From NCBI GenBank assembly GCA_021811405.1, contig JAJZOZ010000002.1:1-59978 (forward strand): a DNA stretch of 59,978 nucleotides, in the 5' to 3' direction. This stretch comes from a bacterium (lineage in GTDB: Bacteria; Elusimicrobiota; Elusimicrobia; Elusimicrobiales; UBA9959). Of the stretch, positions 1 to 59,978 are shown one piece after another. Each line of letters begins with the position of its first letter. Within the stretch, counting starts at the first letter, position 1. The notes beneath the pieces were generated by a model. The model searched no databases, was not told where the DNA came from, and saw nothing but the letters and a program-made list of their open reading frames with translations. The translations under genes were made by a program, and so were the position numbers.

Positions 1-1106
1 TTGTCCAGGAAGGTCACCAGGTAGCTGGCGTCGCCGTACTTGGAGTCGTTCTTCAGCAGCTCGGCCGCCCGGCGGTAGTCCCCGCCCTTGAAGACCTGCT
101 CCAGCTGCCCCCAGGTGCCCATCGAGGAGGCGGGCATGTCCACCACGCTCATGCCCGCGTTCATCGGGTCGCCGGGCGCGAGGTGGGTATAGCTCGCCAG
201 CCAGTTGAAATCGCCGTTGGTCCAGACCTCGCCGAACATGAAGAAGTCCTTCTTGTGGGCGTGCAGGCCGGCGGTGAAGCCCCGCCAGAACTCCGGCTTC
301 ATCCAGGCCACGGTGTCTATGCGGAAGGCGTCCACGCCCATATCCTGGTAGTTCTCATATATCTGCAGGAACCAGTTCAGGACTTCGGGGTTGCCGTCGT
401 TGAGGTCCAGCAGGTCGGCTATGGCCGGGCCGCCGTGGTTGAACCAGCTCTCCCGGTCGTTGTAATAGTCGAAGGAGCGGCCCAGGCCGAACAGCCGGCC
501 GCGGTCCGCGAACCACTTCACGTCGGAACTGACGTAACCGCCGTGGCCGTGGTTGGCCACCACGTCCTGTATCACCTTTATTCCCTTGGCGTGAGCCGCG
601 TCTATCAGGTCCCGGTAGGCGGCGCCCTCGGACTCCAGGTGGGGGTCTATCTTCGAAAAATCCCAGGCCCAGTAGCCGTGGTAGCCGGCCGCGTCGTAGC
701 CGCCGTCCTGGCTCCGGTAGCGCCCGGGCGGCTGCATCACAGGCGGGGTGATCCAGATGGCGGTAAAGCCCATGGCCTTGATGTGGTCGAGGTTCTGTAT
801 GAGCCCCTTGAAATCGCCGCCCTGGTAGTACTTGAGGTTTCCGGGCCAGTACTCGTCTCCGTAGATATTGTTGTTGCCGGTGTCGCCGTCCACGAAGCGG
901 TCGGTGAGGAGGAAATAGATGGTCTCGTCGCGGAAATCCCAGCCGTCTTTGGCGGCCTTAGCCCTGGCCTCCGGAGCGCCGGCCGCGGCGGGGACCACGG
1001 CTTCCGCGGCCTTTATATCCCCGGCTTTCATGGCCGGCAGGTCGAAACAGGATCCGGCCCCGCCGGCGGAGGTCAGCAGCAGCGACGCCAGCAATACGCT
1101 TCTCAT
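1..1106 (-). CDS. Secreted alpha-amylase-family glycoside hydrolase (GH13); C-terminus cut by the window edge
   Basis: Absent from the ORF track because there is no stop inside the window. My minus-strand translation from ATG at 1106 gives MRSVLLASLLLTSAGGAGSCFDLPAMKAG (signal peptide). It is followed by GH13 conserved regions DVVANH (I), GVDAFRIDTVAWM (II), FMFGEVW (III) and FLDN (IV, cut at base 1). Track ORF 183..1136(+) is its antisense artefact. Confidence 0.85.
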   Translation of the reverse strand, partial: MRSVLLASLLLTSAGGAGSCFDLPAMKAGDIKAAEAVVPAAAGAPEARAKAAKDGWDFRDETIYFLLTDRFVDGDTGNNNIYGDEYWPGNLKYYQGGDFKGLIQNLDHIKAMGFTAIWITPPVMQPPGRYRSQDGGYDAAGYHGYWAWDFSKIDPHLESEGAAYRDLIDAAHAKGIKVIQDVVANHGHGGYVSSDVKWFADRGRLFGLGRSFDYYNDRESWFNHGGPAIADLLDLNDGNPEVLNWFLQIYENYQDMGVDAFRIDTVAWMKPEFWRGFTAGLHAHKKDFFMFGEVWTNGDFNWLASYTHLAPGDPMNAGMSVVDMPASSMGTWGQLEQVFKGGDYRRAAELLKNDSKYGDASYLVTFLD

Positions 1107-1141
1107 GCGGTTCCTCACCCCTCAGGAAGTTCTTAAGGCCA

Positions 1142-1171
1142 AGTCTATTATTTACCGGCGCCCGCGGTCAA
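1142..1171 (-). promoter_or_regulatory. Candidate sigma70-type promoter for the amylase gene
   Basis: The minus strand reads TTGACC (1171..1166), an 18-nt spacer, then TAGACT (1147..1142). This lies about 35 nt upstream of ATG 1106. A GGGGTGAGGAA purine run sits before the start. Confidence 0.3.
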
Positions 1172-1176
1172 CGGCG

Positions 1177-1449
1177 TCAGCCCACCTTGACGTTCTTGCC
1201 GACCCAGACGAAGGCCGAGGGCAGCACGATGCACTGGCAGTGGGAGCTCAGGATGGAATTATTGTCCGGCATGATGTTGACCAGGCCGCTGCTCCAGGAG
1301 ACGTAGCGAATATGCGTCCCCTCGATCCATTCGTAGACCCGGGGCCCCACCCGCGGCATCTGGCTCCAGACCACGGCGTCGTCCCACGGTATCTCCCCAG
1401 CGTCGGACGAGCACTTTATCTCCGGTATCTTCCCCGCCAAAGAATCCAT
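1177..1449 (-). CDS. Hypothetical small protein (90 aa)
   Basis: This is the C-terminal part of track ORF 1177..1686. The internal ATG at 1449 (MDSLAGKIPEIK...) is preceded by AAAGGAAAGGGGAAG (RBS-like). The longer N-terminal extension runs through a palindromic repeat and the 3' end of rnpB, so it is unlikely. No family recognised. Confidence 0.45.
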   Translation of the reverse strand: MDSLAGKIPEIKCSSDAGEIPWDDAVVWSQMPRVGPRVYEWIEGTHIRYVSWSSGLVNIMPDNNSILSSHCQCIVLPSAFVWVGKNVKVG

Positions 1450-1494
1450 AAGCTTCCCCTTTCCTTTAATTACCAGCCCGTGCAGGGTTCGGCA

Positions 1495-1610
1495 CCGGGG
1501 CCGGGGCGGCAAAACCGCCTCGGAGGCCGACGCTTGCGCAGCGCGGAGGCCGAGAGCCGGAAGCGCGCGCACGGTGTGCGCGACGCTGTTTTTGCGAACC
1601 GGCCCCGGGG
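1495..1610. repeat. GC-rich palindromic intergenic element, copy A
   Basis: Terminal inverted arms CCGGGGCCGG (1495..1504) and CCGGCCCCGG (1599..1608) plus GCAAAAC/GTTTTTGC enclose a core. The core contains AGCGCGCGCACGGTGTGCGCGA (1562..1583), the exact reverse complement of 6585..6606. A related GCGCTGCGCAAGCG-type segment is also shared with copy B. Confidence 0.5.
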
Positions 1611-1625
1611 ACGAACCCGGAATTC

Positions 1626-1997
1626 TTTCAGACCGCGGACTGTACCCCGAATTCTGTCCGGCGCCTTTCGGCGCTTGGAGGACCATTTATCTGTTGCGGC
1701 CCACTCCGCGCTGCCCCGAAGGGCGGACGGGCAGTCCATGGCGCGATTTTGGCCTTGCTTCAGGAGGGGCTTGCCCTGCCGCGCCGGTCGCCCGGCGCGC
1801 GGTGCGCTCTTACCGCACCTTTTCACCCTTACCCTTGCGGGCGGTATGTTCTCTGTGGCGCTGTCCGTCGACGGGGGATATCGCCCCCGCCTCCCGGCCT
1901 ATGGCCGCTTAGCGGCTTTGAACCGGCACCCTGCCCTGTGAAGTTCGGAAGTTCCTCCCCTCCCTCGCGGGAAGAGCGGCCCTCCGTCCGCGGTCTG
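1626..1997 (-). ncRNA. rnpB: RNase P RNA, bacterial type A
   Basis: The minus strand shows P1 pairing of CAGACCGCGGAC (5', from 1997) with GUCCGCGGUCUG (3', ending about 1629). It also has the CR-I-like GGGAGGAACUUCCGAAC..ACAGGGCAGGGUGCC and ACAGAGAACAUACCGCC. GGUAAGGGUGAAAAGGUGCGGUAAGAGCGCACCGCGCG is near-identical to the E. coli M1 RNA core. GAAGCAAGGCCAAA and ACAGAAUUCGGGGUACAG (CR-V) are also present. Ends are approximate to within a few nt. Confidence 0.9.
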
Positions 1998-2015
1998 AAA
2001 ATCCCAAAGATCGCC

Positions 2016-2762
2016 TCAGCCGTTGATAACGGTTTCGAGGTACAGCCACCGCCTGCATTCCGGGCAGACGGCGAAAGTGTCGGGCTTCTTGACGTCGAGC
2101 GCCTTCTGCGGGGTCAGGCCCATGTGGCAGCCGCCGCAGGAGTACCTGCCGGTAGCCTGGTCCACGTGCACCGCGGCCACCGCTAACCCGGCCCGGCTGG
2201 CCCGCAGCGCGTCGTAGCGCTCCAGCAGGTCCGCCTCTATGCCGGCGGCCAGCTCCGCCCGGCCCGCCTCAGCCTCCGCGAGAGTACCCGCCGCCTCGCG
2301 GCCCTCGGCCTCGAGCGCCGCGGCTTCCCTGTCCCTCTGCGCCGCGACCGCGGCCACCTCGGCCTGCTCGGCCTTGTCCTTCACGGCGGCCTTGTCTATT
2401 TCCTCGAGCAGTTCGAGCACGCCGGTCTCCAGCCCGTCCTTGGCGGCCTTGTCGTTCTCGATCTCCTTCAGCAGGGCCTTGAAGGCGTCGTTGTCCTTCA
2501 CCATGTTGAGCTCCCGCTGGTGCTTGCGTATCCCCTCTTCCGCCTCGGCTATCCTGAGCTCGGCGTCCTTCTTTTTGGCCTGCAGGGCCATCAGGGCCTG
2601 CCTGGCGGCGCTCATGGCCGCTTTCTTCGCCTCGAAGGCGTCGTTTATCGCCTTGAGCTTCACCGGCACCCCGGAGATCTTAGCCTTGAGCGCCGCTATA
2701 GCGGCGTCCCGCTTCTGCAGCTCCACCAGGGCCTTCGCCGACACGCTGTGAACTATTTCCAT
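2016..2762 (-). CDS. Coiled-coil protein with C-terminal C4 zinc ribbon (COG1579 / zf-RING_7-like)
   Basis: 248 aa. A long Ala/Glu/Lys-rich coiled coil is followed by CGGCHMGLTPQ...CPECRRWLY, the typical COG1579 architecture. Confidence 0.85.
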   Translation of the reverse strand: MEIVHSVSAKALVELQKRDAAIAALKAKISGVPVKLKAINDAFEAKKAAMSAARQALMALQAKKKDAELRIAEAEEGIRKHQRELNMVKDNDAFKALLKEIENDKAAKDGLETGVLELLEEIDKAAVKDKAEQAEVAAVAAQRDREAAALEAEGREAAGTLAEAEAGRAELAAGIEADLLERYDALRASRAGLAVAAVHVDQATGRYSCGGCHMGLTPQKALDVKKPDTFAVCPECRRWLYLETVING

Positions 2763-2771
2763 CCAGCCCCC

Positions 2772-3638
2772 CTATTTTAGCGCCCCGCCCCTGACGTTCC
2801 GGAGTATCTCCATCGCCGCCCGGCTGCGGTTCAGCGTGTACAGGTGCAGGCCGGGCGCGCCGCCCTTAAGCAGTTCCTCCGCCTGCCTGGAAGCGTATTC
2901 CACGCTGAACTTGAACATCCCGTCCTTGTCGCCGTCCCAGCGCTCTATGCCGGCGCGCAGCTCCGCCGGCACCGAGACGTTCATCAGCTGGGTGAACTTC
3001 TGTATCTGGCGGTAGCCGGTGATCGGCATCAGCCCGGGCAGGATAGGCACGGAGACGCCTGCCGCGGCGGTCTTCTCGAGGAAGCCGAAGTAAAGCGAAT
3101 TGTCGAAGAAGAGCTGGGTTATCAGGTAAGAGGCGCCGGCCGCCGTCTTCTCCCGGAGATGGGCGATGTCCTCCTCGAGCGTGGCCGCCTCCGGGTGCTT
3201 CTCCGGGTAGCAGGCCCCGCCCACCGAGAACCAGCCGTCCGCGGCTATGTCGGCGGTGAGCTGGGAGGCGTACTTATAGTCCCCCGGCGGCTCGCCCACC
3301 ACGTTCTCCCTGTCGCCGCGCAGCGCCAGCACGTTCTCGATGCCCATCTTCTTGAGGCCGTAGGCTATCTCAATGATCTCGGCGCGGGTATGCGCCAGGC
3401 AGGTGAGGTGCGCCACGACCTCCAGGCCTATCTCGTTCTTCAGGATCCCGGACAGCGCCACGGTGCGGTAGGGCAGCGTGCCCGCCGAGGAATTGGTGAC
3501 CGAGACGAAGTCCGGGGAGAGCGTCTTGAGCTCCCGGGCGGCGTCGAAAAGCCTCTTCGCGTCCGCCTCCGTCTTGGGGGGATAGAACTCGAAGGAGAAT
3601 ACCTTCCTGCCGGACTTCAGGCTTTCCGTGACCTTCAT
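2772..3638 (-). CDS. metF: 5,10-methylenetetrahydrofolate reductase
   Basis: 288 aa with MetF-like motifs: FSFEFYPPKT, VTNSSAG, AHLTC, LALRGD, ACYPEKHPEA, ITQLFFD. Confidence 0.9.
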   Translation of the reverse strand: MKVTESLKSGRKVFSFEFYPPKTEADAKRLFDAARELKTLSPDFVSVTNSSAGTLPYRTVALSGILKNEIGLEVVAHLTCLAHTRAEIIEIAYGLKKMGIENVLALRGDRENVVGEPPGDYKYASQLTADIAADGWFSVGGACYPEKHPEAATLEEDIAHLREKTAAGASYLITQLFFDNSLYFGFLEKTAAAGVSVPILPGLMPITGYRQIQKFTQLMNVSVPAELRAGIERWDGDKDGMFKFSVEYASRQAEELLKGGAPGLHLYTLNRSRAAMEILRNVRGGALK

Positions 3639-3642
3639 GCGC

Positions 3643-4641
3643 TTATTCCGGGAAGCCGATCCTCGACGGCGGCCAGTACCGGAACCAGGCCTTGCCCTTC
3701 ACCAGGTAGTCCGGCACGGCGCCCCAGTAGCGGGAGTCGCAGGAGCGGTCGCGGTTGTCCCCCATGACCAGGTACTGGCCCTGCGGCACGGTGACCGGGC
3801 CGAAATTGTCGCGCACGTACTCGGAGAACATCTTTCCCAGCATGCGGTCCTGCCAGTATTTCTGGTAGTCCTCGCGGGAGACCTGCTCGGTGGCCTTGGG
3901 GTAGCGGTACGCGTCCGCGTACCGGGCGTAAGGCTCGTCCCCGGCTTTCGCGCCGTTGACGTAAAGCCGGCCGTCGCGCACTTCCACCGTGTCGCCCGGC
4001 ATGCCGATGACCCGCTTGATGAAGTCCTTGCCGTACTGGCTGCCGCCGCACTGGAACTCGCGCGGGTCGGTGGACGGGAACTGGAACACTATGATGTCGC
4101 CGCGCTTGACGTGCCGCAGCGCGAGGAACTTCTTGCGCGTGTACGGGACGCGGAAGCCGTAGATGAACTTGTTGACGAACAGGTGGTCGCCGATCAGGAA
4201 GGTGTTCTCCATGGAGCCGGAGGGGATCTTGAAGGCCTGGATGAACAGGTACATCACCACGCTGGCCAGCAGCACGGCGGAGAAGACCGTCTCGGACCAC
4301 TCCATGTCCTCCTTCATCGTCGCGTTCAGGCCGTCCTTCACCCTGGCCTTGGCCGAAAGCCCGCGCCACATGGCGTAGGAAGCGGCCGCGGCCGCGGCCA
4401 GCAGGCCGTAGGAGAGCTGCCGCCAGCTGAAGAGCATGGAGGTGACCGCGTCGCCGCGCCTGTTGTCCAGGCTGACGGACAGCAGCACCGCCGCCACGAA
4501 GGCCGCCAGCGCCGCGAACACGGCGTGCCAGGCCCGCGTGAAGCGGGTGTCGCCCTTGAACCGGCCCTTGTCCCTGAAGTGATGGGACAGGAACAGGTGC
4601 GCGCCCATCAGCACGCCTATCCAGAAAAGCTTTTCTTCCAT
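3643..4641 (-). CDS. lepB: Signal peptidase I
   Basis: 332 aa with N-terminal TM segments. S26 boxes are present: IPSGSMENTF (catalytic Ser), FIKRVIGMPGD (Lys box) and VMGDNRDRSCDSRYWG. Confidence 0.9.
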   Translation of the reverse strand: MEEKLFWIGVLMGAHLFLSHHFRDKGRFKGDTRFTRAWHAVFAALAAFVAAVLLSVSLDNRRGDAVTSMLFSWRQLSYGLLAAAAAASYAMWRGLSAKARVKDGLNATMKEDMEWSETVFSAVLLASVVMYLFIQAFKIPSGSMENTFLIGDHLFVNKFIYGFRVPYTRKKFLALRHVKRGDIIVFQFPSTDPREFQCGGSQYGKDFIKRVIGMPGDTVEVRDGRLYVNGAKAGDEPYARYADAYRYPKATEQVSREDYQKYWQDRMLGKMFSEYVRDNFGPVTVPQGQYLVMGDNRDRSCDSRYWGAVPDYLVKGKAWFRYWPPSRIGFPE

Positions 4642-4712
4642 AGATGTATGTCTCCGCCCGCGCTTCCCGCCCCCTTAGGCCATACGGCCTCCGGCAGGGG
4701 GCGGTTGCGCGG

Positions 4713-6524
4713 CTACTTGTCCTGGCTGATCTTCAGCAGCGACATGAAGGCCTCCTGCGGGATCTCGACGGACCCCATCAACTTCATCTTGCGCTTGCCT
4801 TCCTTCTGCTTCTCGAGCAGTTTTCTTTTGCGCGTGATGTCGCCGCCGTAGCACTTGGCCAACACGTCCTTGCGCTGGGCGCCTATCGTCTCGCGCGCTA
4901 TGATCTTGCCGTTCACCTGCGCCTGCACCGCTATCTCGAACATGTGCTTCGGGATCAGCTCCTTGAGCTTCTCGCAGAGCTGGCGCGACGCGGTCAGCGA
5001 CTTGGTCTTGTGCGTGATGAAGGAGAGGGCGTCCACGACCTCCCCGTGCAGCAGCATCTCTATCTTCACCATGTCGGAGCTGCGGTATTCGAACGGCTCG
5101 TAGTCGAACGAGGCGTAGCCCTTCGAGACCGACTTCAGCTTGTCGTAGAAGTCGATGATGATCTCGGAGAGCGGCAGCAGGTACTCCACTATCACGCGGG
5201 TCGTGGAGATGTATTCTATCTTCAGGTGCTCGCCGCGCTTCTCCTTCAGGAGGTTCATGATGCCCTCCATGTAGGTCAGCGGCGCGATGATGTTGGCGTG
5301 CACGTACGGCTCCATGATGTCGAGCACGTCCCCGTAATGCGGGAATTCGGCCGGGTTGGTGACCTCCACGTACTTGGACTCCTTCGAGGTGTGGTGGGCC
5401 TTCGCCAGGACCTTGTAGATGACGTTCGGGTTGGTGGCTATCAGCGGGATGTCGAACTCCCGCTCTATGCGCTCCCGGATGATGTCCAGGTGCAGCAGCC
5501 CCATGAAGCCTATGCGGAAGCCGAAGCCGAGCGCCTTCGAGGTCTCGCCCTGGTAGGAGAAAGAGGAATCCGTCAGGCTGATCTTCTCCAGCGCGGTCTT
5601 CAGCGCCGTGTAGTCCGTGGTGTTGACGGGGTAGAAGCCGGCGTAGACCACCGGGTTGACGTCCTTGTAGCCGGGCAGCGGCGCGTCTATCTTCCTGTCC
5701 TTCTCGGAGATGGTGTCGCCCATCTTGATCTCGTGGATGTCGCGGATGCCGGGCACTATGTAGCCCACCTCGCCGGTGCGGATGGATTCGGACTTCTGCA
5801 TCTTCGGGCTGAGGTAGCCGACCTCCTCCACCTTGTAGGACTTGCCGCTGGACCAGAACGAGATGTGGCGGCCGGGCTTCAGCTCGCCGTCCACTACGCG
5901 GGTGTAGATGATGACGCCCTTGTAGACGTCGTAGAACGAATCGAAGACCAGGGCCTTCAGCGGCCTCTCCGGCGAGCCCTCCGGCGGCGGGATCTCCTTT
6001 ATCACGCGCTCCAGCACCTCTTTGGCGCCGCGGCCGTCCTTGGCGCTTATGCGCGAGGCTTCCACGGGGTTCTTCAGCACCTCCCAGATCTGCTCCTCGG
6101 TGGCGTCGGGGTCGGCGTGCTCCAGGTCTATCTTGTTGATGACCGGGAGGATCTTGAGGCCGAGCGACTGCGCCAGATGAGCGTGAGCGAGCGTCTGCGC
6201 CTCCACGCCCTGCGACGCGTCCACCAGCAGTATCGCGCCTTCGCAGGCGGCCATCGCGCGGGAGACCTCGTACGAGAAGTCCACGTGGCCGGGGGTGTCT
6301 ATCAGGTTCAGGACGTACTCCTCGCCGTCGTCCGCGCGGTACAGCATGCGCACGGCCTTGGCCTTGATAGTGATGCCGCGCTCGCGCTCGAGCTCCATGC
6401 CGTCCAGGAACTGCTCCTTCATCTGGCGGTCCGGCACCGTGTTGGTCAGCTGGATGAAGCGGTCCGCCAGCGTGGATTTGCCGTGGTCGATGTGGGCTAT
6501 GATGGAAAAGTTGCGTATCTTCAT
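4713..6524 (-). CDS. lepA: Translation elongation factor 4
   Basis: 603 aa. [30 protein letters not shown] and NKIDL GTPase motifs, with a LepA-specific C-terminal region ([24 protein letters not shown]-like). Confidence 0.97.
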   Translation of the reverse strand: [603 protein letters not shown]

Positions 6525-6557
6525 GTTACTGTTCTTAGAACTTTAGTCGCGCCATGT

Positions 6558-6671
6558 CGGGGCAATGACGCTTCGGGCACGCTATCGCGCACACCGTGCG
6601 CGCGCTACCGCTCGGGCTCGGCGCTTGCGCAAGCCTCGCCCTGCGCGAGTACCCTCTGCGCCATTGCCCCG
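6558..6671. repeat. GC-rich palindromic intergenic element, copy B
   Basis: Perfect 10-bp terminal inverted repeat: CGGGGCAATG (6558..6567) and CATTGCCCCG (6662..6671). The core TCGCGCACACCGTGCGCGCGCT (6585..6606) is the reverse complement of 1562..1583. It also contains the 12-bp palindrome GCTTGCGCAAGC. The element lies between the ptsI stop and the lepA start. Confidence 0.5.
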
Positions 6672-6690
6672 CCACGGCACTGCTCGGCAT

Positions 6691-8418
6691 TCACTTCACC
6701 TCTTCCTCTACCAGCCGGCGGATCTCGTCGGAGGTAGCCAGGCTGAGCGCGCGCTGCGCTATGCCGGTGAACTTCTCGAAGTTCATCGAGCGGACGGAAT
6801 GCTTGGAGCGCAGGTACATCTTGGCCGGCACGCTCAGGATGTCCACGCCCAGGCCGACCAGCAGCGGGATCGCGTACGGGTCCGAGGCCATCTCGCCGCA
6901 GACCGAGACCGGCTTGCCCTTCTTGTGCGCCGTCTGCACCACCAGGTTTATCAGGCGCAGCACCGCCGGGTGGAAGGGCTCGTAGAGCTCGGAGACGTAC
7001 TGGTTGATGCGGTCCACGGCCAGCGTGTACTGCACCAGGTCGTTGGTGCCTATAGAGACGAAGTCTATCTCGCTGAGCAGCGAGTCGAGTATGATGGCCG
7101 CGGCCGGGATCTCCACCATCACGCCGAACTCGGGGTCCTTGCCGACGCTGAAGCCCTCCTCGGCCAGCTCGGTGCGCACGTCGACCGCTATGCGCTTGAC
7201 GGTCAGCAGCTCGTCGGCCGAGGACAGCATCGGGATCATCACCTTGATGTTGCCCCCGGTATTGGCCTTATAGATCGCCCGCAGCTGCGTCTTCAGCAGC
7301 TCCGGGTACTTGATGAACAGGCGGATGCCGCGGAAGCCCATGAACGGGTTGCGCTCGTCCTTCAAGCCCTTGATGCCCAGCTGCGTGGCGCGGTCTCCGC
7401 CGATGTCGGCGGTGCGTATCGTCAGCGGGATCGCCGGCGCGGCCTTGACCACGGACGAATAGGCGGCCAGCTGCTCCTCCTCCGTGGGCACCGAGTCGCG
7501 GTTCATGTAGAGGAACTCCGTGCGGTAGAGCCCCACGCCCTCGGCCTTTACGGCCGTCAGCTCGGGCGCGTCCTCGGCGGAGTCCAGGTTGCACATCAGG
7601 CTGATCTTGTGGCCGTCGCGCGTGGTGGCGGGCAGGCCCTTCAGGCGGTGGAAGAAGTGCTCCTGCTTCTGCAGCTCCTCCTTGCGCACCTTGTACTTCT
7701 CGATGATCTCGGCGGTGGGCGAGATGATCACCATGCCCTGCTCGCCGTCCACGATCAGCGTGTCGCCGCTCTGGATCTGGCGGCTGATGTCCGACAGGCC
7801 GACGACCGCCGGGATGCCCATGCTCTGCGCGAAGATAGCGGTGTGGCTGGACTTGGAGCCCAGGTCCATGCAGAAGCCCAGCACCTTGTTGGACTCGCGG
7901 ATGTGCAGCGTGTCCGAGGGGTAAAGGTTGTGCGCGACTATGATCACCGGGTCCTTCAGGTCCTTCAGCGAGGTCTTCTTGCTGTTGACCAGGTTGGAGA
8001 TGATCTTCTTGCCCACGTCGAAGATGTCGTGCTTGCGCTCGTGGAAGAACTCGTCGTCGATCTTCGCGAACTGCTCCTCGGCCTTGTCGAGGATCTCGGA
8101 CAGCGCGAACTCGGCGTTCATCCCCTTGGAGGCGATCAGCTTCGGCACGTCCTTAGTGATCATCGTGTCCTGCAGGATCAGGTGGTGGGCGTCGATCAGC
8201 TTGGCGTGCTGCTTGCCGAGCACGTTGAGTATCTTGCCCCGTATCGCGTCCAGGTCGAGCTTGGTCTTGTCGAGCGCCTCCTTGAAGCGCTTCACCTCCG
8301 CCTTCACCTTCTCGGGCGGGATGTCCTTCTGCTCGATGAGGATGTTCTCCTCCTTGACGATGTGGGCCTTGCCTATGGCTATGCCCAGGCTGGCCGGCAC
8401 CCCTTTCTTTATCAGCAT
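6691..8418 (-). CDS. ptsI: Phosphoenolpyruvate-protein phosphotransferase (PTS Enzyme I)
   Basis: 575 aa. Phosphohistidine region GSKSSHTAIFAQSMGIPAVVG, PEP-utilising motif GLYRTEFLY, and C-terminal FVSIGTNDLVQYTLAVDR. Confidence 0.95.
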   Translation of the reverse strand: MLIKKGVPASLGIAIGKAHIVKEENILIEQKDIPPEKVKAEVKRFKEALDKTKLDLDAIRGKILNVLGKQHAKLIDAHHLILQDTMITKDVPKLIASKGMNAEFALSEILDKAEEQFAKIDDEFFHERKHDIFDVGKKIISNLVNSKKTSLKDLKDPVIIVAHNLYPSDTLHIRESNKVLGFCMDLGSKSSHTAIFAQSMGIPAVVGLSDISRQIQSGDTLIVDGEQGMVIISPTAEIIEKYKVRKEELQKQEHFFHRLKGLPATTRDGHKISLMCNLDSAEDAPELTAVKAEGVGLYRTEFLYMNRDSVPTEEEQLAAYSSVVKAAPAIPLTIRTADIGGDRATQLGIKGLKDERNPFMGFRGIRLFIKYPELLKTQLRAIYKANTGGNIKVMIPMLSSADELLTVKRIAVDVRTELAEEGFSVGKDPEFGVMVEIPAAAIILDSLLSEIDFVSIGTNDLVQYTLAVDRINQYVSELYEPFHPAVLRLINLVVQTAHKKGKPVSVCGEMASDPYAIPLLVGLGVDILSVPAKMYLRSKHSVRSMNFEKFTGIAQRALSLATSDEIRRLVEEEVK

Positions 8419-8421
8419 ATT

Positions 8422-8688
8422 CTAGTCCTCGTCGAATTTCTTCTCGAACAGGTCGGCCAGGGCGGCAACCGCCTCCGCCTCGTCCGAACCCTTCGCCGTT
8501 ATCTCTATCGCGCTGCCCTTGCCGGCCGCTAGCGTCATGATGCCCATGATGCTCTTCGCGTTGACCTCCATGCCGTCCTTCACCAGCCGGATGTCGCAGG
8601 AGAACCTGGAGGCGGTGTTGGCTATCATGCCGGCGGGCCTGGCATGTATGCCCAGTTCGTTGATGATCTTGATGGTTAGTTTTGTCAT
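8422..8688 (-). CDS. ptsH: Phosphocarrier protein HPr
   Basis: 88 aa. His15 motif GIHARPA and Ser46 motif NAKSIMGIM, the HprK target site. Confidence 0.9.
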   Translation of the reverse strand: MTKLTIKIINELGIHARPAGMIANTASRFSCDIRLVKDGMEVNAKSIMGIMTLAAGKGSAIEITAKGSDEAEAVAALADLFEKKFDED

Positions 8689-9521
8689 ATATAGAGCTCG
8701 AAAGGCTTGAAGTCGAAAACGCTGAACAGCAGCAGCGAGGCGAACAGCAGCGCCGCGGCCGCGAAAAAGACGGACCTGCCGGTGGCGCGGCAGACGCGGT
8801 GCAGCGCCAGCACGCCCAGCACGGTCCCCGCCCTCATGGCCAGGCCGCCCAGGGAGCAGGAGACGCCGCCGAGCGCCAGCAGCATGCCCAGGGCCAGCAG
8901 CGAGATGGCCAGCGACATCGCGAAGCCGGCCGCGGAGAGCCTTCGTATGATCCTGGTCCAGTTGACGCTGTCGAGGCCGCAGGCGGCGGTTCCGCCGCAG
9001 GCGTATCCCGTCTTCAGGCCGCGCCAGCGCCAGTAGACCGCGAAAGCCGAGTAGAAGACTATGCCGGAAAGGGGGCCGGCCAGCAGCAGCGGCATGCCGG
9101 CGCGGGAGTCCATGCCGGTGAACAGCCAGCCGGAGAATCCTCCGGCGGCCCAGACCAGCAGGCAGATCTGAGTGGTCATCGGCTTCAGCCTGCCCCAGAA
9201 GACCCTGTCGCCTATGGAGGCGAAGCTCGAGGCCAGGGCCTGCTTGACGCCGGGCATGCTCTTCAGCGCGGCCTCCTGGTCGGCGGACGCCGCGGCCTTC
9301 TCCTCCATGCGGGCCAGGTTGCCGGCCACGAAGGAGGCCATGTAGGGCTGCGTGTTCACCAGTTGCAGGTGGCGCAGCAGCGCCGCCTTCAGCTTCTCCC
9401 TGTCGGGGTAGATCCTCTCCAGGGCGGGCATCAGCGTGAAGGCGAAGCCGAGGTTCTGGAACCTTTCGTAGTTCCAGCCCGCCTGCATTAAGAACGACCT
9501 CAGAAACATCGACGCGAACAT
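8685..9521 (-). CDS. PTS mannose/fructose/sorbose-family EIID component
   Basis: Track ORF 8685..9782, trimmed to ATG 9521 (MFASMFLRSFLMQAGWNYERFQNLGFAF..., the typical EIID N-terminus). The upstream 87 codons are Arg/Gly-rich and overlap the EIIC gene. Confidence 0.85.
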   Translation of the reverse strand: MFASMFLRSFLMQAGWNYERFQNLGFAFTLMPALERIYPDREKLKAALLRHLQLVNTQPYMASFVAGNLARMEEKAAASADQEAALKSMPGVKQALASSFASIGDRVFWGRLKPMTTQICLLVWAAGGFSGWLFTGMDSRAGMPLLLAGPLSGIVFYSAFAVYWRWRGLKTGYACGGTAACGLDSVNWTRIIRRLSAAGFAMSLAISLLALGMLLALGGVSCSLGGLAMRAGTVLGVLALHRVCRATGRSVFFAAAALLFASLLLFSVFDFKPFELYI

Positions 9522-9523
9522 CT

Positions 9524-10129
9524 TTATCCTTTCTTGTAGATCTGCGTCCTGAACCTGAAATAGAGCCCGCTCAGGCCCAGCCACGGCATCAGCGAGTAGG
9601 CGAAATCCGTACCCGGGTAGAGGCGGGCCACGCCCGGCACCGCGGCCAGCAGCCCGGCCGCGGCGGCGCAGCACGTCACGAAAGCCGCGGTGGCCGCCGC
9701 CTCGGAAGCCAGCGAGAAGGCGACCCAGCGGCCCAGGCCGAGATCGCCGGCGGCGACCTGGGCGTCCAGCTTCCTGCCCCACGAGGAGCGGGCCGCGCGC
9801 AGCCTGTACTCCAGCGGGGAGAAGAGCGAGCCCGCGGCCAGGCCGATGAAGAAGGCCAGCGAAGGGGCCAGCCCGCCCGCGGTATGGGCCAGCACCGCGG
9901 CCGCGGCGGCCACGGCCCCGTTCGGCGGCACGACGCCGCCCACCGGGATGAAATCCATGTACAGCAGCTCTATGATGGCGCCGAGGCGGGCCCCCTCCAG
10001 AGGAAAGCCGTTCAACCAGCCCAGCAGCGGGCCGACCAGCGCCGGGCGCGACAGCAGGAACTGGCCCGCCTGGACGGTGTCCAGGCCGAGCAGGCCCGCC
10101 AGGGCGGAGGAAACGAGGGCCTTAAGCAA
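9524..10129 (-). CDS. PTS mannose-family EIIC component (short, 201 aa)
   Basis: Polytopic membrane protein (LLGLDTVQAGQFLLSRPALVGPLLGW...ELLYMDFIPVGG) resembling EII-Sor/ManY. It sits between the EIIB and EIID genes. Confidence 0.8.
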   Translation of the reverse strand: MLKALVSSALAGLLGLDTVQAGQFLLSRPALVGPLLGWLNGFPLEGARLGAIIELLYMDFIPVGGVVPPNGAVAAAAAVLAHTAGGLAPSLAFFIGLAAGSLFSPLEYRLRAARSSWGRKLDAQVAAGDLGLGRWVAFSLASEAAATAAFVTCCAAAAGLLAAVPGVARLYPGTDFAYSLMPWLGLSGLYFRFRTQIYKKG

Positions 10130-10170
10130 GGATGCCTCCCCGTACCGCGCGGCGCGTTCCCGTTCCCATG

Positions 10171-10647
10171 CTAGGCTATGGCCTCCATGAGGTTGAGGGG
10201 CTTGTCCGAGGGCACGCCGCGGCCCTCTATCTGGATGCCCGAGGCGGAGAGCTCGCGCAGCGCGGCGCAGTCCTCGTCGTTCAGGAAGATGGCCTTGCCT
10301 ATGGAAAGGTTCTTGCCGGCCGAGTAGTGCATGCCGCCGATGTTCAGCGAAGGGATCTTCACGCCGTTCTTGGAGAGCGCGACCGCCTCCGCGAGGCCCG
10401 GCAGCAGCAGCAGCACCCGGCGCGGCGACTTCTCGGCCTCCGGCAGGTAGGCCTCGGCGGCGGCCACCGTCATGATCTTCAGGTCCACGCCTTCGGGGGT
10501 GGCGAAGCGCATGATGGTCTGCCGCATCTCGTCGCCGGCTATCTCGTCGGACACCACGGCCAGCTCCTCGGCCTTGAGCAGCGGCACCCAGCCCTCCACC
10601 ACCTGGCCGTGAACCAGCCTGTCGTCCACCCTGTAAAGGATTATCAT
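10171..10647 (-). CDS. PTS mannose-family EIIB component
   Basis: 158 aa. MIILYRVDDRLVHGQVVEGW carries the active-site His of the PTS-IIB sorbose family. Confidence 0.9.
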   Translation of the reverse strand: MIILYRVDDRLVHGQVVEGWVPLLKAEELAVVSDEIAGDEMRQTIMRFATPEGVDLKIMTVAAAEAYLPEAEKSPRRVLLLLPGLAEAVALSKNGVKIPSLNIGGMHYSAGKNLSIGKAIFLNDEDCAALRELSASGIQIEGRGVPSDKPLNLMEAIA

Positions 10648-10654
10648 GCCGTCC

Positions 10655-11062
10655 TCACTTCTTCATCAGCAGGCTCTTCACTTCGCAGACGGCCTTCCGG
10701 CCGTCCTCAACTATCTTGACCGCTAGCCTGTCGAAATCCAGCGTCTGCCTGTAGGCGAACGCGGAGGTCATCATGTTTATGTTGACCCCGCAGATCACCG
10801 CGCTCTTCGCGATGTCCTTGGCCAGCGGCAGCACCACGTTCATCGGGGTGCCGCCCGGCATGTCTATCAGGAAGATCATCCCGTCCTCGGAGCGCATCTC
10901 CACTATAGCCGAGGAAATGGCATCCCGCACTCGCTCCAGCGTCATGCGCGCGGAGATGGAGACGTTCTTGAGGCCCTCGTGCTGGGCGCCCACTATGCCT
11001 TCGGCCGCCTCTATCAGGTAGGCGCCGAACTCGCCGTGCGTGATGACTATGATGTTTATCAT
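10655..11062 (-). CDS. PTS mannose-family EIIA component
   Basis: 135 aa. MINIIVITHGEFG carries the EIIA-Man His10 motif. Confidence 0.9.
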   Translation of the reverse strand: MINIIVITHGEFGAYLIEAAEGIVGAQHEGLKNVSISARMTLERVRDAISSAIVEMRSEDGMIFLIDMPGGTPMNVVLPLAKDIAKSAVICGVNINMMTSAFAYRQTLDFDRLAVKIVEDGRKAVCEVKSLLMKK

Positions 11063-11091
11063 AAGAACTCCGGCCGCGTCCCGGCGCGGCG

Positions 11092-11955
11092 CTACTTGCG
11101 GATATCCCGGTGGTATTCGGAGACCGAGAAGCCGCCCGCGGAGAGCGTCTCGGCTATCTGCCGTGCTATATAGACGCTGCGGTGCCTGCCGCCGGTGCAG
11201 CCTATCGCGATGGTCAGGTAGGACTTGCCCTCCTTGATGTAGAGCGGCAGCAGCGTCCGGATCTGCTCGGTGTAGGACTTCAGGAAGCTCTTGAAGCCGG
11301 GCTGCCGGCGCAGATAGGCCCCCACGGGGGCGTCCATCCCGGTCTTCTTCCGCAGGGAATCCACGTAGTACGGGTTGGGCAGGAAGCGCACGTCCATCAC
11401 GATGTCCGCGTCCAGCGGTATGCCGTACTTGTAGCCGAACGAGATCACGGAGAGCTTCATCTCCGCCGTGCGCTTGAGCTCCAGGGCGGCCGAGAGGACC
11501 TCCTTGAGCTCGCCCAGCGTGAGCTTGGTGGTGTCTATCACCTTGTTGGCCCGGGCCTTCAGCTCGAAGAGCAGCCGCCGCTCCTCCTTGACCGCCGCCG
11601 CGATGTTCTTGCCGAGCGGGTGGCGGTGGCGGGTCTCCGAGAAGCGCTGCATCAGCACCTCGTCGGAGGCGTCGAGGAACATGATCTTGTAGTCCAGGCC
11701 CAGTTTGCCCAGGTTGTCCAGCGTGCGGATGAAGTCCTTGAAGAAGCGGCCTTCGCGGATGTCTATGCCCAGCGCCACGTTCCTCAGGTAGCGCCGGTCG
11801 CCCACCAGGCCCGCGAACTGAGGGATCAGCGAGATCGGCAGGTTGTCGATGCAGTAGAACCCGAGGTCCTCGAAGGACTTCAGCGCCTGGCTCTTGCCGG
11901 CTCCGGACATGCCCGTGATGATGAATATCCTGCCCTTCCTGCCGGTCGTGGCCAT
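11092..11955 (-). CDS. rapZ: RNase adapter protein RapZ (YhbJ-family P-loop NTPase)
   Basis: Track ORF 11092..12630, trimmed to ATG 11955 (MATTGRKGRIFIITGMSGAGKSQALKSFEDLGFYCIDNLP...). C-terminal IAIGCTGGRHRSV motif. The start overlaps the hprK stop by 1 nt (TAATG). Confidence 0.9.
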   Translation of the reverse strand: MATTGRKGRIFIITGMSGAGKSQALKSFEDLGFYCIDNLPISLIPQFAGLVGDRRYLRNVALGIDIREGRFFKDFIRTLDNLGKLGLDYKIMFLDASDEVLMQRFSETRHRHPLGKNIAAAVKEERRLLFELKARANKVIDTTKLTLGELKEVLSAALELKRTAEMKLSVISFGYKYGIPLDADIVMDVRFLPNPYYVDSLRKKTGMDAPVGAYLRRQPGFKSFLKSYTEQIRTLLPLYIKEGKSYLTIAIGCTGGRHRSVYIARQIAETLSAGGFSVSEYHRDIRK

Positions 11956-12917
11956 TATTTCTTCCCCATCTCGCGTATCAGGCTGTCGTTGAAGCGCTTG
12001 GCGACGAAGTAGCCCTGGTTCTTCAGGCGCTGGTTCAGCGCGGCGACCTCTATCAGCACGGCCAGGTTGCGCCCCGGCGTGACCGGCAGCCGCAGCGACG
12101 GCACGGGCACCTCCAGGATGCTGACGCTGTCGGCCTTCAGGCCGGTGCGGTCGTAGTTGGCCAGCGAGCCGGAAGGCACGCTCTCCAGCTTGACGTGCAT
12201 CTCGATCAGCGACTGGTCCATCGTGGAGCCGATACCGAACAGCAGCTCCACGTCTATGATGCCGAGGCCGCGCACTTCCATGTAATGCTTGATGTTCTTC
12301 GGCGAGTTGCCGACGAGCATATAACCGATGCGCCGCTTCACCTCGACCACGTCGTCGGCGATCAGGATGTGGCCGCGCTTGAGCAGCTCGAGCGCGCACT
12401 CCGACTTGCCCACCCCGGAGTCGCCCTGGATCAGCACGCCCAGCCCGTAGACGTTGACCAGCACGCCGTGGGCGTACGTGATGGCCGCGAGCTGGTCGTC
12501 CAGGAACATCGTCAGCTCGCGGATGAACGCCGACGTGTCCGAGGTGGTGGTCAGCAGCGGCACCCGCGCCTTCGCGCAGGCATGCTTGATCACGGTCAGC
12601 GGCTTGGCGCCGCCGGTCACTATCACGCACGGGATGTCCTGCGCGGAGAACATCTTCTGCAGGTTGGCCGAGACCCTGCGCGCGTCCTCTTTCTGGCAGT
12701 AGGCGTACTCGCCCTGCCCGATGATCTGGATGCGCTCCGCCCGGAACTGCTCCATGTGGCCGGCTATCGCGAGGCCGGGGCGGTTTATCTCGCTGACCGT
12801 CACGTGACGGTTGAGGTTCCCCGCGCCGGCGACGGCCTTCAGGCCCAGGATCTTGCCCCTGGACCTGAGCAGTTCCCTTACGGTGATATGCTTGGCCGGC
12901 CTGGTCTGCTCTGACAT
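11955..12917 (-). CDS. hprK: HPr kinase/phosphorylase
   Basis: 320 aa. Walker A GDSGVGKSE and LIADDVV, with the full-length two-domain HprK layout. Confidence 0.93.
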   Translation of the reverse strand: MSEQTRPAKHITVRELLRSRGKILGLKAVAGAGNLNRHVTVSEINRPGLAIAGHMEQFRAERIQIIGQGEYAYCQKEDARRVSANLQKMFSAQDIPCVIVTGGAKPLTVIKHACAKARVPLLTTTSDTSAFIRELTMFLDDQLAAITYAHGVLVNVYGLGVLIQGDSGVGKSECALELLKRGHILIADDVVEVKRRIGYMLVGNSPKNIKHYMEVRGLGIIDVELLFGIGSTMDQSLIEMHVKLESVPSGSLANYDRTGLKADSVSILEVPVPSLRLPVTPGRNLAVLIEVAALNQRLKNQGYFVAKRFNDSLIREMGKK

Positions 12918-12930
12918 CTGGCCGCGCCGC

Positions 12931-13452
12931 TTACTTCTTCACCGGCTGCAGCAGCCCGTAGGTGCTGTCGAGCCGCTTGAAGACGACCTGGAGCTGCTTC
13001 GAGCCCCTGTCCTGGAACATCCAGAAATTGAAGCCGAGTTTCTCCATCTCTATGACGGCCTCTTCCTTGTTCATCGGCTTGAGCGGTACGTCCTTGATGA
13101 CCGAGAAGCGGATCTCGGGGCCGACCAGCGTGGTGAACTCGCCCAGGTCGGTGACCTCGGCGGCGTGGTGGTCGGTAAAACGCTCCTTGTACTTCTTGAC
13201 CTGGGCCTCCATCTTGTCCATGGCCTTGTCGATGGCGGAGTACATCTCGTCGGTGGTGGCGGCGGCCTTCATGGTCTGGTGGCCGGCGTGCACTATGACC
13301 TCGGCGGCGTGGATCTTCTTCTCCACCGAAACTATGACCTGCGCCCAGACTATGTTGTCCAGGTACTCGTGGAGCTTCTCGAGCTTGGTCTCGATGAACT
13401 CTTTTATCGGCTTGGTCATCTTTATCTTGCGGGCCACTATATGTATTCTCAT
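12931..13452 (-). CDS. hpf: Ribosome hibernation promoting factor (long HPF)
   Basis: MRIHIVARKIKMTKPIKEFIETKLEKL... plus a C-terminal dimerisation domain (PMNKEEAVIEMEKLGFNFWMFQD). ATG 13452 is preferred over 13464 because GGAGG lies 5-6 nt upstream of it. Confidence 0.88.
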   Translation of the reverse strand: MRIHIVARKIKMTKPIKEFIETKLEKLHEYLDNIVWAQVIVSVEKKIHAAEVIVHAGHQTMKAAATTDEMYSAIDKAMDKMEAQVKKYKERFTDHHAAEVTDLGEFTTLVGPEIRFSVIKDVPLKPMNKEEAVIEMEKLGFNFWMFQDRGSKQLQVVFKRLDSTYGLLQPVKK

Positions 13453-13480
13453 CTTGTCCTCCATGCATGCAGCTCTTGCT

Positions 13481-13514
13481 AAAACAAAATCTCCCCCGCT
13501 TTGGGGGCGGGGAG
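13481..13514 (-). terminator. Terminator-like hairpin plus U-tract upstream of hpf
   Basis: The minus strand reads CUCCCCGC-CCCCAAA-GCGGGGGAG (8-bp stem with one bulge), then AUUUUGUUUU. An AT-rich stretch (13515..13545) lies immediately 5' of it. Confidence 0.35.
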
Positions 13515-13575
13515 CGATTTATATATTTTATCATAATTAAGGGAAGGCCGGCGAAGGCCCGGCCGGCCGCCCTTC

Positions 13576-13602
13576 TTGCCCGGGGCGGCTCTGTGCTATG
13601 AT
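13576..13602 (+). promoter_or_regulatory. Candidate extended -10 promoter giving a leaderless ABC transcript
   Basis: TTGCCC (13576..13581), 15 nt, then TGcTATGAT (the -10 hexamer is 13597..13602). Exactly 6 nt separate the -10 from ATG 13609 and there is no Shine-Dalgarno sequence. Confidence 0.4.
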
Positions 13603-13608
13603 ACTGGA

Positions 13609-14280
13609 ATGGTCCTGGAAGCCCGCGGGCTGGTAAAGGTCTTCCCGCCGCCGCCGTTCAGCGGCGGCGCGGGCCTGCGCGCGCTGGACGGCGTGGATCT
13701 GGCGGCCGGGCCGGGGACGCTGGGGCTGGAAGGGCCCAACGGCTCAGGCAAGACCACCCTGCTGAAGACCCTGGCCGGGGTGCTGGAGGCCGACGGAGGG
13801 ACCATAAGCGCCGGCGGCAGGCCCGCCGCTTCCGCCGACCTCAGGAAGATAGCCGCCCTCTGCCCCCCCAACCCCAGGAGCTTCTACTTCCGCCTGAGCG
13901 CCGCCGAGAACCTGCGCTTTTTCGGCGCGCTGGCCGGGCTGGAGCCCGGGCGCTCCCTGGCGCTGGCCCGCGGGCTGGGCGCCAGGCTGGGCCTGCCGGA
14001 GGCGGAGCTGGAGCGCCGCTTCGACCGCCTCTCCGAGGGGAACATGCAGAAGGTGTCGCTGATACGGGCCTTCTCGCGCCCCGCGGAGTTCCTGCTGCTG
14101 GACGAGCCTTTCCGCGGCCTGGACTCCGCCGCGGTCAACGGCCTGCTGGGGCTGATAGAGGAGCGCGGACGGCTCGGGGCGGTGCTGCTGTCCTCGCATT
14201 CGCCCGGCCTGCTGCGCGAGGCCGCGCCCAGGGTGGTAACGCTGGAAAAAGGCCGCGTGCGCAACGGGGGAGCTCAATGA
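13609..14280 (+). CDS. ABC transporter ATP-binding protein
   Basis: Track ORF trimmed to ATG 13609 (MVLEARGLVKVF). Walker A GPNGSGKTT, signature LSEGNMQKV, Walker B LLLDEP. Confidence 0.88.
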   Translation: MVLEARGLVKVFPPPPFSGGAGLRALDGVDLAAGPGTLGLEGPNGSGKTTLLKTLAGVLEADGGTISAGGRPAASADLRKIAALCPPNPRSFYFRLSAAENLRFFGALAGLEPGRSLALARGLGARLGLPEAELERRFDRLSEGNMQKVSLIRAFSRPAEFLLLDEPFRGLDSAAVNGLLGLIEERGRLGAVLLSSHSPGLLREAAPRVVTLEKGRVRNGGAQ

Positions 14281-15089
14281 GCCTTGCGCGCCTGATGCTG
14301 GCCTTCGTCAGGCGGGACTTCCTGACGGAAAGCAGCTACAGGCTATCTTTCGCGCTGGGGGCGCTGGCCTCTCTGGCGAACCTCGCGGTGTTCTATTTCA
14401 TCGGCCGGCTGTTCGGGGACGCGCTGGCGCCGGACCTCGCGCCCTACCGCTGCGGCTACTTCGCCTACGCTTTCGCGTCGCTGGCCTTCTTCGGCTATAT
14501 CGGCACCGGCGCGGGCTCGTACGCCGAGAGGCTGCGCCTCGAGCAGACGCAGGGCACGCTGGAGGCGGCCCTCTCCACCCCGCTCGGCACGCTGCCGCTG
14601 CTGGCCGCGCTGTCGGCGTGGAACTTCGTCTTCGCCACGTTCGAGCTCGCCGTCTACGCGCTGGCGGGCTTCTTCGCCTTCGGCCTGCGCTTCCCGCAGG
14701 CGAACTGGCCGGCCGCCTCGCTGGTCTTCCTGCTCTCGGCGGCCGCATTCGCTTCCCTCGGCGTGCTCTCTTCCTGCTTCGTGATGCTGTTCAAGCGCGG
14801 CAACCCGGTGGCCTGGCTTCTTAATAATTTCGAAGGACTGCTGGGCGGGGTGTACTTCCCGGTGACGGTGCTGCCGGGCTGGCTGCTGGCGGTGTCGAAG
14901 CTGCTGCCGGTCACCTACGCGGTGCGGGCCTTCCAGCTGGCGCTGAACGGCGGGGCTGGCGTGGGCGCGATAAAAGGCGACCTGCTGGCGCTGGCCGCCT
15001 TCGACGCGGCGCTGGCCCCGGCCGCGGTATGGCTTTTCGGTCTCTCGGTGCGCCGCGCCAGGAAGGCCGGCACGCTCGGGGAATACTAG
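14277..15089 (+). CDS. ABC-2 type transporter permease
   Basis: 270 aa with about six hydrophobic segments. The start overlaps the ATPase stop (ATGA), the typical ABC-2 exporter pairing. Confidence 0.8.
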   Translation: MSLARLMLAFVRRDFLTESSYRLSFALGALASLANLAVFYFIGRLFGDALAPDLAPYRCGYFAYAFASLAFFGYIGTGAGSYAERLRLEQTQGTLEAALSTPLGTLPLLAALSAWNFVFATFELAVYALAGFFAFGLRFPQANWPAASLVFLLSAAAFASLGVLSSCFVMLFKRGNPVAWLLNNFEGLLGGVYFPVTVLPGWLLAVSKLLPVTYAVRAFQLALNGGAGVGAIKGDLLALAAFDAALAPAAVWLFGLSVRRARKAGTLGEY

Positions 15090-15096
15090 TTCGCCT

Positions 15097-16632
15097 TCAG
15101 TTCTTGACCGCGAGAGCGTAATGCGAGCTGAGCGGCACGGCGCCGGTAAGCTCGCAGACCCCTCCATCGCAGCCCCCCTTCTCCGCCGGCACCCGTCTCC
15201 ACCCCGAAGAGGTCATATAGAACAGCCAGGGTTCCCCGTAATTGACGGCTGGCTCCAGGAAACGGAAGGTCATGGATATATCCCCGCTGACGCCGGCAAA
15301 GCCCGAGCCCAGCTGCCAGGCCGCCAGAGGAGTGAAGCCCTTGGGAAGGGACGAGCGCAGGCCCGGCGGCAGGGCGCCTTCCAGCACCTCCAGCCGCTGC
15401 TCCGCGCCTCCGCGCTGCCTGGTCCTGAATTCCATGGCGCTCAGGGCCGCCTGCCCCGAGACGGCCTTCACGGCGAACTCCGCGCTGAGATTGGAGATCT
15501 TCACCGGCCGGCGCGTGACCTCGTAGTTAAGCGTCGCCCCCTCGACCCTCTCCGCCGCGGGTTCGGCCCCGGTCGGAGGCTTGGGCGCCGCCTTTGGCGG
15601 CACCCCGAACCTGAAGGCCAGCGAGACGCGGTGGGCCGAACCCAGGTCGCCGAACGGGGAGAAAGCATAGTCGAAGCTGAACTGGTCGTAGACAAAGCCG
15701 AGGCCTGCGGAAAAACCGGACCAGGCGCCCAGTTCGTTGCCGTGCTGCCGGTAGCGGTAGCCGGTTCTGAGCGCCAGGCCGCCCGGCAACGGGTGTTCCA
15801 AACCCACCGCCAGCGACGGGTAATTGTCTATCGGCTTGACCAGGTCAGCGGAGAGCAGCAATCCCTTCTGATATATCCGGTGGGAGATGCCGGCCCTGAA
15901 GGTCAGCGGCAGGTCGAAACTCCGGGAGACGAACTTTATTCCAGGCCCGAAGTTCTGCACCGCGAAGCCGGCGGTGAACTGCCTGTCCAGCCAGTTGAAA
16001 TCGCAAAGCGCGCCGAGGTCCAGCGCGACGGTGTTGCCGGCTTCGTTGTCTATGCTCTGGCGGATGAACTTGAGGGCCGCGCCAAGGCGCAGGTCCTGGC
16101 CGTAGCTGAAGCCGTAGGCGGCGGAGAAGGCCATGTCGTAGGCGCTGAACTTCCCCTCCACCGGCGAGATCGGGACCAGCGGGTCGGCCTCGTTGAGGCC
16201 GCTGCGCCTCTCCATGTCCTTCGGCGTGTAGAAATAATCCAGGCCCAGGCCCAGCGTGCCGCGCGCCAGCGGGCCGCTCTTGAACAGACCCGTCTCCTCG
16301 CCTGGCAGCGTGAAGCCGAAATACTCCTGGCCAAGCCCCTGGAAGTAGTCGTTATGCGTGAAGACCAGCGTCTTGCCCGGGCCCAGCGCCAGGCCGGCAG
16401 GGTTCCAGTAGACGGCGTAGGCGTCGTCGGAAAGCGCGGTATAGGCCCCGGCCATAGCGGAGGGGCGGGCGCCCACCCCTATCTTCAGAAAGGCGGCGGA
16501 GGTGGTGCCGGCGGAAGGGTAGATCCTGGCCGCGCGGGAATCCGCGGCCGCTGCGCAGAGGCAGACAGCCGCCAGCAGCGCGGCGGCCGCCAGCCCCGTC
16601 CTCTTCGATTCGCTTTCTCTCGGCATATCCAT
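15097..16632 (-). CDS. PorV/PorQ-like outer-membrane beta-barrel protein with an extra C-terminal domain of about 165 aa
   Basis: 511 aa with a signal peptide. The N-terminal signature SAAFLKIGVGARPSAMAGAYTALSDDAYAVYWNPAGLA is typical of the PorV/PorQ (FadL-like) family. The barrel shows an alternating beta-strand pattern ending ..SAHRVSLAFRF, followed by an uncharacterised domain. Confidence 0.72.
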   Translation of the reverse strand: MDMPRESESKRTGLAAAALLAAVCLCAAAADSRAARIYPSAGTTSAAFLKIGVGARPSAMAGAYTALSDDAYAVYWNPAGLALGPGKTLVFTHNDYFQGLGQEYFGFTLPGEETGLFKSGPLARGTLGLGLDYFYTPKDMERRSGLNEADPLVPISPVEGKFSAYDMAFSAAYGFSYGQDLRLGAALKFIRQSIDNEAGNTVALDLGALCDFNWLDRQFTAGFAVQNFGPGIKFVSRSFDLPLTFRAGISHRIYQKGLLLSADLVKPIDNYPSLAVGLEHPLPGGLALRTGYRYRQHGNELGAWSGFSAGLGFVYDQFSFDYAFSPFGDLGSAHRVSLAFRFGVPPKAAPKPPTGAEPAAERVEGATLNYEVTRRPVKISNLSAEFAVKAVSGQAALSAMEFRTRQRGGAEQRLEVLEGALPPGLRSSLPKGFTPLAAWQLGSGFAGVSGDISMTFRFLEPAVNYGEPWLFYMTSSGWRRVPAEKGGCDGGVCELTGAVPLSSHYALAVKN

Positions 16633-16647
16633 CCCCTGGTCCTTCCC

Positions 16648-19600
16648 TTAATGTACTATGGCGAGCTTCTTGGTGACCGACTTGGTGCCCGACGGGCTCC
16701 TGGCCTCCAGTCGGTACACGTATACCCCGCTGGCCACGTTCGCCACGCGCCAGACGATCTCCGAGGTGACGCCGCCGGGGCAGGAGTCCTTGGCCAGCCT
16801 GGCCACCTTCTCGCCGGCCACGTTGTAGACGTCTATGGTCACGTCGGCGTTGTCAGCCGGCAGGAACCTGAACGTCAGCGTGTCGCCGCGGGCCGGGTTC
16901 GGGTAGGTATAGACCCTGTCGGAGGTGAGCAGCGCCCCGGAAGGCACGTAGCCGAACAGCGAATACACGGAGAAATGCTTCACCTCGGCGCTGACCTTGT
17001 GCTGTTCCGGCAGCGCCTTGGACGTGTTCATCAGCACCCAGCGCGAACCGTCCAGCAGGTAGACGCGCAGGCTGGCCGCCGGGACGGAAGCCGTCTCGGC
17101 GTCCGTGTAAGGAAGATATATGACCGCCGGCTTCAGCAGCCTGGTGGACGGGTTCTCGAACTTCACCTCGTAGACTATCCCTGTCGGCCTGGCGCCGCCG
17201 GTGTCCGCCTTAACCCGCGCCGAGGCGCCGAAATACTCCGCCTGGTCCAGCCGCGTCATCAGCAGATTGTCGTTCTGCGAGGCGCCGTCGCCGGGTATGC
17301 TCACCTCGGCGCCGTCGGCCAGGCGCACCGAGCCGCCGTTGGACTTGTCGAAGAACCGCCAGTTGTCGGCCGAGATGCCGGAGGCCTCGGCCGTAGCGGT
17401 GGAAAGGTTGGTACTGTCGAACGCCGCCACGGCATAATAGAACTTGAGGTTCGCCGGGGCGGACGTGTCGGCATAGACCGCCGTACCGGCGCCCGCCTCG
17501 GCGTAGGGAGAGGTGGATACCTGCACACCGGAATGCAGGGCCCTGAAGACCTTGTAGCCGTAGACGTCGCCGGCCCCGGCGCCGTCGTCCGCGGAGCGGG
17601 TCCAGGAAAGCGTCAGCGCGCCGCCGTGGTCGCCCGGCCTGTCCGCCACCGTCAGGCCGCCAGGCGCCCCGGGCGCGACAAGGTCGCGCGTGGCCGCGGC
17701 GAAAGCGGTCGAGGAGGGGACGGAGTAATTCGAGTTCGGATCGTAGGCTTCAATGGAGAAATAGTACGTCACGCCGCCGAAGAGACCGCGCACGGTCTCG
17801 GCCTCGCCGGTGCCGTAGGGTCCCGAAACGGCGCGGGTGCTCTTCCAGACCCGGCCAGAGGCCCAGCCGAAAGAGGGATAGGTGGCGTAGCGCATCTCGT
17901 AGCCTGCTGCCGAGCCGACGTCCCCGTCGCCCCCCGGCGCCGTCCAGGACAGGTCCACGGAACCGCCGGCCGCGCCCGGCGCCGCGGCCAGGCCGTGCGG
18001 CGCCGAAGGCGGCACCGCGTCGGAGGAGGGATTGTCGTTGACGGAGAAAGCGGAGGCGTGCGGCGAATCCGCCGACTCATCGTAGCCGTCGAAGGCGCGG
18101 ACCGCGTAAGCGAAGGTCGAGCCGGTCACGGCGGTCGCGTCCAGATAGCTCACGGCCGGGGTGCTGACGCTGGCCAGATAGGAGAATTCCCCTCCGGAAG
18201 GCGCGCGATAGACGTTATAGGCCGTTACCCATGACGAAGAGGAAGCGGTCCAGACAATCGCGATCCTGTTGCCGCTGTCCCCGGGGTTATCCGCGGCGGA
18301 CAGCGAGGCGGGCGGCTGAGGCGCGTGGTTGACGCGCGCCGTCAGCGTGGCACGCGGCAGCGAGCCGGACGGGGATGACTCGGAAGCCGTGAGGCGCAGC
18401 GTGTATAGTCCGTTAGCCAGCCCCGAGACGTCCCAGGAGCCGAGCTGGCCTCCCGACACCTCCGAGGAGGCCGTAGTGGAGACCAGCGTGGTCCACGAGG
18501 CGGGATTCTCCCCCTGCCCGTACTCCAGCAGGTAGCCGGAAAGGGCCGGGTTGCGCAGCCAGCCCCGCACCGGCACCGTGCCGTCCACCACCTGGTAGGG
18601 CGCCGGGGAGGAGATGGAGGCGGCGAGGGCGGCCTTGAAGCCCAGAACGGTCCCGCCCATGGTGCCGGCGTAGACCCAGCCGTTCGAGACGGCCGGGGAG
18701 GTATAGACCGACGAAGAGACCGCCAGGGACTGCAGTACGGCGCCGGAAGAGCTGACGGCCAGCATCCTGGCGTCCACCGTGCCCAGATACATCACGCCGT
18801 TGGCCATCGAGGGCGACGAGAGCACCCCGAAGGCCAGCGTGCCGCCGGCGGACGGGGAGCTGAAGGCCAGGTCGGAGAGCGAATACGGGTCGAAGGCGTA
18901 GATATGGTGCGGGCGCGAGCCGGCCCCGGCGAACACGCCGTACGGAGAGATCACGGGGGCGGTCACCTCGTTCTCGCTGGCCTGGCCGACGAGCTTGGCG
19001 AACGGGGCGCTCTCGGCGGCCTGATTGCCGTCGGCGGCCGAAAAGCGCAGCAGCCTCCTCTCGTCGTGGCCCGGCAGGGCGTAAACGGACCCGCTGCTGA
19101 CCGGCAGCGCTCCGCTGCCGAAGCTCCCCATGGTCTGTTGCGTGCCGGTGAAGGTCCAGGCCGGCTGGCCCGTGTCCTTGTCCAGCGCGTAGACCCTCCC
19201 CCCGTTGGAGCCGAAATATACCGTGCGGCCGTCCGTGGACGGGGCCGATTCCACCGGCTGCGGCCTCAGCGCCGCGTACTGCCAGAGCGGGGCGCCGGTG
19301 GCGGCGTCGAAGGCCTTCAGCATGTTCTGCGGGGCCCCGACGCCAACGTACACATTGCCGTCCAGCACCAGCGGGCTGGAGATAGACGGCCCGCCGAGAG
19401 CGGCGTTCCAGAGGACGCCGCCGGTCAGCCTGTCCAGCGCGTAGAGATGCCCGTCCCTCGACGGCACGTACACCGTCCCGCTGGACACGGTCGGGGAGGC
19501 GTCCACCCAGTCGTTGGTGGAATAGTCCCAGATGAGCTCGCCTGTGTACGCGTTCAGCGCGTAGACGCTGCCGGAGCGCGCGGCCGCGTAGACCATTCCG

Positions 19601-19800
19601 CCGCTTGCCACCGGGCCGGCCACCACGTCGCCCTGAACCTGGAACTCCCACATCTGCGCCAGCGGCGGATAGGCCTGCTCCGGCAGATAGCCGGTGCGGG
19701 CCCGGTCGGCCCTGAACATCGGCCAGTCGGCCGCGGAAACGTTATCCGCCGGCAGGGGCGGCAAGCCCGCCCATAGAAAAGCGCAAATAAGCCATTTCAT
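16648..19800 (-). CDS. Secreted PQQ-like beta-propeller / FN3 x3 protein with a T9SS-type (Por_Secre_tail / FlgD-Ig-like) C-terminal domain
   Basis: ATG 19800 (MKWLICAFLWAGLPPLPA) is preferred over TTG 19824. BamB/PQQ-like repeats are present (WPMFRADRARTGY, VYAAARSGSVYALNAYTGELIW, GHLYALDRLTGGVLW, GRVYALDKDTGQPAW). Three FN3-like units follow (..IAIVWTAS.., ..VDLSWTAPGGDGD..YEMRY.., ..LTLSWTRS..YKVFR). The C-terminus is YPNPARGDTLTFRF..VTIDVYNVAGEKVARL..SGVYVYRLEA..KKLAIVH. Confidence 0.85.
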   Translation of the reverse strand: MKWLICAFLWAGLPPLPADNVSAADWPMFRADRARTGYLPEQAYPPLAQMWEFQVQGDVVAGPVASGGMVYAAARSGSVYALNAYTGELIWDYSTNDWVDASPTVSSGTVYVPSRDGHLYALDRLTGGVLWNAALGGPSISSPLVLDGNVYVGVGAPQNMLKAFDAATGAPLWQYAALRPQPVESAPSTDGRTVYFGSNGGRVYALDKDTGQPAWTFTGTQQTMGSFGSGALPVSSGSVYALPGHDERRLLRFSAADGNQAAESAPFAKLVGQASENEVTAPVISPYGVFAGAGSRPHHIYAFDPYSLSDLAFSSPSAGGTLAFGVLSSPSMANGVMYLGTVDARMLAVSSSGAVLQSLAVSSSVYTSPAVSNGWVYAGTMGGTVLGFKAALAASISSPAPYQVVDGTVPVRGWLRNPALSGYLLEYGQGENPASWTTLVSTTASSEVSGGQLGSWDVSGLANGLYTLRLTASESSPSGSLPRATLTARVNHAPQPPASLSAADNPGDSGNRIAIVWTASSSSWVTAYNVYRAPSGGEFSYLASVSTPAVSYLDATAVTGSTFAYAVRAFDGYDESADSPHASAFSVNDNPSSDAVPPSAPHGLAAAPGAAGGSVDLSWTAPGGDGDVGSAAGYEMRYATYPSFGWASGRVWKSTRAVSGPYGTGEAETVRGLFGGVTYYFSIEAYDPNSNYSVPSSTAFAAATRDLVAPGAPGGLTVADRPGDHGGALTLSWTRSADDGAGAGDVYGYKVFRALHSGVQVSTSPYAEAGAGTAVYADTSAPANLKFYYAVAAFDSTNLSTATAEASGISADNWRFFDKSNGGSVRLADGAEVSIPGDGASQNDNLLMTRLDQAEYFGASARVKADTGGARPTGIVYEVKFENPSTRLLKPAVIYLPYTDAETASVPAASLRVYLLDGSRWVLMNTSKALPEQHKVSAEVKHFSVYSLFGYVPSGALLTSDRVYTYPNPARGDTLTFRFLPADNADVTIDVYNVAGEKVARLAKDSCPGGVTSEIVWRVANVASGVYVYRLEARSPSGTKSVTKKLAIVH
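16651..16905 (-). other. T9SS type A sorting-domain-like C-terminal domain (approximate bounds)
   Basis: The last ~85 aa of the 1,050-aa protein match the Por_Secre_tail pattern: YPNP...(V/I)YD/N..G..V......SG.Y.......KK(L/I)..(V/I). Confidence 0.6.
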
Positions 19801-19843
19801 AATTAGCGTTCCTAAAAACAACAATACCGCCGCGCGGACGCGG

Positions 19844-22800
19844 TCAGGGACCGATGCTCAGCACGTAGGTCTTCCCGTCCGAAGACCCGACTATCAGTGT
19901 CAGGCTGCCGGTGTCTATCACGGGATCGGCGCGCACCGGACCGCCGGTGGGCACGGGCCAGCCGGTCCTCAGCTGGCCCGTATTCACGTTCACCGCGTAG
20001 ATATAGCCATCGTCGCAGCCGAAGTAGGCGTAATCCTCTCCGGCGGGCAGACCCAGCCACGTCCCGGGGATCACCACCGGCGAGGAGCGTATCGGTCCGC
20101 CCGCCTGGAAGCTCATGATCTCCGTGCCGCTGGCCGCGTCCACCTTGTAGAACCGGCCGGCGTCGTTGCCGAAATAGACGTACTTGCCGGTATCGAGGTC
20201 CTTGAAAGGCGACGTGTAGATCGGGGACCCGGAGGGGAAGTCGGCCCAGCCCGACGGCTGAGTGGTCAGGTTGGCCGAGGTCCTGGCGTAGAGCTTGCCG
20301 TCGGTGGAGGTTATATAGAGGTTGTTGCCTCCGAGGTAGGCGGCGTCGGCGAACGGCGAGGACTTGATGGCGGCTCCGGTCTGGAACCAGCTGGAGATGG
20401 CGCCCGAAGCGGTAAGGAAGCGCACCACCTTGCCGTCCTCCAGGCCTATCCAGGAGGCGTTCACGCCCGGCGTGCGGTCGTCCAGCGCCAGCGTGCCGGA
20501 GATGGCGGCGGTGAAGCCGGCGTCGTAGGTCCAGCCGAGGCAGTCGGAGCCGTCGGCCTTGTTGAGGCAGTAGACCCTGTTGTCGGCGGCGCCGAAATAG
20601 AGCTTGGCGCTGGAATCTATCGGATTGGAGACCACCGAGACCCCGAGGGGGCGCTTCCAGATCTGCTGCGAGGAGGCGTCGTTGTCCCTGATCTTGTAGA
20701 TGTCGCCGGCCACGTCCGCGAAGTAAAGGTATACGCCGCCGGACTCCTCGCGCGCCATCGGGGAGGTCTTCACGGAACTGAGCGGGAAGGTCAGGAAATC
20801 CCACTTGGAAGTGCCGTCCAGCCTCAGCCCGCGCAGCGTGCCGTCCAGTCCCGGCACGTAGACGGCCGACTGCACCAGGCCGCCGGTGTAGTAGTCTACG
20901 GGCGCCGTCACTCCGGCCTGCGTGCCCGCGTCGAACGGCCAGAAGGTGCCCGCGGGCGGCTTGGCGGACACTATGATGACCGTGGAGGAGGTCTGCACCG
21001 CCGCGCCTGCCGCGGGCGCCTGCGGCTCGGCGCTGGGGACGTCGGTCAGCACCAGGTCCGTGGAGGGATCGAAGCTTACGCGGAACGCGTTGGGCGTCTG
21101 CGTGGAGGCGTACTGCGCGGCGGTGAAGACCACGAAGTAGGCCGCCGTGGAGGCGGCGGGCGTCCAGGCCGCGGCGGCCGGCGGCACCGGCAGCAGCAGC
21201 GTTCCGGAGGCGTCCAGCGTGATGCCGGAGTTCGGCAGCGAGGCGGTCACCTGGGTATCCAGTCCCGACTCGTAGAGGCCGCTGGTGCCTCCGGCCGAGT
21301 CCTTCACCAGGGAAACGCCGGAGAAGAGGCTCCTGGCCTGGGCGGTGTTCAGCGGAACGAGACCGGGGTCCAGCAAACGCACGGTGACGCTCGCCAGCGC
21401 CACCGAATTACGCCCGGAGAGGCTCGTATCGTCCACCCTGATGGCGACCATCGAGCCCGAATAGCCCTCGCCCAGCCTCAGCGGCGCGGTGGGCGCGGCG
21501 CTGACGGAATGCACGGCGGCGTCGTAGGTCACGCCCGCGCGTACCACGGGCGGGGCGGAGACCGCCCCGTTATCGGTGTTCAGGACGAGCTTGTACGCCG
21601 CACCGTCCGAGAGGCCGCGGCCGTCCTGATCGTAGAAGGATATCCCCAGCTGCGAGGTGGACTGGGCGGCCAGCGAGGCCGGGGCGAAGCCGATGTCGGC
21701 CAGCCGGTAGAGATGCGGCGAGTAGTTGTCCGCCGCGCCGCCGGTGCGCGTAAGCACCAGGTAGTTGCCGGTCCCGGCCGAGGAATCGGCGCCGAGGGTC
21801 AGCCGCAGCGGGAACCGGCGCGGCAGTATCTGCGAGGCCGCGGGATAGGCCAGCGTATTCGCCGCTCCCTGGCCGGCGCCGTTGTTGCGCGAGGCCGGCG
21901 TGGCGGAAGCGGAAGCCGCGAAGTCGGCGGCGTTGCTGCCGGTGTCGGACCCCTCCGAAGGGCTCCTGCCTATGGAGCCGGACGCGTTGGCCGGCGCCCA
22001 GGCCGCGGCGCTGACCAGGGCGGACTTGTAGTTGCGCAGCGAGTAATTAGCGCCGGACTGCCAGGTCACCCGGTCCACGGTCTGCCCGGCCGCGTTCTCC
22101 AGCGCCGCGAAGTCCCCGGCGGCGTTCAGGCCGGAGGCGCCGAACACCGACGCGTAGGGCAGGGCCTCGTCGCTGAGGGAGGAGGCGTCTATCAGCGCGT
22201 AGGAACGGGCGTAGATCTTCCTGGTGAACCTGAAGCGGCCGTTGTACGAGCCGCGCAGGTAATAGCCGGCCAGCGCGGGCGTGGAGGCGCCGGTATTGTA
22301 GAGTTCTATGAACTGGTCCGCTAGGGCGCCGTAGGCCACCTCGTTTATCTTGACCGGATCGGTGGTTATCGCGTTGGCGTAGCCTTTCGTGGGCGTGGGG
22401 TCGGCGTCGAAGTAGTCGGCGTTGCCGTCGGTGACGCGCGCGAACGAGCGGCCGGACTGCAGCGCGGGCCACTGCACCCTGTCCACCACGTTGCCGCCGG
22501 AGTCCTTCAGGATCAGGTGATAGCTCTGCGCGCCGTTGAGGTCCAGCGACGGGGCGGCCGCGAAGAAGCCGTTGACGTTGACCGTATCCACGCTGGTACC
22601 GGTCCAGACCGTGGTCTCAAGTCCCGGCAGGTCTATGGAGCCCTGATCGTAGACCAGTTTCCAGCCGGTCAGGGTTATCGTGGAGGCGGTGTTGTTGAAG
22701 AGCTCCACCCAGTCCTCGGCCGCGGTGGCGCCGGCCGCGTAGACCTCGTTGATATAAAGATTGGCCGTCTGCGGCGGCGAGGAGGCCTGGTTGGACAACG

Positions 22801-25800
22801 GCGAGACGTTATTGGCCTTGTCGGTGGTCTTCACCGCGAAATAATAGGTCTTGCCCACGTCCAGGCCGTAGAGCACGCGCTGCTCCGGCTGGCCGGCCGC
22901 CGCCGGCGCCCAGGCCTGCGCGTAGGTGCTGGCCGCGCTGAACAGCGCGTCCGTGATTATCTGGAAGGTGGCCAGCTTGACCGTGTAGTAGCCGCCCGTA
23001 TTGTCCGTAACCGCGCCGTCGTCCCCGGGGGCCGTCCAGGACAGGCTCACCGAACCGCGCACCGGTCCGGGGGCCGCGGCCAGGCCCGTTATCGCGGCCG
23101 GCGGCTGCGTGTCCTTGAGTATCCGGAACGCGTCGACCAGCGTGGTGGTGCTGGAGGCGTTGTCCATGGCGCGCACGCTGATATAGTTGGTGCCGTGGCC
23201 CAGCAGCGAGAAGTTCAGCGCCCAGTTGGACGTGTAGATGGAGCCCAGAGTGCCGGAGGAAATGACGGTCCAGCCCAGCGTCTGGATGCCGGTCCGGTTG
23301 GGACCGCTGGAGGCCGAGTACTCCAGGCTGCTCAGGCCGGAGCCGCCGGTATCCGCGAAGTCCACGTCGTACACCGCGCCCTGCGCGGCGTTGCGCCAGG
23401 CCCCGTCGTAGCCGGCGGCCAGGTTATTGGTGACCGTGGGCGGCGCCGTGTCCTTCTTCACGTAGAAGGCGTCCGTGATGACGGGAGAGCTGTTGCCTGC
23501 GCTGTCGCGCGCCCTGACCGTCACGTAGCTGATCCCCTGCGGCAGCAGGTCCCACGTGCCCTGCGCGAACTGCCAGTCGGCGGTGTAGGAATCGGCGTTG
23601 ATCCCGGATACCTGGTCGGTCCAGTCCTGTACCAGCGCGCCGCCGCCGGCGGGCTGCGAGAGCACCCTGGTCTGCACCGAGGCCAGGTGCGAGCCGCCGG
23701 AATCCGTCGCGTCGATGTTATAGAAGACGCGGGAATTGCGCCAGGAATCGTCGCCGGCCTGGTTGTCTATCACGGTAGGCGGCACCGGGTCCTGCCTGTC
23801 GAACGCGATGCCGGCCGGCTCGTAGCTGAAGTCGGACACGGTGTTGGTATGCTGGAAGTTGGACGAGGCCGCGGTGCCGGCCCACGAAGTGCCGCCCCAC
23901 AGCGTGGTTTTCAGGTTCCCGGAGATATCCATCCCCAGCGCGGTGATCTTGTTGGTGTTCGGGTCCGGGTACAGCGCCAGCAGCCTGATGTCGTTGGCGA
24001 AGGTGGTATTGGTATTGGCGGTGGTCACCGACGGGCTGGCCGGCGTCCACGTGCCGCCCGACCAGGTTATGTAATCGAACTGCGTGTCGAAATTGCCGAT
24101 ATTGTCCACGGCGGCCGCCAGGAACCTGCCCGACTGGGATTCCCAGGCGGCGTCCGTGATGCGGCCGAGATTGGAGGACATGGAGGTGTCCGCCGCCGGG
24201 GAGGCGCTCCAGGCCTCGGTGCCGAGGGTGGACTGCCAGATGGAGACGTACCAGCCGGGCGACACGGTCATGATGCTGGCGCCGAGGCGGTTAGTGGTCG
24301 GGTCGGCAGCGACGCGCAGCCAGTAGACCGAAGTGGAGCCCACCGCGGGACCGGCCGGGGTGGCCGCGTCCCACGTGGACGAGGCGGAGCGCCAGATCTT
24401 GTAGGCCGTGGCGGTGCCGGCACCCCACAGCGCCACGGCGTTGCCGCTCTGGCTCTCCCAGCCGCCGTCGAAGCACTCCGTGGTCGCCATGGACGCCGCG
24501 GTGGTCAGGTTCTGCACCGAGGTCCAGGCGGAACCGGTCCAGACCGCGGCCGTGAGGCGGCCGTTGGCGTCCAGGGCCATCAGCAGCACCCTGTCGGTCC
24601 CCGGCATGGCCTTAAGCCGCACCCAGTTGACGTCGCCGGTCAGGCCGGTCAGCACGAGCGGCGCGGGCGCGCCGGCCCAGACGGAGGCGGTAGCGGACCA
24701 CACGGCGTAGGAGACGGTCCCGAGCGTACCGTTGTTATACACCGCCAGCATCCTGCCGGTCAGGCTTTCAGGGGCCAGGTCGAACTTGCGCGTGGCGGAG
24801 CCGCCGGGCGCCGGCGCGGGCGAAGGCGTGATGTCGCTCCACGCCGAGGCGAGCCCGTCCCACTTCAGCAGCTTCAGGCTGTTGTCGGAGGCCAGGAAAC
24901 CGCCTATCTTGGCGTTGGCGACTACCGGGACGGACTTCAGCACCGCCCAGCGCACCGTGGCGCCAGTGACCAGCGAACCGCCCTGCGCGCCCCAGATATC
25001 GGGCGTCCAGTTCCGGTAGACCGGGATATTGGACGCGCCGGAACCGTAAACTATCATGCCGGCGGCGGCCCCCGCCGGCGTGGCGCTGGAGACGGGAACG
25101 TTGGAGATGGGACCAACGTTGCCGGCCTCGTCCACGGCCTTTACGGCTATGGAATAAGTGGCGCCGGGAGTGAGGCCGTCCAGCACGCGGATCTCGGGCA
25201 GGCCGTAGGCCGCCGGCGACCAGGTCTGCGTATAGGTGGAGACCGCGGGCGAGGCGAAGTTGGCCCCGGTGATGAGGAACGGCGCGTAGCGCACGATGTA
25301 GGACGTCGCCGTACCGGCGTTGGCGACGCCCTTGACGCCCTCGCCCGGGGCCGTCCAGGTAAGGGATATCTGACCCTGGAAATCGGCCATTACGGCGGCC
25401 AGGTCGGCGATGGCCCCCGGCGGCGTGGTGTCCGTGCCTGCGTAGGAAGAGGTCGGGTTGCTCAGCGGCCCGGAGTTGCCGGCCTTGTCCACGGCCTCCA
25501 CGGCGAGATAGTAGGTGGCGCCGGCGGTGAAGCCGCTCAGGACCAGGCCTTCCGGCGAGCCGGCGGCCTTCGGGACCAGCGTGGAGACGTAGACGGCGGC
25601 CGCGTCGAAGTCGGCCTGGCCGGTGAAGGCGGAACCGGTCTTGTAGCGGATCATGTAATAGCTGGCGCTGCCGGTCAGGTCGCTGTCGCCGGGGGCGGTC
25701 CAGGACGCGTCGATGCCGCCCTCGCCGGCCTGGCCGGCGGAGGGAACGGCGGTCAGCGTGGTTATGGCCGACGGCGGCACCGTATCCTTGAGGATGTAGA

Positions 25801-28800
25801 ACACGTCCACCGAGGTGGAGGAGTGGCCGAGCGCGTCCCAGGCGGTCACGGTGATGTAGTTAGTGCCCGGCGCCAGCAGCGCCCAGTCCGCGCCGTAAAC
25901 GCCCCAGTTCTGGGTATAGGCCGGGAGGGGAGCCCCGGAGAATATCGGCGTGGAAGGCGCGACCTGCGCGCCCGTGCGCCCCGGCCCGGTCCAGGCCTCG
26001 TAGGCGGCCGTGGACACGCCTATGCCGGAGTCGGAGAAGTCCACGTCGAACACCGGGCCGGGGTTGGCCTTGTACCAGGTGGTGTCGCCGTCCTGCAGGT
26101 CGGCCACCGACGGGGGAGAGGTGTCCTTGCGCACGTAGAAGACGTCGGAGGCCGCGCCCATGTTCCCGGCCACGTCCCACGCCCGCACAGAAACGTAGTT
26201 GTAGCCTTCGGCCAGCGCCGCGAAGTCCACGGCCCAGTCCGAGGTGGAGAGCACGGTGCGGCTGGAGAAGAGCTGGGTCCAGCCCTTGACCTGCGCGCCG
26301 GTAAGGCCGGGGCCGGTCCAGGCGGAATAAGCCGCGCTGGAGAGCAGCGAGCCGTAGTCGGCGAAGTCCACGTCGTAGAGCGTGCCGGCGGCGGTGCGCC
26401 AGACGCCGTCGCCCGCCTGGTTGCCGGTGACGGCGGGCGGCGTGGTATCCTTCAGCACGCGGAACGCGTCGGTGATCGTGTAGGTGCTGCCGGCGCCGTC
26501 GAAGACCATCACCGAGACGTAGTTGGTGGCGCTGTCGTAGAGCGAGTTCCAGACGCCCAGCGACAGCGGCCAGTCCACCGGGTAGGAGGCCAGGCCGATG
26601 CCCGTTATGTTGTCGGTCCAGTCGAAGGCCTGTATGCCGGTGCCGCCGGGGCCGGTGCTGGCCTTAAGCTGGAACTTCGACACCAGCGAGCCGCCGGTGT
26701 CGGCGAAGTGGACGCTGTAGACGCCGCCGTTGGAATTGCGCCAGGAGAACTCCCCGCTCTGGAGGTTCTGCGCGGTGGGCGGCGTGGTGTCCTTCTTCAC
26801 GTAGAAGGCGTCCTTGAGCACGGCGGTGGAGCCCGCCACGTCCCACGCGCGCACCGAGACGTAGTTGGTCACGCCTTCCCTGAGCGCGGCGAAATCCAGC
26901 GGCCAGTCGGCCGAATACAGGGCGCCGGAGGGCCCGGCTATTGCGGTCCAGCCCTTCACGCCGCCGTCGGCGGAGGCCGGCGCGGTGCTGGCGCTGTACT
27001 CCAGGGCGGCCAGGCCGCTCATCGGGTCGGCGAAGTCCAGGTTGTAGGCCCTGCCGGCGCTGCGCCAGGCGGCGTCCCCGCCGGCCTCCCCGTTGACGAA
27101 GGCCGGCGGCGTGGTGTCCTTCAGGATGAAGAACGGCTGGAAGCCGAACGTGGCCGAGCTCTGCGCGTTGTCCCAGACGCGCACCGAGATGTAGCTGGTG
27201 CCTTCGCCCAGCAGGTCCCACAGGGTCTGCGGCAGCGGCCAGTCCGCCGTGTAGGAAGCGGCGTTAATGCCGGTGACGGCGTCGCTCCAGTCGAAGTACC
27301 ACGGTCCCAGCGTGCCGGCGTTGTAGGAGGCCCGGGCCTGGACTTTCGAGAGGTTCGAGCCGCCGGTATCGGCGAGATCGATGTTGTAGACGGTACCGGA
27401 GCTGTTGCGCCAGTAGGAGTCCCCGGCCTGGTTGTCCGCGAGCGAGGGCGGCGTGGTGTCCTTGAACACCCTGAAGGCGTCGGCCACGGTGGAGGTGTTG
27501 CCGGCCACGTCGTAGGCGCTCAGCGAGACGTAGTTGGTCGCGCCCTCGGCCAGCAGGCTGAAGGAAGAGGGCGGTATCGCGAAGTCCGTTGTATATGAGG
27601 CCGCGCCTATGCCCGTCTGTATGGGAGTCCAGTCGAAGAGGTACGGGCCGGCGCCCGGCACGGTGGAGACCCGCAGCTCGAAACCGGAGAGCAGGGAGCC
27701 GCCGGCGTCGGCGAAGTCCACGTTATACAGCGCGCCGGGGCCGTTGCGCCAGCTCAGGTCGCCGCCCGCGATATTATTGGTCACCTGCGGCGCCACGGTG
27801 TCCTTCTTCACGTAGAACACGTCGGCGAGCTCCGCGAAGAGGCCGGCCTGGTTGTAGGCCCGCACCGACACGTAGTTGGACTGCCCGCTGAGCATAGCGT
27901 CGAAGACGGGTGCGGGCAGGCCCCAGTCCGCCGTATACGTGTAGGCGTTGAGGCCGCTCACCGCTGCGGTCCAGCCGGAGGTGAAGGGCCCCAGGTTGCC
28001 GGGCAGCGTGGAGGAGCGCACCTCGAAACGGTCCAGCGGCGAGCCGCCCAGCGCCTGGGCGTCCACGTCGTAGAGCGCGTTGCCGGAGGAGCGCCAGACG
28101 TCGTCTCCGAGCTGGTTGTCGGTCAGCGTGACGGTCCGGGTGTCCTTCCTGATATGGAACGCGCCGGCCAGCGCGGCCGAGGAGCCGGCGGTGTCGAAGA
28201 CGCGCACGGAGATGTAGGAGGTGCCGGGGCCCAGCAGGTCCCACAGCTGGGAGGTGAGCTGCCAGTCGGCGGTATAGCTCTGCGCGTTGATGGCGGATAC
28301 GAGCGTGGTCCAGTCGAACAGCGGCGTGCCGGCGCCGGCCGCGTCGGTGGTGGCCTTCACCTGGAAGTGGTCCACGCCGGAGCCGCCGGCGTCGGCGAAG
28401 TCCACGTTGTAGACGCCGGTGTTGGCGCCGCGCCATACGTAGTCCCCGGCCTGGTTGTTCTGCACCGACGGCGGCGTGGTGTCCTTGCGCACCACGAAAA
28501 CGTCCGCCTGCTGGGCGGAATTGCCGGCGCCGTCGTAGACCCTCACGCTGACGTAATTCTGGCCCTCGCCCAGAACGGCGAAATCCGGGCCCCAGAGCTG
28601 GTTGTAATAGGTGGCGTTAATGGCCAGCACCCGGTCGGTCCAGTCCTGCGCCAGCGTGCCGGTGCCGGCCGGCCCCGACGTGATGCGCGTCTGGAAGCGG
28701 TCCAGCCTGGAGCCGCCCAGGTCGGAGAAGCCCACGTTGTAAACGGCGCCGGGGTCGGAGGCGTGCCAGAGGTTGTCGGCGGGCTGGTTGTTCAGTATGG

Positions 28801-31800
28801 CCGGGTTCGTCACGTCCTTGAGGACGTAGAAGACGTCCGCGAGCTCGCGGCTGCTGCCCAGCACGTCGAAGGCGCGCACGCTGACGTAGTTGGTGGCGCC
28901 CTCCGCCAGCGCGAAGAAGTCCACCCCCCAGTTCGCCGTGTACGAGGCGATCCCGGTGGACGAGAAGATGCCGGTCCAGTTCTTCAGGAGCGTGCCGCCG
29001 CCGGCCGGGGCGGAAGTGATGCGGTACTGCGCGGTGGCCAGGCCGGAGCCGAGGTCGGAGAAGTCGACGTCGTAGACGGCGCCGGAGGCGCGGCGCCACG
29101 TAGTGTCCCCCGCCTGGTTGTCCGCGATGGCGGGGGCGGAAGTGTCCTTTCTTATCACGAAGGCGTCCACGGCCTTCGAGGAGAAGTCCACCCGGTTGAA
29201 CGCCCGGACGCTGACGTAGTTCTGTCCCTCCCGGAGCGCGGCGAAGTCCACCGGCCAGGCCGCGCTGTAGCCGGCGGACCCGGAGGGCGTGGAGAAGATA
29301 TCGGTCCAGTCCTTCACGAGCGTCCCGCCTTCCGCCGGCGCCGCGGTGATCCTGTACTGGCCGGTGGTCAGGCCGGAGACCAGGTCCTGGAAGCTCACGT
29401 TGAACACGGCGCCCGGGTCCGAGAGGTACCACGGCGTGGGGGAGGCCTGGCCGTTGGTTATCGTGGGGCTGGAGGTGGCCGCCGTGAAGGAGCGGGTGGA
29501 GGACCAGGCCGCGTAGTTGCCTGCCGCGTCCCCGGCGCGGACCCGCCAGAAATACGCGCCGCCGGCCAGTCCGGAGACAGAGGCGGAAGCGGCGGCTGTC
29601 ACGGAACTGGCGCTGACCTGGGCGAACTCCTGCGAAGTGGAGAGCTGCAGCTCGTAGGCGGAGACCCCGGACCGCAGGTCCGAGGAGGCCGTCCAGGCGA
29701 AGGAAACCGCGCCCGTGGAGAACAGCGCCCCGTCGGCCGGGGACGACTGGCTCACGGCGGCGGGCGGCGTGGTGTCCTTGAGGACGTAGAAGGCGTCGGC
29801 GGAGGCCGAGCTCTGCGCCAGCTCGTCAAAGGCGCGCACGCTGACAAAGCCGGTGGTCCATTCCTGCAGCGCGGAGAAGTCGACGGGCCAGTCTGCCGTG
29901 TACGAGGCCGCCCCGGTGGGATAGGCGATGTCGGTCCAGTCCTTCAGCACCGCCCCGGCGCCGGCCGGCAGCGTCGTGATCCGGTACTGCGCCGTGGAGA
30001 GCCCCGAGAGGGGATCGAAGAAATCCACGTTGTAGGTCTTGCCGGCCGCGTTCTGCCACGCGGCGTCGCCCGCCTGGTTCAGGCCGAGGGACGGCGGCAC
30101 GGTGTCTTTCAGCACGTAGAAAGCGTTGCCCAGGGTGGAAGAACTGGGCAGCAGGTCGAAGACCGCCAGCGAGACGTAATTCCTGCCCGGCGCCAGCGCG
30201 TCGAACACGGCCTGGGGCAGGGACCAGTCCGCGGTATAGACCGTGGAGCCTATGTTATAGGCCGCGCTGGTCCACGCCACCAGGTAGGAGGGCGCCGCGG
30301 CGGAGGTGGCGGCCGTCACCTGGAAGTAATCCAGGTTGAAGCCGGACTCCGCCTGGAAGTCCACGTTGTAAAGCCCCGTATTGGCCGCGCGCCAGGCGTT
30401 ATCCCCCGCCTGGCCGTTGATTATCAGCGGGCCGGAACCCTCCTTGTAGACGCTGAAGACGTCGTTATAATACGAAACCCCTCCGGCGTTGTCGTAGACG
30501 CGCGCGCTGACGTAGGAAACGGCCAGGTTGGGCAGCGCCATATAATTGACCGGCCAGTCCGCGAGGTAGTCGGCGGCGTTGATGCCGGCGGCTATGTCGG
30601 TCCAGGTCACCACCTCGCCCCCGGTGCGCCCGGGCTGCGTCCAGACGGCGTACTGCGCCTTCGAGAGCAGCGAGCCGCCGGTATCGTGGAAGTCCACGTT
30701 CATCGCGTTCACGTCGGCCTGGCTCCGGGCCAGGGCTATGTCGGCCTGGTTATCCGAGGCCGTGGGCGGCGTGGTGTCCTTCCTGACGTAGAAAACGTCC
30801 GCCAGCAGCGAGGACTGCGCGAGCCTGTCGTAGGCGCGCACCGTGACGTAGCTGGCGCCTTCCGGCAGCAGGCTCCAGGAGGCGGCGGAAAGGCCCCAGT
30901 TGGCGCTGTAGGTGGAGACCGCCAGGCCGCTGGCGACGTCCGTCCAGTCGGCCAGCAGGGTGCCGCCCTGCGCCGGCTGCGAGGTGATCCGGTACTGTAT
31001 CGTGGCCACGCCGGAATAGAGGTCCAGGAAATCCACGTCGTAAACGGCCCCGGGGTTGGCGGCGCGCCAGACGTCGTCCCCGGCCTGGTTGTCCAGCATG
31101 GCCGGGGCGGAAGTGTCCTTCAGCACGTTGAAGACGTCGGAGCGGGTGGCGGTGGAGCCGGCCGCGTCCCAGGCCCGCGCGGAGATATAGTTGGTCCCGG
31201 CGGCCAGCAGGGAGAAGTTCACGCTCCACGGGCCCGGATAGGCCAGCCGCGGCGTGCCGGAGGAAATGACTGTCCACGGGACGGAATTGGAGCCGGTCTG
31301 GCCGGGTCCCGTCCAGGCGGAGTACTGCATGGTGTCCAGGCCAGTCATGTCGTCGGAGAAAGGCACGTTGTATACCGCGCCCGGGTCCGAATTGCGCCAG
31401 TTCGTCTCTCCGGGCTGGCTGTCGGTGACCACGGGAGCGACAGTGTCCGCCAGCACCCTGTAATAGGCGCTGTAGCCGGAATAGTTGCCGGCGTTGTCCC
31501 TGGCCCTGGCCTGCCAGTACCAGGTGGCCCCGGAAGGCAGCGCCGCGGCCTGCTGGGACGCGGCGGGCGCGGCCGAATAGGCCACGGGCGAGAAGGAGGC
31601 CGAGGTGGCCGCGCGCAGCTCGTAGCCGGCTATGCCGGAGGAGCCGTCGGAGGAATCCGTCCAGTCCAGCAGCGGGGAAAGGGTAGCGCGAGGGGCGAGG
31701 TCGGCGGGCGAAACGGCCGCGGGAGCGGAAGGCGGAGTGGTATCCTTCATGACGTAGAAGGCGTCGTCGAGCTCGGCGGAGTTGCCGGCGTTGTCGTAGA

Positions 31801-34800
31801 CGCGCACCGACACCATGCCGGGGCCTTCCGGCAGGGCGGTGAACGTGGAGGCGGGCAGGGCCCAGTCCGCGGTATAGGAATTGGAGTTGATGGAGGCGGC
31901 CTGGGGGTACCAGTCCGCGACCAGGGTACCGGTAAGGCCGGGGCCCGTGGTCACCTTCACCTCGAAGCGCGAGAGCCCGGAGCCGCCCGCGTCGGCGAAG
32001 TCCACGTTGTAGACGGTCCCCGATGAGGAGCGCCAGGCGGCGTCGCCGAGCTGGTTGTTGGCTACCGACGGGGCGGTCACGTCCTTCCTGACGTAGAAGA
32101 CGTCGCTGACGGCGGTAGTGGCGCCGGCCACGTCCCAGACCCTCACGGAAACGTAGTTGGTAACGCCCTCGGCGAGCGCGGCGAAGTCCACCGCCCAGTC
32201 GGCCGTATAGGAAGGCGCGTTGATGCCGGAGGCGATATAGGTCCAGTCCTTCACGAGCGTGCCGCCCTGGCCGGGGGCCGAGGTTACCTTGTACTGCGCG
32301 GCCGACAGGCCGGAGGCGCCGGAGTCCTCGAAGTCCACGTCGTAGAGGGTGCCGGGGGCGTTGCGCCAGACGTCGTCGCCCGCCTGGTTGTCCAGTATCC
32401 TGGGAGCGGCGGTGGACTTGCGGACGTAGAACGCGTCGGACAGCGCGGCGGAGAGGCCGGCGCCGTCATAGACCCGCACGGACAGGTAGTTGAGCCCGCT
32501 GGCCAGCGAATCGAATACGGCCTGCGGCAGCGTCCAGCCGCCCGGGTAGGAGCCGGCCGCCAGGCCCGAAGCCACGGTGGTCCAGTCGGCGGTGATCGTG
32601 CCGGTCTGGGCGGGACCGGTGGTCGCCTTCACCTGGAAGTAGGACAGCCTGGAGCCGCCGGTGTCGGCGAAACTGACGGCATAGGAGCCCGAATTGACGG
32701 GGCGCCAGACGTCGTCCCCGGCCTGCGAGTCGGTTATGGAAGGCGGCGTGGTGTCCTTGCGCACGTAGAAGACGTCGCTGAGGGAAGCCGAGTTGCCGGC
32801 GTTGTCCCAGACCCGCGCGGAGATGTAGGAGGTGCCCTCCGGCAGCAGCAGCCAGGTGGAGATGCCGAGGTCGAAATCCTGCGTGTAGGAGGCCGAGTTG
32901 ATGGCCGCCGACCTGTCGAACCAGTCCGAGAGCACCGTGCCGGTCTGGTTGGGGCCGGAGGTGATCTTCAGCTGGAACTTCGACAGCAGCGAGGCGCCGG
33001 TGTCCTGGAAGTCCACGTTGAACAGCGCGCCGGGAGCGGCCCGCCAGACGTCGTCGCCGGGCTGGTTGTCCACTATGGCGGGCGAGTAAGCGTCCTTCTT
33101 GACGTAGAACACGTCCTGGGCGGTGACGGTGGAGCCGGCGGCGTCCCAGACCCTCACGGACACGTAATTGGTGCCGTCGCCCAGCAGGGAGAAGTCGACG
33201 CCCCAGGTGGAGGAATAGGAATCCGAGCCCAGCGGCGTGGAGGTTATCACGGTCCACGGGATATGGTTGACGCCGGTGCGGCCGGGGCCGGACCAGGCGG
33301 AGTATTCCAGCGAGTCTATGTGAGAGCCGCCGGCATCGGCGAAGGAGACGTTATAGAGCGTTCCGCCGGCGGAGCGCCAGGCGTCGTCGCCGGCCTGCGC
33401 GTCGGCCACCGCGGGCGGCGCCGTGTCCACCCGCACGGAGAACGTGGAACCGTAGGCGCCGTAGTTCCCGGCGTTGTCGCGCGCCCTGGCGCGCCAGTAG
33501 AACAGCCCGGAAGGCAGGCTGGCCGGGTACTGGGAACCCGCCGTCGCCGCGCTGGCGTAGTTCACGGCGAAGTCCTGGGAAGTGGCCACGTAGACCTCGT
33601 AGCCGGAGATCCCGGAGCCGGCGTCAGCGGCGTCCGTCCAGTCCAGCAGCGGCGAGGCGCTGTTGGTCACCTTGCCGTCGGCGGGAGAGACCCCCGCCAC
33701 CGCGGAAGGCGGAGAGGTGTCCTTGCGCACGTAGAAGGCGTCGGTCAGCGTGGAGGAATTCCCGGCGTTGTCCCAGGCCCGCGCGGAGATATAGGAGGTG
33801 CCCTCCGGCAGCAGCAGCCAGGTGGAGATGCCGAGGTCGAAATCCTGCGCGTAGGAGGCCGCGTTGACGGCGGTCGCGCGGTAGAACCAGTCCGAGAGCA
33901 CCGTGCCGGTCTGGTTGGGGCCGGACGTGATCTTCAGCTGGAACCCGGCCAGCTGGGAGCCGCCGGCGTCGGCGAAATCCACGTTGAACAGCGCGCCGGG
34001 AACCGCACGCCAGACGTCGTCGCCGGGCTGGTTGTCGGTGATGACGGGGGCGGAGACGTCCTTGCGGATATAGAACACGTCGTCCGAGGAGGCGGAGTTG
34101 CCCGCGCGGTCCGAAGATTGCACGGAAACGTAGCTGGTGCCGTTGGGCAGCAGGGCCCAGTTGGTCGGCGACAGCGCCCAGTCGGAGTTATAGGCGGGGG
34201 CGGCGATGCCGGAAGCTATGACGCCGCCCGAGAAGGGGACCAGCTGCGCGCCCGTGCGGCCTGGGCCGCTGTAAACGGCGTAGCTGACCGTGTCCAGCAG
34301 GGAGCCGCCGGCGTCGTTGAAATGGACGGCGTAGAGCGTGCCGGAGGCGTTGCGCCAGACGTCGTCCCCGGCCTGCGCGTCCACGGCGACGGGTGGCGCG
34401 GTGTCGACGTATACGGCGCGCGTGGAGGTATAGGCCGAGTAATTGGAGACCAGGTCCACGGCCCTGACGCGCCAGTAGTACATGCCGCTGGCCAGCGCCG
34501 CGGAGGTGGATCCGGAGACCGACGGCGCGGCGCTGTAGGCCGGCGCGGCGAAATCCGCGGAGGTGGCCACCTGCAGCTCGTAAGCGGCCACGCCGCTGGC
34601 CAGGTCCGAGGAATCCGTCCAGTCGAAGAAGACGGCCGGGTCCTTCAGGAACGCGCCGTCGGCCGGCAGCGAGAGCGCCGGCAGCGTGGGCGGAGTGGTG
34701 TCCTTCTTGACGTAGAAGGCGTCGGTTATCGGCGCCAGCGACGTGTTGTCCGAACCGTCGGTGGAGCGCACCGTGACGTAGTTGTAGCCCTCTTTCATCG

Positions 34801-37800
34801 CGGCCCAGGTGCCGGCGGAGAGCGGCCAGTCGGCGGTATAGACGTCCACCCCCGAGGTGGAGACCTGCGTGGTCCAGCCCTCGAGCAGCGCGCCGGTCTG
34901 GTTCGGGCCGGAATAGACCCTGGTCTGTATGCCGCGCAGGTGCGAGCCGCCGGTGTCGGCCGCGTCTATGTTGTAGACGCCGGTGTTCGTCCCGCGCCAG
35001 GCGTCGTCACCCGGCTGGTTGTCGGTGACGGTGGGCGGCACTATGTCGTGGCGGTCTATGGCCAGCATGGCCGGCATGTAGTTCCGGTCCGAGATGGTGG
35101 TGGTATGAGGCGTCGGGTCCAGCGTGAACACGCTGCCGCTCCAGGCGGCGCCGCGCAGGTCGCGCGAGGAGGACCAGCCGGTGAGCATCAGGTTGTTCGA
35201 CTTGGTGTCCGGCTCCAGCTCCACGCCGTAGACCACGTTGCTCCAGTTGCCCACGCTGTACGCAGCGGCCAGTGTAGTAGCCCAGCCGCCGGCCTGCGAC
35301 CAGTAGGAGTACAGCACGGTAGGCAGGGACCTGTGCGCCGAGGCCACCACGAACTTGCCGTCCCGGGTCCAGGCGGCGTCGATGGTCCTGGACTGGTTGC
35401 CGTTCCTGGCCACGCTGGCGTTCTCCGTGGCCGAAGGGAACCAGCCGGTGCCGTCCCAGATGGCGGCGTTCCAGTCGCGGACGGAATCTATGGAAGCGGC
35501 GCCTATGTAGTTGGAGTTGGGGTCCGAGGCCAGCCGCAGCCAGTTGGAGTTGCCGTCGGCTCCGATGAACGTGAACTCCGTCGTGGTGAACTGGGCCCAG
35601 GAAACGCCGTTCCACAGCCAGGTGATCGCCTTGCCGGTGACGGCCGTGCCTCCGTAGCTCACGAGGCAGTGCCCCGACAGGCTCTCCCAGGCCACGTCGA
35701 AATTCTGGTAGGTGGTAAGGCCGAGGTTGTTCACTATAGTGGTCACATCGGACCAGAGCGAGCCGGTCCAGCGGGCGGCGGTGAGCTGATTGGAGCTGAG
35801 GTTGGAGAATGCGGCCATCAGCTCGCTGGACCCAGGCCTGGCCTCCAGCCGCACCCAGACCGCGGCGGCGGCGGGATCTCCGGCGGCGAGGGTCTGCGCC
35901 CCGGTCCAGGAGGAGCCGTCGTAGATATTGTAATAGAGAGTGCCGACCGCGGCACCCTGGTACAGCACCACGGCCCTGCCCGTGTTCTGCTCATAGGCTA
36001 TGTCGAAGCCTCTGTAGGCGGAATCAGTGGCCCCTATGGTGGTGGTGCTCCATTCGTTGGTCCATTGGCCGTTGAGGCCGTTATACCTCTGTATCTGCAG
36101 CGTGCCGTCCGAGAACAGTATGCCGGCCAGCTTCTCGTTCCTGAGCGGAGAGGCCCGGACTATCACGTGCCTGGCCACGGCGCCGGCGGCCGCGTTGGCG
36201 GCGAGGCTGGTCTGCACGCCCGCGAAAGAGGGCGGGGTCCACTTGCGTACGTACGGCGTGTTGCCCGTGCCGTTGCCGAACATGAACATGCCGGGAGTCC
36301 CCTCTCCCACCTTGGCAGGCGCCGACGGACTGTTGGACAGCGGAGAGGTATTGGCGACTTCGTCCACCGCCTTTACGGCCCAGTAGTAGGTGACCCCCGG
36401 TGTGAGATTGTCTATCCCCTGCGCCTCCGGGACCCCGGGATACTGCGGCACCCAGGCCTGCGCGTAGATATTGGCCCCGTCCCACAGCAGGGCCGACGTG
36501 ACGGCCTGGTCGGTGCGGTAGCGCACCTGGTAGGCCGTCGCGGTGCCTAGGGAGACCCCGTTGTCCCCCACCGCCGTCCAGGAGAGCGCTATCTGGCCGT
36601 CGAAACCTCCCTGCTGCGCCGCGAGGTCCGTTATGGCGCCTGGAGGCGTCGTGTCCGGGCCGGCGGACGCGGTGGCGGTGTTGGAGACGGCCGAGATATT
36701 ACCCGCCCTGTCCACCGATTTCACGGCGATATGATAGGCGGTGTTCGGAGCCAGGCCGGTAAGGTTGTAGCTCTCCGGCGAGCCGGGACCGACCGGCGTC
36801 CAGGACTGCGTGTAGGTGTCGGCCGTGTCGAAATTGCCGGCGGCGATGACGATATAGGAGGAGAACTTCACGAGGTACGAGCTCACGGCGGCGCCGCCGT
36901 CGTCCGGCGCCGTCCAGGACAGCGCTATGACCCCTTCGGCGCCCGTGACGCCGGCCAGCGCGCCTATGGCCGGCGCCGGGGCGGTATCCTTGCGCACGTA
37001 AAAGACGTCGGCCAGGGAGGAAGTGGAACCGGCCATGTCGAAAGCGCGCACCGAGATGTAGCTGGTGCCCGGGGCCAGCAGGTCCCATTGCGCCTGGGGG
37101 ATGGACCAGTCCGCGGTGTAGGACGCGGCGTTGATGCCGGCCACGGCGTCGGTCCAGTCGAAGAGCAGCGTACCGGTCTGGCCGGCCCCCGTCATGGCCT
37201 TGAGCTGGAACTTCGCCGCCAGGGACTTATCGTCGGCGAAATCCACGTTGTAGAGGCCGGAGTTGGAGGCGCGCCAGACGTCGTCGCCGGCCTGGTTGTC
37301 GGTTATCACGGGACCGGAGGTATCCTTCCTGACGTAGAAGGCGTCGGAAAGCGCGGAACCGTTGCCCGCGCTGTCCAGCGCGCGCACCGAGACCTGGTTG
37401 GCACCCTCGCGCATCGCCGCGAAGACGGCGGGAGGCAGCGCCCAGTTCGCCGTGTAGGAAGCGCCGGAGAGCGCGGAGACCGGCGTCCAGTCGGCCAGCA
37501 CCGTGCCGCTCTGGTTCAGGCCGGTGGTCACCTTCACCTCGAAGGAGGCCAGGCCGGAGAGCTGGTCCGCGAAGTCCACGTCGTAGACGCCGGTATTGGC
37601 GGAGCGCCAGGCGTCGTCGCCGGCCTGGTTGCCGGAGATGGCGGGGCCGGCGACGTCCTTGCGCACGTAGAAGACGTCGGCCAGCGTAGTAGTGGAGCCG
37701 GCGTTGTCCATGACCCTTACGGATACGTAGCTGGTGCCGGACTGGAGCAGCGTGAAGGCGCCCGCCGAGAGCTGCCAGTCCGCGGTATAGGAAGTCAGCC

Positions 37801-40800
37801 AGGCCGGGGACGGGGAGATGTCGGTCCACGGCACCAGCCCGGCCCCCGCCATGCCGGTGGAGGTCCAGGCGCCGTACTGCGCCTTCAGCAGCCGGGAGCC
37901 GCCGGCGTCGGCGAAGTCCACGTTGTAGAGGCCGGAGTTGGAGGCGCGCCAGACGTCGTCGCCGGCCTGGTTGTCGGCGGAGGCGGGCGGCACGGTATCC
38001 TTCAGGACGTAGAAGGCGTCGGTGCTCACCGCCACGTTGCCGGCCAGGTCGTAGGCGCGCGCCGAGATGTAGGCGGTGACTCCGGAGGTCAGCGAGAGGA
38101 AGTCCACGCCCCAGCTCTGCGAATAGGAGGCGGCCGAGATGCCGGAGGCTATGTCCGTCCAGCCCTTGATATTGCCCGAAGCGCCGCCGGGGACGGAAGA
38201 AGCCGAGTACTGCACCCTGGAGAGCAGCGAGTAGGGGTCGTTGAAGCCGACGTTATAGACGGCGCCGGGGTCGGCCTGGCGCCAGACGTCGTCGCCGGCC
38301 TGGTTGTCGGCGAAAGCCGGGGCCTCGGTGTCCTTCTTCACGTAGAAAACGTCGTTGGCCGTGGTGGTGGTGCCCGCCTGGTTCCAGACGCGCACGCTTA
38401 CGTAGTTGAAGCTGGACTTGAGCGCGGCGAAATCCACCGCCCAGTCGGCCGAGTAGTTGGCCGCGTTGATGTTCTGCGCTATGTAGGTCCAGTCCTTCAG
38501 CACGGTCCCGCCCTGGGCCGGCGACGAGGTCGCCTTGTACTGCGCGGCGGAGAGCAGCGAGCCGCCGCCGCCGCTGAAGTCCACGTTATATAGCGTGCCG
38601 CCCGCGTTGCGCCAGACGGCGTCCCCCGTCTGGTTGTTCACCACGGAGGGCGGGGTGAGGTCCACCACCGTGGCGGCCTCGGGCGGAGTGTCGCTGGTGG
38701 GCGGGTCCGTCTCGTCCCTGTTGCCGGCCTTGTCGTAGACCACCAGCCTGAAGCCCGCGGTGCCGCCGGCCGGGGCCGTGAAGGCTATGGGCGAGGCCGA
38801 GAACGTCGTCCCGAACTGGGTCCAGGAATACGGCACCCCGGTGGCCATGGTGTAATACAGTTTGACGTACTGCACGTCGGAGGGCCCCGCGTCGGAAGCG
38901 GAATACGGAACGTTGAAGCCGAGCGCGCCCGAGAAGGCCGGCGGCGTCACGGTCCCCGACGGGGGCTGCGTATCCTTCAGGATATAGAAGACGTCGGCGT
39001 AGTCGGAGAAGGCGCCGGCGTTGTCATAAACGCGGGCCGAGATGTAGTTGGTACCCGGCAGCAGCAGGCTCCAGAGCGCCGGCGTCAGCTGCCAGTCGGA
39101 AGGATACGAAGCGGAGCCTATGCCGGTCAGGAGGTCCGTATAACCGAAGGCATGGGCGCCGGCCCCCGCCGGGGCGGAAGAGGCCTTCACCTGCACTTTC
39201 GAGAGCAGCGAGCCGCCTTCGTCGGCGAAATGCACCGCGTACGCCCCGGCGTTGGAATTGCGCCAGGCGGCGTCGCCGGACTGCAGGTCCGCGGCCGTGG
39301 GCGGAACGGTATCCTTGAGCACGTAGAAGGCGTCGGAAAGGGTGGTAGTGGAGGCGGCGCCGTCCGCCACGTCCACGGAAACATAGGCCGTCACGCCGCT
39401 CTGTATGGCGTTCCAGAGGGCCGCGGTGAGCGGCCAGGGCGTGGAATAGGAGGCGGCGTTGATGTTGGAGAGCACCGGCGTCCAGTCCGCTATGACGGCG
39501 CCGGTCTGGGCGGGACCCTCGGTGAGCTTCACGCGCGCCCCCTCCAGCAGCGAGCCGCCGGTATCGGCGAAGCGCACGTCGTAGACGGCCGTATTGGCCG
39601 CGCGCCAAACGCCGTCCCCGCCCTGGTAGTCGGCTATGGAGGGCGGCGTGGTGTCCTTCTTCACGTAGAAGACGTCGGAGATCTCGCGCGCGTTGCCCGC
39701 ATTGTCGTAGACCCGCACGGACACGTAGGACTGGCCTTCCGGCAGCGGCTGCCACAGGGACTCGGGCAGCGCCCACGGCGCGGAGTGCGAAGCCGAGCCT
39801 ATGCCGGAGAGGATATCGGTCCAGCCGGCTATCTGCGCGCCGGTCTGCGCCGGGCCGGACATCAGCAGCGTCTGGAACCTGGAGAGCAGCGAGCCGCCGG
39901 CGTCCGCGAAGGACACGCCGTATAGCGTCCCGGAAGAATTGCGCCAGAGATCGTCACCGGGCTGGTTGTCGGCTATGGCCGGCAGCGTGACGTCCTTGAA
40001 CACCTTGAAGACGTCGCTAGAAACGCTGGCCAGCCCCAGCCTGTCGTAGGCGCGCACCGAGATGTAGTTGGTCGTGTTCTCTGCCAGCGTGGAGAAGCTC
40101 ACCGACCAGTTGTCCGTGTAATAGGTCGGATAGCCGGTGAGGATATTGGCCGGCAGCCAGTCGCTCACCGGGTACCCGAGCGCCGGGGCGGTACTGACCC
40201 TGTATTCTATGGCGGAGAGGCCGGAAGCCCTGTCGAAGAAATCCACGTCGTAGAGCGTGCCGGGCGAGCCGCGCCAGGCGTAGTCGCCGGCCTGGTTGTC
40301 GGCTATGACCGGCGGCGTCGTATCCTTCAGCACGTAGAAGGCGTCCTGCGCGGCGGTCGCCAGGCCGCCGCGGTCGAACACGCGCACGCCGACGTAATTG
40401 GCCCCTTCGCGGGCGGCGGCGAAGTCCACGGCCCAGTTGGCCGAGTACAGCGGCGTGCCGGCGGGCGCGCCGAAGATGTCCGTCCAGTCCTTCAGCAGGG
40501 TCCCGGTGCCGCCGGGGCCGGAGTACAGGCGGTACTGCGCGGTCGTCGCGCCGGATCCCAGGTCGCCGAAGTCCACGTCGTAGACGGCGCCGGGGTCGGT
40601 CAGCCGCCAGGTATCGTCGCCCGGCTGGTTCACCGTGACATAGGGCGGCGCGGTGTCCTTCCAGACGCTGAAGGCGTTATAGGTGTCGGAGGACTGCAGC
40701 GCCGCGTCGAACACGCGCACCGAGATATAGGCCGTGACGCCGCTGTCCAGGGAATCCCAGATGGCCGCGGGCAGCGGCCAGTCCGAGGCGTAGTTCCCGC

Positions 40801-43800
40801 CGGAGATGTTCGCCGCGTCGGTCCAGTCCAGCAGGTACGGGGCGTAATTGCCGGTGTGGGTGGAGGCGCGCAGCTGGTAGCGCAGCAGGCCGGACTCCTG
40901 GCCCGGGTCGTGGAAGTCGACGTTGTAGAGGCGGCCGTTGGAGGACTGGTAATACGTGGCCCCGGCCTCCAGGCTGACGGCGTACGGCGGCGTGGTGTCC
41001 TTGCGCACGTAGAAGACGTCGTTGGCCGAAGCGGAGAGGCCCGCCTGGTTATAGGCCCGCACGGAGACGTAGCCCGTGGTCCAGCTCTGCAGCGCGGCGA
41101 AGTCCACCGGCCAGTTGGCCGTGTAGGAGGGCTGGCCGGCCGGGCTGGAAACTATGTCCGTCCAGTCCTTGAGCAGCAGCCCCGCCTGGGCGGGCAGGCC
41201 GGATATCCTGTACTGGGCGGTGGTCAGCAGCGAGCCCGGGTCGGCGAAGTCTATGTTATAGACCGTCCCGGCCGAGGCGCGCCAGATGTTGTCGCCGCCC
41301 TGCAGGTCGGTGATCACCGGCGGGCTGGTGTCCTTTCTGACGTAGAAGACGTCCTCCACGGTCATGCTGGTCGAGTTGACGTTCCAAAGCCGCACGGAGA
41401 TGTAGTTCGTGGTCTCCTTCAGCGAGTCGAAGAAAGGCTGCGGCAGGGACCAGTCGGTGTAATAGTAGGTGGCGTTTATGTCCAGCACCTTGGCCCAGTC
41501 CGCGCTGAGCTCGCCGGTGCGGCCGGGCTGCGTCCAGGCCTGCACCGAGAAGGAGCTGAGGTTCAGCGCGGCGTTGTTGCTGAAGAAGTCCACGTTGTAA
41601 GTCCCGTTATTGGCGGTGCGCCAGACGGCGTCGCCGGCCTGGTTGATGGCGAGCCCCATCGGGAAGCTGGAGCGGAAGAGCTTGAAGGCGTCCGCGTAGT
41701 CCGAGGTACCGCCGGCCAGGTCGGTCACGCGCAGCGAGAAATAATTGGTGGCCGGCAACTGGGCCAGGGAATAGAAGTCCGCCCCCCAGTTCTGCGTGTA
41801 ATACGTAGCTCCGGAGAGCGTGGCGATATTGGTCCAGTCCTTGACCAGAGCGCCGGTACCGCCGGGGCCTTCGGTCACGCGGTACTGCGGCGCGGCTATG
41901 CCCGAGCCGCCGGCGTCGAAGAAGTCCACGTCGAAGACGGCGCCAGGGTTGGCGAGGTAGGGACCGTAGCCGTCGGCCGGAGTGCTGACTATGACCATGT
42001 AGGGCGGCACTGTGTCCTTCAGCACGTGGAAGGCGTCGTTCACCTGCGCCGGATTGCCGGCGTTATCGTAGACGCGCACGCTGACGTAGCCGGTGGTACC
42101 GCTGGGTATGGCCGCGAAATCCACGGGCCAGTCCGTAGTGTAGGAGGAAAGGCCGCCGGGGGAGTAGACTATGCCGGTCCAGTCCTTGAGCACCGTGCCG
42201 CCCTGGGCCGGCAGCGAGGTTACGCGGTACTGCGCGGTGGTCAGGCCGGAGGTAAGGTCCCCGAAGTCCACGTTGTACAGGGTGCCACCCGTCCCGCGCC
42301 AGACGTCGTCCCCGGCCTGGTTGTCGGTGATGACCGGCGAGCCGTTGTCCTTCAGCACGCGGAAGGCGTCCTGCAGCGCGGCGGAATGGCCCAGCTGGTC
42401 GGTGACCGTGACGCTTATGTAATTGGTCCCCTGCGCCAGCAGGCTGAAGTCGACGCTCCAGGGAACGGAATAGGCCGCTCCCGAAACGCCGGGGATGGCC
42501 GTCAGCGGGACCGCGTTGACGCCGGTGAGTCCGGGCCCGGTCCAGGCTTCGTAGGCCGCCGAAGCGAGGCCGGCGCCGGCGTCGCCGAAGCCCACGGTGT
42601 AGGCGGTGCCGCCGAAGCGGCGCCAGGCGTCGTCTCCGGCCTGGCCGTTGGCTATAACGGGGGCGGAAGTGTCCTTAAGCACGTAGAAGGCGTCGGTAAG
42701 CGAGACAGTGGAGCCGGCGTGGTCGAACACCCGTACCGAGATATAGCTGGTGCCGGACGGCAGCAGGTTCCAGAAGGCGGAGGGCAGCTGCCAGTCGGCG
42801 GCATAGGAGGCCGCGTTGATGCCGGTCGCGGCGTCGGTCCAGTCGGCCGCCAGCGTCCCGGTCTGCCCCGGGCCGGTAGTCGCCTTCACCTGGAAGCCGG
42901 AGAGCAGCGAGCCTCCCTCGTCGGCGAAGTCCACGTTATAGAGGCCGGAGACGGCGCGCCAGGAGGAGTCACCGGGCTGGTTGTCCGCTATGGACGGCGG
43001 CGAGGTGTCCTTCAGGACGTAGAAGACGTCGTTGTTCGCCTGCTGGTTGCCTGCGTTGTCCGTGACGCGGGCTGAAACGTAGGAGATGCCGGCCGGCAGC
43101 GCGTCCCACTGCGCCTGCGCCAGCTTCCAGCCGGCGGGGTAGGAGGCCGAATTTATGGCGGACTGCTGCGCCGCCCAGTCCTGCACGAGCGTCCCCGTCA
43201 GGGCGGGGCCGGTCGTTATCCTCAGCTCGAAGCTCGAGAGCAGCGAGCCGCCGGCGTCCGCGAATCCCACGTCGTAGGCCGTGCCGGAGGAACTGCGCCA
43301 GGAATCGTCCCCGAACTGGTTGTCAGCGATGGTCGGCAGCGTCTTGTCCTTGCTGATATAGAAGGCGTCCGCGTAGGTGGAGGAATTGCCGGCGAGATCC
43401 GTGAACCGCAGCGAGACGTAGTTGGTGGCCGCGCCCTCGGCCAGGGAAGTGAAGTCCACGGGCCAGTCGGCGATATACGAGGCTGCGCCCAGCGGCGCGG
43501 TGACTATGGGGCTCCAGGTCTTGCGCTGCGTGCCCTTCTGCCCAGGCTCCGACCAGACCGAGTATTCTATCGCGTTCAGCAGCGAGCCGCCGGTGTCGTA
43601 GAAGTCCACGTTGTAGAGCTTGCCGGGGTCCTTCTGCCACTGGGCGTCGCCGCCGGCCATGCCGTCCTGGGCGGAGGGCGCGGTGGTGTCCTTCAGCACG
43701 TAGAAGACGTCGTCCAGGGAGGTGGTGGTGCCGGCCACGTCCCAGACCCGCACGGAGATGTAGTTATAGCCCTCGGCCAGGGCGGGCCAGGAGGAGGCGG

Positions 43801-46800
43801 AAACGCCCCACGGCGCGGCGTAGGAATTATCGTACGGCGTGCCCGAGGAGATGAAAGTCCAGTCCAGCCGCCTGGTACCGGTCTGGCCGGGGCCGGTCCA
43901 GGCCGTGTACTGTATGCTGTCTATTCCGGAGCCGCCGGTATCCGCGAAGGAGACGTTATAAACGCTGCCGGGGTTGGCGTTGCGCCAGGCGGCGTCGCCG
44001 GACTGGGAGTTGGTTATCGCCAGCGGCACGGTGTCCTTGAGCACGTAGAACAGGCTGTCCGCCGAGGCGGTGGAGTTGCCCACGTTGTCGTAGGCGCGCA
44101 CGCTGACGTAGGCGGTGGTGCCGCTGGGGATGGCGTTCCAGGCCGCGGCCGGCAGGGCCCACGGCGAGGAATAGGAGGAGGAGTTGATGCCGGAGGCGAT
44201 GGTGGTCCAGTCGTAGAGCGTGGTGCCGGTCTGCGAGGGCCCGGTGGTCAGCTTTACCTGGAAATAGGAGAGCAGCGAGCCGCCGGCGTCGTTGAAGAAG
44301 ACGCTGTAGAGGCCGCCGTTGGCGTTGCGCCACTTCGTATCCCCGGCCTGGGAGTCGTTTATCGTAGGGGTGGAGAGGTCCACCAGCAGCGAGCGGTAGG
44401 CGCTGAAGGCGGAATAGTTGCCGGCCGTGTCGCTGGAGGCAGCGCGCCAGTAATAGGTGCTGCCGGCCACCAGCGGCAGGGAGGCCGCGGAGACCGCCGG
44501 CTGGCTGGAGTACGAGATGGTGGTGAAATCGGTGGAGGTGGCCAGCTGCAGCAGGTAGTTGGTGACGCCGGAGCCGGAGCCGTCGGAAGAATCCCCCCAG
44601 TCGAAAGAGAGGGCCGCGCCGTTGGTCTTGTAGCCGTCGGCCGGGGTCAGGAGCGAAGGCACCGAGGGTGCGGTGGTGTCCTTGAGCACTTTGAAGGCGT
44701 CTGTCACCGTGGCCGTATTGCCGGCCACGTCGTAGAACTCCACCGTGATATAGTTGGTGCTGTCGCCGCCCAGCGAGGCGAAGGCGACCTGCCAGGGCGT
44801 AGTGTAGGAAGGGCCCGAGACCCCCGTGATGGCTACGGAGGAGACCTTGAGCGCCCCGTTCTGGCCGGGGCCGGTCCAGGCGCTGTAAATGGCGCCGTTC
44901 AGCCAGGACCCGGCGGAGTCGGCGAACCTGAAGTCGTAAGCCGTCCCGGCGGCCTTGCGCCAGGTCAGGTCCCCGCCGGCGACGTTGTTGGTATACGCGG
45001 GAGGCGTGGTGTCCTTGAGCACCCTGAAGGCGTCGGTCACCGTGGTGGTGTTGCCGGCTATGTCGTAGACCTCCACCGTTATGTAGTTGGTGGCGTCCCC
45101 GCCCAGTCCCGCGAAGTTCAGCGCCCAGTCCGCGGTATACGAAGCGCCGCCCACGCCGGCCAGCGCCGTGGTGGAGAAGAGCACCGCCCCGGCCCCGCCG
45201 GCAGCCGCGCGGGCCGCGTAGACGGCCCCGGCCAGTTTGGAATAAGGGTCGGCGAAGTCCACGTTGTAGTTCCGGCCGGCCTTGCGCCAGGTCAGGTCCC
45301 CGCCGGCCTCGCCGTTGGTCACTACCGGCGGCACGGTATCCTTGAAGACCTTGAAAGCGTCCGACAGCGTCGCCGTGTTGGTGGAGTAGTCTATGGCCCT
45401 TACCGAGATATAGTTGGTGGTCCAGCTCTGCAGGCTGGTCCAGAAGGCGGCGGGCAGGGCCCAGTCTGTGGTGTAATAGGTGGCATTTATCGTCAGCGGC
45501 AGGTCCACCCAGCCGCCGCCGAAGTCGGTGCCGGTCTGCGCGGGCCCGGAGGTGGCCCGCACCTGCAGCTTCGAGATCAGCGAGCCCCCGTCGTCGTTGA
45601 AGTCCACGTCGTAAAGGCCGCTGTTCGTATTGCGCCAGACCTGGTCGCCGGTGCCCATGTTGGAGGTTATGACCGGCGTCGAGAGGTCCACCCGGAAGGC
45701 GCGCGTGGAGGAATAGACGCCGGTGTTCCCGGCGTTGTCCAGCGACCGCACGCGCCAGTAATAGTAGTTCTGGGCCAGCGCTGCCGGCTGCGCCATCGAG
45801 GCCAGCGGGCTGGAGCTGTAGGTGACGGTCGCGAAGTCCGCGGAAGTGGCCACCTGCAGCTCGTAGTTCTTCAGGCCGGAGCCGTCTATGTCGGTCACGT
45901 CCTCCCAGTCCAGCAGCGGGGGGCTGGCGTTCAGGTTCACCCGGTCGACCGGGACTATGGCCGCCAGGGCCGGCGCCGGAGGGCTGGAATAGTCCACGCC
46001 GAAGTCCGGATTGCCGCCCTTGTTCACCCAGCGCCCGCGGCCGCCGTCCCCGAAACCCGCGGCCCGCCAATGATAGACGGTACCGGAGACCAGCCCCGAG
46101 ACCACCGCGTAGCTGGAGGCCGCCACGGTATTATAGTTGAAGACCGGGCCGGTGGAAAGGGCGCTCTCGTCGAAAGCCGCGGCGTTCGGCTTCACCTCCG
46201 CCACCAGCGCTATATTGTCCACGTTCATCGAGCTGGCCAGCACGCCCTCGAAGCGCAGCTCCCGCGCGTTGGTCCAGGCGCCCTGGGCGAGGGCCGCGCC
46301 GTTGGCCTTCTGCACGAGCGACTCCGGCAGCTTGGGGAAGGGCACGAAGCTGTAATTTATCGCCGCGCGGCCTCCCATCAGGCCGCGGGAAGTGCTGAGC
46401 GCGTAGTTGGCGGTGACCACGGCGGGGAAGGTACTGAACTGCACCAGGTTCTGGTAGAACTGGTTTACCGTGCAGTCCTCGGTGGTCGTGCGGTGAAAGG
46501 CGGTTTCCGGAGCGTTGCCGTTGAAATCCACCGTGGTATTGAAGTCCTGCGTGGTGCCGCTGTTGTTCAGGAAGTCGGTATAGGTATAGGCCTCGCGCAG
46601 CGTCTTGGTACCCTCCGTTTCCGGGTACCAGGCCCCGAATGGGAAAGTATCGCTGGGTACCGTGCCGTTGGTATCGTTGCCGGCCAGCACCTCGTAATCG
46701 TCCGTATGGGCCGCGCCGTTGGTATAATCGTACGTTATTATCAGTTCCATGCCGTGCGCGCCGGTGGCGCTGTTGGCCGCGTAGATGGTTGTTCCCACCT

Positions 46801-48052
46801 GGAGGCCGTTGGTCCAGCCCGCCGAAATGGCCGCCGAGGTCATGTCGTGGAAGAACTGATAGCCGGAGATCTGCGCGAACTGCGACTGTACCGCGTAGGA
46901 GCGCTGCGGCACTGCTACTCCGCCGATGGAGGAATCCACCGGCATGGCGGAATTGGTGGAGGAATCGTAGGAACCCACTATGCGCGCGTATGCGCGCCTG
47001 ATCGTTATCCCCTCCTCGCGCAGGAACACCTGCGCGCCCAGTACGGCGTCCGTGACCGCGGCCAGACCCTGGCCTATGAAGGTCTTGGCCGTCTTGGTCT
47101 TGACCGCCGAGTTGCTGTCAGCGATATAGGTAAGCACCACCTCGCCGCCCAGCGTATTGACGGGGCTCTGGACCGTCACCACGTTCAACGTCTGCACGGT
47201 GCCGGTGGAGAAGCCGGGCATGATGTCGGAATTGGACAGGTATCTGAACTCGTAGGAATCGCGCCGGGAACCGTCCATGTTCATGGTGGGCTCGGCTGCA
47301 TAGCCGCTGATCCCCGCGTAAACAGTGCCGTCGGCGGTGGAGCCGCCGCTCTGCCTGAAGCCGCGCAGCTCCACCCACTGCTGCTGCAGGCTGTAGCCGG
47401 AATCCGCTATCCCGGCCAGGTACTGCAGGGTCCTGGCGCCGGCCGGCTGCTGGGCGGTATAGGCCGCTATGCCGTTGACATAGTCCGAATAGACCGGGAA
47501 ACGCACCGTCTTGGCCACCTGCGGGGACTGGTCGTCGTACTCGTAGGTGACGTACAGCGTCATGCTGTGCATGTTGCTGGCCGGCCCGGTGATGGCGACC
47601 CCGGCGGTGAACTGCGCGCCGGCGGCCAGGTTGGCCAGTTGCGCGCTGATGACGGAGGTCACGTCCGCCCTGGCGAAAAGGCGTATGGACTCGCCTGACT
47701 GGGCCGTATACTGGACCGAGGTGAAGCGCGCGGTATTAGCGGCCGCTCCGGCGTCGAAGTAAATGACCAGCGGGTTGATATTGGTGGCGCTGACCGCTAT
47801 GCCCTCGTAATGCAGCCAGGCGCTGCGTATGACCTTGCCGTTCTCCGGCAGCTTTATGGTCCTGGAAGTGAAGGTCGTCTTGGAGCCGGAAGTCTTGTCG
47901 GTATTCGAGTAATAGCCGCCGAAATTGTACTCGACGGTCTTTATCTGCGTATCGGCCGCGGCCGGGGACGCGCAGAGCGCGGCGCAGAGCAGCAGCAGCG
48001 GCCGCAAAGCGGCCCGCCACGCTCTTCCGTTATATCCAGCGGCCTTCGGCAT
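19844..48052 (-). CDS. Giant secreted multi-repeat surface protein (~9,402 aa)
   Basis: A single uninterrupted frame (track 19844..48538). It is trimmed to ATG 48052 because the upstream 486 nt overlap the well-supported Rrf2 gene in another frame. MPKAAGYNGRAWRAALRPLLLLCAALCASPAAADTQ is a good Sec signal peptide. Domain content is listed in the sub-features. Confidence 0.9.
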   Translation of the reverse strand: MPKAAGYNGRAWRAALRPLLLLCAALCASPAAADTQIKTVEYNFGGYYSNTDKTSGSKTTFTSRTIKLPENGKVIRSAWLHYEGIAVSATNINPLVIYFDAGAAANTARFTSVQYTAQSGESIRLFARADVTSVISAQLANLAAGAQFTAGVAITGPASNMHSMTLYVTYEYDDQSPQVAKTVRFPVYSDYVNGIAAYTAQQPAGARTLQYLAGIADSGYSLQQQWVELRGFRQSGGSTADGTVYAGISGYAAEPTMNMDGSRRDSYEFRYLSNSDIMPGFSTGTVQTLNVVTVQSPVNTLGGEVVLTYIADSNSAVKTKTAKTFIGQGLAAVTDAVLGAQVFLREEGITIRRAYARIVGSYDSSTNSAMPVDSSIGGVAVPQRSYAVQSQFAQISGYQFFHDMTSAAISAGWTNGLQVGTTIYAANSATGAHGMELIITYDYTNGAAHTDDYEVLAGNDTNGTVPSDTFPFGAWYPETEGTKTLREAYTYTDFLNNSGTTQDFNTTVDFNGNAPETAFHRTTTEDCTVNQFYQNLVQFSTFPAVVTANYALSTSRGLMGGRAAINYSFVPFPKLPESLVQKANGAALAQGAWTNARELRFEGVLASSMNVDNIALVAEVKPNAAAFDESALSTGPVFNYNTVAASSYAVVSGLVSGTVYHWRAAGFGDGGRGRWVNKGGNPDFGVDYSSPPAPALAAIVPVDRVNLNASPPLLDWEDVTDIDGSGLKNYELQVATSADFATVTYSSSPLASMAQPAALAQNYYYWRVRSLDNAGNTGVYSSTRAFRVDLSTPVITSNMGTGDQVWRNTNSGLYDVDFNDDGGSLISKLQVRATSGPAQTGTDFGGGWVDLPLTINATYYTTDWALPAAFWTSLQSWTTNYISVRAIDYSTNTATLSDAFKVFKDTVPPVVTNGEAGGDLTWRKAGRNYNVDFADPYSKLAGAVYAARAAAGGAGAVLFSTTALAGVGGASYTADWALNFAGLGGDATNYITVEVYDIAGNTTTVTDAFRVLKDTTPPAYTNNVAGGDLTWRKAAGTAYDFRFADSAGSWLNGAIYSAWTGPGQNGALKVSSVAITGVSGPSYTTPWQVAFASLGGDSTNYITVEFYDVAGNTATVTDAFKVLKDTTAPSVPSLLTPADGYKTNGAALSFDWGDSSDGSGSGVTNYLLQLATSTDFTTISYSSQPAVSAASLPLVAGSTYYWRAASSDTAGNYSAFSAYRSLLVDLSTPTINDSQAGDTKWRNANGGLYSVFFNDAGGSLLSYFQVKLTTGPSQTGTTLYDWTTIASGINSSSYSSPWALPAAAWNAIPSGTTAYVSVRAYDNVGNSTASADSLFYVLKDTVPLAITNSQSGDAAWRNANPGSVYNVSFADTGGSGIDSIQYTAWTGPGQTGTRRLDWTFISSGTPYDNSYAAPWGVSASSWPALAEGYNYISVRVWDVAGTTTSLDDVFYVLKDTTAPSAQDGMAGGDAQWQKDPGKLYNVDFYDTGGSLLNAIEYSVWSEPGQKGTQRKTWSPIVTAPLGAASYIADWPVDFTSLAEGAATNYVSLRFTDLAGNSSTYADAFYISKDKTLPTIADNQFGDDSWRSSSGTAYDVGFADAGGSLLSSFELRITTGPALTGTLVQDWAAQQSAINSASYPAGWKLAQAQWDALPAGISYVSARVTDNAGNQQANNDVFYVLKDTSPPSIADNQPGDSSWRAVSGLYNVDFADEGGSLLSGFQVKATTGPGQTGTLAADWTDAATGINAASYAADWQLPSAFWNLLPSGTSYISVRVFDHAGSTVSLTDAFYVLKDTSAPVIANGQAGDDAWRRFGGTAYTVGFGDAGAGLASAAYEAWTGPGLTGVNAVPLTAIPGVSGAAYSVPWSVDFSLLAQGTNYISVTVTDQLGHSAALQDAFRVLKDNGSPVITDNQAGDDVWRGTGGTLYNVDFGDLTSGLTTAQYRVTSLPAQGGTVLKDWTGIVYSPGGLSSYTTDWPVDFAAIPSGTTGYVSVRVYDNAGNPAQVNDAFHVLKDTVPPYMVIVSTPADGYGPYLANPGAVFDVDFFDAGGSGIAAPQYRVTEGPGGTGALVKDWTNIATLSGATYYTQNWGADFYSLAQLPATNYFSLRVTDLAGGTSDYADAFKLFRSSFPMGLAINQAGDAVWRTANNGTYNVDFFSNNAALNLSSFSVQAWTQPGRTGELSADWAKVLDINATYYYTDWSLPQPFFDSLKETTNYISVRLWNVNSTSMTVEDVFYVRKDTSPPVITDLQGGDNIWRASAGTVYNIDFADPGSLLTTAQYRISGLPAQAGLLLKDWTDIVSSPAGQPSYTANWPVDFAALQSWTTGYVSVRAYNQAGLSASANDVFYVRKDTTPPYAVSLEAGATYYQSSNGRLYNVDFHDPGQESGLLRYQLRASTHTGNYAPYLLDWTDAANISGGNYASDWPLPAAIWDSLDSGVTAYISVRVFDAALQSSDTYNAFSVWKDTAPPYVTVNQPGDDTWRLTDPGAVYDVDFGDLGSGATTAQYRLYSGPGGTGTLLKDWTDIFGAPAGTPLYSANWAVDFAAAREGANYVGVRVFDRGGLATAAQDAFYVLKDTTPPVIADNQAGDYAWRGSPGTLYDVDFFDRASGLSAIEYRVSTAPALGYPVSDWLPANILTGYPTYYTDNWSVSFSTLAENTTNYISVRAYDRLGLASVSSDVFKVFKDVTLPAIADNQPGDDLWRNSSGTLYGVSFADAGGSLLSRFQTLLMSGPAQTGAQIAGWTDILSGIGSASHSAPWALPESLWQPLPEGQSYVSVRVYDNAGNAREISDVFYVKKDTTPPSIADYQGGDGVWRAANTAVYDVRFADTGGSLLEGARVKLTEGPAQTGAVIADWTPVLSNINAASYSTPWPLTAALWNAIQSGVTAYVSVDVADGAASTTTLSDAFYVLKDTVPPTAADLQSGDAAWRNSNAGAYAVHFADEGGSLLSKVQVKASSAPAGAGAHAFGYTDLLTGIGSASYPSDWQLTPALWSLLLPGTNYISARVYDNAGAFSDYADVFYILKDTQPPSGTVTPPAFSGALGFNVPYSASDAGPSDVQYVKLYYTMATGVPYSWTQFGTTFSASPIAFTAPAGGTAGFRLVVYDKAGNRDETDPPTSDTPPEAATVVDLTPPSVVNNQTGDAVWRNAGGTLYNVDFSGGGGSLLSAAQYKATSSPAQGGTVLKDWTYIAQNINAANYSADWAVDFAALKSSFNYVSVRVWNQAGTTTTANDVFYVKKDTEAPAFADNQAGDDVWRQADPGAVYNVGFNDPYSLLSRVQYSASSVPGGASGNIKGWTDIASGISAASYSQSWGVDFLSLTSGVTAYISARAYDLAGNVAVSTDAFYVLKDTVPPASADNQAGDDVWRASNSGLYNVDFADAGGSRLLKAQYGAWTSTGMAGAGLVPWTDISPSPAWLTSYTADWQLSAGAFTLLQSGTSYVSVRVMDNAGSTTTLADVFYVRKDVAGPAISGNQAGDDAWRSANTGVYDVDFADQLSGLASFEVKVTTGLNQSGTVLADWTPVSALSGASYTANWALPPAVFAAMREGANQVSVRALDSAGNGSALSDAFYVRKDTSGPVITDNQAGDDVWRASNSGLYNVDFADDKSLAAKFQLKAMTGAGQTGTLLFDWTDAVAGINAASYTADWSIPQAQWDLLAPGTSYISVRAFDMAGSTSSLADVFYVRKDTAPAPAIGALAGVTGAEGVIALSWTAPDDGGAAVSSYLVKFSSYIVIAAGNFDTADTYTQSWTPVGPGSPESYNLTGLAPNTAYHIAVKSVDRAGNISAVSNTATASAGPDTTPPGAITDLAAQQGGFDGQIALSWTAVGDNGVSLGTATAYQVRYRTDQAVTSALLWDGANIYAQAWVPQYPGVPEAQGIDNLTPGVTYYWAVKAVDEVANTSPLSNSPSAPAKVGEGTPGMFMFGNGTGNTPYVRKWTPPSFAGVQTSLAANAAAGAVARHVIVRASPLRNEKLAGILFSDGTLQIQRYNGLNGQWTNEWSTTTIGATDSAYRGFDIAYEQNTGRAVVLYQGAAVGTLYYNIYDGSSWTGAQTLAAGDPAAAAVWVRLEARPGSSELMAAFSNLSSNQLTAARWTGSLWSDVTTIVNNLGLTTYQNFDVAWESLSGHCLVSYGGTAVTGKAITWLWNGVSWAQFTTTEFTFIGADGNSNWLRLASDPNSNYIGAASIDSVRDWNAAIWDGTGWFPSATENASVARNGNQSRTIDAAWTRDGKFVVASAHRSLPTVLYSYWSQAGGWATTLAAAYSVGNWSNVVYGVELEPDTKSNNLMLTGWSSSRDLRGAAWSGSVFTLDPTPHTTTISDRNYMPAMLAIDRHDIVPPTVTDNQPGDDAWRGTNTGVYNIDAADTGGSHLRGIQTRVYSGPNQTGALLEGWTTQVSTSGVDVYTADWPLSAGTWAAMKEGYNYVTVRSTDGSDNTSLAPITDAFYVKKDTTPPTLPALSLPADGAFLKDPAVFFDWTDSSDLASGVAAYELQVATSADFAAPAYSAAPSVSGSTSAALASGMYYWRVRAVDLVSNYSAYTSTRAVYVDTAPPVAVDAQAGDDVWRNASGTLYAVHFNDAGGSLLDTVSYAVYSGPGRTGAQLVPFSGGVIASGIAAPAYNSDWALSPTNWALLPNGTSYVSVQSSDRAGNSASSDDVFYIRKDVSAPVITDNQPGDDVWRAVPGALFNVDFADAGGSQLAGFQLKITSGPNQTGTVLSDWFYRATAVNAASYAQDFDLGISTWLLLPEGTSYISARAWDNAGNSSTLTDAFYVRKDTSPPSAVAGVSPADGKVTNSASPLLDWTDAADAGSGISGYEVYVATSQDFAVNYASAATAGSQYPASLPSGLFYWRARARDNAGNYGAYGSTFSVRVDTAPPAVADAQAGDDAWRSAGGTLYNVSFADAGGSHIDSLEYSAWSGPGRTGVNHIPWTVITSTPLGSDSYSSTWGVDFSLLGDGTNYVSVRVWDAAGSTVTAQDVFYVKKDAYSPAIVDNQPGDDVWRAAPGALFNVDFQDTGASLLSKFQLKITSGPNQTGTVLSDWFDRSAAINSASYTQDFDLGISTWLLLPEGTSYISARVWDNAGNSASLSDVFYVRKDTTPPSITDSQAGDDVWRPVNSGSYAVSFADTGGSRLSYFQVKATTGPAQTGTITADWTTVASGLAAGSYPGGWTLPQAVFDSLASGLNYLSVRVYDGAGLSAALSDAFYVRKSTAAPRILDNQAGDDVWRNAPGTLYDVDFEDSGASGLSAAQYKVTSAPGQGGTLVKDWTYIASGINAPSYTADWAVDFAALAEGVTNYVSVRVWDVAGATTAVSDVFYVRKDVTAPSVANNQLGDAAWRSSSGTVYNVDFADAGGSGLSRFEVKVTTGPGLTGTLVADWYPQAASINSNSYTADWALPASTFTALPEGPGMVSVRVYDNAGNSAELDDAFYVMKDTTPPSAPAAVSPADLAPRATLSPLLDWTDSSDGSSGIAGYELRAATSASFSPVAYSAAPAASQQAAALPSGATWYWQARARDNAGNYSGYSAYYRVLADTVAPVVTDSQPGETNWRNSDPGAVYNVPFSDDMTGLDTMQYSAWTGPGQTGSNSVPWTVISSGTPRLAYPGPWSVNFSLLAAGTNYISARAWDAAGSTATRSDVFNVLKDTSAPAMLDNQAGDDVWRAANPGAVYDVDFLDLYSGVATIQYRITSQPAQGGTLLADWTDVASGLAVSTYSANWGLSAASWSLLPEGASYVTVRAYDRLAQSSLLADVFYVRKDTTPPTASDNQADIALARSQADVNAMNVDFHDTGGSLLSKAQYAVWTQPGRTGGEVVTWTDIAAGINAADYLADWPVNYMALPNLAVSYVSARVYDNAGGVSYYNDVFSVYKEGSGPLIINGQAGDNAWRAANTGLYNVDFQAESGFNLDYFQVTAATSAAAPSYLVAWTSAAYNIGSTVYTADWSLPQAVFDALAPGRNYVSLAVFDLLPSSSTLGNAFYVLKDTVPPSLGLNQAGDAAWQNAAGKTYNVDFFDPLSGLSTAQYRITTLPAGAGAVLKDWTDIAYPTGAASYTADWPVDFSALQEWTTGFVSVRAFDELAQSSASADAFYVLKDTTPPAAVSQSSPADGALFSTGAVSFAWTASSDLRSGVSAYELQLSTSQEFAQVSASSVTAAASASVSGLAGGAYFWRVRAGDAAGNYAAWSSTRSFTAATSSPTITNGQASPTPWYLSDPGAVFNVSFQDLVSGLTTGQYRITAAPAEGGTLVKDWTDIFSTPSGSAGYSAAWPVDFAALREGQNYVSVRAFNRVDFSSKAVDAFVIRKDTSAPAIADNQAGDTTWRRASGAVYDVDFSDLGSGLATAQYRITSAPAGGGTLLKNWTGIFSSTGIASYTANWGVDFFALAEGATNYVSVRAFDVLGSSRELADVFYVLKDVTNPAILNNQPADNLWHASDPGAVYNVGFSDLGGSRLDRFQTRITSGPAGTGTLAQDWTDRVLAINATYYNQLWGPDFAVLGEGQNYVSVRVYDGAGNSAQQADVFVVRKDTTPPSVQNNQAGDYVWRGANTGVYNVDFADAGGSGVDHFQVKATTDAAGAGTPLFDWTTLVSAINAQSYTADWQLTSQLWDLLGPGTSYISVRVFDTAGSSAALAGAFHIRKDTRTVTLTDNQLGDDVWRSSGNALYDVDAQALGGSPLDRFEVRSSTLPGNLGPFTSGWTAAVSGLNAYTYTADWGLPAPVFDAMLSGQSNYVSVRAYNQAGLFAELADVFYVKKDTVAPQVTNNIAGGDLSWRNGPGALYNVDFADAGGSLLSGFELRVSTVPGAGPYLFDWTPIQTGIGAASYTTDFAIPPSSFSLLAEGATNYVSLSAYDVAGNTSTVADAFRVFKDTTPPSLADNQAGDSYWRNSSGTVYNIDLADTGGSNLSKVQARASYNAGTLGPWYFDWSDAVTGINAASYTADWPLPQTLWDLLGEGTSYISVRVWDNAQSSATFGFQPFFILKDTTPPAFVNGEAGGDAAWRSAGRAYNLDFADPMSGLAALEYSASTAPASADGGVKGWTAIAGPSGALYSADWPLDFAALREGVTNYVSVRAWDVAGSTAVLKDAFYVKKDTTPPTAQNLQSGEFSWRNSNGGVYSVHFADTGGSLVSKFQLKASTGPGGTGIQAFDWTDNITGIGLASYPVDWPLSLGVWNSLYDSATNYVSVMVFDGAGSTYTITDAFRVLKDTTPPAVTGNQAGDGVWRTAAGTLYDVDFADYGSLLSSAAYSAWTGPGLTGAQVKGWTQLFSSRTVLSTSDWAVDFAALAEGYNYVSVRAWDVAGNMGAASDVFYVRKDTSPPSVADLQDGDTTWYKANPGPVFDVDFSDSGIGVSTAAYEAWTGPGRTGAQVAPSTPIFSGAPLPAYTQNWGVYGADWALLAPGTNYITVTAWDALGHSSTSVDVFYILKDTVPPSAITTLTAVPSAGQAGEGGIDASWTAPGDSDLTGSASYYMIRYKTGSAFTGQADFDAAAVYVSTLVPKAAGSPEGLVLSGFTAGATYYLAVEAVDKAGNSGPLSNPTSSYAGTDTTPPGAIADLAAVMADFQGQISLTWTAPGEGVKGVANAGTATSYIVRYAPFLITGANFASPAVSTYTQTWSPAAYGLPEIRVLDGLTPGATYSIAVKAVDEAGNVGPISNVPVSSATPAGAAAGMIVYGSGASNIPVYRNWTPDIWGAQGGSLVTGATVRWAVLKSVPVVANAKIGGFLASDNSLKLLKWDGLASAWSDITPSPAPAPGGSATRKFDLAPESLTGRMLAVYNNGTLGTVSYAVWSATASVWAGAPAPLVLTGLTGDVNWVRLKAMPGTDRVLLMALDANGRLTAAVWTGSAWTSVQNLTTAASMATTECFDGGWESQSGNAVALWGAGTATAYKIWRSASSTWDAATPAGPAVGSTSVYWLRVAADPTTNRLGASIMTVSPGWYVSIWQSTLGTEAWSASPAADTSMSSNLGRITDAAWESQSGRFLAAAVDNIGNFDTQFDYITWSGGTWTPASPSVTTANTNTTFANDIRLLALYPDPNTNKITALGMDISGNLKTTLWGGTSWAGTAASSNFQHTNTVSDFSYEPAGIAFDRQDPVPPTVIDNQAGDDSWRNSRVFYNIDATDSGGSHLASVQTRVLSQPAGGGALVQDWTDQVSGINADSYTADWQFAQGTWDLLPQGISYVTVRARDSAGNSSPVITDAFYVKKDTAPPTVTNNLAAGYDGAWRNAAQGAVYDVDFADTGGSGLSSLEYSASSGPNRTGIQTLGWTVISSGTLGSIYTSNWALNFSLLGHGTNYISVRAMDNASSTTTLVDAFRILKDTQPPAAITGLAAAPGPVRGSVSLSWTAPGDDGAVTDNTGGYYTVKLATFQIITDALFSAASTYAQAWAPAAAGQPEQRVLYGLDVGKTYYFAVKTTDKANNVSPLSNQASSPPQTANLYINEVYAAGATAAEDWVELFNNTASTITLTGWKLVYDQGSIDLPGLETTVWTGTSVDTVNVNGFFAAAPSLDLNGAQSYHLILKDSGGNVVDRVQWPALQSGRSFARVTDGNADYFDADPTPTKGYANAITTDPVKINEVAYGALADQFIELYNTGASTPALAGYYLRGSYNGRFRFTRKIYARSYALIDASSLSDEALPYASVFGASGLNAAGDFAALENAAGQTVDRVTWQSGANYSLRNYKSALVSAAAWAPANASGSIGRSPSEGSDTGSNAADFAASASATPASRNNGAGQGAANTLAYPAASQILPRRFPLRLTLGADSSAGTGNYLVLTRTGGAADNYSPHLYRLADIGFAPASLAAQSTSQLGISFYDQDGRGLSDGAAYKLVLNTDNGAVSAPPVVRAGVTYDAAVHSVSAAPTAPLRLGEGYSGSMVAIRVDDTSLSGRNSVALASVTVRLLDPGLVPLNTAQARSLFSGVSLVKDSAGGTSGLYESGLDTQVTASLPNSGITLDASGTLLLPVPPAAAAWTPAASTAAYFVVFTAAQYASTQTPNAFRVSFDPSTDLVLTDVPSAEPQAPAAGAAVQTSSTVIIVSAKPPAGTFWPFDAGTQAGVTAPVDYYTGGLVQSAVYVPGLDGTLRGLRLDGTSKWDFLTFPLSSVKTSPMAREESGGVYLYFADVAGDIYKIRDNDASSQQIWKRPLGVSVVSNPIDSSAKLYFGAADNRVYCLNKADGSDCLGWTYDAGFTAAISGTLALDDRTPGVNASWIGLEDGKVVRFLTASGAISSWFQTGAAIKSSPFADAAYLGGNNLYITSTDGKLYARTSANLTTQPSGWADFPSGSPIYTSPFKDLDTGKYVYFGNDAGRFYKVDAASGTEIMSFQAGGPIRSSPVVIPGTWLGLPAGEDYAYFGCDDGYIYAVNVNTGQLRTGWPVPTGGPVRADPVIDTGSLTLIVGSSDGKTYVLSIGP
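19847..20900 (-). other. C-terminal PQQ/BamB-like beta-propeller domain of the giant protein (approximate bounds)
   Basis: Repeated blade motifs: GDIYKIRD, NRVYCLNKADGS, GKVVRFLTASG, GKLYARTS, GRFYKVDAASGTEI, GYIYAVNVNTGQLRTGW, GKTYVLS. Confidence 0.7.
21900..22760 (-). other. Two tandem lamin-tail domains (LTD) in the giant protein (approximate bounds)
   Basis: LYINEVYAAGATAAEDWVELFNNTASTITLTGWKL...GNVVDRVQW and VKINEVAYGALADQFIELYNTGASTPALAGYYL...GQTVDRVTW match the LTD pattern (INE..EWIELYN...L.GW.L....D.V.). Confidence 0.7.
23790..25060 (-). other. W-rich propeller-like insert 2 (~420 aa) of the giant protein (approximate bounds)
   Basis: GMIVYGSGASNIPVYRNW...FDRQDPVPPTV. It is paralogous to insert 1 and is preceded by two FN3-like domains (25090..25780). 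Confidence 0.55.
32750..33075 (-). repeat. Recent intragenic duplicate, copy 1 (offset 966 bp from copy 2)
   Basis: Shares exact runs with 33716..34041. One example is GGAGGTGCCCTCCGGCAGCAGCAGCCAGGTGGAGATGCCGAGGTCGAAATCCTGCG at 32828..32883, matching 33794..33849. Another is a ~42-nt run, GAACCAGTCCGAGAGCACCGTGCCGGTCTGGTTGGGGCCGGA. Confidence 0.8.
33716..34041 (-). repeat. Recent intragenic duplicate, copy 2
   Basis: See copy 1. The encoded modules (..FQLKITSGPNQTGTVLSDWF.R..A.N.ASY.QDFDLGISTWLLLPEGTSYISAR.WDNAGNS..) are about 85% identical. Other module pairs are clearly more diverged by eye (not quantified). Confidence 0.8.
35050..36295 (-). other. W-rich propeller-like insert 1 (~415 aa) of the giant protein (approximate bounds)
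   Basis: GMFMFGNGTGNTPYVRKW...IDRHDIVPPTV. It has recurring ..A(A/V)W.G..W.. strands roughly every 55-60 aa. It is preceded by two FN3-like domains (36330..36980). Confidence 0.55.
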
Positions 48053-48063
48053 ACCCGTTAAAT

Positions 48064-48474
48064 TCAGTCCTCCGACGTTCCCTCGCGCGCGCGCCTTTCC
48101 TCTTCCCGCATCATCTCCACTATGTCCTGCACCGTAAGCCCCACCAGCCAGTGGTTGACCTCGGCGCGCAGGGTCTCGTACAGCTTGTTGGAAACCTGCT
48201 CCCGCTCCGCTTTCGGCGCCCCGTTGAAAGTGAAGGCCTCCATCAGCTGCCAGACGCTGATGCCGTCGAGGTCCTTGCGCAGGCGGTAACCTTTGCCCTT
48301 CTGGGACTCGACCATGCCGGCGTGCACCAGCGCCTGCAGCACCTTGTTGCAGTACGGCGCGGGCAGGCCCTGGAAGCGGGCAATATCGGCCACCTGGTTC
48401 CACTGCCCGCCGTTGTTCTGCCCCAGGTAATGCAGGCAGGACAGTCCGTAGGCTAAAGTGCGGTTCATCCTCAT
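48064..48474 (-). CDS. Rrf2-family transcriptional regulator (no Fe-S Cys triad)
   Basis: 136 aa. MRMNRTLAYGLSCLHYLGQ...IARFQGLPAPYCNKVLQALVHAGMVESQKGKGYRL is a typical Rrf2 winged helix. No three-Cys cluster-ligand motif is seen around residues 90-105. GGAG lies 7 nt upstream of ATG 48474. The stop is 11 nt upstream of the giant gene start. Confidence 0.9.
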   Translation of the reverse strand: MRMNRTLAYGLSCLHYLGQNNGGQWNQVADIARFQGLPAPYCNKVLQALVHAGMVESQKGKGYRLRKDLDGISVWQLMEAFTFNGAPKAEREQVSNKLYETLRAEVNHWLVGLTVQDIVEMMREEERRAREGTSED

Positions 48475-48540
48475 AAGAAAGCTCCGGCGCCTTACAAGCT
48501 GTATCGCCGCTACGCGGCTGTTTTATTCCAGCGACCAACA

Positions 48541-48567
48541 GTCATCGGATATTTTCTATCCGATGAC
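48541..48567. promoter_or_regulatory. Perfect 11-5-11 palindrome, candidate Rrf2 operator
   Basis: GTCATCGGATA-TTTTC-TATCCGATGAC, with the two arms exactly reverse-complementary. It lies in the leader between the promoter-like element and the Rrf2 start. Confidence 0.4.
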
Positions 48568-48571
48568 GACC

Positions 48572-48606
48572 AAAAAAAAAGGACAGCCGCGACCGACACT
48601 CTGTCC
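48572..48606 (-). terminator. Intrinsic-terminator-like hairpin plus U9
   Basis: The minus strand reads GGACAG-AGUGUCGGUCGCGG-CUGUCC followed by nine U (A9 on the plus strand, 48572..48580). It lies 61 nt downstream of the radical SAM stop (48667). Confidence 0.45.
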
Positions 48607-48646
48607 ATTGATATCAATAGTATAGCAGAGGCCGGTCTTGTGTCAA
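48607..48646 (-). promoter_or_regulatory. Near-consensus sigma70 promoter plus a 12-bp palindrome at the predicted start site
   Basis: The minus strand reads TTGACA (48646..48641), a 16-nt spacer, then TATACT (48624..48619). ATTGATATCAAT (48618..48607, a perfect palindrome) follows immediately. Confidence 0.45.
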
Positions 48647-48666
48647 GGCCCAGAACAGGTTACACA

Positions 48667-49701
48667 TTATACACCGGCCCCGCGCCGCATAATAGCCGCC
48701 ATTTCGCAGGCCGCGCTATTAGGGGCAAGGACGTCGTCCTCCTCCAGCAGGCTTATGCCCGGACAGAGGCTGCAATATTCCCTGTCGCGGCATTTGACGC
48801 AGCTTTTCTGGTCGGCCGCGGAAAGCCGGCGCCATTTCTTCAGCCAGGGGGATCCGCGCCAGATGGAGGAGAAGCGGCTCCGCGCGAGGTTCCCCAGCCT
48901 TACCGGCAGCTGCAGACAGGGATAAAGCCAGCCGGAAGGGTCCACCGCGCAGACGTTGCGGCCCGCGCCGCAGATAAAATCGTCGGCTCCGGGCCCCGCC
49001 GCGGCCTCCGCGGTGGACGGGGGAGGAGGGACCTTACTGACCGCCCGCGCCAGGGCAGGGCCGGAGAGCCGGAAGGCGGAGGCGCCGGGGTGGCCGTCGT
49101 TCGCCGGGGCTATCACCGGGTCGAACGAGACAGCGAAGCCTTCCGCCGAGGAGAGGCGGGTCAGCCAGCCGGCCTCCTCCGCGTTCAGGGTCATCAGCGG
49201 CGACTTCATCCTGACCCGCACCCCGGCTTTTCGCAGCAGCCTGGCCGCGGCCAGACTGCGGCGGAAAGAGCCCTTCAGCCCGGTCACGCGGTCATGCAAC
49301 TCCGGGCGGCCATAGAAACTTATCCCGAAGGAGGATATCCCGGCTTCCTTAAGCTCACCGGCCAGGGCCGGGGTCAGGCCCAGGCCGGTGGAGAACACGC
49401 TGACGTCGAACCTGAGGGAGGCGGCATGGCGGCAGAGTTCCGCCAGGTCCTCGCGCAGCAGCGGCTCCCCCCCGGTGAATGTCAGATAAAGGGCTCCGGC
49501 CCGGGCCAGGTCCGAAATGATGCTCTTCCATACCGCCGCGGACAGCTCCCGCGGCGCCCTGGCGCGGCCGCGCGTTTCCGGCAGGTAGCAATGGCGGCAG
49601 GAAAGCGGACAGCGGCGGGTGAGCTCCGCCGTAGCCGAGACGGGGATATTGCGCTCCAGCGTCAGGCGGTTAAGCCTGGCGGATGGCAGGCGGTCAGCCA
49701 T
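48667..49701 (-). CDS. Radical SAM/SPASM-domain peptide-modifying enzyme
   Basis: 344 aa. CPLSCRHC (CX3CX2C), the SPASM segment CGAGRNVCAVDPSGWLYPC, and terminal CVKCRDREYCSLC. Confidence 0.9.
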   Translation of the reverse strand: MADRLPSARLNRLTLERNIPVSATAELTRRCPLSCRHCYLPETRGRARAPRELSAAVWKSIISDLARAGALYLTFTGGEPLLREDLAELCRHAASLRFDVSVFSTGLGLTPALAGELKEAGISSFGISFYGRPELHDRVTGLKGSFRRSLAAARLLRKAGVRVRMKSPLMTLNAEEAGWLTRLSSAEGFAVSFDPVIAPANDGHPGASAFRLSGPALARAVSKVPPPPSTAEAAAGPGADDFICGAGRNVCAVDPSGWLYPCLQLPVRLGNLARSRFSSIWRGSPWLKKWRRLSAADQKSCVKCRDREYCSLCPGISLLEEDDVLAPNSAACEMAAIMRRGAGV

Positions 49702-50023
49702 GGGAAAGAAAAAGGCGGGAGAGAACGCGCCTGGTCAGGGAATAGGCAAGGCCGGCCCGGCCGCGCGAGAGCGGGCCGCCGGAGACGGCCGTGCCGCTGA
49801 TATCACTGAACGGGACGAAATGCCTGTCCAGGCGGCCGGCGTCGTCGGCCAGCCACGCCCCTTTTTCAGTGACGGACAGCACCCGGTGCAGCAATCTGGC
49901 GCCCTGGAACAGGTAAACGGCGCAGTCTCCGGGGCCCGGCCTGTCGTCGCTCAGCAGCACCAGCTCGCCGGGCCTGAATACCGGCAGCATGCTGGAGCCT
50001 TCCAGGCTGAAGCAGGCAGGCAT
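49694..50023 (-). CDS. Mini S24/S26-family peptidase-like protein (109 aa)
   Basis: Track ORF trimmed to ATG 50023 (MPACFSLEGSSMLPVFRPGELVLL...). GSSMLP resembles the catalytic Ser box and LLHRVL sits where S26 has (K/H)RV. The stop overlaps the radical SAM start by 8 nt. The start lies 2 nt after the precursor stop. Confidence 0.6.
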   Translation of the reverse strand: MPACFSLEGSSMLPVFRPGELVLLSDDRPGPGDCAVYLFQGARLLHRVLSVTEKGAWLADDAGRLDRHFVPFSDISGTAVSGGPLSRGRAGLAYSLTRRVLSRLFLSHG

Positions 50024-50025
50024 CC

Positions 50026-50160
50026 TCAGGAGAACTTCTTGAGGGTCTTGCAGGCCAGCTGGCTGATGGGGCCGCTCGTGCATTTGCCGCAGGCCAGCGC
50101 GGCCTTCTCGAAGACCTTCTCGGTCTTGATGGAGGGCTTTTCGTATTTTTTCTTTTTCAT
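50026..50160 (-). CDS. Unannotated 44-aa candidate RiPP precursor peptide
   Basis: My translation is MKKKKYEKPSIKTEKVFEKAALACGKCTSGPISQLACKTLKKFS*. AGGA lies about 8 nt upstream. It is below the size cut-off of the ORF track. It is flanked by PqqD (19 nt upstream) and the peptidase-like gene (2 nt downstream). Confidence 0.6.
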   Translation of the reverse strand: MKKKKYEKPSIKTEKVFEKAALACGKCTSGPISQLACKTLKKFS

Positions 50161-50179
50161 ATGTGGTCCTGAAATATGG

Positions 50180-50452
50180 TCACGCGGTCTTTTTTAAGAG
50201 GCCGCAGTCTATCAATTCCTTTATAAAGTCCCGGGAGTCCGCGCGGGCCGCGTCCCGGCCCACCTCGAACTTCCCGGTAAGGGCCGCCACGATGCCGTCC
50301 TCGTCCTGGCCGGCCGCCAGGCACTCCCAGATGACGGCCGCCGTGCCGTTCAGCTCGTGCAGCCGGGCGGAGGCGGCATCCACTACGAACAGCTCCTCGC
50401 CCATGCGCCTGAAGGCCAGGTCCTTCCGCATATTTACCGCTTTGTCCGTCAT
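50180..50452 (-). CDS. PqqD-family peptide chaperone (RiPP recognition element)
   Basis: 90 aa with PqqD-like LFVVDAASARLHELNGTAAVIWECL. The start overlaps the kinase stop (ATGA). Confidence 0.85.
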   Translation of the reverse strand: MTDKAVNMRKDLAFRRMGEELFVVDAASARLHELNGTAAVIWECLAAGQDEDGIVAALTGKFEVGRDAARADSRDFIKELIDCGLLKKTA

Positions 50453-51252
50453 ATCAGCTCCAGGAAAGCGGCGTCCCGCTTCGCGAATTCCAGACGTTTC
50501 GGCCTTGCGGCCTCCAGCAGGCCGCAGGCATTACTCAGCGCCAGGGACGCGGCTTCCCCCCCTTTTTCGAAGTTCACCAGACAGCGCAGCAGCAGCTTCA
50601 GGGCCTCGCCGCCGCCGCAACTATGCAGCGAGTGGCTGCGCGCCTTGGCCAGGATGTAGACCCCCCCCAGAGGCCAGGCGCCGGGCCTGCCGTCGGCCCG
50701 CATCTCGCCCCAGAAAGGCGAGCCGTGTACCGCCCAGCCGCGCTTGCCGGGCCGCAGCAGGTTTATCTCGTCGCTTATCACTTCGGCCCCGCCGGCGGCA
50801 GCGGCCAGCCTGGCGAGGGTGGACTTGCCTGCCCCGGACTTGCCGAGGAACACGTACGCCCGGCCGTTCTTCAGCAGGCCGGCCGAATGCAGCATCAGGC
50901 CTCCGGAACGGAGCAGCAGCGAGCTCAGCAGAGAGCGCAGGAAAGCGTCCAGGCACTGGGCGTCGGACGCCGCGGCCAGGCGGCCTTTCCCGGTCCGCAG
51001 GTCCAGCCCGGCGCGGAAATCCCCGCGCTTCAGCGTCAGGGTGGTCCCCGCAAGGGCCACCGCGGGCCTGAACGGCAGGTCTCTCCTCTGGACGGACGAG
51101 ACCTCGAACTCGCGGCAGGCCCCGACGGGGCGGGAGAAGGCGCCGTAGCGGCGCCTCAGCGACGAAACGATGCCTTCCTCGTCAGGCCCAAAAGAGAATC
51201 CCAGACCGGCGATCCTCAGCCCCAGACGGGGCGTCACAGCCCCGGGGGCCAT
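50449..51252 (-). CDS. HprK-related (HPr kinase C-terminal-domain-like) kinase
   Basis: 267 aa. LMLHSAGLLKNGRAYVFLGKSGAGKSTLARL is the P-loop in an HprK_C-like context. There is no N-terminal HprK domain. The start overlaps the end of the upstream PilX-like gene by 19 nt. Confidence 0.78.
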   Translation of the reverse strand: MAPGAVTPRLGLRIAGLGFSFGPDEEGIVSSLRRRYGAFSRPVGACREFEVSSVQRRDLPFRPAVALAGTTLTLKRGDFRAGLDLRTGKGRLAAASDAQCLDAFLRSLLSSLLLRSGGLMLHSAGLLKNGRAYVFLGKSGAGKSTLARLAAAAGGAEVISDEINLLRPGKRGWAVHGSPFWGEMRADGRPGAWPLGGVYILAKARSHSLHSCGGGEALKLLLRCLVNFEKGGEAASLALSNACGLLEAARPKRLEFAKRDAAFLELI

Positions 51253-52499
51253 TCGCCCTTGACCTCGTACCAGGTCCCCTTCACTATGGTCACCGGGCTG
51301 GTATACAGCCTTATGTTGGACGCGATGTCGGGATCGTAGTAGATAAGGAAGTTGGAAGTGTCCGTAGTGCTGTCGTTGGCCGACACGACCACGCCATGGA
51401 AGATGCCGTTGCCGCCGCCGGACAGCTCCATGTTGCCGCCGGCGTAAAGCATGCCGTGCGTCAGGACCCCGGTAAGAGGGTAGGTCTTGCCCGTCGCGAC
51501 GTAGTTGGAACTGACCGCGTCGGCGTAAGTGGCTGGGCCGGCCGGGTCGAAGATCTTGTAATGCGCCCAGTTGGCACCGTACTCCTTCCAGGCGTAAGGG
51601 GGGAGCGCGGCGTTGTAGCTGCCGTCGGGGGCGTTGGCGGAACCGCCGTTGCCGGCAAAGGTGACGTTGCCGAGCGCGATCACGTTGCCGGTGATATGGT
51701 TGCCGCCGGCGCCGGATTTAAAGATGGCGTTGCCGGTGATATAATAGGTCTTTCCGCTCTTATCATGGCATCCCATGAAGGTCCTGTCGCCTACGGTGTA
51801 ATAGTTGCCGCCGCAGGGCGAGGCGCCGCTGCCCGTGGCCGAACTCAGGTAGAAGCCGAAATTGATGGTCGGCGCGGAGGGGACGGGGTAGTAAGACCAC
51901 CAGTAAACATCGTCGGTGGAGGCGGTGGACGAGCCGCCGTCCTGCGTGGTGACGTGGCCGGCGCTGTAGAACCTCGGGAAGGTGCGCCCCGTGGCGATGA
52001 TGCTGCCGTTGGAGATCACCGGCCCCCATTCCACGTGCGGGTTGCCGCCGCCGTTGGTGAGGACCTTCTCCGACCTTATGGCGAACTTCACCCCGGTGTT
52101 GGTGTTGACCAGGTACATGCGGATGCGGCGCACCTGCCTGCTGCCGAGGTCCTTGCCGGCGGCCTCGACTATCCTCGCGTCCGGGTTGGCGGGGTCCGAG
52201 CTGATCCTTATCGTGTAGTAGCCCCCGCCTATGTCGTCGTAGACCTGGTCGAAATTATAGCCCGCTATCGTGCCGGTGGAGGTGGCGTTCCACATGTCCA
52301 CGCTCTCCAGTATCTTCCAATACGCCCGGTCCGCGCCGCCCTCCGCCAGATGGAAAGCCGTTGTGGACTGTTTCTCCTTGACCGACCATTTGCCCTCGTT
52401 CCGCGTGAACAGGTTCATGACCGGGAACATCAGCATCAGGAAGAGCAGGATGCTGATGACCATGGTTATGGCCATCTGACCGTGTCTGCTGTTCTTCAT
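51234..52499 (-). CDS. PilX-like pilus assembly / minor pilin-like protein, paralogue 2
   Basis: Track ORF trimmed to the in-frame ATG at 52499 (MKNSRHGQMAITMVISILLFLMLMF..). It shows the PilX_N-like pattern: a G-Q/M-A hydrophobic helix followed by STTAFHLAEGGADRAYW. The C-terminal part is Gly/Asn-rich and beta-helix-like. Confidence 0.68.
   Translation of the reverse strand: MKNSRHGQMAITMVISILLFLMLMFPVMNLFTRNEGKWSVKEKQSTTAFHLAEGGADRAYWKILESVDMWNATSTGTIAGYNFDQVYDDIGGGYYTIRISSDPANPDARIVEAAGKDLGSRQVRRIRMYLVNTNTGVKFAIRSEKVLTNGGGNPHVEWGPVISNGSIIATGRTFPRFYSAGHVTTQDGGSSTASTDDVYWWSYYPVPSAPTINFGFYLSSATGSGASPCGGNYYTVGDRTFMGCHDKSGKTYYITGNAIFKSGAGGNHITGNVIALGNVTFAGNGGSANAPDGSYNAALPPYAWKEYGANWAHYKIFDPAGPATYADAVSSNYVATGKTYPLTGVLTHGMLYAGGNMELSGGGNGIFHGVVVSANDSTTDTSNFLIYYDPDIASNIRLYTSPVTIVKGTWYEVKGEWPPGL
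52288..52478 (-). repeat. Near-identical 5' segment shared by the two PilX-like genes (copy in paralogue 2)
   Basis: A 113-nt exact match (52288..52400 equals 53630..53742). About 95% identity continues to 52478/53820. Elsewhere the paralogues are much more diverged. Confidence 0.8.
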
Positions 52500-52572
52500 A
52501 TCATGTCCAAAGGCCCGCCTGTCAGGCGGTCCTTCCGGGAAATCCCCGTGCCGGTCGTCATGCTCCGGATGG

Positions 52573-53853
52573 TCAAGGCAGCCCCGCCGGCCACTCGGCC
52601 TTGATCTCATACCAGTCCTTCCTGGAGATCGTCAGATGTCCCGCCGACAGTTTAACCGCTTCGGCGACCAGGGAGTCGTAGTAAACGGTATAATTGGAGG
52701 TTTCCGTCTCGTATTCGCCGGCGGTCATCACCAGCCCGTGAAAGACGCCGTTACCGCCGCCCTGCAGCGACATCTCCCCCCTGGCGTAGAGGAAGCCGTG
52801 CACCAGAACGCCGCTCAGAGGATAGGTCTTGGCCGTTGCGACGTAGTTGGAGCTGACCGCGTCGGCCCAGGTGGCCGGCGCGGCCGGGTCGAACGTCTTA
52901 TAGTGCGCCCAGTTGGCCCCGTACTCCCTCCAGGCATAAGGAGGAATATTCGCGCTGTAGCTGCCGTCCGCGCCGTTGGAGGAGCCGCCGTTCCCGGAAA
53001 ATTCCACGTTGCCGAGCGTCATCACGGTGCCGGTTATATGGTTGCCGCCGCCGCCGGCCTTGAAGATGACGTTGCCGGTGACGTAATACGTCTTCCCGCT
53101 CTTGTCATGGCAGCCCATGAAAGTCCTGTTCCCCACGGTATAATAGTTCCCTCCGCACGGGGAAGCGCCGCTAGCCTGGGCGGAGGATAAGTAAAAACTG
53201 AAGCTGACGGCCGGGGCGGGGGGCACCGGATAGAAAGACCACCAGTACACGTCGTCGGTGCCCGCGACGGCCGAACCGCCGTCCTGTGGCGTGACGTGGC
53301 CGGCGCTGTAATACCTGGGGAAAGTGCGCCCCGACGCCTGTATCTCCTTGTAAGATACCACCGGTCCCCACTCCACCTGGGAATTTCCCCCTCCCAGTTC
53401 GGCCTCGTCCTCGGTCCTCACTGCGGAATCCACGCCGGTGTCGGTGTTCTCCAGGTACATGCGGACGGCGCGCAGCTGGGAACCGGTGCCGTCCCTGCCC
53501 ACCGCTTCGACTATCCTGCGGTCCGGATTGACCGGGTCGGAACTGATCTTCACGGCGTAAGAGCCGCCGCCTATGTCTTCGTAGACCTGGTCGAAATTAT
53601 AGCCGGGTATGGTGCCGGTGGAGGTGATGTTCCACATGTCCACGCTCTCCAGTATCTTCCAATACGCCCGGTCCGCGCCGCCCTCCGCCAGATGGAAAGC
53701 CGTTGTGGACTGTTTCTCCTTGACCGACCATTTGCCCTCGTTCTGCACGAACAGGTTCATGACAGGGAACATCAGCATCAGGAACAGCAGGATGCTGATG
53801 ACCATGCTTATGGCCATCTGTCCCGCCCTGCGGTTCCGCGGATATTTGGTCAT
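52573..53853 (-). CDS. PilX-like pilus assembly / minor pilin-like protein, paralogue 1
   Basis: 426 aa. MTKYPRNRRAGQMAISMVISILLFLMLMFPVMNLF...STTAFHLAEGGADRAYW, with the same architecture as paralogue 2. Confidence 0.68.
   Translation of the reverse strand: MTKYPRNRRAGQMAISMVISILLFLMLMFPVMNLFVQNEGKWSVKEKQSTTAFHLAEGGADRAYWKILESVDMWNITSTGTIPGYNFDQVYEDIGGGSYAVKISSDPVNPDRRIVEAVGRDGTGSQLRAVRMYLENTDTGVDSAVRTEDEAELGGGNSQVEWGPVVSYKEIQASGRTFPRYYSAGHVTPQDGGSAVAGTDDVYWWSFYPVPPAPAVSFSFYLSSAQASGASPCGGNYYTVGNRTFMGCHDKSGKTYYVTGNVIFKAGGGGNHITGTVMTLGNVEFSGNGGSSNGADGSYSANIPPYAWREYGANWAHYKTFDPAAPATWADAVSSNYVATAKTYPLSGVLVHGFLYARGEMSLQGGGNGVFHGLVMTAGEYETETSNYTVYYDSLVAEAVKLSAGHLTISRKDWYEIKAEWPAGLP
53630..53820 (-). 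repeat. Near-identical 5' segment shared by the two PilX-like genes (copy in paralogue 1)
   Basis: See 52288..52478. The offset is 1,342 bp. Confidence 0.8.
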
Positions 53854-53856
53854 AGG

Positions 53857-54363
53857 CTAGTTCATTATCCTCACCTTTTCCACGGCCATCTGCAGGGCCT
53901 TGGTGCCGCCCTCGTAAGTGGCCTTTTCGAACGTGATCGAGATGGACAATATGCTGTCGTCGTCCGTGCGCGGGTAGGTGAAAGCGATGTAGCGCAGGTT
54001 GTTTGCTATCATCTTGCCCGCGACGCCGCCGGTGGCCTGGTAAAGCTTGTTGCCCTGCTGGTAGTAGGAGACGGTGTCAATCCCTCCCGATGAGTTGTAC
54101 TTGTTGAAAGTGACGCGGGAATGGGGCGGCTGGCCGGAGACGGCGTCCACCGTGATGCTGGAGGCCACGGCCTGCCGCAGGTCCCGGTTGATGTTGGCCA
54201 GCGCGCCGCGGGCGTTCTTCTGTATCTCCACCCTCGCGGTCATCAGCTGCACGAACTGGTAGGTCCTGATGAAGGTCTTCGGGGCGGCCAGGACCAGGAC
54301 GCCCAGGATCCCCACCACGAGCATCATCTCCATCAGCGTGTAGCCGCGTTTCCAGACGTTCAT
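53857..54363 (-). CDS. Prepilin-type N-terminal cleavage/methylation-domain protein (PilW/GspJ-like minor pilin)
   Basis: 168 aa. MNVWKRG/YTLMEMMLVVGILGVLVL is a canonical class III signal (G|(F/Y)TL.E). Confidence 0.8.
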   Translation of the reverse strand: MNVWKRGYTLMEMMLVVGILGVLVLAAPKTFIRTYQFVQLMTARVEIQKNARGALANINRDLRQAVASSITVDAVSGQPPHSRVTFNKYNSSGGIDTVSYYQQGNKLYQATGGVAGKMIANNLRYIAFTYPRTDDDSILSISITFEKATYEGGTKALQMAVEKVRIMN

Positions 54364-54370
54364 ATTCCGG

Positions 54371-56938
54371 TCACCAGTTGAAATTCACCGTCACGGTCTG
54401 ATTGGGATTTACGGCCACCCCGAGGGATTGCTTGCGCGTGACGACGGGCACGGAGTTGCTCCACGTGGTGTACCACGCGTACACGTTATAGGAATAGCCT
54501 CCCTTCACCGAGATGCTGAAATTGCCCAGCGCGTTGCTGGAATCGGCGTAATAAACAGCCGTGCCGGAGCGCAGCGCGGAGGTTATGTCAGGGGGGGACG
54601 CTCCGGCGGCCAGCGTGGCCGTGGTCACGTATACCAGCACGCCCGTGGTTATGGCTTCGCTGCTCTTCGTTACCTGGCCCTCGACGGCGCCGAAGGCGTT
54701 GGCGATCGTGAACGTGGAGGAGAAGGTGGTGACGCCCGCGGTCACCGTGACGGTCTTGGAGGAGGGCGAGCAGCCCTCGCCGATTTCCAGCTGCGGCTGC
54801 ACGATGTAGGTGCCCGTGGAGATGCCCGTGCCCGAGATGGTGAAATAGCCGTCGTCGTCGCTGACGCCGCTGCCCTGCTCTACCCCGCCCTTGAGGCCCG
54901 CCACCGGTATGCCCGGCAGAGGGTCCACGCCGTTGGTCGTTATCTTGCCGCGGATGCGGCCTCCCTGGTAAAGCGCGAAATCCACGCCCTGGCGCGCTTC
55001 GCCAACACCTACGTTTATATCTGCGGAGGACAGCTCCACGTAACTGGGGCTGTAGCTCTGGTAATTGGCCCGTATGGAGACCACGCCGGCCTCCACCGGC
55101 AGCGTGTAGCGGCCGCTGGCGTTGGTGTAGACCGGAGAGGCGCCCGGCGCGTACATCTTTATGCTGGACAGGTTGTTGCCGAGCACGTCGGTCACTCTGC
55201 CGGTGATGTAACCGTATATGGTGGGGGAGGACATCACGTTGTAGCCGGACCAGGAGCTGTAGTTGCTGGTCGTGCCGCCGTAATAGGCGACGCTGGAGAA
55301 AGAGAGCCCGCTGGACATATAAACGGTCCAGCTGCCGGTAGAGACGGGGGAAACGTTATAGTAGCCCATCCAGGTGGCGGCAACTGGACTGGAGAGGCCG
55401 TCGTCCACGAAGACGATGGCGCCCTCGCCCGTGCTGCCGGTCACGCAGGTCTGCGTGTCGGTGCTGGTCCTGGGCGGCGCATAAGTCACCGTGGTGCACA
55501 TGACGTCGTAGTAGTTGTAGTTGGAATCGAAACAGCTGGCCTGGCCCGCGAGGACCTGGCCGAACCAGGTGTTGCGCAGGAAGGCCCTGTTGGGCTTCAT
55601 TCCGTGATCGATATTCTTCCAGCCCTGCCAGTAGAAGACCGGCCACATCTCGTACGAATCCGGGTATTGGTACGTTAATGCCACCGGATCGAAGTTCATC
55701 CAGCCCACCGTGTCGTACACCCTGGAGGTGACGTTGTTGCGCAGGGAGATGTACGCCGCTATATCGTCCACGGTTACAACGTCGTCCTGGTGGAGCCAGT
55801 CCCCGTTGGAGCTGTAGACGGCGTCGGCCTGCACGGTCACGCCGGCGGCCGTTACGGTCCCCGTGTTGGCGAACAGGTAATAATGATTGGGGACCAGCGT
55901 CGTGGTGCGGTAATCTATATCCGGGGTCACCACCGCACCGGTCTTTTCCTTGTAGGAGAAGTTGATCACCTCGTTGGCGCCGATGCCCAGGCCGGTGGCC
56001 ATGGTCCAGGTCCAGGTGGTGGGATTGTACACCTCTATCCATTCCGTGTCTCCGGTGGCGGTATTCGTGCTGCCTACCACGCCGCTTATCATCAGATGGT
56101 CCCCGGGAAGCATGGCGTAGCCGGAGATGCTGCCGGTGGACATCTGGGTGAGCGTGAAATCCTTGCCGGAAACAGTGGCGCCGTCGCCCACTCCGAACGA
56201 CGGCAGCACGGACGGGAAATAGAAGTTCTTGGTGGCCAGCAGGGTATAGGTGCCGGCGACTATGCTGAAGGAATAGTTCCCGGAAGCGTCCGACTCGCCG
56301 TAATAGGAAGGGTCCTCCTGTGCGCGGATTATCACGTCGGACACGTTGCCGCCGCCGGACTTATAGACGTGGCCGCTGATGGTGGCGCTCCTGTTGACCC
56401 GGGCCGGGTTCTCGCGGAGGTTGCGCACCTCCAGCTTGCGCCACTCGCCTCGCTCGTACCAGCAGACGTAGACCTTTATCTCCTTGAGCCCAGGGTCGGG
56501 GGAGTTCCAGCTCAGGTAGCTGAGGTTGCCGGACGGGTCCTCGGTCACCTTGCGGATGTATACCCGCCTGAGGAAGTTTATACCGCCGACGTTGACGGTC
56601 TCCTCGCCGTTGGGAGCCACGTCGTAGATCATCTCTCCGGCGGCGTAGTTGGGGTCGGAAGCGGAAGCCGTGGTGACCAGGACCCTGTAGTAGGACTTGT
56701 TCTTCAGGTACTCGATGCGCTCCTGGGCTATGTTGTTGGCCAGCGAGCGGGTCTTGGCCGACTGTATGCCCACGTTGAAGAACTTGAAAGCCCCCACCAT
56801 GCCCAGCACGCCTATGGTCATGATGACCATCGCGACCATCAGCTCGGTCAGCGTCATGCCGGGGCGCGGCCGCCCGCCGCGGGCCGCTGAGGCCCGCGGT
56901 TCCGCGGCTGGCTGTCCCGACATGGCTGCTGTACGCAT
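54371..56938 (-). CDS. Large (855 aa) PilV-like prepilin fused to CarboxypepD_reg-like and lamin-tail-like domains
   Basis: The N-terminus ..RPRPG/MTLTELMVAMVIMTIGVLG is a prepilin signal. ISGHVYKSGGGNVSDVIIRAQ..DASGNYSFSIVAGTYTLLA and several later repeats resemble carboxypeptidase-regulatory-like folds. GDTEWIEVYNPTTWTWTM...RVYDTVGW resembles an LTD. An alternative start is ATG 56923. Confidence 0.78.
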   Translation of the reverse strand: MRTAAMSGQPAAEPRASAARGGRPRPGMTLTELMVAMVIMTIGVLGMVGAFKFFNVGIQSAKTRSLANNIAQERIEYLKNKSYYRVLVTTASASDPNYAAGEMIYDVAPNGEETVNVGGINFLRRVYIRKVTEDPSGNLSYLSWNSPDPGLKEIKVYVCWYERGEWRKLEVRNLRENPARVNRSATISGHVYKSGGGNVSDVIIRAQEDPSYYGESDASGNYSFSIVAGTYTLLATKNFYFPSVLPSFGVGDGATVSGKDFTLTQMSTGSISGYAMLPGDHLMISGVVGSTNTATGDTEWIEVYNPTTWTWTMATGLGIGANEVINFSYKEKTGAVVTPDIDYRTTTLVPNHYYLFANTGTVTAAGVTVQADAVYSSNGDWLHQDDVVTVDDIAAYISLRNNVTSRVYDTVGWMNFDPVALTYQYPDSYEMWPVFYWQGWKNIDHGMKPNRAFLRNTWFGQVLAGQASCFDSNYNYYDVMCTTVTYAPPRTSTDTQTCVTGSTGEGAIVFVDDGLSSPVAATWMGYYNVSPVSTGSWTVYMSSGLSFSSVAYYGGTTSNYSSWSGYNVMSSPTIYGYITGRVTDVLGNNLSSIKMYAPGASPVYTNASGRYTLPVEAGVVSIRANYQSYSPSYVELSSADINVGVGEARQGVDFALYQGGRIRGKITTNGVDPLPGIPVAGLKGGVEQGSGVSDDDGYFTISGTGISTGTYIVQPQLEIGEGCSPSSKTVTVTAGVTTFSSTFTIANAFGAVEGQVTKSSEAITTGVLVYVTTATLAAGASPPDITSALRSGTAVYYADSSNALGNFSISVKGGYSYNVYAWYTTWSNSVPVVTRKQSLGVAVNPNQTVTVNFNW

Positions 56939-56950
56939 ATTCCCGGTTAT

Positions 56951-56979
56951 ATTATAATTCAGGCCCCTTCAGAAATAAC
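56951..56979 (-). promoter_or_regulatory. Candidate promoter for the pilin-like operon
   Basis: A perfect TATAAT on the minus strand (56956..56951) lies 12 nt upstream of ATG 56938. The -35 is weak (TTATTT at a 16-nt spacing). No Shine-Dalgarno sequence is present. Confidence 0.3.
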
Positions 56980-57012
56980 CTAAAAGGGCGTCAAATCCTG
57001 CGCAAATCCCGG

Positions 57013-57687
57013 TCAGGGATAGGCGCCGGGGGCGGCTTCGTCGGCGCCCTCGTCGGCGGCGGGCGGCTCCTCCGCGGCGGGAGCTTCCTCGGCCGCGGGC
57101 GCCTTGGCGGCGGCCGGCTTAGGGGCGGCCTTCTTCTTGACAGGCTTCTTCTTGGGCGCCTCGGAATCCACCATCACCCCCCCTTCCTCCTCAGCGGCGG
57201 CGGCCGGGGCCGCCTTCTTGCGCCTGACGAGACGCCTCTTCTTCACAGGCTTGGGAGCCTGCTCGTCCTCCGCCGCCGACGCGGCGGCGGCGGCCGGCTT
57301 CTTTTTGGCCTCCACCAGCGCGTCGAAGGACTCGCGCTGCTCGTCGTCCAGGTATTCGCGTATGGTGTCGGGGATCGAGGAACTGAGCTGCAGCATCTCG
57401 TGCCGGACCTCGTTGGCCTTGAGGCGCCATTTCTTCTCTTCCTCGGCGTTCCTGTCGTACTCCTTCATCAGCTTGTCGAAATCCGCGCTCTTCTTCTTGA
57501 GGGCGCCGGAGATGCGGTCCTCCTGCTTGGAGCTCAGCTTCAGCGAGGTGACCAGGTCGCTCATTATGGCCTGCGGGTCCGGCCTCTTCACCGGCTCCAG
57601 TATCTTAGGCCAGCCGTCGGCGTCCGTGCCCTGGCAATAGCCCGCGGCGGGCAGCAGCAGCAGCGCGGATATCAGCAGTTTCCTCAT
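57013..57687 (-). CDS. Secreted CpxP/Spy-like (LTxxQ-type) protein with a Lys/Ala/Pro/Glu-rich tail
   Basis: ATG 57687 (MRKLLISALLLLPAAGYCQG) has GGAGG 5 nt upstream. LKLSSKQEDRI and YLDDEQRESFDAL resemble LTxxQ repeats. The C-terminal ~100 aa are low complexity. Confidence 0.55.
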   Translation of the reverse strand: MRKLLISALLLLPAAGYCQGTDADGWPKILEPVKRPDPQAIMSDLVTSLKLSSKQEDRISGALKKKSADFDKLMKEYDRNAEEEKKWRLKANEVRHEMLQLSSSIPDTIREYLDDEQRESFDALVEAKKKPAAAAASAAEDEQAPKPVKKRRLVRRKKAAPAAAAEEEGGVMVDSEAPKKKPVKKKAAPKPAAAKAPAAEEAPAAEEPPAADEGADEAAPGAYP

Positions 57688-57709
57688 AAGACCTCCGTGG
57701 TATTCATGT

Positions 57710-58945
57710 TCATTCAACGAGATCCGCTATGGCCACCCGGCTGGTATGCTCGGTGCGGCCCCAGAGCTCGGTGCCCCTGAAGACCCCGGCTACGAAGACC
57801 GGCAGGCGCAGCAGGCTGAGCGCGGGCTGCAGGAAATAAGCGGCCAGCAGGCCGGGGCTAGCTCCCTCCAGCAGCAGCGCGGCGGCCGGGTACAGCAGCA
57901 AAGGCACCAGCGACAGCGCCTTCATGGCGTGCTCGGCCCCCGGCAGGGCCCCGTACAGCCAGACGAAAACGTTGAAAGAGTCCCGGCTGAACCAGAGCAG
58001 GCCGGCGGCCGCGGAGGCGGTGACGAACCGGAACGCCTGCGCGGAGTAGATGCCGCCTTCGAGGGCGCGCGGGTCGGCCTTGCCGAAGGCCCGCGCGAAA
58101 AGCCCCGGCAGGTGACGGCGCGCGGTGTCCAGCGAGCCGCGGGTCCAGCGGATGGTGCGGCAAAGGTACTGGGAGAGGTTCTCGGGCTCCTCGTCGTAGA
58201 CCACTGCCTCCCGCGACCAGCTTATGCGCACCCCGTGCCGGATCAGGCGCATCTGCATCTCGAGGTCCTCGGTGAGGCAGGTCTCGTCCCAGGGGAAGCG
58301 GCGCGCCACGTCGGCCGTAAAGCACATGCCCTTGCCGTGCAGCGTGGCGGACAGCCCCACGGCCTGCTTCGGCAGCTGGAAGAAGCGGTTGGTCACCAGG
58401 TGCCCGGCCGCGAGTATCCTGGAGATGAGCTTAGAGGTGTTCTTGGCGAGCTGGCGCCCCTGCACGGCCGCGGCGCCGGCCTCCAGCTCCGCGTCCATAG
58501 CGGCCAGGAAATCCGGGTGGGCCAGCGAGTCCGCGTCGAAATAGCAGAGAGCGTCGTAGCGGCCGGCCTCGAAGACCCGGGCGGTAGCCCATTTCAGGGC
58601 GCGGCCTTTGCCCGCCTTCAGCCCCGGGCCTGAATGGTCCAGCACGCGCGCCCCGGCCGCGGCCGCCGCGGCGGCGGTACCGTCGGAACAGTGGTCGGCT
58701 ATGACGTAGACGTCGAAAAGCTCCCGCGGATAGCGCAGCCGGAAGAGGCTCTCCACCGCGAAGCCTATGACCCCTTCCTCGTCGTGCGCCGGCACCAGCA
58801 GCGCGAAGCGCCGCTTCCCGCCGCCCGGGGCGGGGGCCTTCAGGCCCCGGAAGCCGCGGAAGCTCAGCAGGAGGTAGAAAAGCCCGCTCGCCGCCAGCAG
58901 CACCTGGACGAGGTTGGAGAGGATGACGACGGATAATTTTCCCAT
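57710..58945 (-). CDS. Family 2 glycosyltransferase (processive, membrane-integrated type)
   Basis: 411 aa. LVPAHDEE, YFDADS (DxD), TEDLE and RTIRWTRG (a Q/RxxRW-like motif), with N- and C-terminal TM segments. Confidence 0.88.
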   Translation of the reverse strand: MGKLSVVILSNLVQVLLAASGLFYLLLSFRGFRGLKAPAPGGGKRRFALLVPAHDEEGVIGFAVESLFRLRYPRELFDVYVIADHCSDGTAAAAAAAGARVLDHSGPGLKAGKGRALKWATARVFEAGRYDALCYFDADSLAHPDFLAAMDAELEAGAAAVQGRQLAKNTSKLISRILAAGHLVTNRFFQLPKQAVGLSATLHGKGMCFTADVARRFPWDETCLTEDLEMQMRLIRHGVRISWSREAVVYDEEPENLSQYLCRTIRWTRGSLDTARRHLPGLFARAFGKADPRALEGGIYSAQAFRFVTASAAAGLLWFSRDSFNVFVWLYGALPGAEHAMKALSLVPLLLYPAAALLLEGASPGLLAAYFLQPALSLLRLPVFVAGVFRGTELWGRTEHTSRVAIADLVE

Positions 58946-58987
58946 AGCGTCCCAGCCGGCTTACGGGGCCGGCTATGGATATCGTTA

Positions 58988-59017
58988 ATTATAACCATAT
59001 CTTGCCGGTCAAAGCAA
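58988..59017 (-). promoter_or_regulatory. Candidate promoter for the GT2 gene
   Basis: The minus strand reads TTGCTT (59017..59012), 18 nt, then TATAAT (58993..58988). The ~42-nt leader contains the hairpin AGCCGGC-N7-GCCGGCU. Confidence 0.35.
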
Positions 59018-59029
59018 CGAAACCCGCTG

Positions 59030-59059
59030 TTGACTAACCGCGACCTTGGGTGTTATATT
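59030..59059 (+). promoter_or_regulatory. Candidate extended -10 promoter giving a leaderless transcript
   Basis: TTGACT (59030..59035), 18 nt, then TGtTATATT (hexamer 59054..59059). Exactly 6 nt separate the -10 from ATG 59066. The TTG start of the track ORF is this -35 box. Confidence 0.45.
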
Positions 59060-59065
59060 ATCTCC

Positions 59066-59974
59066 ATGGAAGGCGAACCGAAGAAGGCCGGTTGGAAGAT
59101 CTGGCTGTACCTGACGCCCGTGTACGTCATCTTGGCCATACCGCTCATACTCTGGATGAAGAAGATCAACTCCAGCGACGTGGACCTGTCCAAGGACGAG
59201 TACAACGCCTTCAACGCCGAAAGCGGGAACGTCAAGACGCGCAGCGCCGAGGACTACAATCCAGGGCTGACCGACAGCGGCTACAACGTGAGGTATCGTT
59301 CCGACGGCGAGACCGGAGAGGAGCTCGGCGTCGGCGGTTCCATAGGCTCTTCCGGCCAGAAAGGCTCCGGGCCCGGATACTCCGGCGGCCAGGCGCCAGG
59401 CGCCGGCGGCCAGGGCTCCGGCCAGGCCGGAGACGGCCGGAGTACAGGCGGGCAGGGCGGGAATTACTCCCTGCCGCCAAACGAGGCCCAGGTGAAGGCC
59501 CAGACCGGAATGGGCTACCAGAAAGGCTACCTGACCACAGCGGTAAGCAAGGTCCTGGGCAGCCCCGCGGCGGTCAAGGCCCTGCTCAACAACAAATATA
59601 TAGTCAACGGCTTCATGTCGCGCGCCACGGTCAAGGCCGCCACCGGCAGCCCCGAGGGCCTGGCCAATTTCCTCAAGGGACCCGGCCCTTCCAATTTCAT
59701 CAATAACCCCGTGGTCAAGGCCGCCCTCAACAACCCGGCCATAGTCAGCGCCGTCGCCTCCAGCGGCCTGATAGGCGCCATGATGGACACCCCGGCCGCG
59801 AAGGCCCTGATGAACGATCCCGACAAGCTGGCCGACATCGTGAATTCCAACCCGCAGCTGATGCAGCTGGCCATGCAGAACCCGCAGACGCTCACCATGC
59901 TTATGGGCAACAAGGACGTCTCCGGCCTGATAGGCAGGTTCGACACCAGCAAGGTAAAGACCACCCCGTTCTGA
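59066..59974 (+). CDS. Membrane-anchored protein with a Gly-rich linker and STI1-like NP..(M/L)..NP repeats
   Basis: MEGEPKKAGWKIWLYLTPVYVILAIPLILWM (TM helix), a Gly/Ser/Gln-rich region, then NNPVVKAALNNPAIV, TPAAKALMNDPDKLADIVNSNPQLMQLAMQNPQTLTMLMGN. Confidence 0.72.
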   Translation: MEGEPKKAGWKIWLYLTPVYVILAIPLILWMKKINSSDVDLSKDEYNAFNAESGNVKTRSAEDYNPGLTDSGYNVRYRSDGETGEELGVGGSIGSSGQKGSGPGYSGGQAPGAGGQGSGQAGDGRSTGGQGGNYSLPPNEAQVKAQTGMGYQKGYLTTAVSKVLGSPAAVKALLNNKYIVNGFMSRATVKAATGSPEGLANFLKGPGPSNFINNPVVKAALNNPAIVSAVASSGLIGAMMDTPAAKALMNDPDKLADIVNSNPQLMQLAMQNPQTLTMLMGNKDVSGLIGRFDTSKVKTTPF

Positions 59975-59978
59975 GCCC

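Follow-up and report, generated by a model that had tools for sequence, protein, structure and literature searches.

Fifty copies of an unnamed Ig-like module in a giant protein of an Elusimicrobia bacterium, probably the stalk of a surface adhesin

When one protein module is repeated some fifty times within a single bacterial gene, two questions arise more or less together, namely whether the module belongs to a family that already has a name, and what so long an array of it may be for. In the case considered here, from an Elusimicrobia bacterium, the 59,978 nucleotides of DNA that were analysed (the window) contain a single minus-strand gene at 19844-48049 that encodes a precursor of 9,401 residues. 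The open reading frame that holds it (19844-48538, minus strand) is longer than the gene itself: the start is the ATG at 48049 and the part upstream is an artefact, because a signal-peptide-like segment conserved in all the orthologues follows this ATG, and because the gene of an Rrf2 regulator fills 48064-48474; the stop codon lies at 19844-19846. Once mature, the protein carries a strongly acidic net charge of about -340, with 7.4% Asp against 1.5% Glu, and has only 6 cysteines. Neither a C-terminal sorting signal nor a recognised membrane anchor was seen in it, and no literature or experiment on this protein family was found.

A profile seeded on one unit, iterated, and searched against the giant open reading frame finds exactly 50 full-length copies of the module, each 108-116 residues long (mean 112), with E-values per copy of 5e-33 to 6e-52 for this self-built profile. 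They lie at residues 952-8476 of the reading frame, equivalent to window positions 23111-45685, in close agreement with the roughly 50 copies at 23100-45690 of the original prediction, and they make up 5,612 of the 9,401 residues (60%). The consensus begins T.PP...DNQAGD..WR...G..YNVDF.D.GGS.L and continues TGPG.TG....DWT ... SYTADW ... NYVSVRV.D.AGN ... DAFYV.KD, so that every motif listed in the original prediction is found in it, modules following one another head to tail through a linker of four residues, T-x-P-P. The D.GGS motif needs some qualification: it does stand in the consensus, and its Asp and Ser are nearly invariant, but only 27 of the 50 modules contain GGS itself. In pairwise comparison modules are on average 43% identical at the protein level and 57% at the DNA level, and Tandem Repeats Finder detects no DNA-level array over the module region; the closest pair (residues 4828-4940 and 5150-5262) reaches 80% and 86%, respectively, which bears out the earlier picture of diverged copies with one recent duplicate. 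What did not survive is the continuity of the array: the 50 units are real, but they are interrupted by six FN3-like domains, one other Ig-like domain, two FN3-FN3-propeller blocks and further domains (Table 1).

Table 1. Domains of the giant protein, in order from its N-terminus, and neighbouring genes, in window coordinates.
Feature	Position	Strand	Basis or remark
Rrf2-family transcriptional regulator, directly upstream of giant gene	48064-48474	-	
Signal peptide and ~650-aa N-terminal domain	45983-48049	-	conserved in orthologues
FN3-like insert a, Ig_Rha78A_N type	45686-45982	-	
Module units 1-3	44678-45685	-	profile
Five other FN3-like inserts	44378-44677, 34403-34699, 33425-33718, 31445-31741, 29477-29773	-	
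Module units 4-19	38972-44377	-	profile
Single different Ig-like domain, 104 aa	38660-38971	-	kept in orthologues; no Pfam match
Module units 20-24	36986-38659	-	profile
Two canonical FN3 domains	36305-36985	-	Pfam fn3
Beta-propeller insert 1, ~420 aa	35045-36304	-	AF2 model, Foldseek
Module unit 25	34700-35044	-	profile
Module units 26-27	33719-34402	-	profile
Unit 27, member of the 80%-identical pair	33719-34057	-	
Module units 28-32	31742-33424	-	profile
Unit 29, other member of the 80%-identical pair	32753-33091	-	
Module units 33-37	29774-31444	-	profile
Module units 38-48	25784-29476	-	profile
Two canonical FN3 domains, second FN3-FN3-propeller block	25079-25783	-	
Beta-propeller insert 2	23789-25078	-	31% identical to insert 1
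Module units 49-50	23111-23788	-	profile
FN3 domain	22769-23110	-	
Two lamin-tail domains	21899-22768	-	Pfam LTD, 90.4 bits vs cut-off 34.3
310-aa conserved region	20969-21898	-	no family or PDB match
C-terminal PQQ-like beta-propeller	19847-20968	-	Beta-prop_ACSF4 E 1.3e-28, below the model's cut-off
1,058-aa downstream gene: PQQ/BamB-like propeller, FN3, T9SS type-A C-terminal sorting domain	16648-19824	-	
PorV/PorQ-family outer-membrane protein	15097-16632	-	NF033709, 164.8 bits vs cut-off 90

Residues conserved family-wide include D13, D27, D30, D96 (94%), K112 (91%) and D113, and among 787 units the aromatic residues W16, Y24, F28, W57, Y69, W73, Y89 and F108 are each present in 77-91%. 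In each stretch of 112 residues the family thus keeps three Trp and several Tyr, a larger number of aromatics than a plain spacer needs.

As to whether the module already has a name, the 50 units of the window and 65 diverse family members were scanned one by one, and the whole module has no significant match to any Pfam, NCBIfam or PDB sequence model. A confident whole-unit match to a Big_x, Cadherin or HYR family, the outcome named in advance as speaking against novelty, did not occur. The C-terminal half (G.NYVSVR..D.AGN...FYV.KD) does bear a weak likeness to four models, Big_13, OmpL47-type, Glucodextran_B and Big_3_3. For Pfam Big_13 (PF19077; 102 positions, gathering score 27 bits) 8 of the 50 window units give a match (best E 0.031), as do 15 of the 65 diverse members (best E 6e-4); these weak matches fall at model positions of about 50-102. 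Over the whole protein the score does edge past the gathering score, at 27.8 and 38.1 bits, but only by adding up fragments, none of which is significant alone. Big_13, with the related Big_3_2, Big_3_3 and Glucodextran_B, shares with the module its two final strands together with the loop between them, G.NYVSVRV.D.AGN......V.KD-T.PP, and is likewise found repeated in tandem within surface proteins of very large size, whereas the N-terminal half of the module (DNQAGD..WR...YNVDF.D..S.L..QY ... DW) lies outside the coverage of the model. The best library match of any single unit is to the NCBIfam OmpL47-type domain NF047446 (68 positions, curated cut-off 40 bits), at 24.6 bits; the alignment runs from position 12 to 68 of the model and from 57 to 110 of the unit, i.e. 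over only the C-terminal half of the module, and 16 of the 50 units match weakly. Summed over half-proteins the score does pass the cut-off, at 44.9 and 64.4 bits, through the addition of many partial matches with no significant stretch.

Ca_tandemer (NF033510) matches 6 of the 50 units weakly, again in the C-terminal half (best E 6.5e-4), Ig_Rha78A_N (PF25788) matches 2 (best E 0.0071) and Pfam fn3 (PF00041) none; HYR (PF02494, 81 positions) reaches a whole-protein sum of 23 bits with no significant stretch, its best fragment covering model positions 54-74, and matches 1 of the 65 diverse units (E 0.028). No cadherin or cadherin-like family appears at E <= 1 in any Pfam scan, and the linker reads K-D-T-x-P-P, not DxNDN. 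Among PDB profiles the best match is SiiE, through the motif G.Y.vSV.a.D.AGN, at a non-significant E of 0.37. Within the giant protein itself, hhalign matches the 50 units end to end with the six FN3-like inserts (probability 90%, E 1.5e-6; canonical fn3 only 28%), pairing the B-C region D..(G)SG-x-x-Y and the F-G region Y.WRVRA.D.AGN of the inserts with their counterparts in the module, which is about 13 residues longer, with an extra segment around TGPGQTG...DWT. The module is an unnamed, new subfamily within the known bacterial Ig-like domain superfamily, not a new fold, because its C-terminal half, to judge from its sequence, bears the widespread F-G strand motif of BIg/FN3 domains and because of this hhalign match to the FN3-like inserts. 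The idea of an undescribed repeat family therefore holds in so far as no family model covers the unit, but the unit has remote kin in the BIg/FN3 superfamily.

The AF2 model of a single module (pLDDT 95.9, pTM 0.88) is all-beta with 7-8 strands (5-8, 25-28, 35-43, 52-65, 85-95 and 100-111), and its top Foldseek matches are mostly of Ig/FN3 type with probabilities of 0.9-1.0, but with E >= 2e-3 and TMq <= 0.56; they include the Deinococcus HPI S-layer protein (8cka, TMq 0.56), RbmA, SiiE and PKD, so that generic Ig/FN3 folds are all that these searches, which the original prediction had proposed, returned. As modelled, the module is an Ig-like (FN3/BIg-type) beta-sandwich at the level of the Ig-like/E-set superfamily, as had been predicted.

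Of the remaining domains, the ~650-residue N-terminal one has no match in Pfam, NCBIfam or PDB and is conserved in 17 Elusimicrobia/Endomicrobia genomes at 38-92% identity. For the propeller insert (AF2 pLDDT 86) the closest structures are the seven-bladed fucose lectins PLL/PHL of Photorhabdus, at 12-14% identity (Foldseek E 4e-11, TMt 0.70). A glycosyltransferase gene and genes for outer-membrane proteins adjoin the giant gene, pilin-like genes lie upstream of it, and at another locus, L016, a gene like that for the 1,058-residue protein likewise lies downstream of the giant gene.

The reading we favour, with a probability of roughly 65%, is that the modules form the long, stiff stalk of a Sec-exported, acidic, giant glycan-binding adhesin or fibre. 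By analogy with SiiE, RTX adhesins, cadherins and titin-like proteins, a stalk is the most likely role for such an array, while adhesion is suggested by the likeness of the modelled propellers to lectins. An Ig-like domain is about 4 nm long, so that 50 modules would span some 200 nm, to which the 13 other Ig/FN3 domains would add further length. Such a stalk would space out the parts likely to bind ligands, and hold them off the cell, these being the two PLL-like propellers, the two lamin-tail domains, the C-terminal PQQ-like propeller and the ~650-residue N-terminal domain. It would be rigid, and possibly stiffened by Ca2+. In cadherins and in SiiE, Ca2+ is bound by residues of the linker, the B-C loop and the F-G loop, and in an FN3-type topology Asp27/Asp30 of the module would fall in the B-C loop, Asp96 in the F-G loop and Lys112-Asp113 in the linker; since Asp27/Asp30, Asp96 and the Lys112-Asp113 of the preceding unit would meet at the domain junction, and since the protein is rich in Asp, a Ca2+ site there is possible. 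Against such a site, and against the metal-binding loop suggested in the original prediction, it must be remembered that nearly half of the modules lack the GG of D.GGS, and that motifs such as D..SG and D.AGN are known also from FN3-like domains without any bound metal. SiiE (PDB 2yn3/2yn5), the Ca_tandemer of RTX adhesins and cadherin EC domains share with the present protein a build in which Ig-like domains follow one another by the tens within a giant, very acidic protein of the cell surface, as well as conserved Asp residues in these same three places; SiiE turns up in both the fold search and the profile search, though never significantly, and the giant protein differs from RTX adhesins in having neither a T1SS signal nor an RTX region.

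Any functional reading presupposes that the gene is real. The DNA has a metagenome-like character and a GC content of 65-70%, and other frames hold many spurious long open reading frames, so collapsed or chimeric repeats, or merely a stop-free frame in GC-rich DNA, had to be considered. At 57% DNA identity between units repeat collapse is unlikely, however, and Pfam domains occur along the full length of the frame. Orthologous giant genes in 17 independent Elusimicrobia genomes are collinear and keep the array unit by unit: in comparison with locus L002 all 24 comparable units are positional orthologues, unit order is largely retained in more distant genomes, and dN/dS for the modules is 0.17-0.20. 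An artefact is effectively refuted by these observations, and has hardly any probability left; the array is old and purifying selection acts on it, as originally supposed. Among 1.84 billion representative proteins some 650 contain the module, most of them from Elusimicrobiota, and similarly built orthologues in Elusimicrobiota and Firestonebacteria carry 6 to 45 units each; more distant relatives (Margulisbacteria, Acidimicrobiia) accumulate Big_13 score.

A much less likely alternative is that the modules themselves bind ligand, as weak carbohydrate- or protein-binding Ig-like/CBM-like units acting as a multivalent "Velcro" in the manner of Embp and other repeat adhesins. The unusual conservation of the aromatics, some of which could form a binding surface, fits this, though they may instead be buried in the core, where Ig folds usually have such residues; the positional orthology suggests that units are not interchangeable; and CBM-, LPMO- and CopC-type sandwiches occur among the weak Foldseek matches, those to CBMs having E > 0.01. 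OmpL47 binds host matrix components. The closest NCBIfam model is named after this protein, a surface-exposed outer-membrane protein of Leptospira (PMC2698987). Dedicated lectin-like propellers and lamin-tail domains are, however, already present in the giant protein. Rather improbable is a component of the envelope or matrix, an S-layer-like sheet or biofilm scaffold in which modules self-associate laterally: the S-layer protein HPI and the Vibrio biofilm scaffold RbmA are top structural matches, the gene is kept throughout the phylum and the glycosyltransferase and outer-membrane protein genes are adjacent, but these matches, at E about 2e-3, are weak and of the kind that Ig-like folds give in general, a chain of this length with terminal and internal propellers resembles a fibre and not a lattice subunit, and the variation in unit number among orthologues is typical of stalks.

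Giant proteins of 30,000-85,000 residues with HEAT, TPR, dockerin and enzyme domains have been reported from candidate phyla (West-Roberts et al. 2023, bioRxiv 10.1101/2023.11.21.568195), and in Omnitrophota the same study places a T2SS-like locus upstream of the genes for them. The present protein resembles them in being giant, repeat-rich, probably extracellular and from the Omnitrophota/Elusimicrobia radiation, and its upstream pilin-like genes recall that T2SS-like locus; it differs in its length and in its Ig-like units, and the 112-residue module is not described in that study. The module represents a new domain subfamily, but one of an ordinary kind, probably that of the giant adhesin stalk.

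When a profile was iterated from a single unit, exactly 50 full copies were found in the giant protein, each of 108-116 residues (mean 112) and each matching the profile with an E-value between 5e-33 and 6e-52; the array runs over ORF residues 952-8476, i.e. positions 23111-45685 of the window, in close agreement with the original prediction of about 50 copies of some 112 residues at 23100-45690. Another 11 matches to the unit profile, all weak, are located in FN3-type domains and in one of two propeller inserts. The units sum to 5,612 residues, or 60% of the giant protein. The motifs first picked out from the sequence all reappear in the unit consensus. In a set of 787 units drawn from 154 proteins, conservation is highest at P4, G12-D13, W16, Y24, V26-D27-F28, D30, S34, L36, W57, Y69, W73, N88-Y89, D96 (94%), F108, K112 (91%) and D113, successive units being joined by short T-x-P-P linkers. 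The D.GGS stretch stood up less completely: it is present in the consensus, but its Gly-Gly occurs in just 27 of the 50 units, mostly those of the longer of two subtypes (20 of 28, versus 7 of the 22 short units). These subtypes, which were assigned on HMM columns, differ in whether three extra residues follow the third conserved Trp (W.LP...W in the 28 units that have them, W.VDF in the 22 that do not), and they are interspersed with no strict period.

The copies had been described as clearly diverged apart from one recent duplicate, and this is indeed the case: mean identity among them is 43% for protein and 57% for DNA, and Tandem Repeats Finder detected no DNA-level array over the unit region. 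The exceptional pair comprises units 27 and 29 (residues 4828-4940 and 5150-5262), which are 80% identical as protein and 86% as DNA. Since the domains that flank this pair (the FN3-like ones, and unit 26 compared with unit 28) share no more than 46-50% identity, the recent event (duplication or gene conversion) affected one unit rather than a three-domain block.

The suspicion that the module corresponds to no named Pfam family was borne out. Hmmscan against Pfam, using the two halves of the protein, the 50 units and 65 diverse family units as queries, gave no significant whole-unit match, whether to Big_13, HYR or any other model. Taken one by one, the 50 units yielded nothing significant, the best being a single unit with Big_3_3 (E 0.0038); Big_13 matched weakly to 8 of these 50 (best E 0.031) and to 15 of the 65 diverse units from other proteins (best E 6e-4). 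The half-protein scores just over threshold for Big_13, Big_3_3, Glucodextran_B and HYR are sums of short fragments, containing no significant stretch and all lying on the last ~40 residues of the unit. NCBIfam scans of the units produced nothing better than a sub-threshold, half-unit match to the OmpL47-type domain NF047446 (68 residues), in which model positions 12-68 cover residues 57-110 of the unit and the score, 24.6 bits, stays below the cut-off of 40. Searches of PDB sequences with the 50-unit profile and with a 65-sequence diverse profile returned nothing significant; the best meaningful match was SiiE (E 0.37, through the motif G.Y.vSV.a.D.AGN), and a match to a patatin at E 0.098 was judged spurious. 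Big_13, the OmpL47-type domain, Ig_Rha78A_N and the SiiE-type BIg repeats are thus the closest named relatives, and at the family level the unit falls outside Big_13, Ig_Rha78A_N and, as judged by sequence, the SiiE-type repeats. No description of the module was found in the literature searched on giant proteins of Elusimicrobia, surface proteins of E. minutum, OmpL47 or T9SS in Elusimicrobia; giant genes of Elusimicrobia are mentioned there just in passing.

At the level of fold the position is clearer, and the Ig-like beta-sandwich originally proposed is upheld. An AlphaFold2 model built from the 50-unit alignment is all-beta (pLDDT 95.9, pTM 0.88), with strands at 5-8, 25-28, 35-43, 52-65, 85-95 and 100-111, and the top matches of a Foldseek search of the PDB with this model were mostly Ig/FN3-type sandwiches (best E 2e-3, TMq at most 0.56), among them the Deinococcus HPI S-layer protein, RbmA, SiiE, PKD domains and CBM- and LPMO-type sandwiches. 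The unit belongs to the Ig-like/E-set fold class; since the scores are modest and the matches mostly of this type, the fold is ordinary, yet no solved domain is close. Related domains lie within the same protein, where six FN3-like inserts are members of Pfam Ig_Rha78A_N (62.3 bits). When the profile of the 50 units was compared with that of these six inserts, a remote but full-length link emerged (probability 90%, E 1.5e-6), in which D..(G)SG..Y of the B-C region is paired with its counterpart, as is Y.V.VRA.D.AGN of the F-G region; the probability with canonical fn3 domains is 28%. We conclude that the module belongs to the FN3/BIg superfamily as an enlarged branch that has diverged strongly and has no family model of its own; it is therefore rated as an unnamed subfamily of a known superfamily. 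An intramolecular isopeptide or ester cross-link through the highly conserved Lys112 was considered and judged unlikely, as a domain with FN3-type topology has the end of its strand G at one pole and the start of its strand A at the other.

In the window, which has a GC content of 65-70%, a single minus-strand ORF spans 19844 to 48538, but the true start of the giant gene is the ATG at 48049, giving a product of 9,401 residues. This follows because the hydrophobic leader after that ATG (MPKAAGYNGRAWRAALRPLLLLCAALCASPAAA/DTQIKTVEYNFGG) is common, together with the mature N-terminus, to the orthologues examined, and because a bona fide gene for an Rrf2 regulator (Pfam Rrf2, 67.4 bits) occupies 48064-48474, within the more 5' stretch of the ORF. 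This 136-residue, minus-strand transcriptional regulator had been concealed within the spurious 5' extension (48050-48538) of the mechanical ORF call. The mature giant protein carries a net charge of about -340, with 7.4% Asp as against 1.5% Glu, and has six Cys; no C-terminal sorting signal was recognisable.

From N- to C-terminus its order is: signal peptide, a 650-residue domain, FN3-like domain, units 1-3, FN3-like, units 4-19, a different Ig-like domain, units 20-24, FN3-FN3-propeller, unit 25, FN3-like, units 26-27, FN3-like, units 28-32, FN3-like, units 33-37, FN3-like, units 38-48, FN3-FN3-propeller, units 49-50, FN3, two lamin-tail domains (90.4 bits), a 310-residue region and a PQQ-like propeller. 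Neither the N-terminal domain (searched against Pfam, NCBIfam and PDB sequences) nor the 310-residue region (family models and PDB sequences) gave any match. The two propeller inserts, also without a Pfam match, share 31% identity, and metagenomes contain free-standing homologues of them with 530-730 residues; five Trp are invariant over 14 sequences. The AlphaFold2 model of the insert is a multi-bladed propeller (pLDDT 86). In the PDB it is matched best by PLL and PHL, seven-bladed lectins of Photorhabdus that bind fucose (E 4e-11, TMt 0.70), and by the related BP39L, with AAL-type fungal lectins coming next.

Features of the giant gene and its surroundings (positions in the window)
Feature	Position	Strand	Remarks
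Unit 27	33719-34057	minus	closest pair, with unit 29
Unit 29	32753-33091	minus	closest pair, with unit 27
N-terminal domain, ~650 aa	45983-47956	minus	conserved, always heading the unit array
310-aa region	20969-21898	minus	between lamin-tail domains and C-terminal propeller; 29-45% identity in 11 orthologues
Propeller inserts, 420 aa each	35045-36304 and 23789-25078	minus	AlphaFold2 model and Foldseek
PilV-like protein, 855 aa	54371-56938	minus	unusually large; prepilin-type N-terminal methylation motif
Pseudopilin, GspG/GspJ-like, 168 aa	53857-54363	minus	prepilin-type N-terminal methylation motif
Paralogous pair, 458 and 426 aa	51234-52610 and 52573-53853	minus	kept at several related Elusimicrobia loci, there too side by side
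267-aa protein	50449-51252	minus	weak similarity to HprK-related kinase A/ScmC
Radical-SAM/SPASM enzyme	48667-49701	minus	present at 14 of 17 related loci
PQQ/BamB-like propeller + FN3 + T9SS type-A C-terminal sorting domain, 1,058 aa	16648-19824	minus	immediately downstream of giant gene
PorV/PorQ-family outer-membrane protein	15097-16632	minus	164.8 bits, cut-off 90; downstream of giant gene
ABC-2 transporter pair	13576-15089		
HPr kinase	11955-12917		housekeeping cluster
RapZ	11092-12630 (ORF)		domain in C-terminal part
Mannose-type PTS IID component	8685-9782		housekeeping cluster
Bacterial RNase P RNA class A	1627-1995	minus	Rfam RF00010, 187.5 bits, full length

The module family is rare. 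When 1.84 billion representative proteins (clustered at 50% identity) were searched exhaustively with an HMM, 658 reached E <= 1e-3 (some 650 representatives) and 217 reached E <= 1e-30, many being 2,000-7,800 residues long, with up to 45 copies; a word-index search with the unit profile returned 7 short fragments, and precomputed Pfam annotation of short homologues was empty. Ten homologues were checked for their source: the organisms are Elusimicrobiota, Firestonebacteria and Margulisbacteria, with a weaker relative in Acidimicrobiia, and the proteins are called either "hypothetical protein" or by a name taken from another domain (PQQ propeller, lamin tail or beta-helix). Related loci were collected using the N-terminal domain, instead of a unit alignment, as the query; this recovered 17 species-representative genomes at 38-92% identity, of which 16 are titled Elusimicrobia or Endomicrobia, and in all 17 a unit array lies downstream. 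The same architecture is seen in orthologues of 2,200-7,000 residues, one of them from Firestonebacteria, unit number being the main variable.

In the related locus L002 (71-73% identity), all 24 comparable units are most similar to the unit of the same index (61-85%, versus 44-72% for the next best), and unit order is largely kept in more distant genomes. Over the units dN/dS is 0.17 (against locus L001) and 0.20 (L002), similar to that of the N-terminal domain. This is evidence that the array is ancient and its units individually maintained under purifying selection, in line with the original prediction of an old array under selection; that the array might be an artefact, of assembly for instance, is effectively excluded.

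A cluster lying 5' of the giant gene on the same strand is kept in many related loci. It runs, in order, from a GT2 glycosyltransferase through a small ORF, the PilV-like protein, the pseudopilin, two paralogues (for which Pfam and NCBIfam gave no match), the 267-residue protein, the radical-SAM/SPASM enzyme and Rrf2 to the giant gene itself. The best matches of the radical-SAM/SPASM enzyme, all sub-threshold, are to NirJ2, GeoRSP, PqqE and ScmE-type maturases, and together with the HprK/ScmC-like gene it has the look of a cassette for modifying peptides or proteins. The genes with prepilin motifs recall the T2SS-like locus reported upstream of giant genes in Omnitrophota (bioRxiv 10.1101/2023.11.21.568195). 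On the 3' side, the propeller gene with the T9SS sorting domain has a counterpart in the same position at locus L016; T9SS-type parts are unexpected in an Elusimicrobia genome, outside Bacteroidota. Further left lies a housekeeping cluster (8685-12917), and an Rfam scan of the window found nothing besides RNase P RNA.

As to function, the giant protein is probably an adhesin (probability roughly 0.65) in which the Ig-like units would act as an extended stalk. The stalk reading is favoured because of the tandem Ig-like array, the signal peptide, the acidic, Cys-poor chain, the lectin-like propellers and lamin-tail domains (LTDs), and the variable unit number. Joined by their T-x-P-P linkers, the units would form the stalk and project binding modules, namely the embedded lectin-like propellers and the LTDs. 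Ig-like repeats serve as an extended stalk in giant bacterial adhesins such as SiiE, the RTX adhesins MpIBP and LapA, and Bap/Embp. It is conceivable instead that the units themselves bind ligand multivalently, for which their many conserved aromatics might be cited, but this seems unlikely, and a role as S-layer or matrix scaffold appears distinctly more improbable still.

Within the stalk reading, a junction between units stiffened by Ca2+ is plausible. If the topology is of the FN3 type, D27 and D30 in the B-C loop and D96 in the F-G loop would face the K112-D113 linker of the preceding unit, a putative arrangement mirroring that of cadherins and SiiE, where Ca2+ ligands occupy positions at the inter-domain junction. 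The Asp excess of the giant protein points the same way; against it, the GGS is not conserved among units, and motifs resembling these Asp loops also occur in metal-free FN3 domains. A bolder version, which is rather doubtful as a whole, would make the unit an unrecognised Ca2+-dependent Ig domain, "cadherin-like by convergence", with Asp27, Asp30, Asp96 and the linker Lys-Asp forming an inter-domain metal site that stiffens a fibre of ~0.25 micrometre; this fibre and its two lectin-like propellers would then be the main attachment device (to hosts, prey or particles), perhaps with the neighbouring pseudopilin and PorV-like/T9SS sorting-domain genes serving its export or anchoring, and would be conserved in at least 17 species-representative genomes of Elusimicrobiota, mostly uncultured bacteria.

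With neither a Pfam nor an NCBIfam model for the module, some 60% of the giant protein and of its many orthologues is effectively unannotated; a model built from the 787 collected units would annotate a rare family, and the module would be worth a Pfam entry. The general picture of giant bacterial adhesins as tandem Ig-like domains is unchanged, and a specialist would not be surprised, but the module is a useful handle on the surface biology of Elusimicrobia. The giant surface protein that it marks bears lectin-like heads and is conserved throughout the Elusimicrobia, and is therefore a concrete candidate for adhesion by these largely uncultured bacteria.

Follow-up and report, generated by a model that had tools for sequence, protein, structure and literature searches.

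A conserved five-gene cassette of Elusimicrobia as a likely RiPP operon combining an LPP/paeninodin-type RRE, kinase and peptidase module with a radical SAM/SPASM enzyme

The gene clusters for linear polyphosphorylated peptides (LPP) have a patchy distribution and are reported to be restricted to Bacillota (Popov et al., Nat Commun 2026, PMC13381572). The LPP leader follows the pattern YxxPxVLxHQxIxFET and is cut after T-1, a site that was mapped experimentally and whose cleavage needs the RRE as well as residues F-3, E-2 and T-1; LppK, the kinase of this closest characterised system, phosphorylates Ser3 of the core and not the C-terminus (PMC13381572). The lasso-associated HprK-like kinases PadeK, ThcoK, SyanK and PsmK are specific for the conserved C-terminal Ser of their precursors and use a His-Lys-Asp-Asp motif (PMC9266682). 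An HprK-like P-loop protein, a PqqD homologue and a PqqE-like radical SAM/SPASM enzyme are also found together in the SynChlorMet (Scm), GeoRSP and HPr-rel-A systems. We know of no precursor or product reported for any of these.

Here, we describe a cassette that shares components with all of these systems and is located in a 59,978-nt stretch of an Elusimicrobia genome (the window). Five tightly coupled ORFs are encoded on the minus strand between positions 48667 and 51252 (Table 1), and our ORF check recovered every gene and junction given in an earlier note on this DNA. An AGGA ribosome-binding site is present in the gap between the PqqD and peptide genes. The same five genes are found in unchanged order in 9/9 related Elusimicrobia loci, and the arrangement is therefore not due to chance. 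Judged by sequence comparison, the cassette is the RRE-kinase-peptidase module of LPP and paeninodin-type clusters joined to a radical SAM/SPASM maturase. We consider it likely that it forms a RiPP operon, the 44-aa precursor of which is cross-linked, phosphorylated on its C-terminal Ser and freed of its leader.

Table 1. Features of the cassette and of its surroundings in the window.
Feature	Position	Strand	Remarks
HprK/ScmC-like P-loop kinase gene	50449-51252	-	267 aa; predicted precursor kinase
PqqD-type RRE gene	50180-50452	-	90 aa; 4-nt ATGA overlap with kinase gene
Precursor peptide gene	50026-50160	-	44 aa; 19-nt gap after PqqD gene
Precursor leader MKKKKYEKPSIKTEKVFEK	50104..50160	-	YxxPxI RRE-binding motif (predicted); F-E-(T/K) end
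Predicted 25-aa core AALACGKCTSGPISQLACKTLKKFS and stop codon	50026..50103	-	AALACGKC, G, Q, last Cys and C-terminal Ser invariant
ER/archaeal-type signal-peptidase-I-like mini-peptidase gene	49694-50023	-	109 aa, counted from Met21 of a 129-aa ORF; 2-nt gap after peptide gene
Radical SAM/SPASM maturase gene	48667-49701	-	344 aa; 8-nt overlap with mini-peptidase gene
Sigma-70-like promoter TTGACA-16-TATACT	48619..48646	-	11/12 consensus match, the sole basis of the call; between radical SAM stop codon and Rrf2 gene
Rrf2-family regulator gene	48064..48474	-	PF02082 at 2e-18; between cassette and giant gene
Giant secreted protein gene	19844..48052	-	likely start 48052; 9,402 aa with signal peptide
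Two tandem PilX-like paralogues	51234..53853	-	proximal one overlaps kinase start
Two prepilin-type (N_methyl) pseudopilin-like genes	53857..56938	-	168 and 855 aa
True HprK of the genome	11955-12917		Hpr_kinase_C at 3e-61

The cassette shares with LPP clusters a discrete lasso-like RRE, an HprK-like kinase, a soluble archaeal/ER-type signal-peptidase-I-like protein with a Ser/His/Asp triad, which in the cassette is a predicted leader peptidase, and a position within a cell-envelope locus. The PqqD protein matched PF05402 at 1e-14, its best NCBIfam match is the lasso PqqD chaperone and, in the PDB, it is closest in sequence to the lasso B1 proteins TbiB1 and TfuB1. In BLASTP searches, it matched four LppB RREs at about 25% identity, the lowest E value being 9e-10, and the paeninodin B1 protein more poorly (E about 1). 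The mini-peptidase is weakly detected from a single sequence; as a profile (A2), it matched human SEC11C and SEC11A at 3e-5, its best PDB sequences, with the SM.P, HRV and DD motifs aligned, the RRE-associated SpI proteins of SSN cluster 3 of Popov et al. (non-Bacillota) at 1e-11 and LppS (Supplementary Data 1) at 1e-8 to 7e-6. The alignment has conserved Ser, His and Asp columns and shows no variation at G9, M12, P14, H46-R47-V48 and D60; the mini-peptidase contains no membrane anchor. The protein had previously been called an S24/S26-like peptidase; the peptidase assignment stands, refined to a relative of the ER/archaeal-type (Ser/His/Asp) signal peptidases. Due to this kinship, we propose that it most likely acts as the leader peptidase. 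The cassette thus contains an LppB-type RRE and an LppS-type peptidase, and in addition a radical SAM/SPASM enzyme that LPP clusters do not have. Conversely, the NTP-transferase LppN and the MsbA-like exporter LppD belong to the LPP core cluster: the cassette encodes neither of the two, and they were not noted either in the window flanks examined or in the precomputed Pfam lists of the related loci L001, L015 and L016. An NTP_transf_2 gene in locus L003 looks like an MntA-type toxin-antitoxin insertion.

The small ORF is a real gene and the most conserved one of the locus, with a mean identity of 85.5% compared to 55-62% for the enzymes. Across eight loci, synonymous codon differences are in excess (305, versus 154 non-synonymous ones), and it is found at the identical position in 9/9 related loci, even where the kinase is only 43-45% identical. 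In a sister family, the peptidase, kinase and RRE genes are located directly upstream of the radical SAM gene in 26/26 loci and the peptide was found in 37/41 loci, so the conservation of the small ORF next to homologous cassettes, on which the earlier proposal depended, extends to this family. Among the 80 Elusimicrobia peptide clusters of 44-46 aa, the leader residues Y, P and F are invariant and the leader ends in T in 78/80 clusters; the remaining 2/80 have FEK instead of FET, the form also seen in the peptide of the window. Written as a pattern, the leader motif reads YxKPx(I/L/M) followed by FET. The YxxPx(V/I) motif and the FET end match the LPP leader and its cleavage site, and by analogy we predict cleavage after F-E-T/K. 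The complete LPP precursor motif YxxPxVLxHQxIxFETxxS, on the other hand, is not present: Y and FET stand two residues closer together, HQ and Ser3 are missing, and there is hardly any variation in the C-terminal part. The predicted core follows the pattern AALACGKC..GP..Q.AC-x6-S. The segment AALACGKC, the G and Q residues, the final Cys and the Ser at the C-terminus are kept unchanged by 80/80 clusters, and in every one of them exactly seven residues come after the final Cys. Compared to LPP cores, which have a variable C-terminus, it is short, Cys-containing and nearly invariant up to its terminal Ser. Position 3 of the core is an invariant Leu, and the LPP phosphosite is thus absent from the Elusimicrobia precursor. 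Core position 20 (alignment column 56) is occupied by a near-invariant Thr/Ser (Thr/Ser/Tyr in 78/80 clusters), an alternative target for a kinase, and leader column 30 is Thr/Ser in 79/80 clusters.

The kinase-like protein matched the NCBIfam models HprK_rel_A, ScmC and HprK_rel_B weakly, and its relatives carry a precomputed Pfam match to PF27840 'ScmC'. Its invariant residues H122, GKSGAGKST (137-145) and S160-D161-E162 align with the His, P-loop and ADD core of the true HprK of the genome. An assignment as a bona fide HPr kinase/phosphorylase was nevertheless rejected: no Hpr_kinase match was obtained for the cassette protein in the Pfam search, and hhalign against the true HprK gave a weak result (25% probability). 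Given this alignment and an AF2 model (pLDDT 89.7) whose best PDB folds are PEP carboxykinases, we conclude that the protein shares the P-loop kinase superfold and is not HprK itself. The equivalents of the His-Lys-Asp-Asp motif are H122, K143, D161 and E162, all of which are invariant. Apart from the terminal Ser, no hydroxyl residue of the predicted core is invariant. Conservation of this Ser spans the superfamily: it is found in 80/80 clusters from Elusimicrobia, in 148/150 of the wider relatives and, in the soil sister family, in 57/57 peptides, as well as in kinase-adjacent peptides of one deltaproteobacterial and one Bdellovibrionales locus. This fits the C-terminal-Ser specificity of the paeninodin-type kinases. 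The comparison therefore lends strong support to the C-terminal Ser as the kinase target, as had been suggested in the earlier note, and by analogy the last Ser is probably phosphorylated.

One could also envisage a RiPP operon in which the kinase acts elsewhere, on the Thr/Ser at core position 20 or on a leader Thr, or in which its role is that of an ATP-dependent scaffold or an activating enzyme, for instance with a phosphorylation step that leads on to elimination or transfer. In that case, some other factor, for example recognition or radical SAM chemistry at the C-terminus (as with MftC in mycofactocin), would account for the conservation of the terminal Ser. The preference of LppK for core Ser3 and the conservation of columns 56 and 30 are in line with such a scenario, and the strict C-x6-S-COOH spacing could reflect a relation between the Cys and the C-terminus instead of kinase recognition. 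However, the terminal Ser alone is invariant in all sub-families, including those lacking other hydroxyl positions, and every characterised lasso-associated HprK-like kinase uses a C-terminal Ser (PMC9266682), which makes a different target rather unlikely.

The radical SAM enzyme contains Radical_SAM (1e-22), SPASM (4e-7) and Fer4_12 domains and no fused RRE. Its CX3CX2C motif at residues 31-38 and the full set of SPASM cysteines are invariant (C31/C35/C38, C244, C262, C301/C304/C310 and C332). The nearest solved structures are the RiPP maturases SkfB, PqqE, SuiB and CteB, with anSME only at rank 14, an outcome in favour of the RiPP reading of the earlier note. Among NCBIfam models, the best match was NirJ2, narrowly over the GeoRSP enzyme and PqqE, all far below their cut-offs; NirJ2 is a non-RiPP enzyme, and this match taken by itself counts against a RiPP reading. 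The sactisynthase SkfB is the best single match of the enzyme by both sequence and fold (PDB), and in sub-families that have a radical SAM enzyme, no side chains of the core are better conserved than two of its cysteines; both points argue for a thioether. There is nonetheless a real, if lesser, chance that the enzyme cross-links the invariant Lys through a C-C or other bond, as in SuiB or WgkB, epimerises residues or modifies the C-terminus, with the cysteines forming disulfides or binding metal. The C-C bond formers SuiB and PqqE are structurally as close as the thioether formers SkfB and CteB, the C-G-K motif kept in 147/150 relatives recalls a W-G-K type motif, and the CX2CX5CX3C motif is missing from the enzyme of the sister family in 80/80 loci. 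Furthermore, the precursor of the related locus L008 has a Cys-rich core and no radical SAM gene within 20 kb, indicating that the cysteines need not be radical SAM substrates.

Several other systems share parts of this cassette. Paeninodin/pseudomycoidin-type lasso peptides have in common with it an HprK-superfamily kinase, a PqqD-like B1 RRE and a precursor that has a YxxP/WxxP leader and ends in a conserved Ser; in lasso peptides, this Ser is where (poly)phosphorylation takes place. The lasso cyclase (C) and the B2 cysteine protease are, however, absent from the cassette and from the gene lists of the related loci, and the S26-like protease, predicted to remove the leader, and the radical SAM/SPASM enzyme are found instead. 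SynChlorMet shares the ScmC label of the kinase family and has two radical SAM/SPASM proteins, whereas the cassette has one, together with a clear precursor and the S26-like peptidase. Scores remained below the cut-offs (score/cut-off), by a wide margin in the case of SynChlorMet and GeoRSP_rSAM, for SynChlorMet (TIGR04248-04251; ScmC 29.4/125, ScmD 17.5/100, ScmE 92.3/400, ScmF 63/400), GeoRSP (GeoRSP_rSAM 110/400, geo_PqqD_fam 24/100) and HPr-rel-A (HprK_rel_A 30.7/200, PqqD_rel_X 24.2/35), and membership in these families was rejected. Sacti- and ranthipeptide systems (SkfB, CteB, PapB) likewise combine a radical SAM/SPASM enzyme and an RRE with a Cys-containing precursor; in the cassette, the RRE is discrete and not fused, a kinase and an S26-like peptidase are added and the thioether is a prediction. 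A discrete PqqD and a PqqE-like SPASM enzyme are also features of the cofactor- or subunit-type RiPPs PQQ (PqqA/D/E), mycofactocin and QhpC/QhpD, which further resemble the cassette in having a precursor more conserved than the enzymes, no exporter and vertical inheritance with a physiological partner locus. The cassette departs from them in having a kinase and in lacking both a partner dehydrogenase and a Glu/Tyr or Val-Tyr motif in the core. The earlier view that no described class covers the cassette thus needs to be narrowed, as kinase, RRE and SpI-like peptidase correspond to LPP (PMC13381572), and ScmC, PqqD and radical SAM/SPASM to SynChlorMet (NCBIfam, Pfam); what stands is that the literature searched contained neither the exact five-gene combination nor its peptide family.

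On its upstream side, the cassette is coupled to pilin-like genes. The start of the kinase gene and the PilX-like gene overlap by 19 nt, the loci L001, L004, L007, L015 and L016 likewise have PilX-like orthologues that border on the kinase gene or overlap it, and orthologues of the pseudopilin-like genes have precomputed Pfam N_methyl and CarboxypepD_reg matches. The cassette had been described as lying between the pilin genes and the giant gene; this is correct for the pilin side, and on the other side the Rrf2 gene and the promoter-like site intervene. An Rrf2 gene is present in 8/8 related loci long enough to cover the position (mean identity 82%), and orthologues of the giant gene come after it, with a 395-405-aa gene in between in L004 and L016. 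By its sequence context, the cassette in Elusimicrobia is vertically inherited, as opposed to the patchy LPP clusters, and co-transcribed with the pilin-like genes upstream of Rrf2 and the giant surface protein. This suggests that the product probably serves the envelope or surface biology of the producer itself and is not a strain-specific antibiotic. The link to the surface system was already drawn in the earlier note, and its support consists of the conserved synteny and the gene overlap. Characterised radical SAM RiPPs and lasso peptides are for the most part secreted and bioactive, the core is predicted to be a small, cationic peptide, and Rrf2 and the giant gene have a promoter-like site of their own in front of them. 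One might hence suppose an ordinary secreted antimicrobial or signalling peptide with an accidental pilin/giant-gene neighbourhood, an explanation we find improbable. No exporter is present in the cassette, as noted before, nor was one noted in the flanks examined; the cassette also has no immunity gene and is found in one copy per locus. Antimicrobial RiPP cores are usually hypervariable, yet this peptide varies less than its enzymes and keeps its position despite the divergence of the kinase, within a cassette that overlaps a PilX-like gene.

A profile of the peptide retrieved 430 clusters (50% identity level) from several bacterial phyla, for which no curated family or model exists. The C-x6-S-COOH spacing is kept in 133/150 distant relatives, and homologous small ORFs adjoin HprK-like kinases and RREs in unrelated genomic contexts and phyla. 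The CxxC...C pattern and the extreme conservation resemble those of small zinc-binding proteins, and in principle the ORF could encode a Cys-containing metal-binding structural protein, with the enzymes acting on the pilins or the giant protein. This is very improbable, as the ORF has a lasso/LPP-type YxxP leader with an FET site and adjoins an RRE, its homologues recur next to the same kinases and RREs, and the second Cys of CxxC is missing in 87/150 relatives.

Starting from what the comparison shows, namely which genes are present, how strongly the precursor and its motifs are conserved, that the parts occur together and that their synteny is kept, we infer a phosphorylation site, a cross-link type, a cleavage site, an order of steps and a function for the product. 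We propose that the discrete PqqD-type protein binds the leader of the 44-aa precursor, MKKKK-YEKPSI-KTEKV-FEK/T, via YxxPxI and hands the precursor to the three enzymes. The HprK/ScmC-like kinase would phosphorylate, and possibly polyphosphorylate, the invariant C-terminal Ser, and the radical SAM/SPASM enzyme would introduce one or more intramolecular cross-links, most likely Cys-derived thioethers, in the invariant C-G-K...C part of the core. The soluble signal-peptidase-like protease would then cut after F-E-T/K to leave a basic peptide of 25 residues. One might speculate, with considerable reservation, that this phosphorylated and cross-linked peptide is not a secreted natural product and acts as an accessory factor of a cell-surface machine, possibly as a primer, cap, carrier or regulator for the pilin-like fibre, the product of a neighbouring glycosyltransferase or the giant adhesin.

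Taken together, the logic of RRE, HprK-like kinase and signal-peptidase-like protease, shown in 2026 for Bacillota, extends to deep-branching, mostly uncultured phyla, where the module is predicted to be combined with radical SAM chemistry. An obvious precursor is, to our knowledge, missing from the older in-silico SynChlorMet-type cassettes; here, a precursor with a predicted cleavage site and phosphosite is in hand, which makes the pathway directly accessible to co-expression and mass spectrometry. With its sharp CGK ... C-x6-S-COOH signature and no curated model, the peptide family is probably missed by genome-mining tools. If the accessory-factor reading is true, the [Y/W]xxP...FET plus ..CGK..C-x6-S family would represent widespread, unrecognised envelope-associated RiPP 'cofactors', a class with kinase, RRE and signal-peptidase-like protease that would span Elusimicrobiota, Armatimonadota, Acidobacteriota-like soil bacteria and others. 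A near-invariant peptide that is fixed in a pilus-like/giant-protein locus across Elusimicrobia points to a physiological role, and the cassette offers a way to approach the largely unexplored surface biology of this phylum.

The cassette codes for an HprK/ScmC-like kinase, a PqqD-type RRE, a 44-aa precursor peptide, a mini-peptidase and a radical SAM/SPASM enzyme. All five coupled minus-strand ORFs put forward in the earlier note are present, with junctions exactly as claimed. The coupling to the PilX-like gene was borne out by its 19-nt overlap with the kinase start, and the lack of an exporter also holds, as neither an exporter nor an immunity gene was found in the five-gene cassette. The cassette had further been placed between the pilin genes and a giant gene, which is right as regards the flanks but passed over an intervening Rrf2 regulator gene.

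Positions of the cassette genes and of neighbouring features in the window
Feature	Position	Strand	Remarks
HprK/ScmC-like kinase gene	50449-51252	-	start overlaps upstream PilX-like gene by 19 nt
PqqD gene	50180-50452	-	4-nt ATGA overlap
44-aa peptide ORF	50026-50160	-	preceded by 19-nt gap with AGGA ribosome-binding site
Mini-peptidase gene	49694-50023	-	2-nt gap; start is Met21 of a 129-aa ORF
Radical SAM/SPASM gene	48667-49701	-	8-nt overlap
Rrf2 regulator gene	48064-48474	-	between cassette and giant gene
Sigma-70-like promoter, near-consensus	48646-48619	-	5' of Rrf2; consensus match
Giant protein gene	19844-48538 (ORF as listed, 9,564 aa)	-	overruns Rrf2 gene
Two tandem PilX-like paralogues	51234-52610 and 52573-53853	-	N-terminal thirds nearly identical

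A pilin-like operon has the cassette at its 3' end; its other genes code for a GT2 glycosyltransferase, a 234-aa protein, two pseudopilins of the N_methyl type and PilX-like proteins, and the last PilX-like gene is often overlapped by the cassette. The window has two PilX-like copies, the first of which probably starts at 52499 (MKNSRHGQMAITMV...), against one in most related loci. The true start of the giant protein, which contains fn3, LTD and beta-propeller domains, is likely the ATG at 48052, giving 9,402 aa with a signal peptide. As this ATG is located only 11 nt past the Rrf2 stop codon, the arrangement suggests that Rrf2 and the giant gene form one unit behind the promoter-like site at 48646-48619. 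A 1,058-aa PQQ_2 beta-propeller/fn3 protein and a PorV-like protein are encoded directly downstream of the giant gene (genes at 15097-16632 and 16648-19824, minus strand). The 1,058-aa protein carries a type IX secretion C-terminal sorting domain (Por_Secre_tail), and the presence of this domain and of the PorV-like protein next to the giant gene hints at a T9SS-like route for the surface proteins of the window.

Named matches came from Elusimicrobia without exception. All nine related loci (L001-L007, L015 and L016) share the order pseudopilin 855, pseudopilin 168, PilX-like, kinase, PqqD, 45-aa ORF, mini-peptidase and radical SAM, and wherever a related contig reaches far enough, the cassette is followed 3' by Rrf2 and a giant secreted protein, in that order. 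This arrangement is kept even at 43-45% kinase identity. The small ORF, whose conservation beside homologous cassettes the earlier note had made a condition of its reading, is found at the same position in 9/9 loci. A word-based search yielded 80 peptide clusters of 44-46 aa, except for three with N-terminal extensions, with the consensus MKKKKxYxKPx(I/L/M)KTEKVFETAALACGKCxxGPxxQLACKTLKKxS and invariant Tyr, Pro, Phe, AALACGKC, Gly, Gln, last Cys and C-terminal Ser. When eight loci are compared, no gene is more conserved than the peptide (85.5% mean identity). Rrf2 comes second (82%), by a wide margin over the enzymes and pilin-like genes around it, as mean identity is 62% for the radical SAM enzyme and the peptidase, 55-56% for the kinase and RRE, and 42-55% for the pilin-like genes. 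Because of the conservation of the peptide and a twofold synonymous excess among the codon differences in the eight loci (305 synonymous versus 154 non-synonymous), the sequences indicate that the 44-aa ORF is translated and under strong purifying selection. The leader of the window peptide ends in FEK (codon 19, 50104-50106), as in only 2/80 clusters, the usual end being FET, and this puts Lys at position -1 of the predicted cleavage site.

Two loci contain additional genes. Two spermine-synthase-like genes separate PilX from the kinase in L003, and a 375-aa gene occupies the corresponding place in L005. In L003, an MntA-like nucleotidyltransferase with an ArsR-type HTH and a 135-aa partner, probably a type VII toxin-antitoxin pair, are inserted between the kinase and PqqD genes (8965-9985). 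The nucleotidyltransferase was considered as an equivalent of LppN, the NTP-transferase of linear polyphosphorylated peptide (LPP) clusters, and rejected, as it resembles an MntA/HEPN-type toxin-antitoxin insertion.

The window PqqD protein matches PF05402 at 1e-14. Among curated families it is closest to the lasso-peptide PqqD chaperone, and among solved structures to TbiB1 and TfuB1, two lasso B1 proteins. The radical SAM enzyme has Radical_SAM, Fer4_12 and SPASM domains with complete and invariant SPASM cysteines; its CX3CX2C motif is located at residues 31-38 and the enzyme therefore has no fused N-terminal RRE. By sequence and predicted fold, its closest solved structures are SkfB, PqqE, SuiB and CteB, all of which are peptide maturases, and the anSME-like clustering that had been raised as a possible objection was not observed, with anSME at rank 14 and peptide maturases nearer. 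One point against the mechanism proposed below is that NirJ2 is the top curated match by sequence; the GeoRSP enzyme and PqqE follow narrowly behind, and all of these matches are far under the cut-offs.

The kinase gives weak matches to HprK_rel_A, ScmC and HprK_rel_B, and its relatives are assigned to the newer Pfam family PF27840 'ScmC'. A His (MLHSAG), a P-loop (GKSGAGKST) and an S-D-E set are invariant in the family and align weakly (hhalign probability 25%) with the His/P-loop/A-D-D core of true HprK. A PDB sequence search with the kinase profile returned generic P-loop matches only, and the folds most similar to the confident AF2 model (pLDDT 89.7) are PEP carboxykinases; HprK and PEPCK are classed in the same P-loop kinase superfold. 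A bona fide HPr kinase/phosphorylase (Hpr_kinase_N and Hpr_kinase_C, 3e-61) is encoded elsewhere in the window at 11955-12917, in a classical block with a ribosome hibernation factor, RapZ and mannose-family PTS EIIA/B/C/D (12931-13464, 11092-12630 and 8685-11062; all minus strand), so that the kinase of the cassette is a distinct protein, divergent and paralogue-like. As a single sequence, the mini-peptidase is barely recognisable. Since a profile of eight orthologues matches human SEC11C and SEC11A at 3e-5 with the SM.P, HRV and DD motifs aligned, it can be assigned from sequence as a relative of signal peptidase I of the ER/archaeal type (Ser/His/Asp), and it has no membrane anchor. The peptidase relationship proposed earlier thus stands, with this type replacing the broader S24/S26-like label.

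LPP clusters have been described in Bacillota, where they sit in capsular-polysaccharide loci and include among their core genes a discrete RRE (LppB), an HprK-like kinase (LppK), an NTP-transferase as well as an exporter resembling MsbA (Popov et al., Nat Commun 2026, PMC13381572). Their precursors contain YxxPxVLxHQxIxFET and are cut in an RRE-dependent manner after T-1, for which F-3, E-2 and T-1 are required; core Ser3 is polyphosphorylated by LppK, and efficient cleavage comes after phosphorylation (PMC13381572). YxxPx(I) and the FET end recur in the Elusimicrobia leader, with a spacer two residues shorter, and the cassette lacks the transferase, exporter and Ser3 site of LPP. Its HprK-like kinase is a putative counterpart of LppK and PadeK. 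Using sequences from Popov Supplementary Data 1 (PMC13381572), the window RRE matched LppB at ~1e-9, better than paeninodin B1, and the peptidase profile matched LppS, the SpI-like peptidase of LPP clusters, at 1e-8 to 7e-6. The match to 'SSN cluster 3' was stronger (1e-11); this is an unexplored group of RRE-associated SpI proteins of Acidobacteriota, Myxococcota, Schekmanbacteria and others (PMC13381572). LPP and paeninodins are stated to be restricted to Bacillota, and radical SAM enzymes and Elusimicrobia are absent from the paper (PMC13381572).

Related systems occur outside Elusimicrobia. A profile scan of genome contigs with the kinase alignment gave at least 11 loci and was swamped by the P-loop pattern. 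Three further loci were found, L009 (Vicinamibacteria), L008 (deltaproteobacterial) and L011 (Bdellovibrionales), and L010 and L012-L014 (Planctomycetota, Paenibacillus, Thermoanaerobaculia, Promineifilum) were set aside as other HprK-like systems with no matching peptide, RRE or peptidase. In L008 and L011, a small ORF next to the kinase combines a KKxY.KP leader with several Cys and a Ser at the C-terminus. L009 has the order mini-peptidase, kinase, PqqD and radical SAM plus a convergent small ORF, ...KKPYEPPQIVSREPLEAVAAVCSPPGKANPGACPTGPLNS. Large secreted proteins adjoin the L008 and L009 kinase cassettes (6277-8247 and 12073-17358, minus strand) and have a common conserved region, ...VVDV.DV.DEF..G...P.A...FL..A...W.PAP..., which looks like a candidate gingipain/C25-type peptidase domain; L009 also adjoins an apparent Wzz/GumC-type chain-length regulator, as judged by inspecting the sequence.

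When metagenomes were scanned with the radical SAM enzyme of L009, 253 relatives were found, on contigs that are mostly from soil or rhizosphere judging from sample names; one named MAG is the sole basis for the taxonomy of this sister family. In the 80 loci retained (L017-L096), peptidase, kinase and PqqD lie upstream in 26/26 whose sequence reaches far enough, and a convergent peptide lies downstream in 37/41 that extend far enough on that side; all 57 detected peptides have a C-terminal Ser, with the typical end ...C-P-x-G-P-I-S-S. The mini-peptidase of the sister family (L009 8568-9599; L017-L096) has a Cys at the nucleophile position (G-x-C-M-x-P) in 36/40 with the His kept, and looks like a Cys/His variant of the S26-type fold. 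Its radical SAM enzyme (L009 10796-11899; L017-L096) is 32% identical to that of the window and probably has a different auxiliary-cluster content, because the CX2CX5CX3C SPASM motif is missing in 80/80. Searching 1.84 billion representative proteins with a profile of 77 Elusimicrobia peptides gave 430 peptide clusters at E <= 1e-3, one of them from an Armatimonadota MAG. In the best 150 of the 430, [Y/W/F]xxPx-hydrophobic is found in 148 and C-(G/A/S)-K in 147, the C-terminus is Ser in 148 and Thr in 2, and exactly seven residues follow the last Cys in 133, as in 80/80 Elusimicrobia peptides. No Pfam or NCBIfam model was found for the window peptide, and no NCBIfam model for the wider relatives tested.

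We propose that the RRE would bind the YxxPxI leader, that the kinase would phosphorylate the terminal Ser of the core, that the radical SAM/SPASM enzyme would cross-link the invariant Cys/C-G-K region and that the SpI-like peptidase would cut after FET (FEK in the window genome) to release a 25-mer. Lasso-associated HprK-like kinases, which have a catalytic His-Lys-Asp-Asp motif, specifically (poly)phosphorylate a conserved C-terminal Ser (PMC9266682). Alternatively, the near-invariant Thr/Ser at core position 20 could be the acceptor, and LppK acts on Ser3 and not on the C-terminus; however, the terminal Ser is the only invariant hydroxyl residue in the core and the only one common to all sub-families, and we prefer it as the predicted site. 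For the cross-link, our first guess would be a thioether, as both SkfB and CteB count among the closest relatives of the radical SAM enzyme. A chemistry like that of PQQ or mycofactocin was set aside, since the core has no Glu/Tyr. The core of L008 is Cys-rich with no radical SAM gene within 20 kb of the kinase locus, and core cysteines may therefore form disulfides instead of radical SAM cross-links.

The earlier note had not been aware of such a RiPP class. The individual parts are already known, as are two pairings, the LPP module and the in-silico systems SynChlorMet, GeoRSP and HPr-rel-A, and the cassette failed the curated membership tests for SynChlorMet, GeoRSP and HPr-rel-A. In the literature searched, we found no description of the combination of kinase, RRE, SpI-like peptidase and radical SAM/SPASM enzyme or of the CGK...C-x6-S precursor family, and nothing relevant on SynChlorMet, 'HprK-related kinase', GeoRSP or Elusimicrobia radical SAM RiPPs. 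A 2025 list of phosphorylated RiPPs comprises microcin C, paeninodin, pseudomycoidin, phospeptin and salivaricin 10, and radical SAM is absent from that paper. The cassette can be tested directly, and the genome-mining rules now in use probably overlook it. Its ultra-conserved precursor, vertical inheritance and envelope neighbours lead us to argue, from synteny only, for a physiological, surface-related role of the product rather than that of a strain-specific antibiotic.

Follow-up and report, generated by a model that had tools for sequence, protein, structure and literature searches.

The 44-codon open reading frame at positions 50026..50160, on the minus strand of the window (the whole stretch of 59,978 nucleotides that was analysed), is a real gene under purifying selection, and we consider it quite probable that it encodes a RiPP precursor which is matured by the products of the same-strand genes surrounding it. 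Together with the peptide gene they form a five-gene cassette, which also encodes a ScmC/HprK-like P-loop kinase, a PqqD protein, a radical SAM/SPASM enzyme and a small serine peptidase of the Sec11 (S26-like) type; this module is conserved across distant lineages. The features of the cassette are:

50026..50160, minus strand: putative precursor peptide gene, 44 aa plus TGA
50092-50160, within this gene: predicted leader, residues 1-23, with Y6-x-x-P9-x-I11 and A21-L22-A23
50029-50091, within this gene: predicted core, residues 24-44, CGKCTSGPISQLACKTLKKFS
50449..51252, minus strand: ScmC-family HprK/PEPCK-like P-loop phosphotransferase, 267 aa (precomputed Pfam PF27840)
50180..50452, minus strand: PqqD-family peptide chaperone (RRE), 90 aa (Pfam PqqD 1.2e-14)
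49694..50023, minus strand: small soluble S26-like (Sec11/archaeal-type) serine peptidase, 109 aa, predicted leader peptidase
48667..49701, minus strand: radical SAM/SPASM enzyme, 344 aa (Pfam Radical_SAM 9.7e-23, SPASM 4.1e-7)

The peptide gene and its conservation

Translation and coordinates agree with the placing of the ORF by an earlier note on this DNA, between the PqqD gene (50180..50452) on one side and the peptidase-like gene (49694..50023) on the other; the product reads MKKKKYEKPSIKTEKVFEKAALACGKCTSGPISQLACKTLKKFS (44 aa). The AGGA and the tight junction with the next gene, to which that note had also drawn attention, are there in the sequence: AGGA lies 6 nt 5' of the ATG, and after the TGA come GG and the start codon ATG of the following gene, read as TGAGGATG. 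The cysteine spacing that the note gave, C-x2-C-x10-C, was miscounted by one, the residues being C24, C27 and C37 with the spacing C-x2-C-x9-C. Because only 29 of the 69 upstream regions of homologues contain a Shine-Dalgarno-like 4-mer core, its conservation is not used as evidence here.

Homologous ORFs of 44-46 aa form 80 clusters at 90% identity and are found in 71 species-level genomes, nearly all of them Elusimicrobiota. In 45 unique gene sequences, changes number 15611 at the third codon position versus 3847 and 4264 at the other two, pN is 0.115 and pS 0.665 (pN/pS 0.17), and the peptide frame is the only one of six to be free of stops in all 45. That the ORF arose by chance in a GC-rich intergenic stretch, or that the true coding frame lies elsewhere, might be suggested by the G+C content of the window (about 65%) and its many spurious long ORFs, but this is refuted by the pN/pS and by the six-frame stop comparison, sits badly with homologues in 71 genomes, and is given practically no credence. 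Mean column identity of the peptide is 84% and leader and core are conserved alike; such full-length conservation is unusual for antibiotic-type RiPPs and speaks against the precursor model. Several public assemblies carry the same ORF as 'hypothetical protein' without a family name, and matches were absent both from Pfam (window peptide) and from NCBIfam (window peptide and nine diverse relatives); no curated family for the peptide was found. The window holds no second copy of the peptide that we could find, and Rfam gave no RNA family match in 48000-52000.

Synteny of the cassette

Two gene orders are seen in Elusimicrobiota, kinase-PqqD-peptide-S26-rSAM and kinase-PqqD-rSAM-peptide-S26, and in essentially all loci the S26-like gene lies directly 3' of the peptide gene. 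Among the 41 well-flanked loci (at least 3.5 kb on either side), PqqD is found in 39, the S26-like gene in 39, the radical SAM gene in 37, the kinase gene in 34 and all four in 31. Seven distant loci were sampled and five of them have S24-like, ScmC and radical SAM/SPASM genes near the peptide gene (within a few kb); the kinase was called in all five of these distant cassettes and PqqD in four, and their enzymes share 29-35% identity with the window enzymes. Three compact cassettes (L020, L030 and L060) lack the kinase, with 10 kb of upstream sequence available, and keep the terminal Ser; these four-gene cassettes sit among housekeeping genes. The locus L074 has only the peptide, S26-like and giant genes together, and the peptide gene is an orphan in L053, L056, L078 and L081.

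The proposal of the earlier note that the ORF is the likely precursor is thus strongly supported, as it is a conserved small gene of a PqqD/radical SAM-SPASM cassette: a short same-strand ORF, adjoining the gene for a PqqD/RRE protein and that for a tailoring enzyme, and conserved in syntenic loci, as would be looked for in a RiPP precursor. The note had foreseen that homologous small ORFs might be missing from syntenic cassettes or might lie in another frame or strand; they were found there, in the same frame and on the same strand, and so neither objection holds.

Hallmarks of the peptide superfamily

An exhaustive profile search defined a superfamily of 430 clusters at 50% identity (E ≤ 0.001), and of at least 6719 clusters at 90% identity. 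Its hallmarks are a lasso-like YxxP leader motif, the element [FI]-E-T-x-A-L-x-C-G-K and a C-x6-Ser carboxy terminus, and the hallmark positions, counted from the first Cys, are Y(-18), P(-15), E(-10), F(-7), E(-6), A(-3), L(-2), C(0), G(+1) and K(+2). Y at -18 and P at -15 are each kept in 96% of 149 superfamily representatives, and the leader stretch E-K-V-F-E-T-A-A-L-A is near-invariant. A Y-x-x-P-x-L leader motif has been described for lasso peptides (PMC10368454). The peptide family studied here has Y-x-x-P at fixed positions, and its leader motif, Y-x-x-P-x-[ILM], resembles that of lasso-peptide leaders. The boundary between leader and core would lie at 23/24, and in the wider family the residue preceding the first Cys may be R, K, V or T.

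The terminal Ser, which the earlier note had singled out, is exceptionally well conserved. It is kept in 80/80 Elusimicrobia-type clusters and in all 72 species-level loci, and of 150 representatives of the superfamily 148 end in Ser and the other 2 in Thr. The whole C-x6-S terminus is kept in 80/80 Elusimicrobia-type clusters, 71 of 72 loci and 130 of 144 superfamily representatives and, along with Y..P and CGK, in 120/120 of the best of the 6719 clusters (distant type). Only one other Ser/Thr position exceeds 50% in the superfamily, the Thr of 'FET' at 80%, where the window peptide has Lys. The middle Cys (CGKC) is subfamily-specific and is missing from about two thirds of the superfamily, so that only Cys24 and Cys37 are general.

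Enzymes of the cassette

The PqqD protein has lasso-type PqqDs as its best NCBIfam matches (1.1e-11), below the cut-off. In the radical SAM enzyme, C31-x3-C35-x2-C38 and seven SPASM cysteines (C244, C262, C301, C304, C310, C313 and C332) are conserved in 69 homologues, and it therefore has the CX3CX2C motif and the SPASM domain with seven auxiliary Cys by which sactipeptide and ranthipeptide enzymes are recognised. The closest solved structures by sequence are SkfB (5.7e-20) and PqqE (3e-14). Scores against the curated NCBIfam maturase families were all far below cut-off (bits/cut-off: SkfB 70/300, AlbA 49/850, PapB 53/340, PqqE 109/381, MftC 93/265), and none of the curated thioether-maturase families (SkfB, AlbA, StsB, PapB, SCIFF maturase) was reached.

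The peptidase has a G-x-S-M-x-P box, an H-R-[VI] box and a DD motif, which are kept in about all of 69 homologues, with Cys for Ser in four. Its family profile matched SEC11A/C at 1.7e-7, aligning the Ser box, His box and DD motif to those of SEC11A, and Pfam Peptidase_S24 was matched by 19/19 family members. The Ser box is preceded by 10 residues, without an N-terminal hydrophobic segment, and the protein scores 17.2 bits against TIGR02228 (cut-off 51.85); as it has no membrane anchor and falls below the curated cut-off, we regard it as a Sec11-type core and not as a signal peptidase. The SEC11 assignment rests on the family profile, as the single-sequence AF2 model has a pLDDT of 55 and a search of the PDB with the single sequence was uninformative.

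For the kinase, the precomputed annotation PF27840 (ScmC) is carried by the window protein and by all 120 homologues listed; a separate Pfam scan did not return it. The score against TIGR04249 (ScmC; cut-off 125) was 29.4 bits. TIGR04352 gave 30.7/200 bits and TIGR04355 gave 25/200, both with alignment of the P-loop region only, so that neither HprK-related kinase A nor B was reached at the curated cut-off. An AF2 model (pLDDT 91.1, pTM 0.89) had PEP carboxykinases as all of its best 50 Foldseek matches in the PDB (best E 6.4e-8, TM about 0.5 over the query), HprK/P itself not being among the 50 matches listed. Pfam PEPCK_ATP was matched by 3/15 kinase-family members, and sequence searches of the PDB, by single sequence and by profile, gave P-loop matches and weak PEPCK matches only. 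The model points to a PEP-carboxykinase/HprK-like P-loop fold. Among 15 diverse and 57 close homologues there is no variation at H122, G137, G140, G142, K143, S144, D161 or E162, which gives the motif H-x14-G-x2-G-x-G-K-S-x17-D-E. In the lasso-peptide kinase BsfK the motif is H148, G163, G166, G168, K169, S170, D186 and D187 (PMC10368454); the spacing is identical bar one extra residue before the acidic pair, of which the second residue is Glu in our protein. The window kinase carries the lasso-peptide kinase motif.

A proposed maturation pathway

We propose that the PqqD-type protein binds the leader of about 23 residues and hands the peptide to the enzymes, as the leader motif, the adjacency of the genes and precedent all suggest. 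The radical SAM/SPASM enzyme would modify the core, most likely by thioether crosslinks that start from Cys24 and Cys37, which are the cysteines kept superfamily-wide; to this we give slightly less than an even chance. The ScmC/HprK-like kinase may phosphorylate a Ser of the precursor, and Ser44 at the carboxy terminus is the best candidate because no other Ser/Thr is conserved superfamily-wide; this we hold a shade more tentatively still. The Sec11-type peptidase, whose gene begins 2 nt downstream, would remove the leader, either at Ala23|Cys24 after A-L-A or at the invariant Cys24|Gly25; the R, K, V or T that may precede the first Cys in the wider family is a poor fit to an Ala-x-Ala signal-peptidase site.

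Of the earlier suggestion that the cysteines are donors of radical SAM crosslinks, the part concerning Cys24 and Cys37 agrees with their general conservation, the middle Cys drops out as subfamily-specific, and the crosslinks themselves are inferred. The companion suggestion, a kinase acting on the terminal Ser, gains from the HprK-like fold and the lasso-kinase motif, and loses from the three kinase-less loci that keep the Ser. In lasso clusters, HprK homologues phosphorylate the precursor, a reaction that the RRE speeds up and that in paeninodin and pseudomycoidin takes place on the C-terminal Ser (PMC6993621, PMC10368454); one characterised kinase of this type targets Ser3 and not the C-terminus (PMC10368454). 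Phosphorylation of the terminal Ser is plausible, and we go no further than this because of the kinase-less loci and because of a competing role for the same residue.

That competing role would be as acceptor of a radical SAM crosslink from Cys37, closing a C-terminal macrocycle, with the kinase acting elsewhere or being accessory; we think it unlikely, although it is the best of the alternatives. It would account equally well for the fixed C-x6-S spacing counted above and also for the retention of Ser in kinase-less cassettes, and the nearest solved relative of the radical SAM enzyme by sequence, SkfB, is thioether-forming. A fixed donor-acceptor spacing is typical of ranthipeptides and QhpC, but a thioether that joins a C-terminal Ser would, to our knowledge, be without precedent. 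The kinase gene, moreover, is present in 34/41 well-flanked loci and in all five distant cassettes, and the Ser/Thr interchange at the last position suits a hydroxyl-directed enzyme at least as well.

Genomic neighbourhood and possible destination of the peptide

Beyond the cassette the window contains:

48064..48474, minus strand: Rrf2-family regulator (Pfam Rrf2 1.8e-18), between the cassette and the giant gene
19844..48052, minus strand: giant secreted protein of about 9400 aa
51234..56938, minus strand: four pilin-like/pseudopilin-like genes (855, 168, 426 and 458 aa) with N_methyl/prepilin motifs, upstream of the cassette

The giant protein probably starts at the Met of MPKAAGYNGRAW... 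and the DNA that separates the radical SAM gene from the giant one has tblastx matches in other Elusimicrobia loci. In Elusimicrobiota the cassette lies between the pseudopilin-like set and the propeller-bearing protein of about 9400 aa, and in some Endomicrobia-type genomes the leader peptidase is fused to the giant protein. Genes for NTP_transf_5 proteins occur near two distant cassettes; neither the window nor any of the Elusimicrobia loci has homologues of these (a PsmN-like partner).

Such surroundings allow another reading, in which the peptide would give rise to a cofactor, or to a crosslinked small subunit, for the secreted propeller or giant surface proteins and the pilin-like genes, and not to a secreted bioactive peptide; PqqA/PQQ, mycofactocin and the QhpC gamma subunit would be its analogues. 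It would suit a peptide conserved over its full length across phyla, and it draws on the pilin-like set that precedes the cassette in about 32 loci, on the N-terminal domain of the giant protein, which recurs 3' of the cassette in 23 loci of Elusimicrobiota, and on the single ORFs of L051, L065 and L068 that join an S26-like domain to a giant-protein homologue, as well as on the peptide/S26-like/giant trio of L074. PQQ_2/BamB-like propellers are present in the giant protein and in the next gene, Kelch or BNR propellers and paralogous secreted proteins adjoin the peptide in distant loci, and the cassette has no obvious transporter or immunity gene. The association is, however, not universal, since the L020, L030 and L060 cassettes sit among housekeeping genes; the giant N-terminal domain has no homologue in the distant loci; no redox enzyme partner was identified; and these genomes commonly encode propeller-rich surface proteins, so that their proximity to the cassette may be incidental. 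We therefore regard this reading as improbable. Equally far from favoured is a combined view, in which the peptide would become a crosslinked and phosphorylated small molecule or subunit for cell-surface machinery, and not an antibiotic, with new chemistry at C-G-K and C-x6-Ser.

It is very improbable that the product is a small unmodified basic protein (metal- or nucleic-acid-binding, for example), a bystander in the operon while the enzymes act elsewhere. The full-length conservation, the strongly basic character of the peptide and the orphan copies without nearby enzymes would fit such a protein, but in nearly all loci, and in two gene orders, the S26-like gene adjoins the peptide gene and PqqD and radical SAM genes lie within a few kb; distant lineages have the module too, a lasso-type RRE motif is present in the leader, and three Cys are too few for the usual four-ligand zinc site.

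Comparison with known systems

The putative RiPP precursor and its cassette share several parts with the phosphorylated lasso peptides (paeninodin PadeA/PadeK, pseudomycoidin PsmA/PsmK/PsmN and Bradymonas BsfA/BsfK): a PqqD-type RRE, for which the lasso PqqD models give the best scores here; a Y-x-x-P-x-L-type leader motif at a nearly equal distance from the predicted cleavage site; and the HprK-related kinase motif H...G-x2-G-x-G-K-S...D-D/E. Unlike lasso clusters, the cassette has a radical SAM/SPASM enzyme and an S26-like serine peptidase instead, and neither a B2 (transglutaminase-like) protease nor a C (asparagine-synthetase-like) cyclase was found in the nine neighbouring proteins or in related loci. 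The core is without Asp or Glu and hence offers no macrolactam acceptor at core position 7-9. Assignment as a lasso peptide was rejected on these grounds (no B2 protease, no cyclase, no Asp/Glu in the core), and the pseudomycoidin type differs further in its nucleotidyltransferase, of which there is none in the window or the Elusimicrobia loci.

With the sactipeptides (SKF, subtilosin) and ranthipeptides (SCIFF/thermocellin, freyrasin) the system has in common a short Cys-containing precursor, an RRE-dependent radical SAM enzyme with two auxiliary-cluster cysteine sets, and a fixed spacing from Cys to possible acceptor; it differs in having only two generally conserved Cys and in the kinase and S26-like peptidase of the cassette. 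The peptide matched none of the precursor models in NCBIfam/Pfam, and SCIFF was rejected as the maturase score is far below the curated cut-off.

The SynChlorMet and GeoRSP systems likewise have a ScmC-family kinase-like protein, a PqqD homologue and a PqqE-like radical SAM/SPASM enzyme. The present cassette has one radical SAM enzyme and not the two of SynChlorMet (ScmE, ScmF), and the S26-like peptidase and the peptide are additional defining parts. Membership of SynChlorMet, GeoRSP or HPr-rel-A was rejected, all model scores being far below their cut-offs (bits/cut-off: ScmC 29/125, ScmD 17.5/100, ScmE 92.3/400 and ScmF 63/400 for SynChlorMet; radical SAM 110/400 and PqqD 24/100 for GeoRSP). 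Both systems are apparently defined by curated models only, and we found no literature on SynChlorMet or on ScmC with radical SAM enzymes.

Like our cassette, PqqA/PqqD/PqqE, mycofactocin MftA/B/C and QhpC/QhpD of quinohemoprotein amine dehydrogenase bring together a PqqD-type chaperone, a radical SAM/SPASM enzyme and a small peptide of high conservation. The C-terminal residue of MftA is functionally critical, which may be compared with the conserved terminal Ser, and QhpB and the PQQ enzymes are propeller proteins, as are proteins near our cassette. The differences are that PqqE and MftC are matched at superfamily level only, that no dehydrogenase partner was identified, and that the link of the cassette to neighbouring proteins is not universal.

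We know of no characterised RiPP class that brings together lasso-type parts, a radical SAM enzyme and a leader protease of signal-peptidase type, and in the literature on the cassette components and on RiPPs of Elusimicrobia we found no description of the peptide or of the cassette. We rate the system as an RRE-dependent radical SAM RiPP cassette which, as far as we could find, has not been described previously. The cassette, with its ScmC-type kinase, PqqD, S26-like peptidase, radical SAM/SPASM enzyme and peptide, is thereby assigned a candidate substrate, and the ScmC family would gain its first. Should the link to the pilin-like genes and the giant protein prove functional, a new kind of peptide-derived factor would enter the cell-surface biology of poorly studied phyla. 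The cassette mixes the leader motif, RRE and HprK-like kinase of the lasso type with radical SAM chemistry and a signal-peptidase-type protease, and its conserved C-G-K and C-x6-Ser-COOH elements lead to sharply testable hypotheses.

A conserved small gene in a five-gene cassette

The gene at 50026..50160 on the minus strand reads from ATG to TGA as MKKKKYEKPSIKTEKVFEKAALACGKCTSGPISQLACKTLKKFS. With cysteines at positions 24, 27 and 37 it has the spacing C-x2-C-x9-C, one residue fewer than the C-x2-C-x10-C given in an earlier note on this DNA; the rest of that description (strand, AGGA, stop-to-ATG distance, position) holds on re-reading the sequence, with AGGA 6 nt ahead of the ATG, and with GG and then the ATG of the next gene after the stop.

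Genes around the peptide gene in the window, in transcription order
54371-56938, minus: pilin-like or pseudopilin-like gene 1, 855 aa; N_methyl (prepilin N-methylation motif)
53857-54363, minus: pilin-like or pseudopilin-like gene 2, 168 aa; N_methyl (prepilin N-methylation motif)
52573-53853, minus: pilin-like or pseudopilin-like gene 3, 426 aa; PilX-like hydrophobic N-terminus
51234-52610, minus: pilin-like or pseudopilin-like gene 4, 458 aa; PilX-like hydrophobic N-terminus
50449-51252, minus: kinase-like P-loop protein, 267 aa
50180-50452, minus: PqqD (Pfam PqqD, 1.2e-14)
50026-50160, minus: peptide gene, between PqqD and peptidase-like genes
49694-50023, minus: peptidase-like (S26-like) protein, 109 aa
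48667-49701, minus: radical SAM/SPASM enzyme (rSAM), between peptidase-like and Rrf2 genes
48064-48474, minus: Rrf2-family transcriptional regulator (Pfam, 1.8e-18), between rSAM and giant genes
19844-48538, minus: giant-protein ORF, a single ORF of 9564 codons
15097-19824, minus: PQQ_2 propeller/fn3 protein, 1058 aa, with T9SS C-terminal sorting domain, then PorV-like protein

From the pilin-like genes (the 426-aa and 458-aa products being paralogues, 73% identical) through the rSAM gene there are overlaps or gaps of a few bases only, and ~190 nt then separate rSAM from Rrf2. The Rrf2 stretch has tblastx matches in other Elusimicrobia loci too, and in one (L003) an Rrf2 gene lies ahead of a large fn3 protein.

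A search of 5.8 billion proteins found 80 clusters of peptide homologues, 44-46 aa long and of one common architecture (a few with longer called N-termini), the organisms named all being Elusimicrobia-type or unclassified MAGs. Scanning one genome per species found the peptide in 71 genomes, nearly all labelled Elusimicrobiota, Endomicrobia included; other labels were Armatimonadota (two bins), Ignavibacteria (one) and Planctomycetota (one). Among 45 unique gene sequences, differences fall mainly at third codon positions (15611, vs 3847 and 4264 at the other two), pN is 0.115 and pS 0.665 (ratio 0.17), and the peptide frame, alone among six, is stop-free in all 45, with a synonymous fraction (0.68) above that of any other frame. 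The region has no match in Rfam. Codon 19 (50104-50106) is Lys, giving FEK for FET, in the window and in L004, whose peptide is 100% identical; it is Thr in at least 90% of close relatives.

Gene orders in the fetched loci, read by tblastn and iterated profile searches, are of two types: type A, as in the window (kinase-like, PqqD, peptide, S26-like, rSAM), and type B, mainly in Endomicrobia-labelled MAGs (kinase-like, PqqD, rSAM, peptide, S26-like); peptide and S26-like genes adjoin in both. Of 41 loci with at least 3.5 kb available on both sides, 39 have PqqD, 39 the S26-like gene, 37 rSAM and 34 the kinase-like gene; 31 have all four. Homologous small ORFs thus do lie in syntenic cassettes, and the frame and strand first proposed are the conserved coding ones. 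Three loci (L020, L030, L060) carry PqqD, peptide, S26-like and rSAM genes amid housekeeping genes but lack a kinase within 10 kb; their peptides nonetheless end in Ser.

One MAG, NC_groundwater_1548, has two cassettes on two contigs (L040 2568-2708, L063 590-718) with different cores, ...CGKCQTGPTNQTACKTLRKLS vs ...CGKCQSSVTKQSACTSLKKNS. Four orphan peptide genes (L053 8216-8374; L056 9983-10132; L078 10001-10222; L081 10001-10177) have none of the four cassette enzymes within the fetched flanks; that of L078 lies downstream of three N_methyl pilin-like genes and a 1112-aa protein.

The wider peptide superfamily

When 1.84 billion representatives were searched exhaustively with a HMMER profile, 430 peptide clusters came out at E<=0.001. 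The commoner type in the superfamily is longer (~59 aa) with just two cysteines (...KKPYQKPAFRHERVFETMALACGKISPTQSQCRFNRKTS), and a word-indexed profile search found at least 6719 clusters of it at 90% identity. Seven of its contexts were sampled: two were orphan copies and five were cassettes, each with peptide, S24-like, ScmC and rSAM/SPASM genes, PqqD being called in four. As these enzymes are present, at 29-35% identity to those of the window, the five-gene module, and not the peptide alone, is conserved across distant lineages.

Residue conservation in 149 superfamily representatives
Positions from the first Cys
-18: Y, 96%
-15: P, 96%
-10: E, 95%
-7: F, 89%
-6: E, 95%
-5: T, 78%
-3: A, 90%
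-2: L, 97%
0 (first Cys): C, 100%
+1: G, 93%
+2: K, 99%
Positions from the peptide end
-8: C, 89%
-3: K or R, 73%
-1: S, 99% (S or T, 100%)

These counts make the first Cys, the following G-K, the last Cys and the terminal Ser the general hallmarks, rather than C-x2-C-x9-C. Of the two features whose conservation the earlier note had proposed checking, the terminal Ser is therefore superfamily-wide and the three-Cys spacing is not, the middle Cys of CGKC occurring in only about one third of representatives. The C-x6-S ending is found in all 80 close clusters, in 71 of 72 species-level loci and in all of the best 120 of the at least 6719 distant clusters. In one 151-aa protein (P0323) a PqqD-like domain is joined directly to a family peptide, either as a real fusion or as a read-through gene call; PqqD-peptide adjacency is thus seen in the distant branch also.

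The cassette enzymes

The kinase-like protein has weak matches, in its P-loop region only, to HprK-related A, ScmC and HprK-related B, and public precomputed annotation places Pfam PF27840 (ScmC) on it and on every homologue among the matches listed. An AlphaFold2 model of it based on 57 homologues has high confidence (pLDDT 91), and PEP carboxykinases are the best PDB neighbours of this model (E 6e-8, TM about 0.5); HprK/P belongs to the PEP carboxykinase fold superfamily. The invariant residues H122, G137, G140, G142, K143, S144 and D161-E162 reproduce the motif reported for lasso-peptide kinases (in BsfK, H148-G163-G166-G168-K169-S170-D186-D187; PMC10368454), with one extra residue ahead of the acidic pair.

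The best curated models for the window PqqD are two lasso PqqD families, both under cut-off. The rSAM enzyme keeps CX3CX2C and all seven SPASM cysteines across 69 homologues; it attains no curated family cut-off, its top scores (NirJ2, GeoRSP, PqqE, MftC) reaching 1/4 to 1/3 of theirs, and by sequence SkfB and PqqE are the solved structures closest to it.

The peptidase-like family has a conserved G-x-S-M-x-P box, an H-R-[V/I] box and a DD motif; Cys replaces the box Ser in four homologues, plausibly as a nucleophile swap. All 19 members tested match Pfam Peptidase_S24, and the family profile aligns the boxes to those of human SEC11A and SEC11C (E 1.7e-7), which are reported to hold the catalytic Ser and His in the structure of the signal peptidase complex. 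As the window protein has no N-terminal membrane anchor, we regard it as a soluble Sec11-type catalytic core and rule out a signal peptidase proper.

Proposed maturation and the role of the terminal Ser

Coding conservation, cassette synteny and the distant recurrence of the module strongly support the proposal that this ORF is the likely precursor, and we consider it very probable that its product is a modified-peptide precursor; the whole maturation model, with its PqqD, rSAM, kinase and peptidase steps, is likely. PqqD would bind the leader through Y-x-x-P-x-[ILM]; YxxPxL lies at -17 to -12 in lasso leaders (PMC10368454), and the window Tyr is at -18 if cleavage occurs ahead of Cys24. The rSAM/SPASM enzyme would modify the core, the kinase would phosphorylate a precursor Ser, and the S26-like peptidase would remove the leader. 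The site A21-L22-A23|C24 conforms to the Ala-x-Ala rule, and the Elusimicrobia type (the close three-Cys relatives) shows no variation there. Because R, K, V or T can stand at -1 in the wider family, the invariant C|G bond, which is of the UmuD type known from the related S24 family, is an alternative.

Of the modifications, thioethers from Cys24 and/or Cys37 seem the most likely, and a thioether role for the cysteines has a little under an even chance. Phosphorylation of the terminal Ser is possible, though somewhat doubtful. It is favoured because this is the sole Ser/Thr conserved superfamily-wide (the runner-up, the Thr of FET, reaches ~80% and is Lys in the window), because both non-Ser endings among 150 representatives are Thr, because two characterised relatives, PadeK and PsmK, have a C-terminal Ser as their phosphorylation target (PMC6993621), and because an RRE speeds up such kinases (PMC10368454). 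It is weakened in that the three kinase-less loci keep the Ser, that BsfK targets Ser3 (PMC10368454), and that the C-x6-S spacing is constant. That spacing would also be predicted if Ser44 were instead the acceptor of a crosslink from Cys37, which is a serious rival. The chemical roles first assigned, crosslinks for Cys and phosphorylation for the terminal Ser, are reasonable as hypotheses.

Surface-protein neighbours

The giant protein is probably ~9400 aa long (start MPKAAGYNGRAW...), with a signal peptide, and secreted; its N-terminal domain, about ~700 aa in length (IKTVEYNFGGYYS...), is conserved, and besides dozens of Ig-like repeats it carries lamin-tail and PQQ_2/BamB-like propeller domains at the C-terminus. 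Ahead of the cassette, ~32 Elusimicrobia loci have the same set of pilin-like genes (L001 and L018 have it on the other strand), and in 23 loci a homologue of the giant N-terminal domain comes after the cassette. In three loci (L051 10253-13117; L065 10171-13539; L068 10141-13680) one ORF with no internal stop combines the giant-homologue N-terminal domain with an S26-like domain and a hydrophobic segment; L067 has the same arrangement, frameshifted, and in L074 the two genes are separate and adjacent, with no kinase, PqqD or rSAM within 10 kb.

Around the distant-branch cassettes lie Kelch or BNR propellers and a family of secreted paralogues, 440-1100 aa long, Ser-, Thr- and Gly-rich and with no Pfam domain, several copies per locus (L075 4533-9958 and 15155-17188; L076 7144-9903; L079 13183-14979; L080 4945-14103 and 18374-20180). 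PMT_2 glycosyltransferase genes follow rSAM in two loci, and two loci have homologous NTP_transf_5 nucleotidyltransferase genes (34% identical) no more than 5 kb away (regions L075 13870-18345; L076 5487-6686; L080 17054-18343); neither family turned up in the window or in the Elusimicrobia loci.

The peptide may therefore serve surface proteins as a cofactor or small subunit rather than act as an antibiotic: it is conserved end to end, it has pilin-like, giant-protein and propeller neighbours, and the S26-like domain can be joined to a giant homologue; the association with surface-protein genes is, however, not universal.

Comparison with known systems

A lasso peptide is ruled out, as the cassette lacks a B2 or C enzyme and the core an acidic ring-closing residue. 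Curated cut-offs reject membership of SCIFF, SKF, subtilosin and PapB, and likewise of SynChlorMet, GeoRSP and HPr-rel-A. Neither NCBIfam nor Pfam has a model for the peptide, and no description of it or of the cassette was found in the literature searched, which took in few subscription-journal papers. The system, most probably an RRE-dependent radical SAM RiPP whose cassette adds a kinase and a leader peptidase of the S26-like kind, is widespread and, as far as we found, uncharacterised. Judged by its sequences, the cassette would work most like a hybrid of known RiPP systems: leader motif, RRE and HprK-type kinase form a front end like that of phosphorylated lasso peptides, the modifying enzyme is of the sactipeptide/ranthipeptide/PqqE type and the leader protease of the signal peptidase type. 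The distant cassettes with NTP_transf_5 recall the kinase and nucleotidyltransferase pair of pseudomycoidin.
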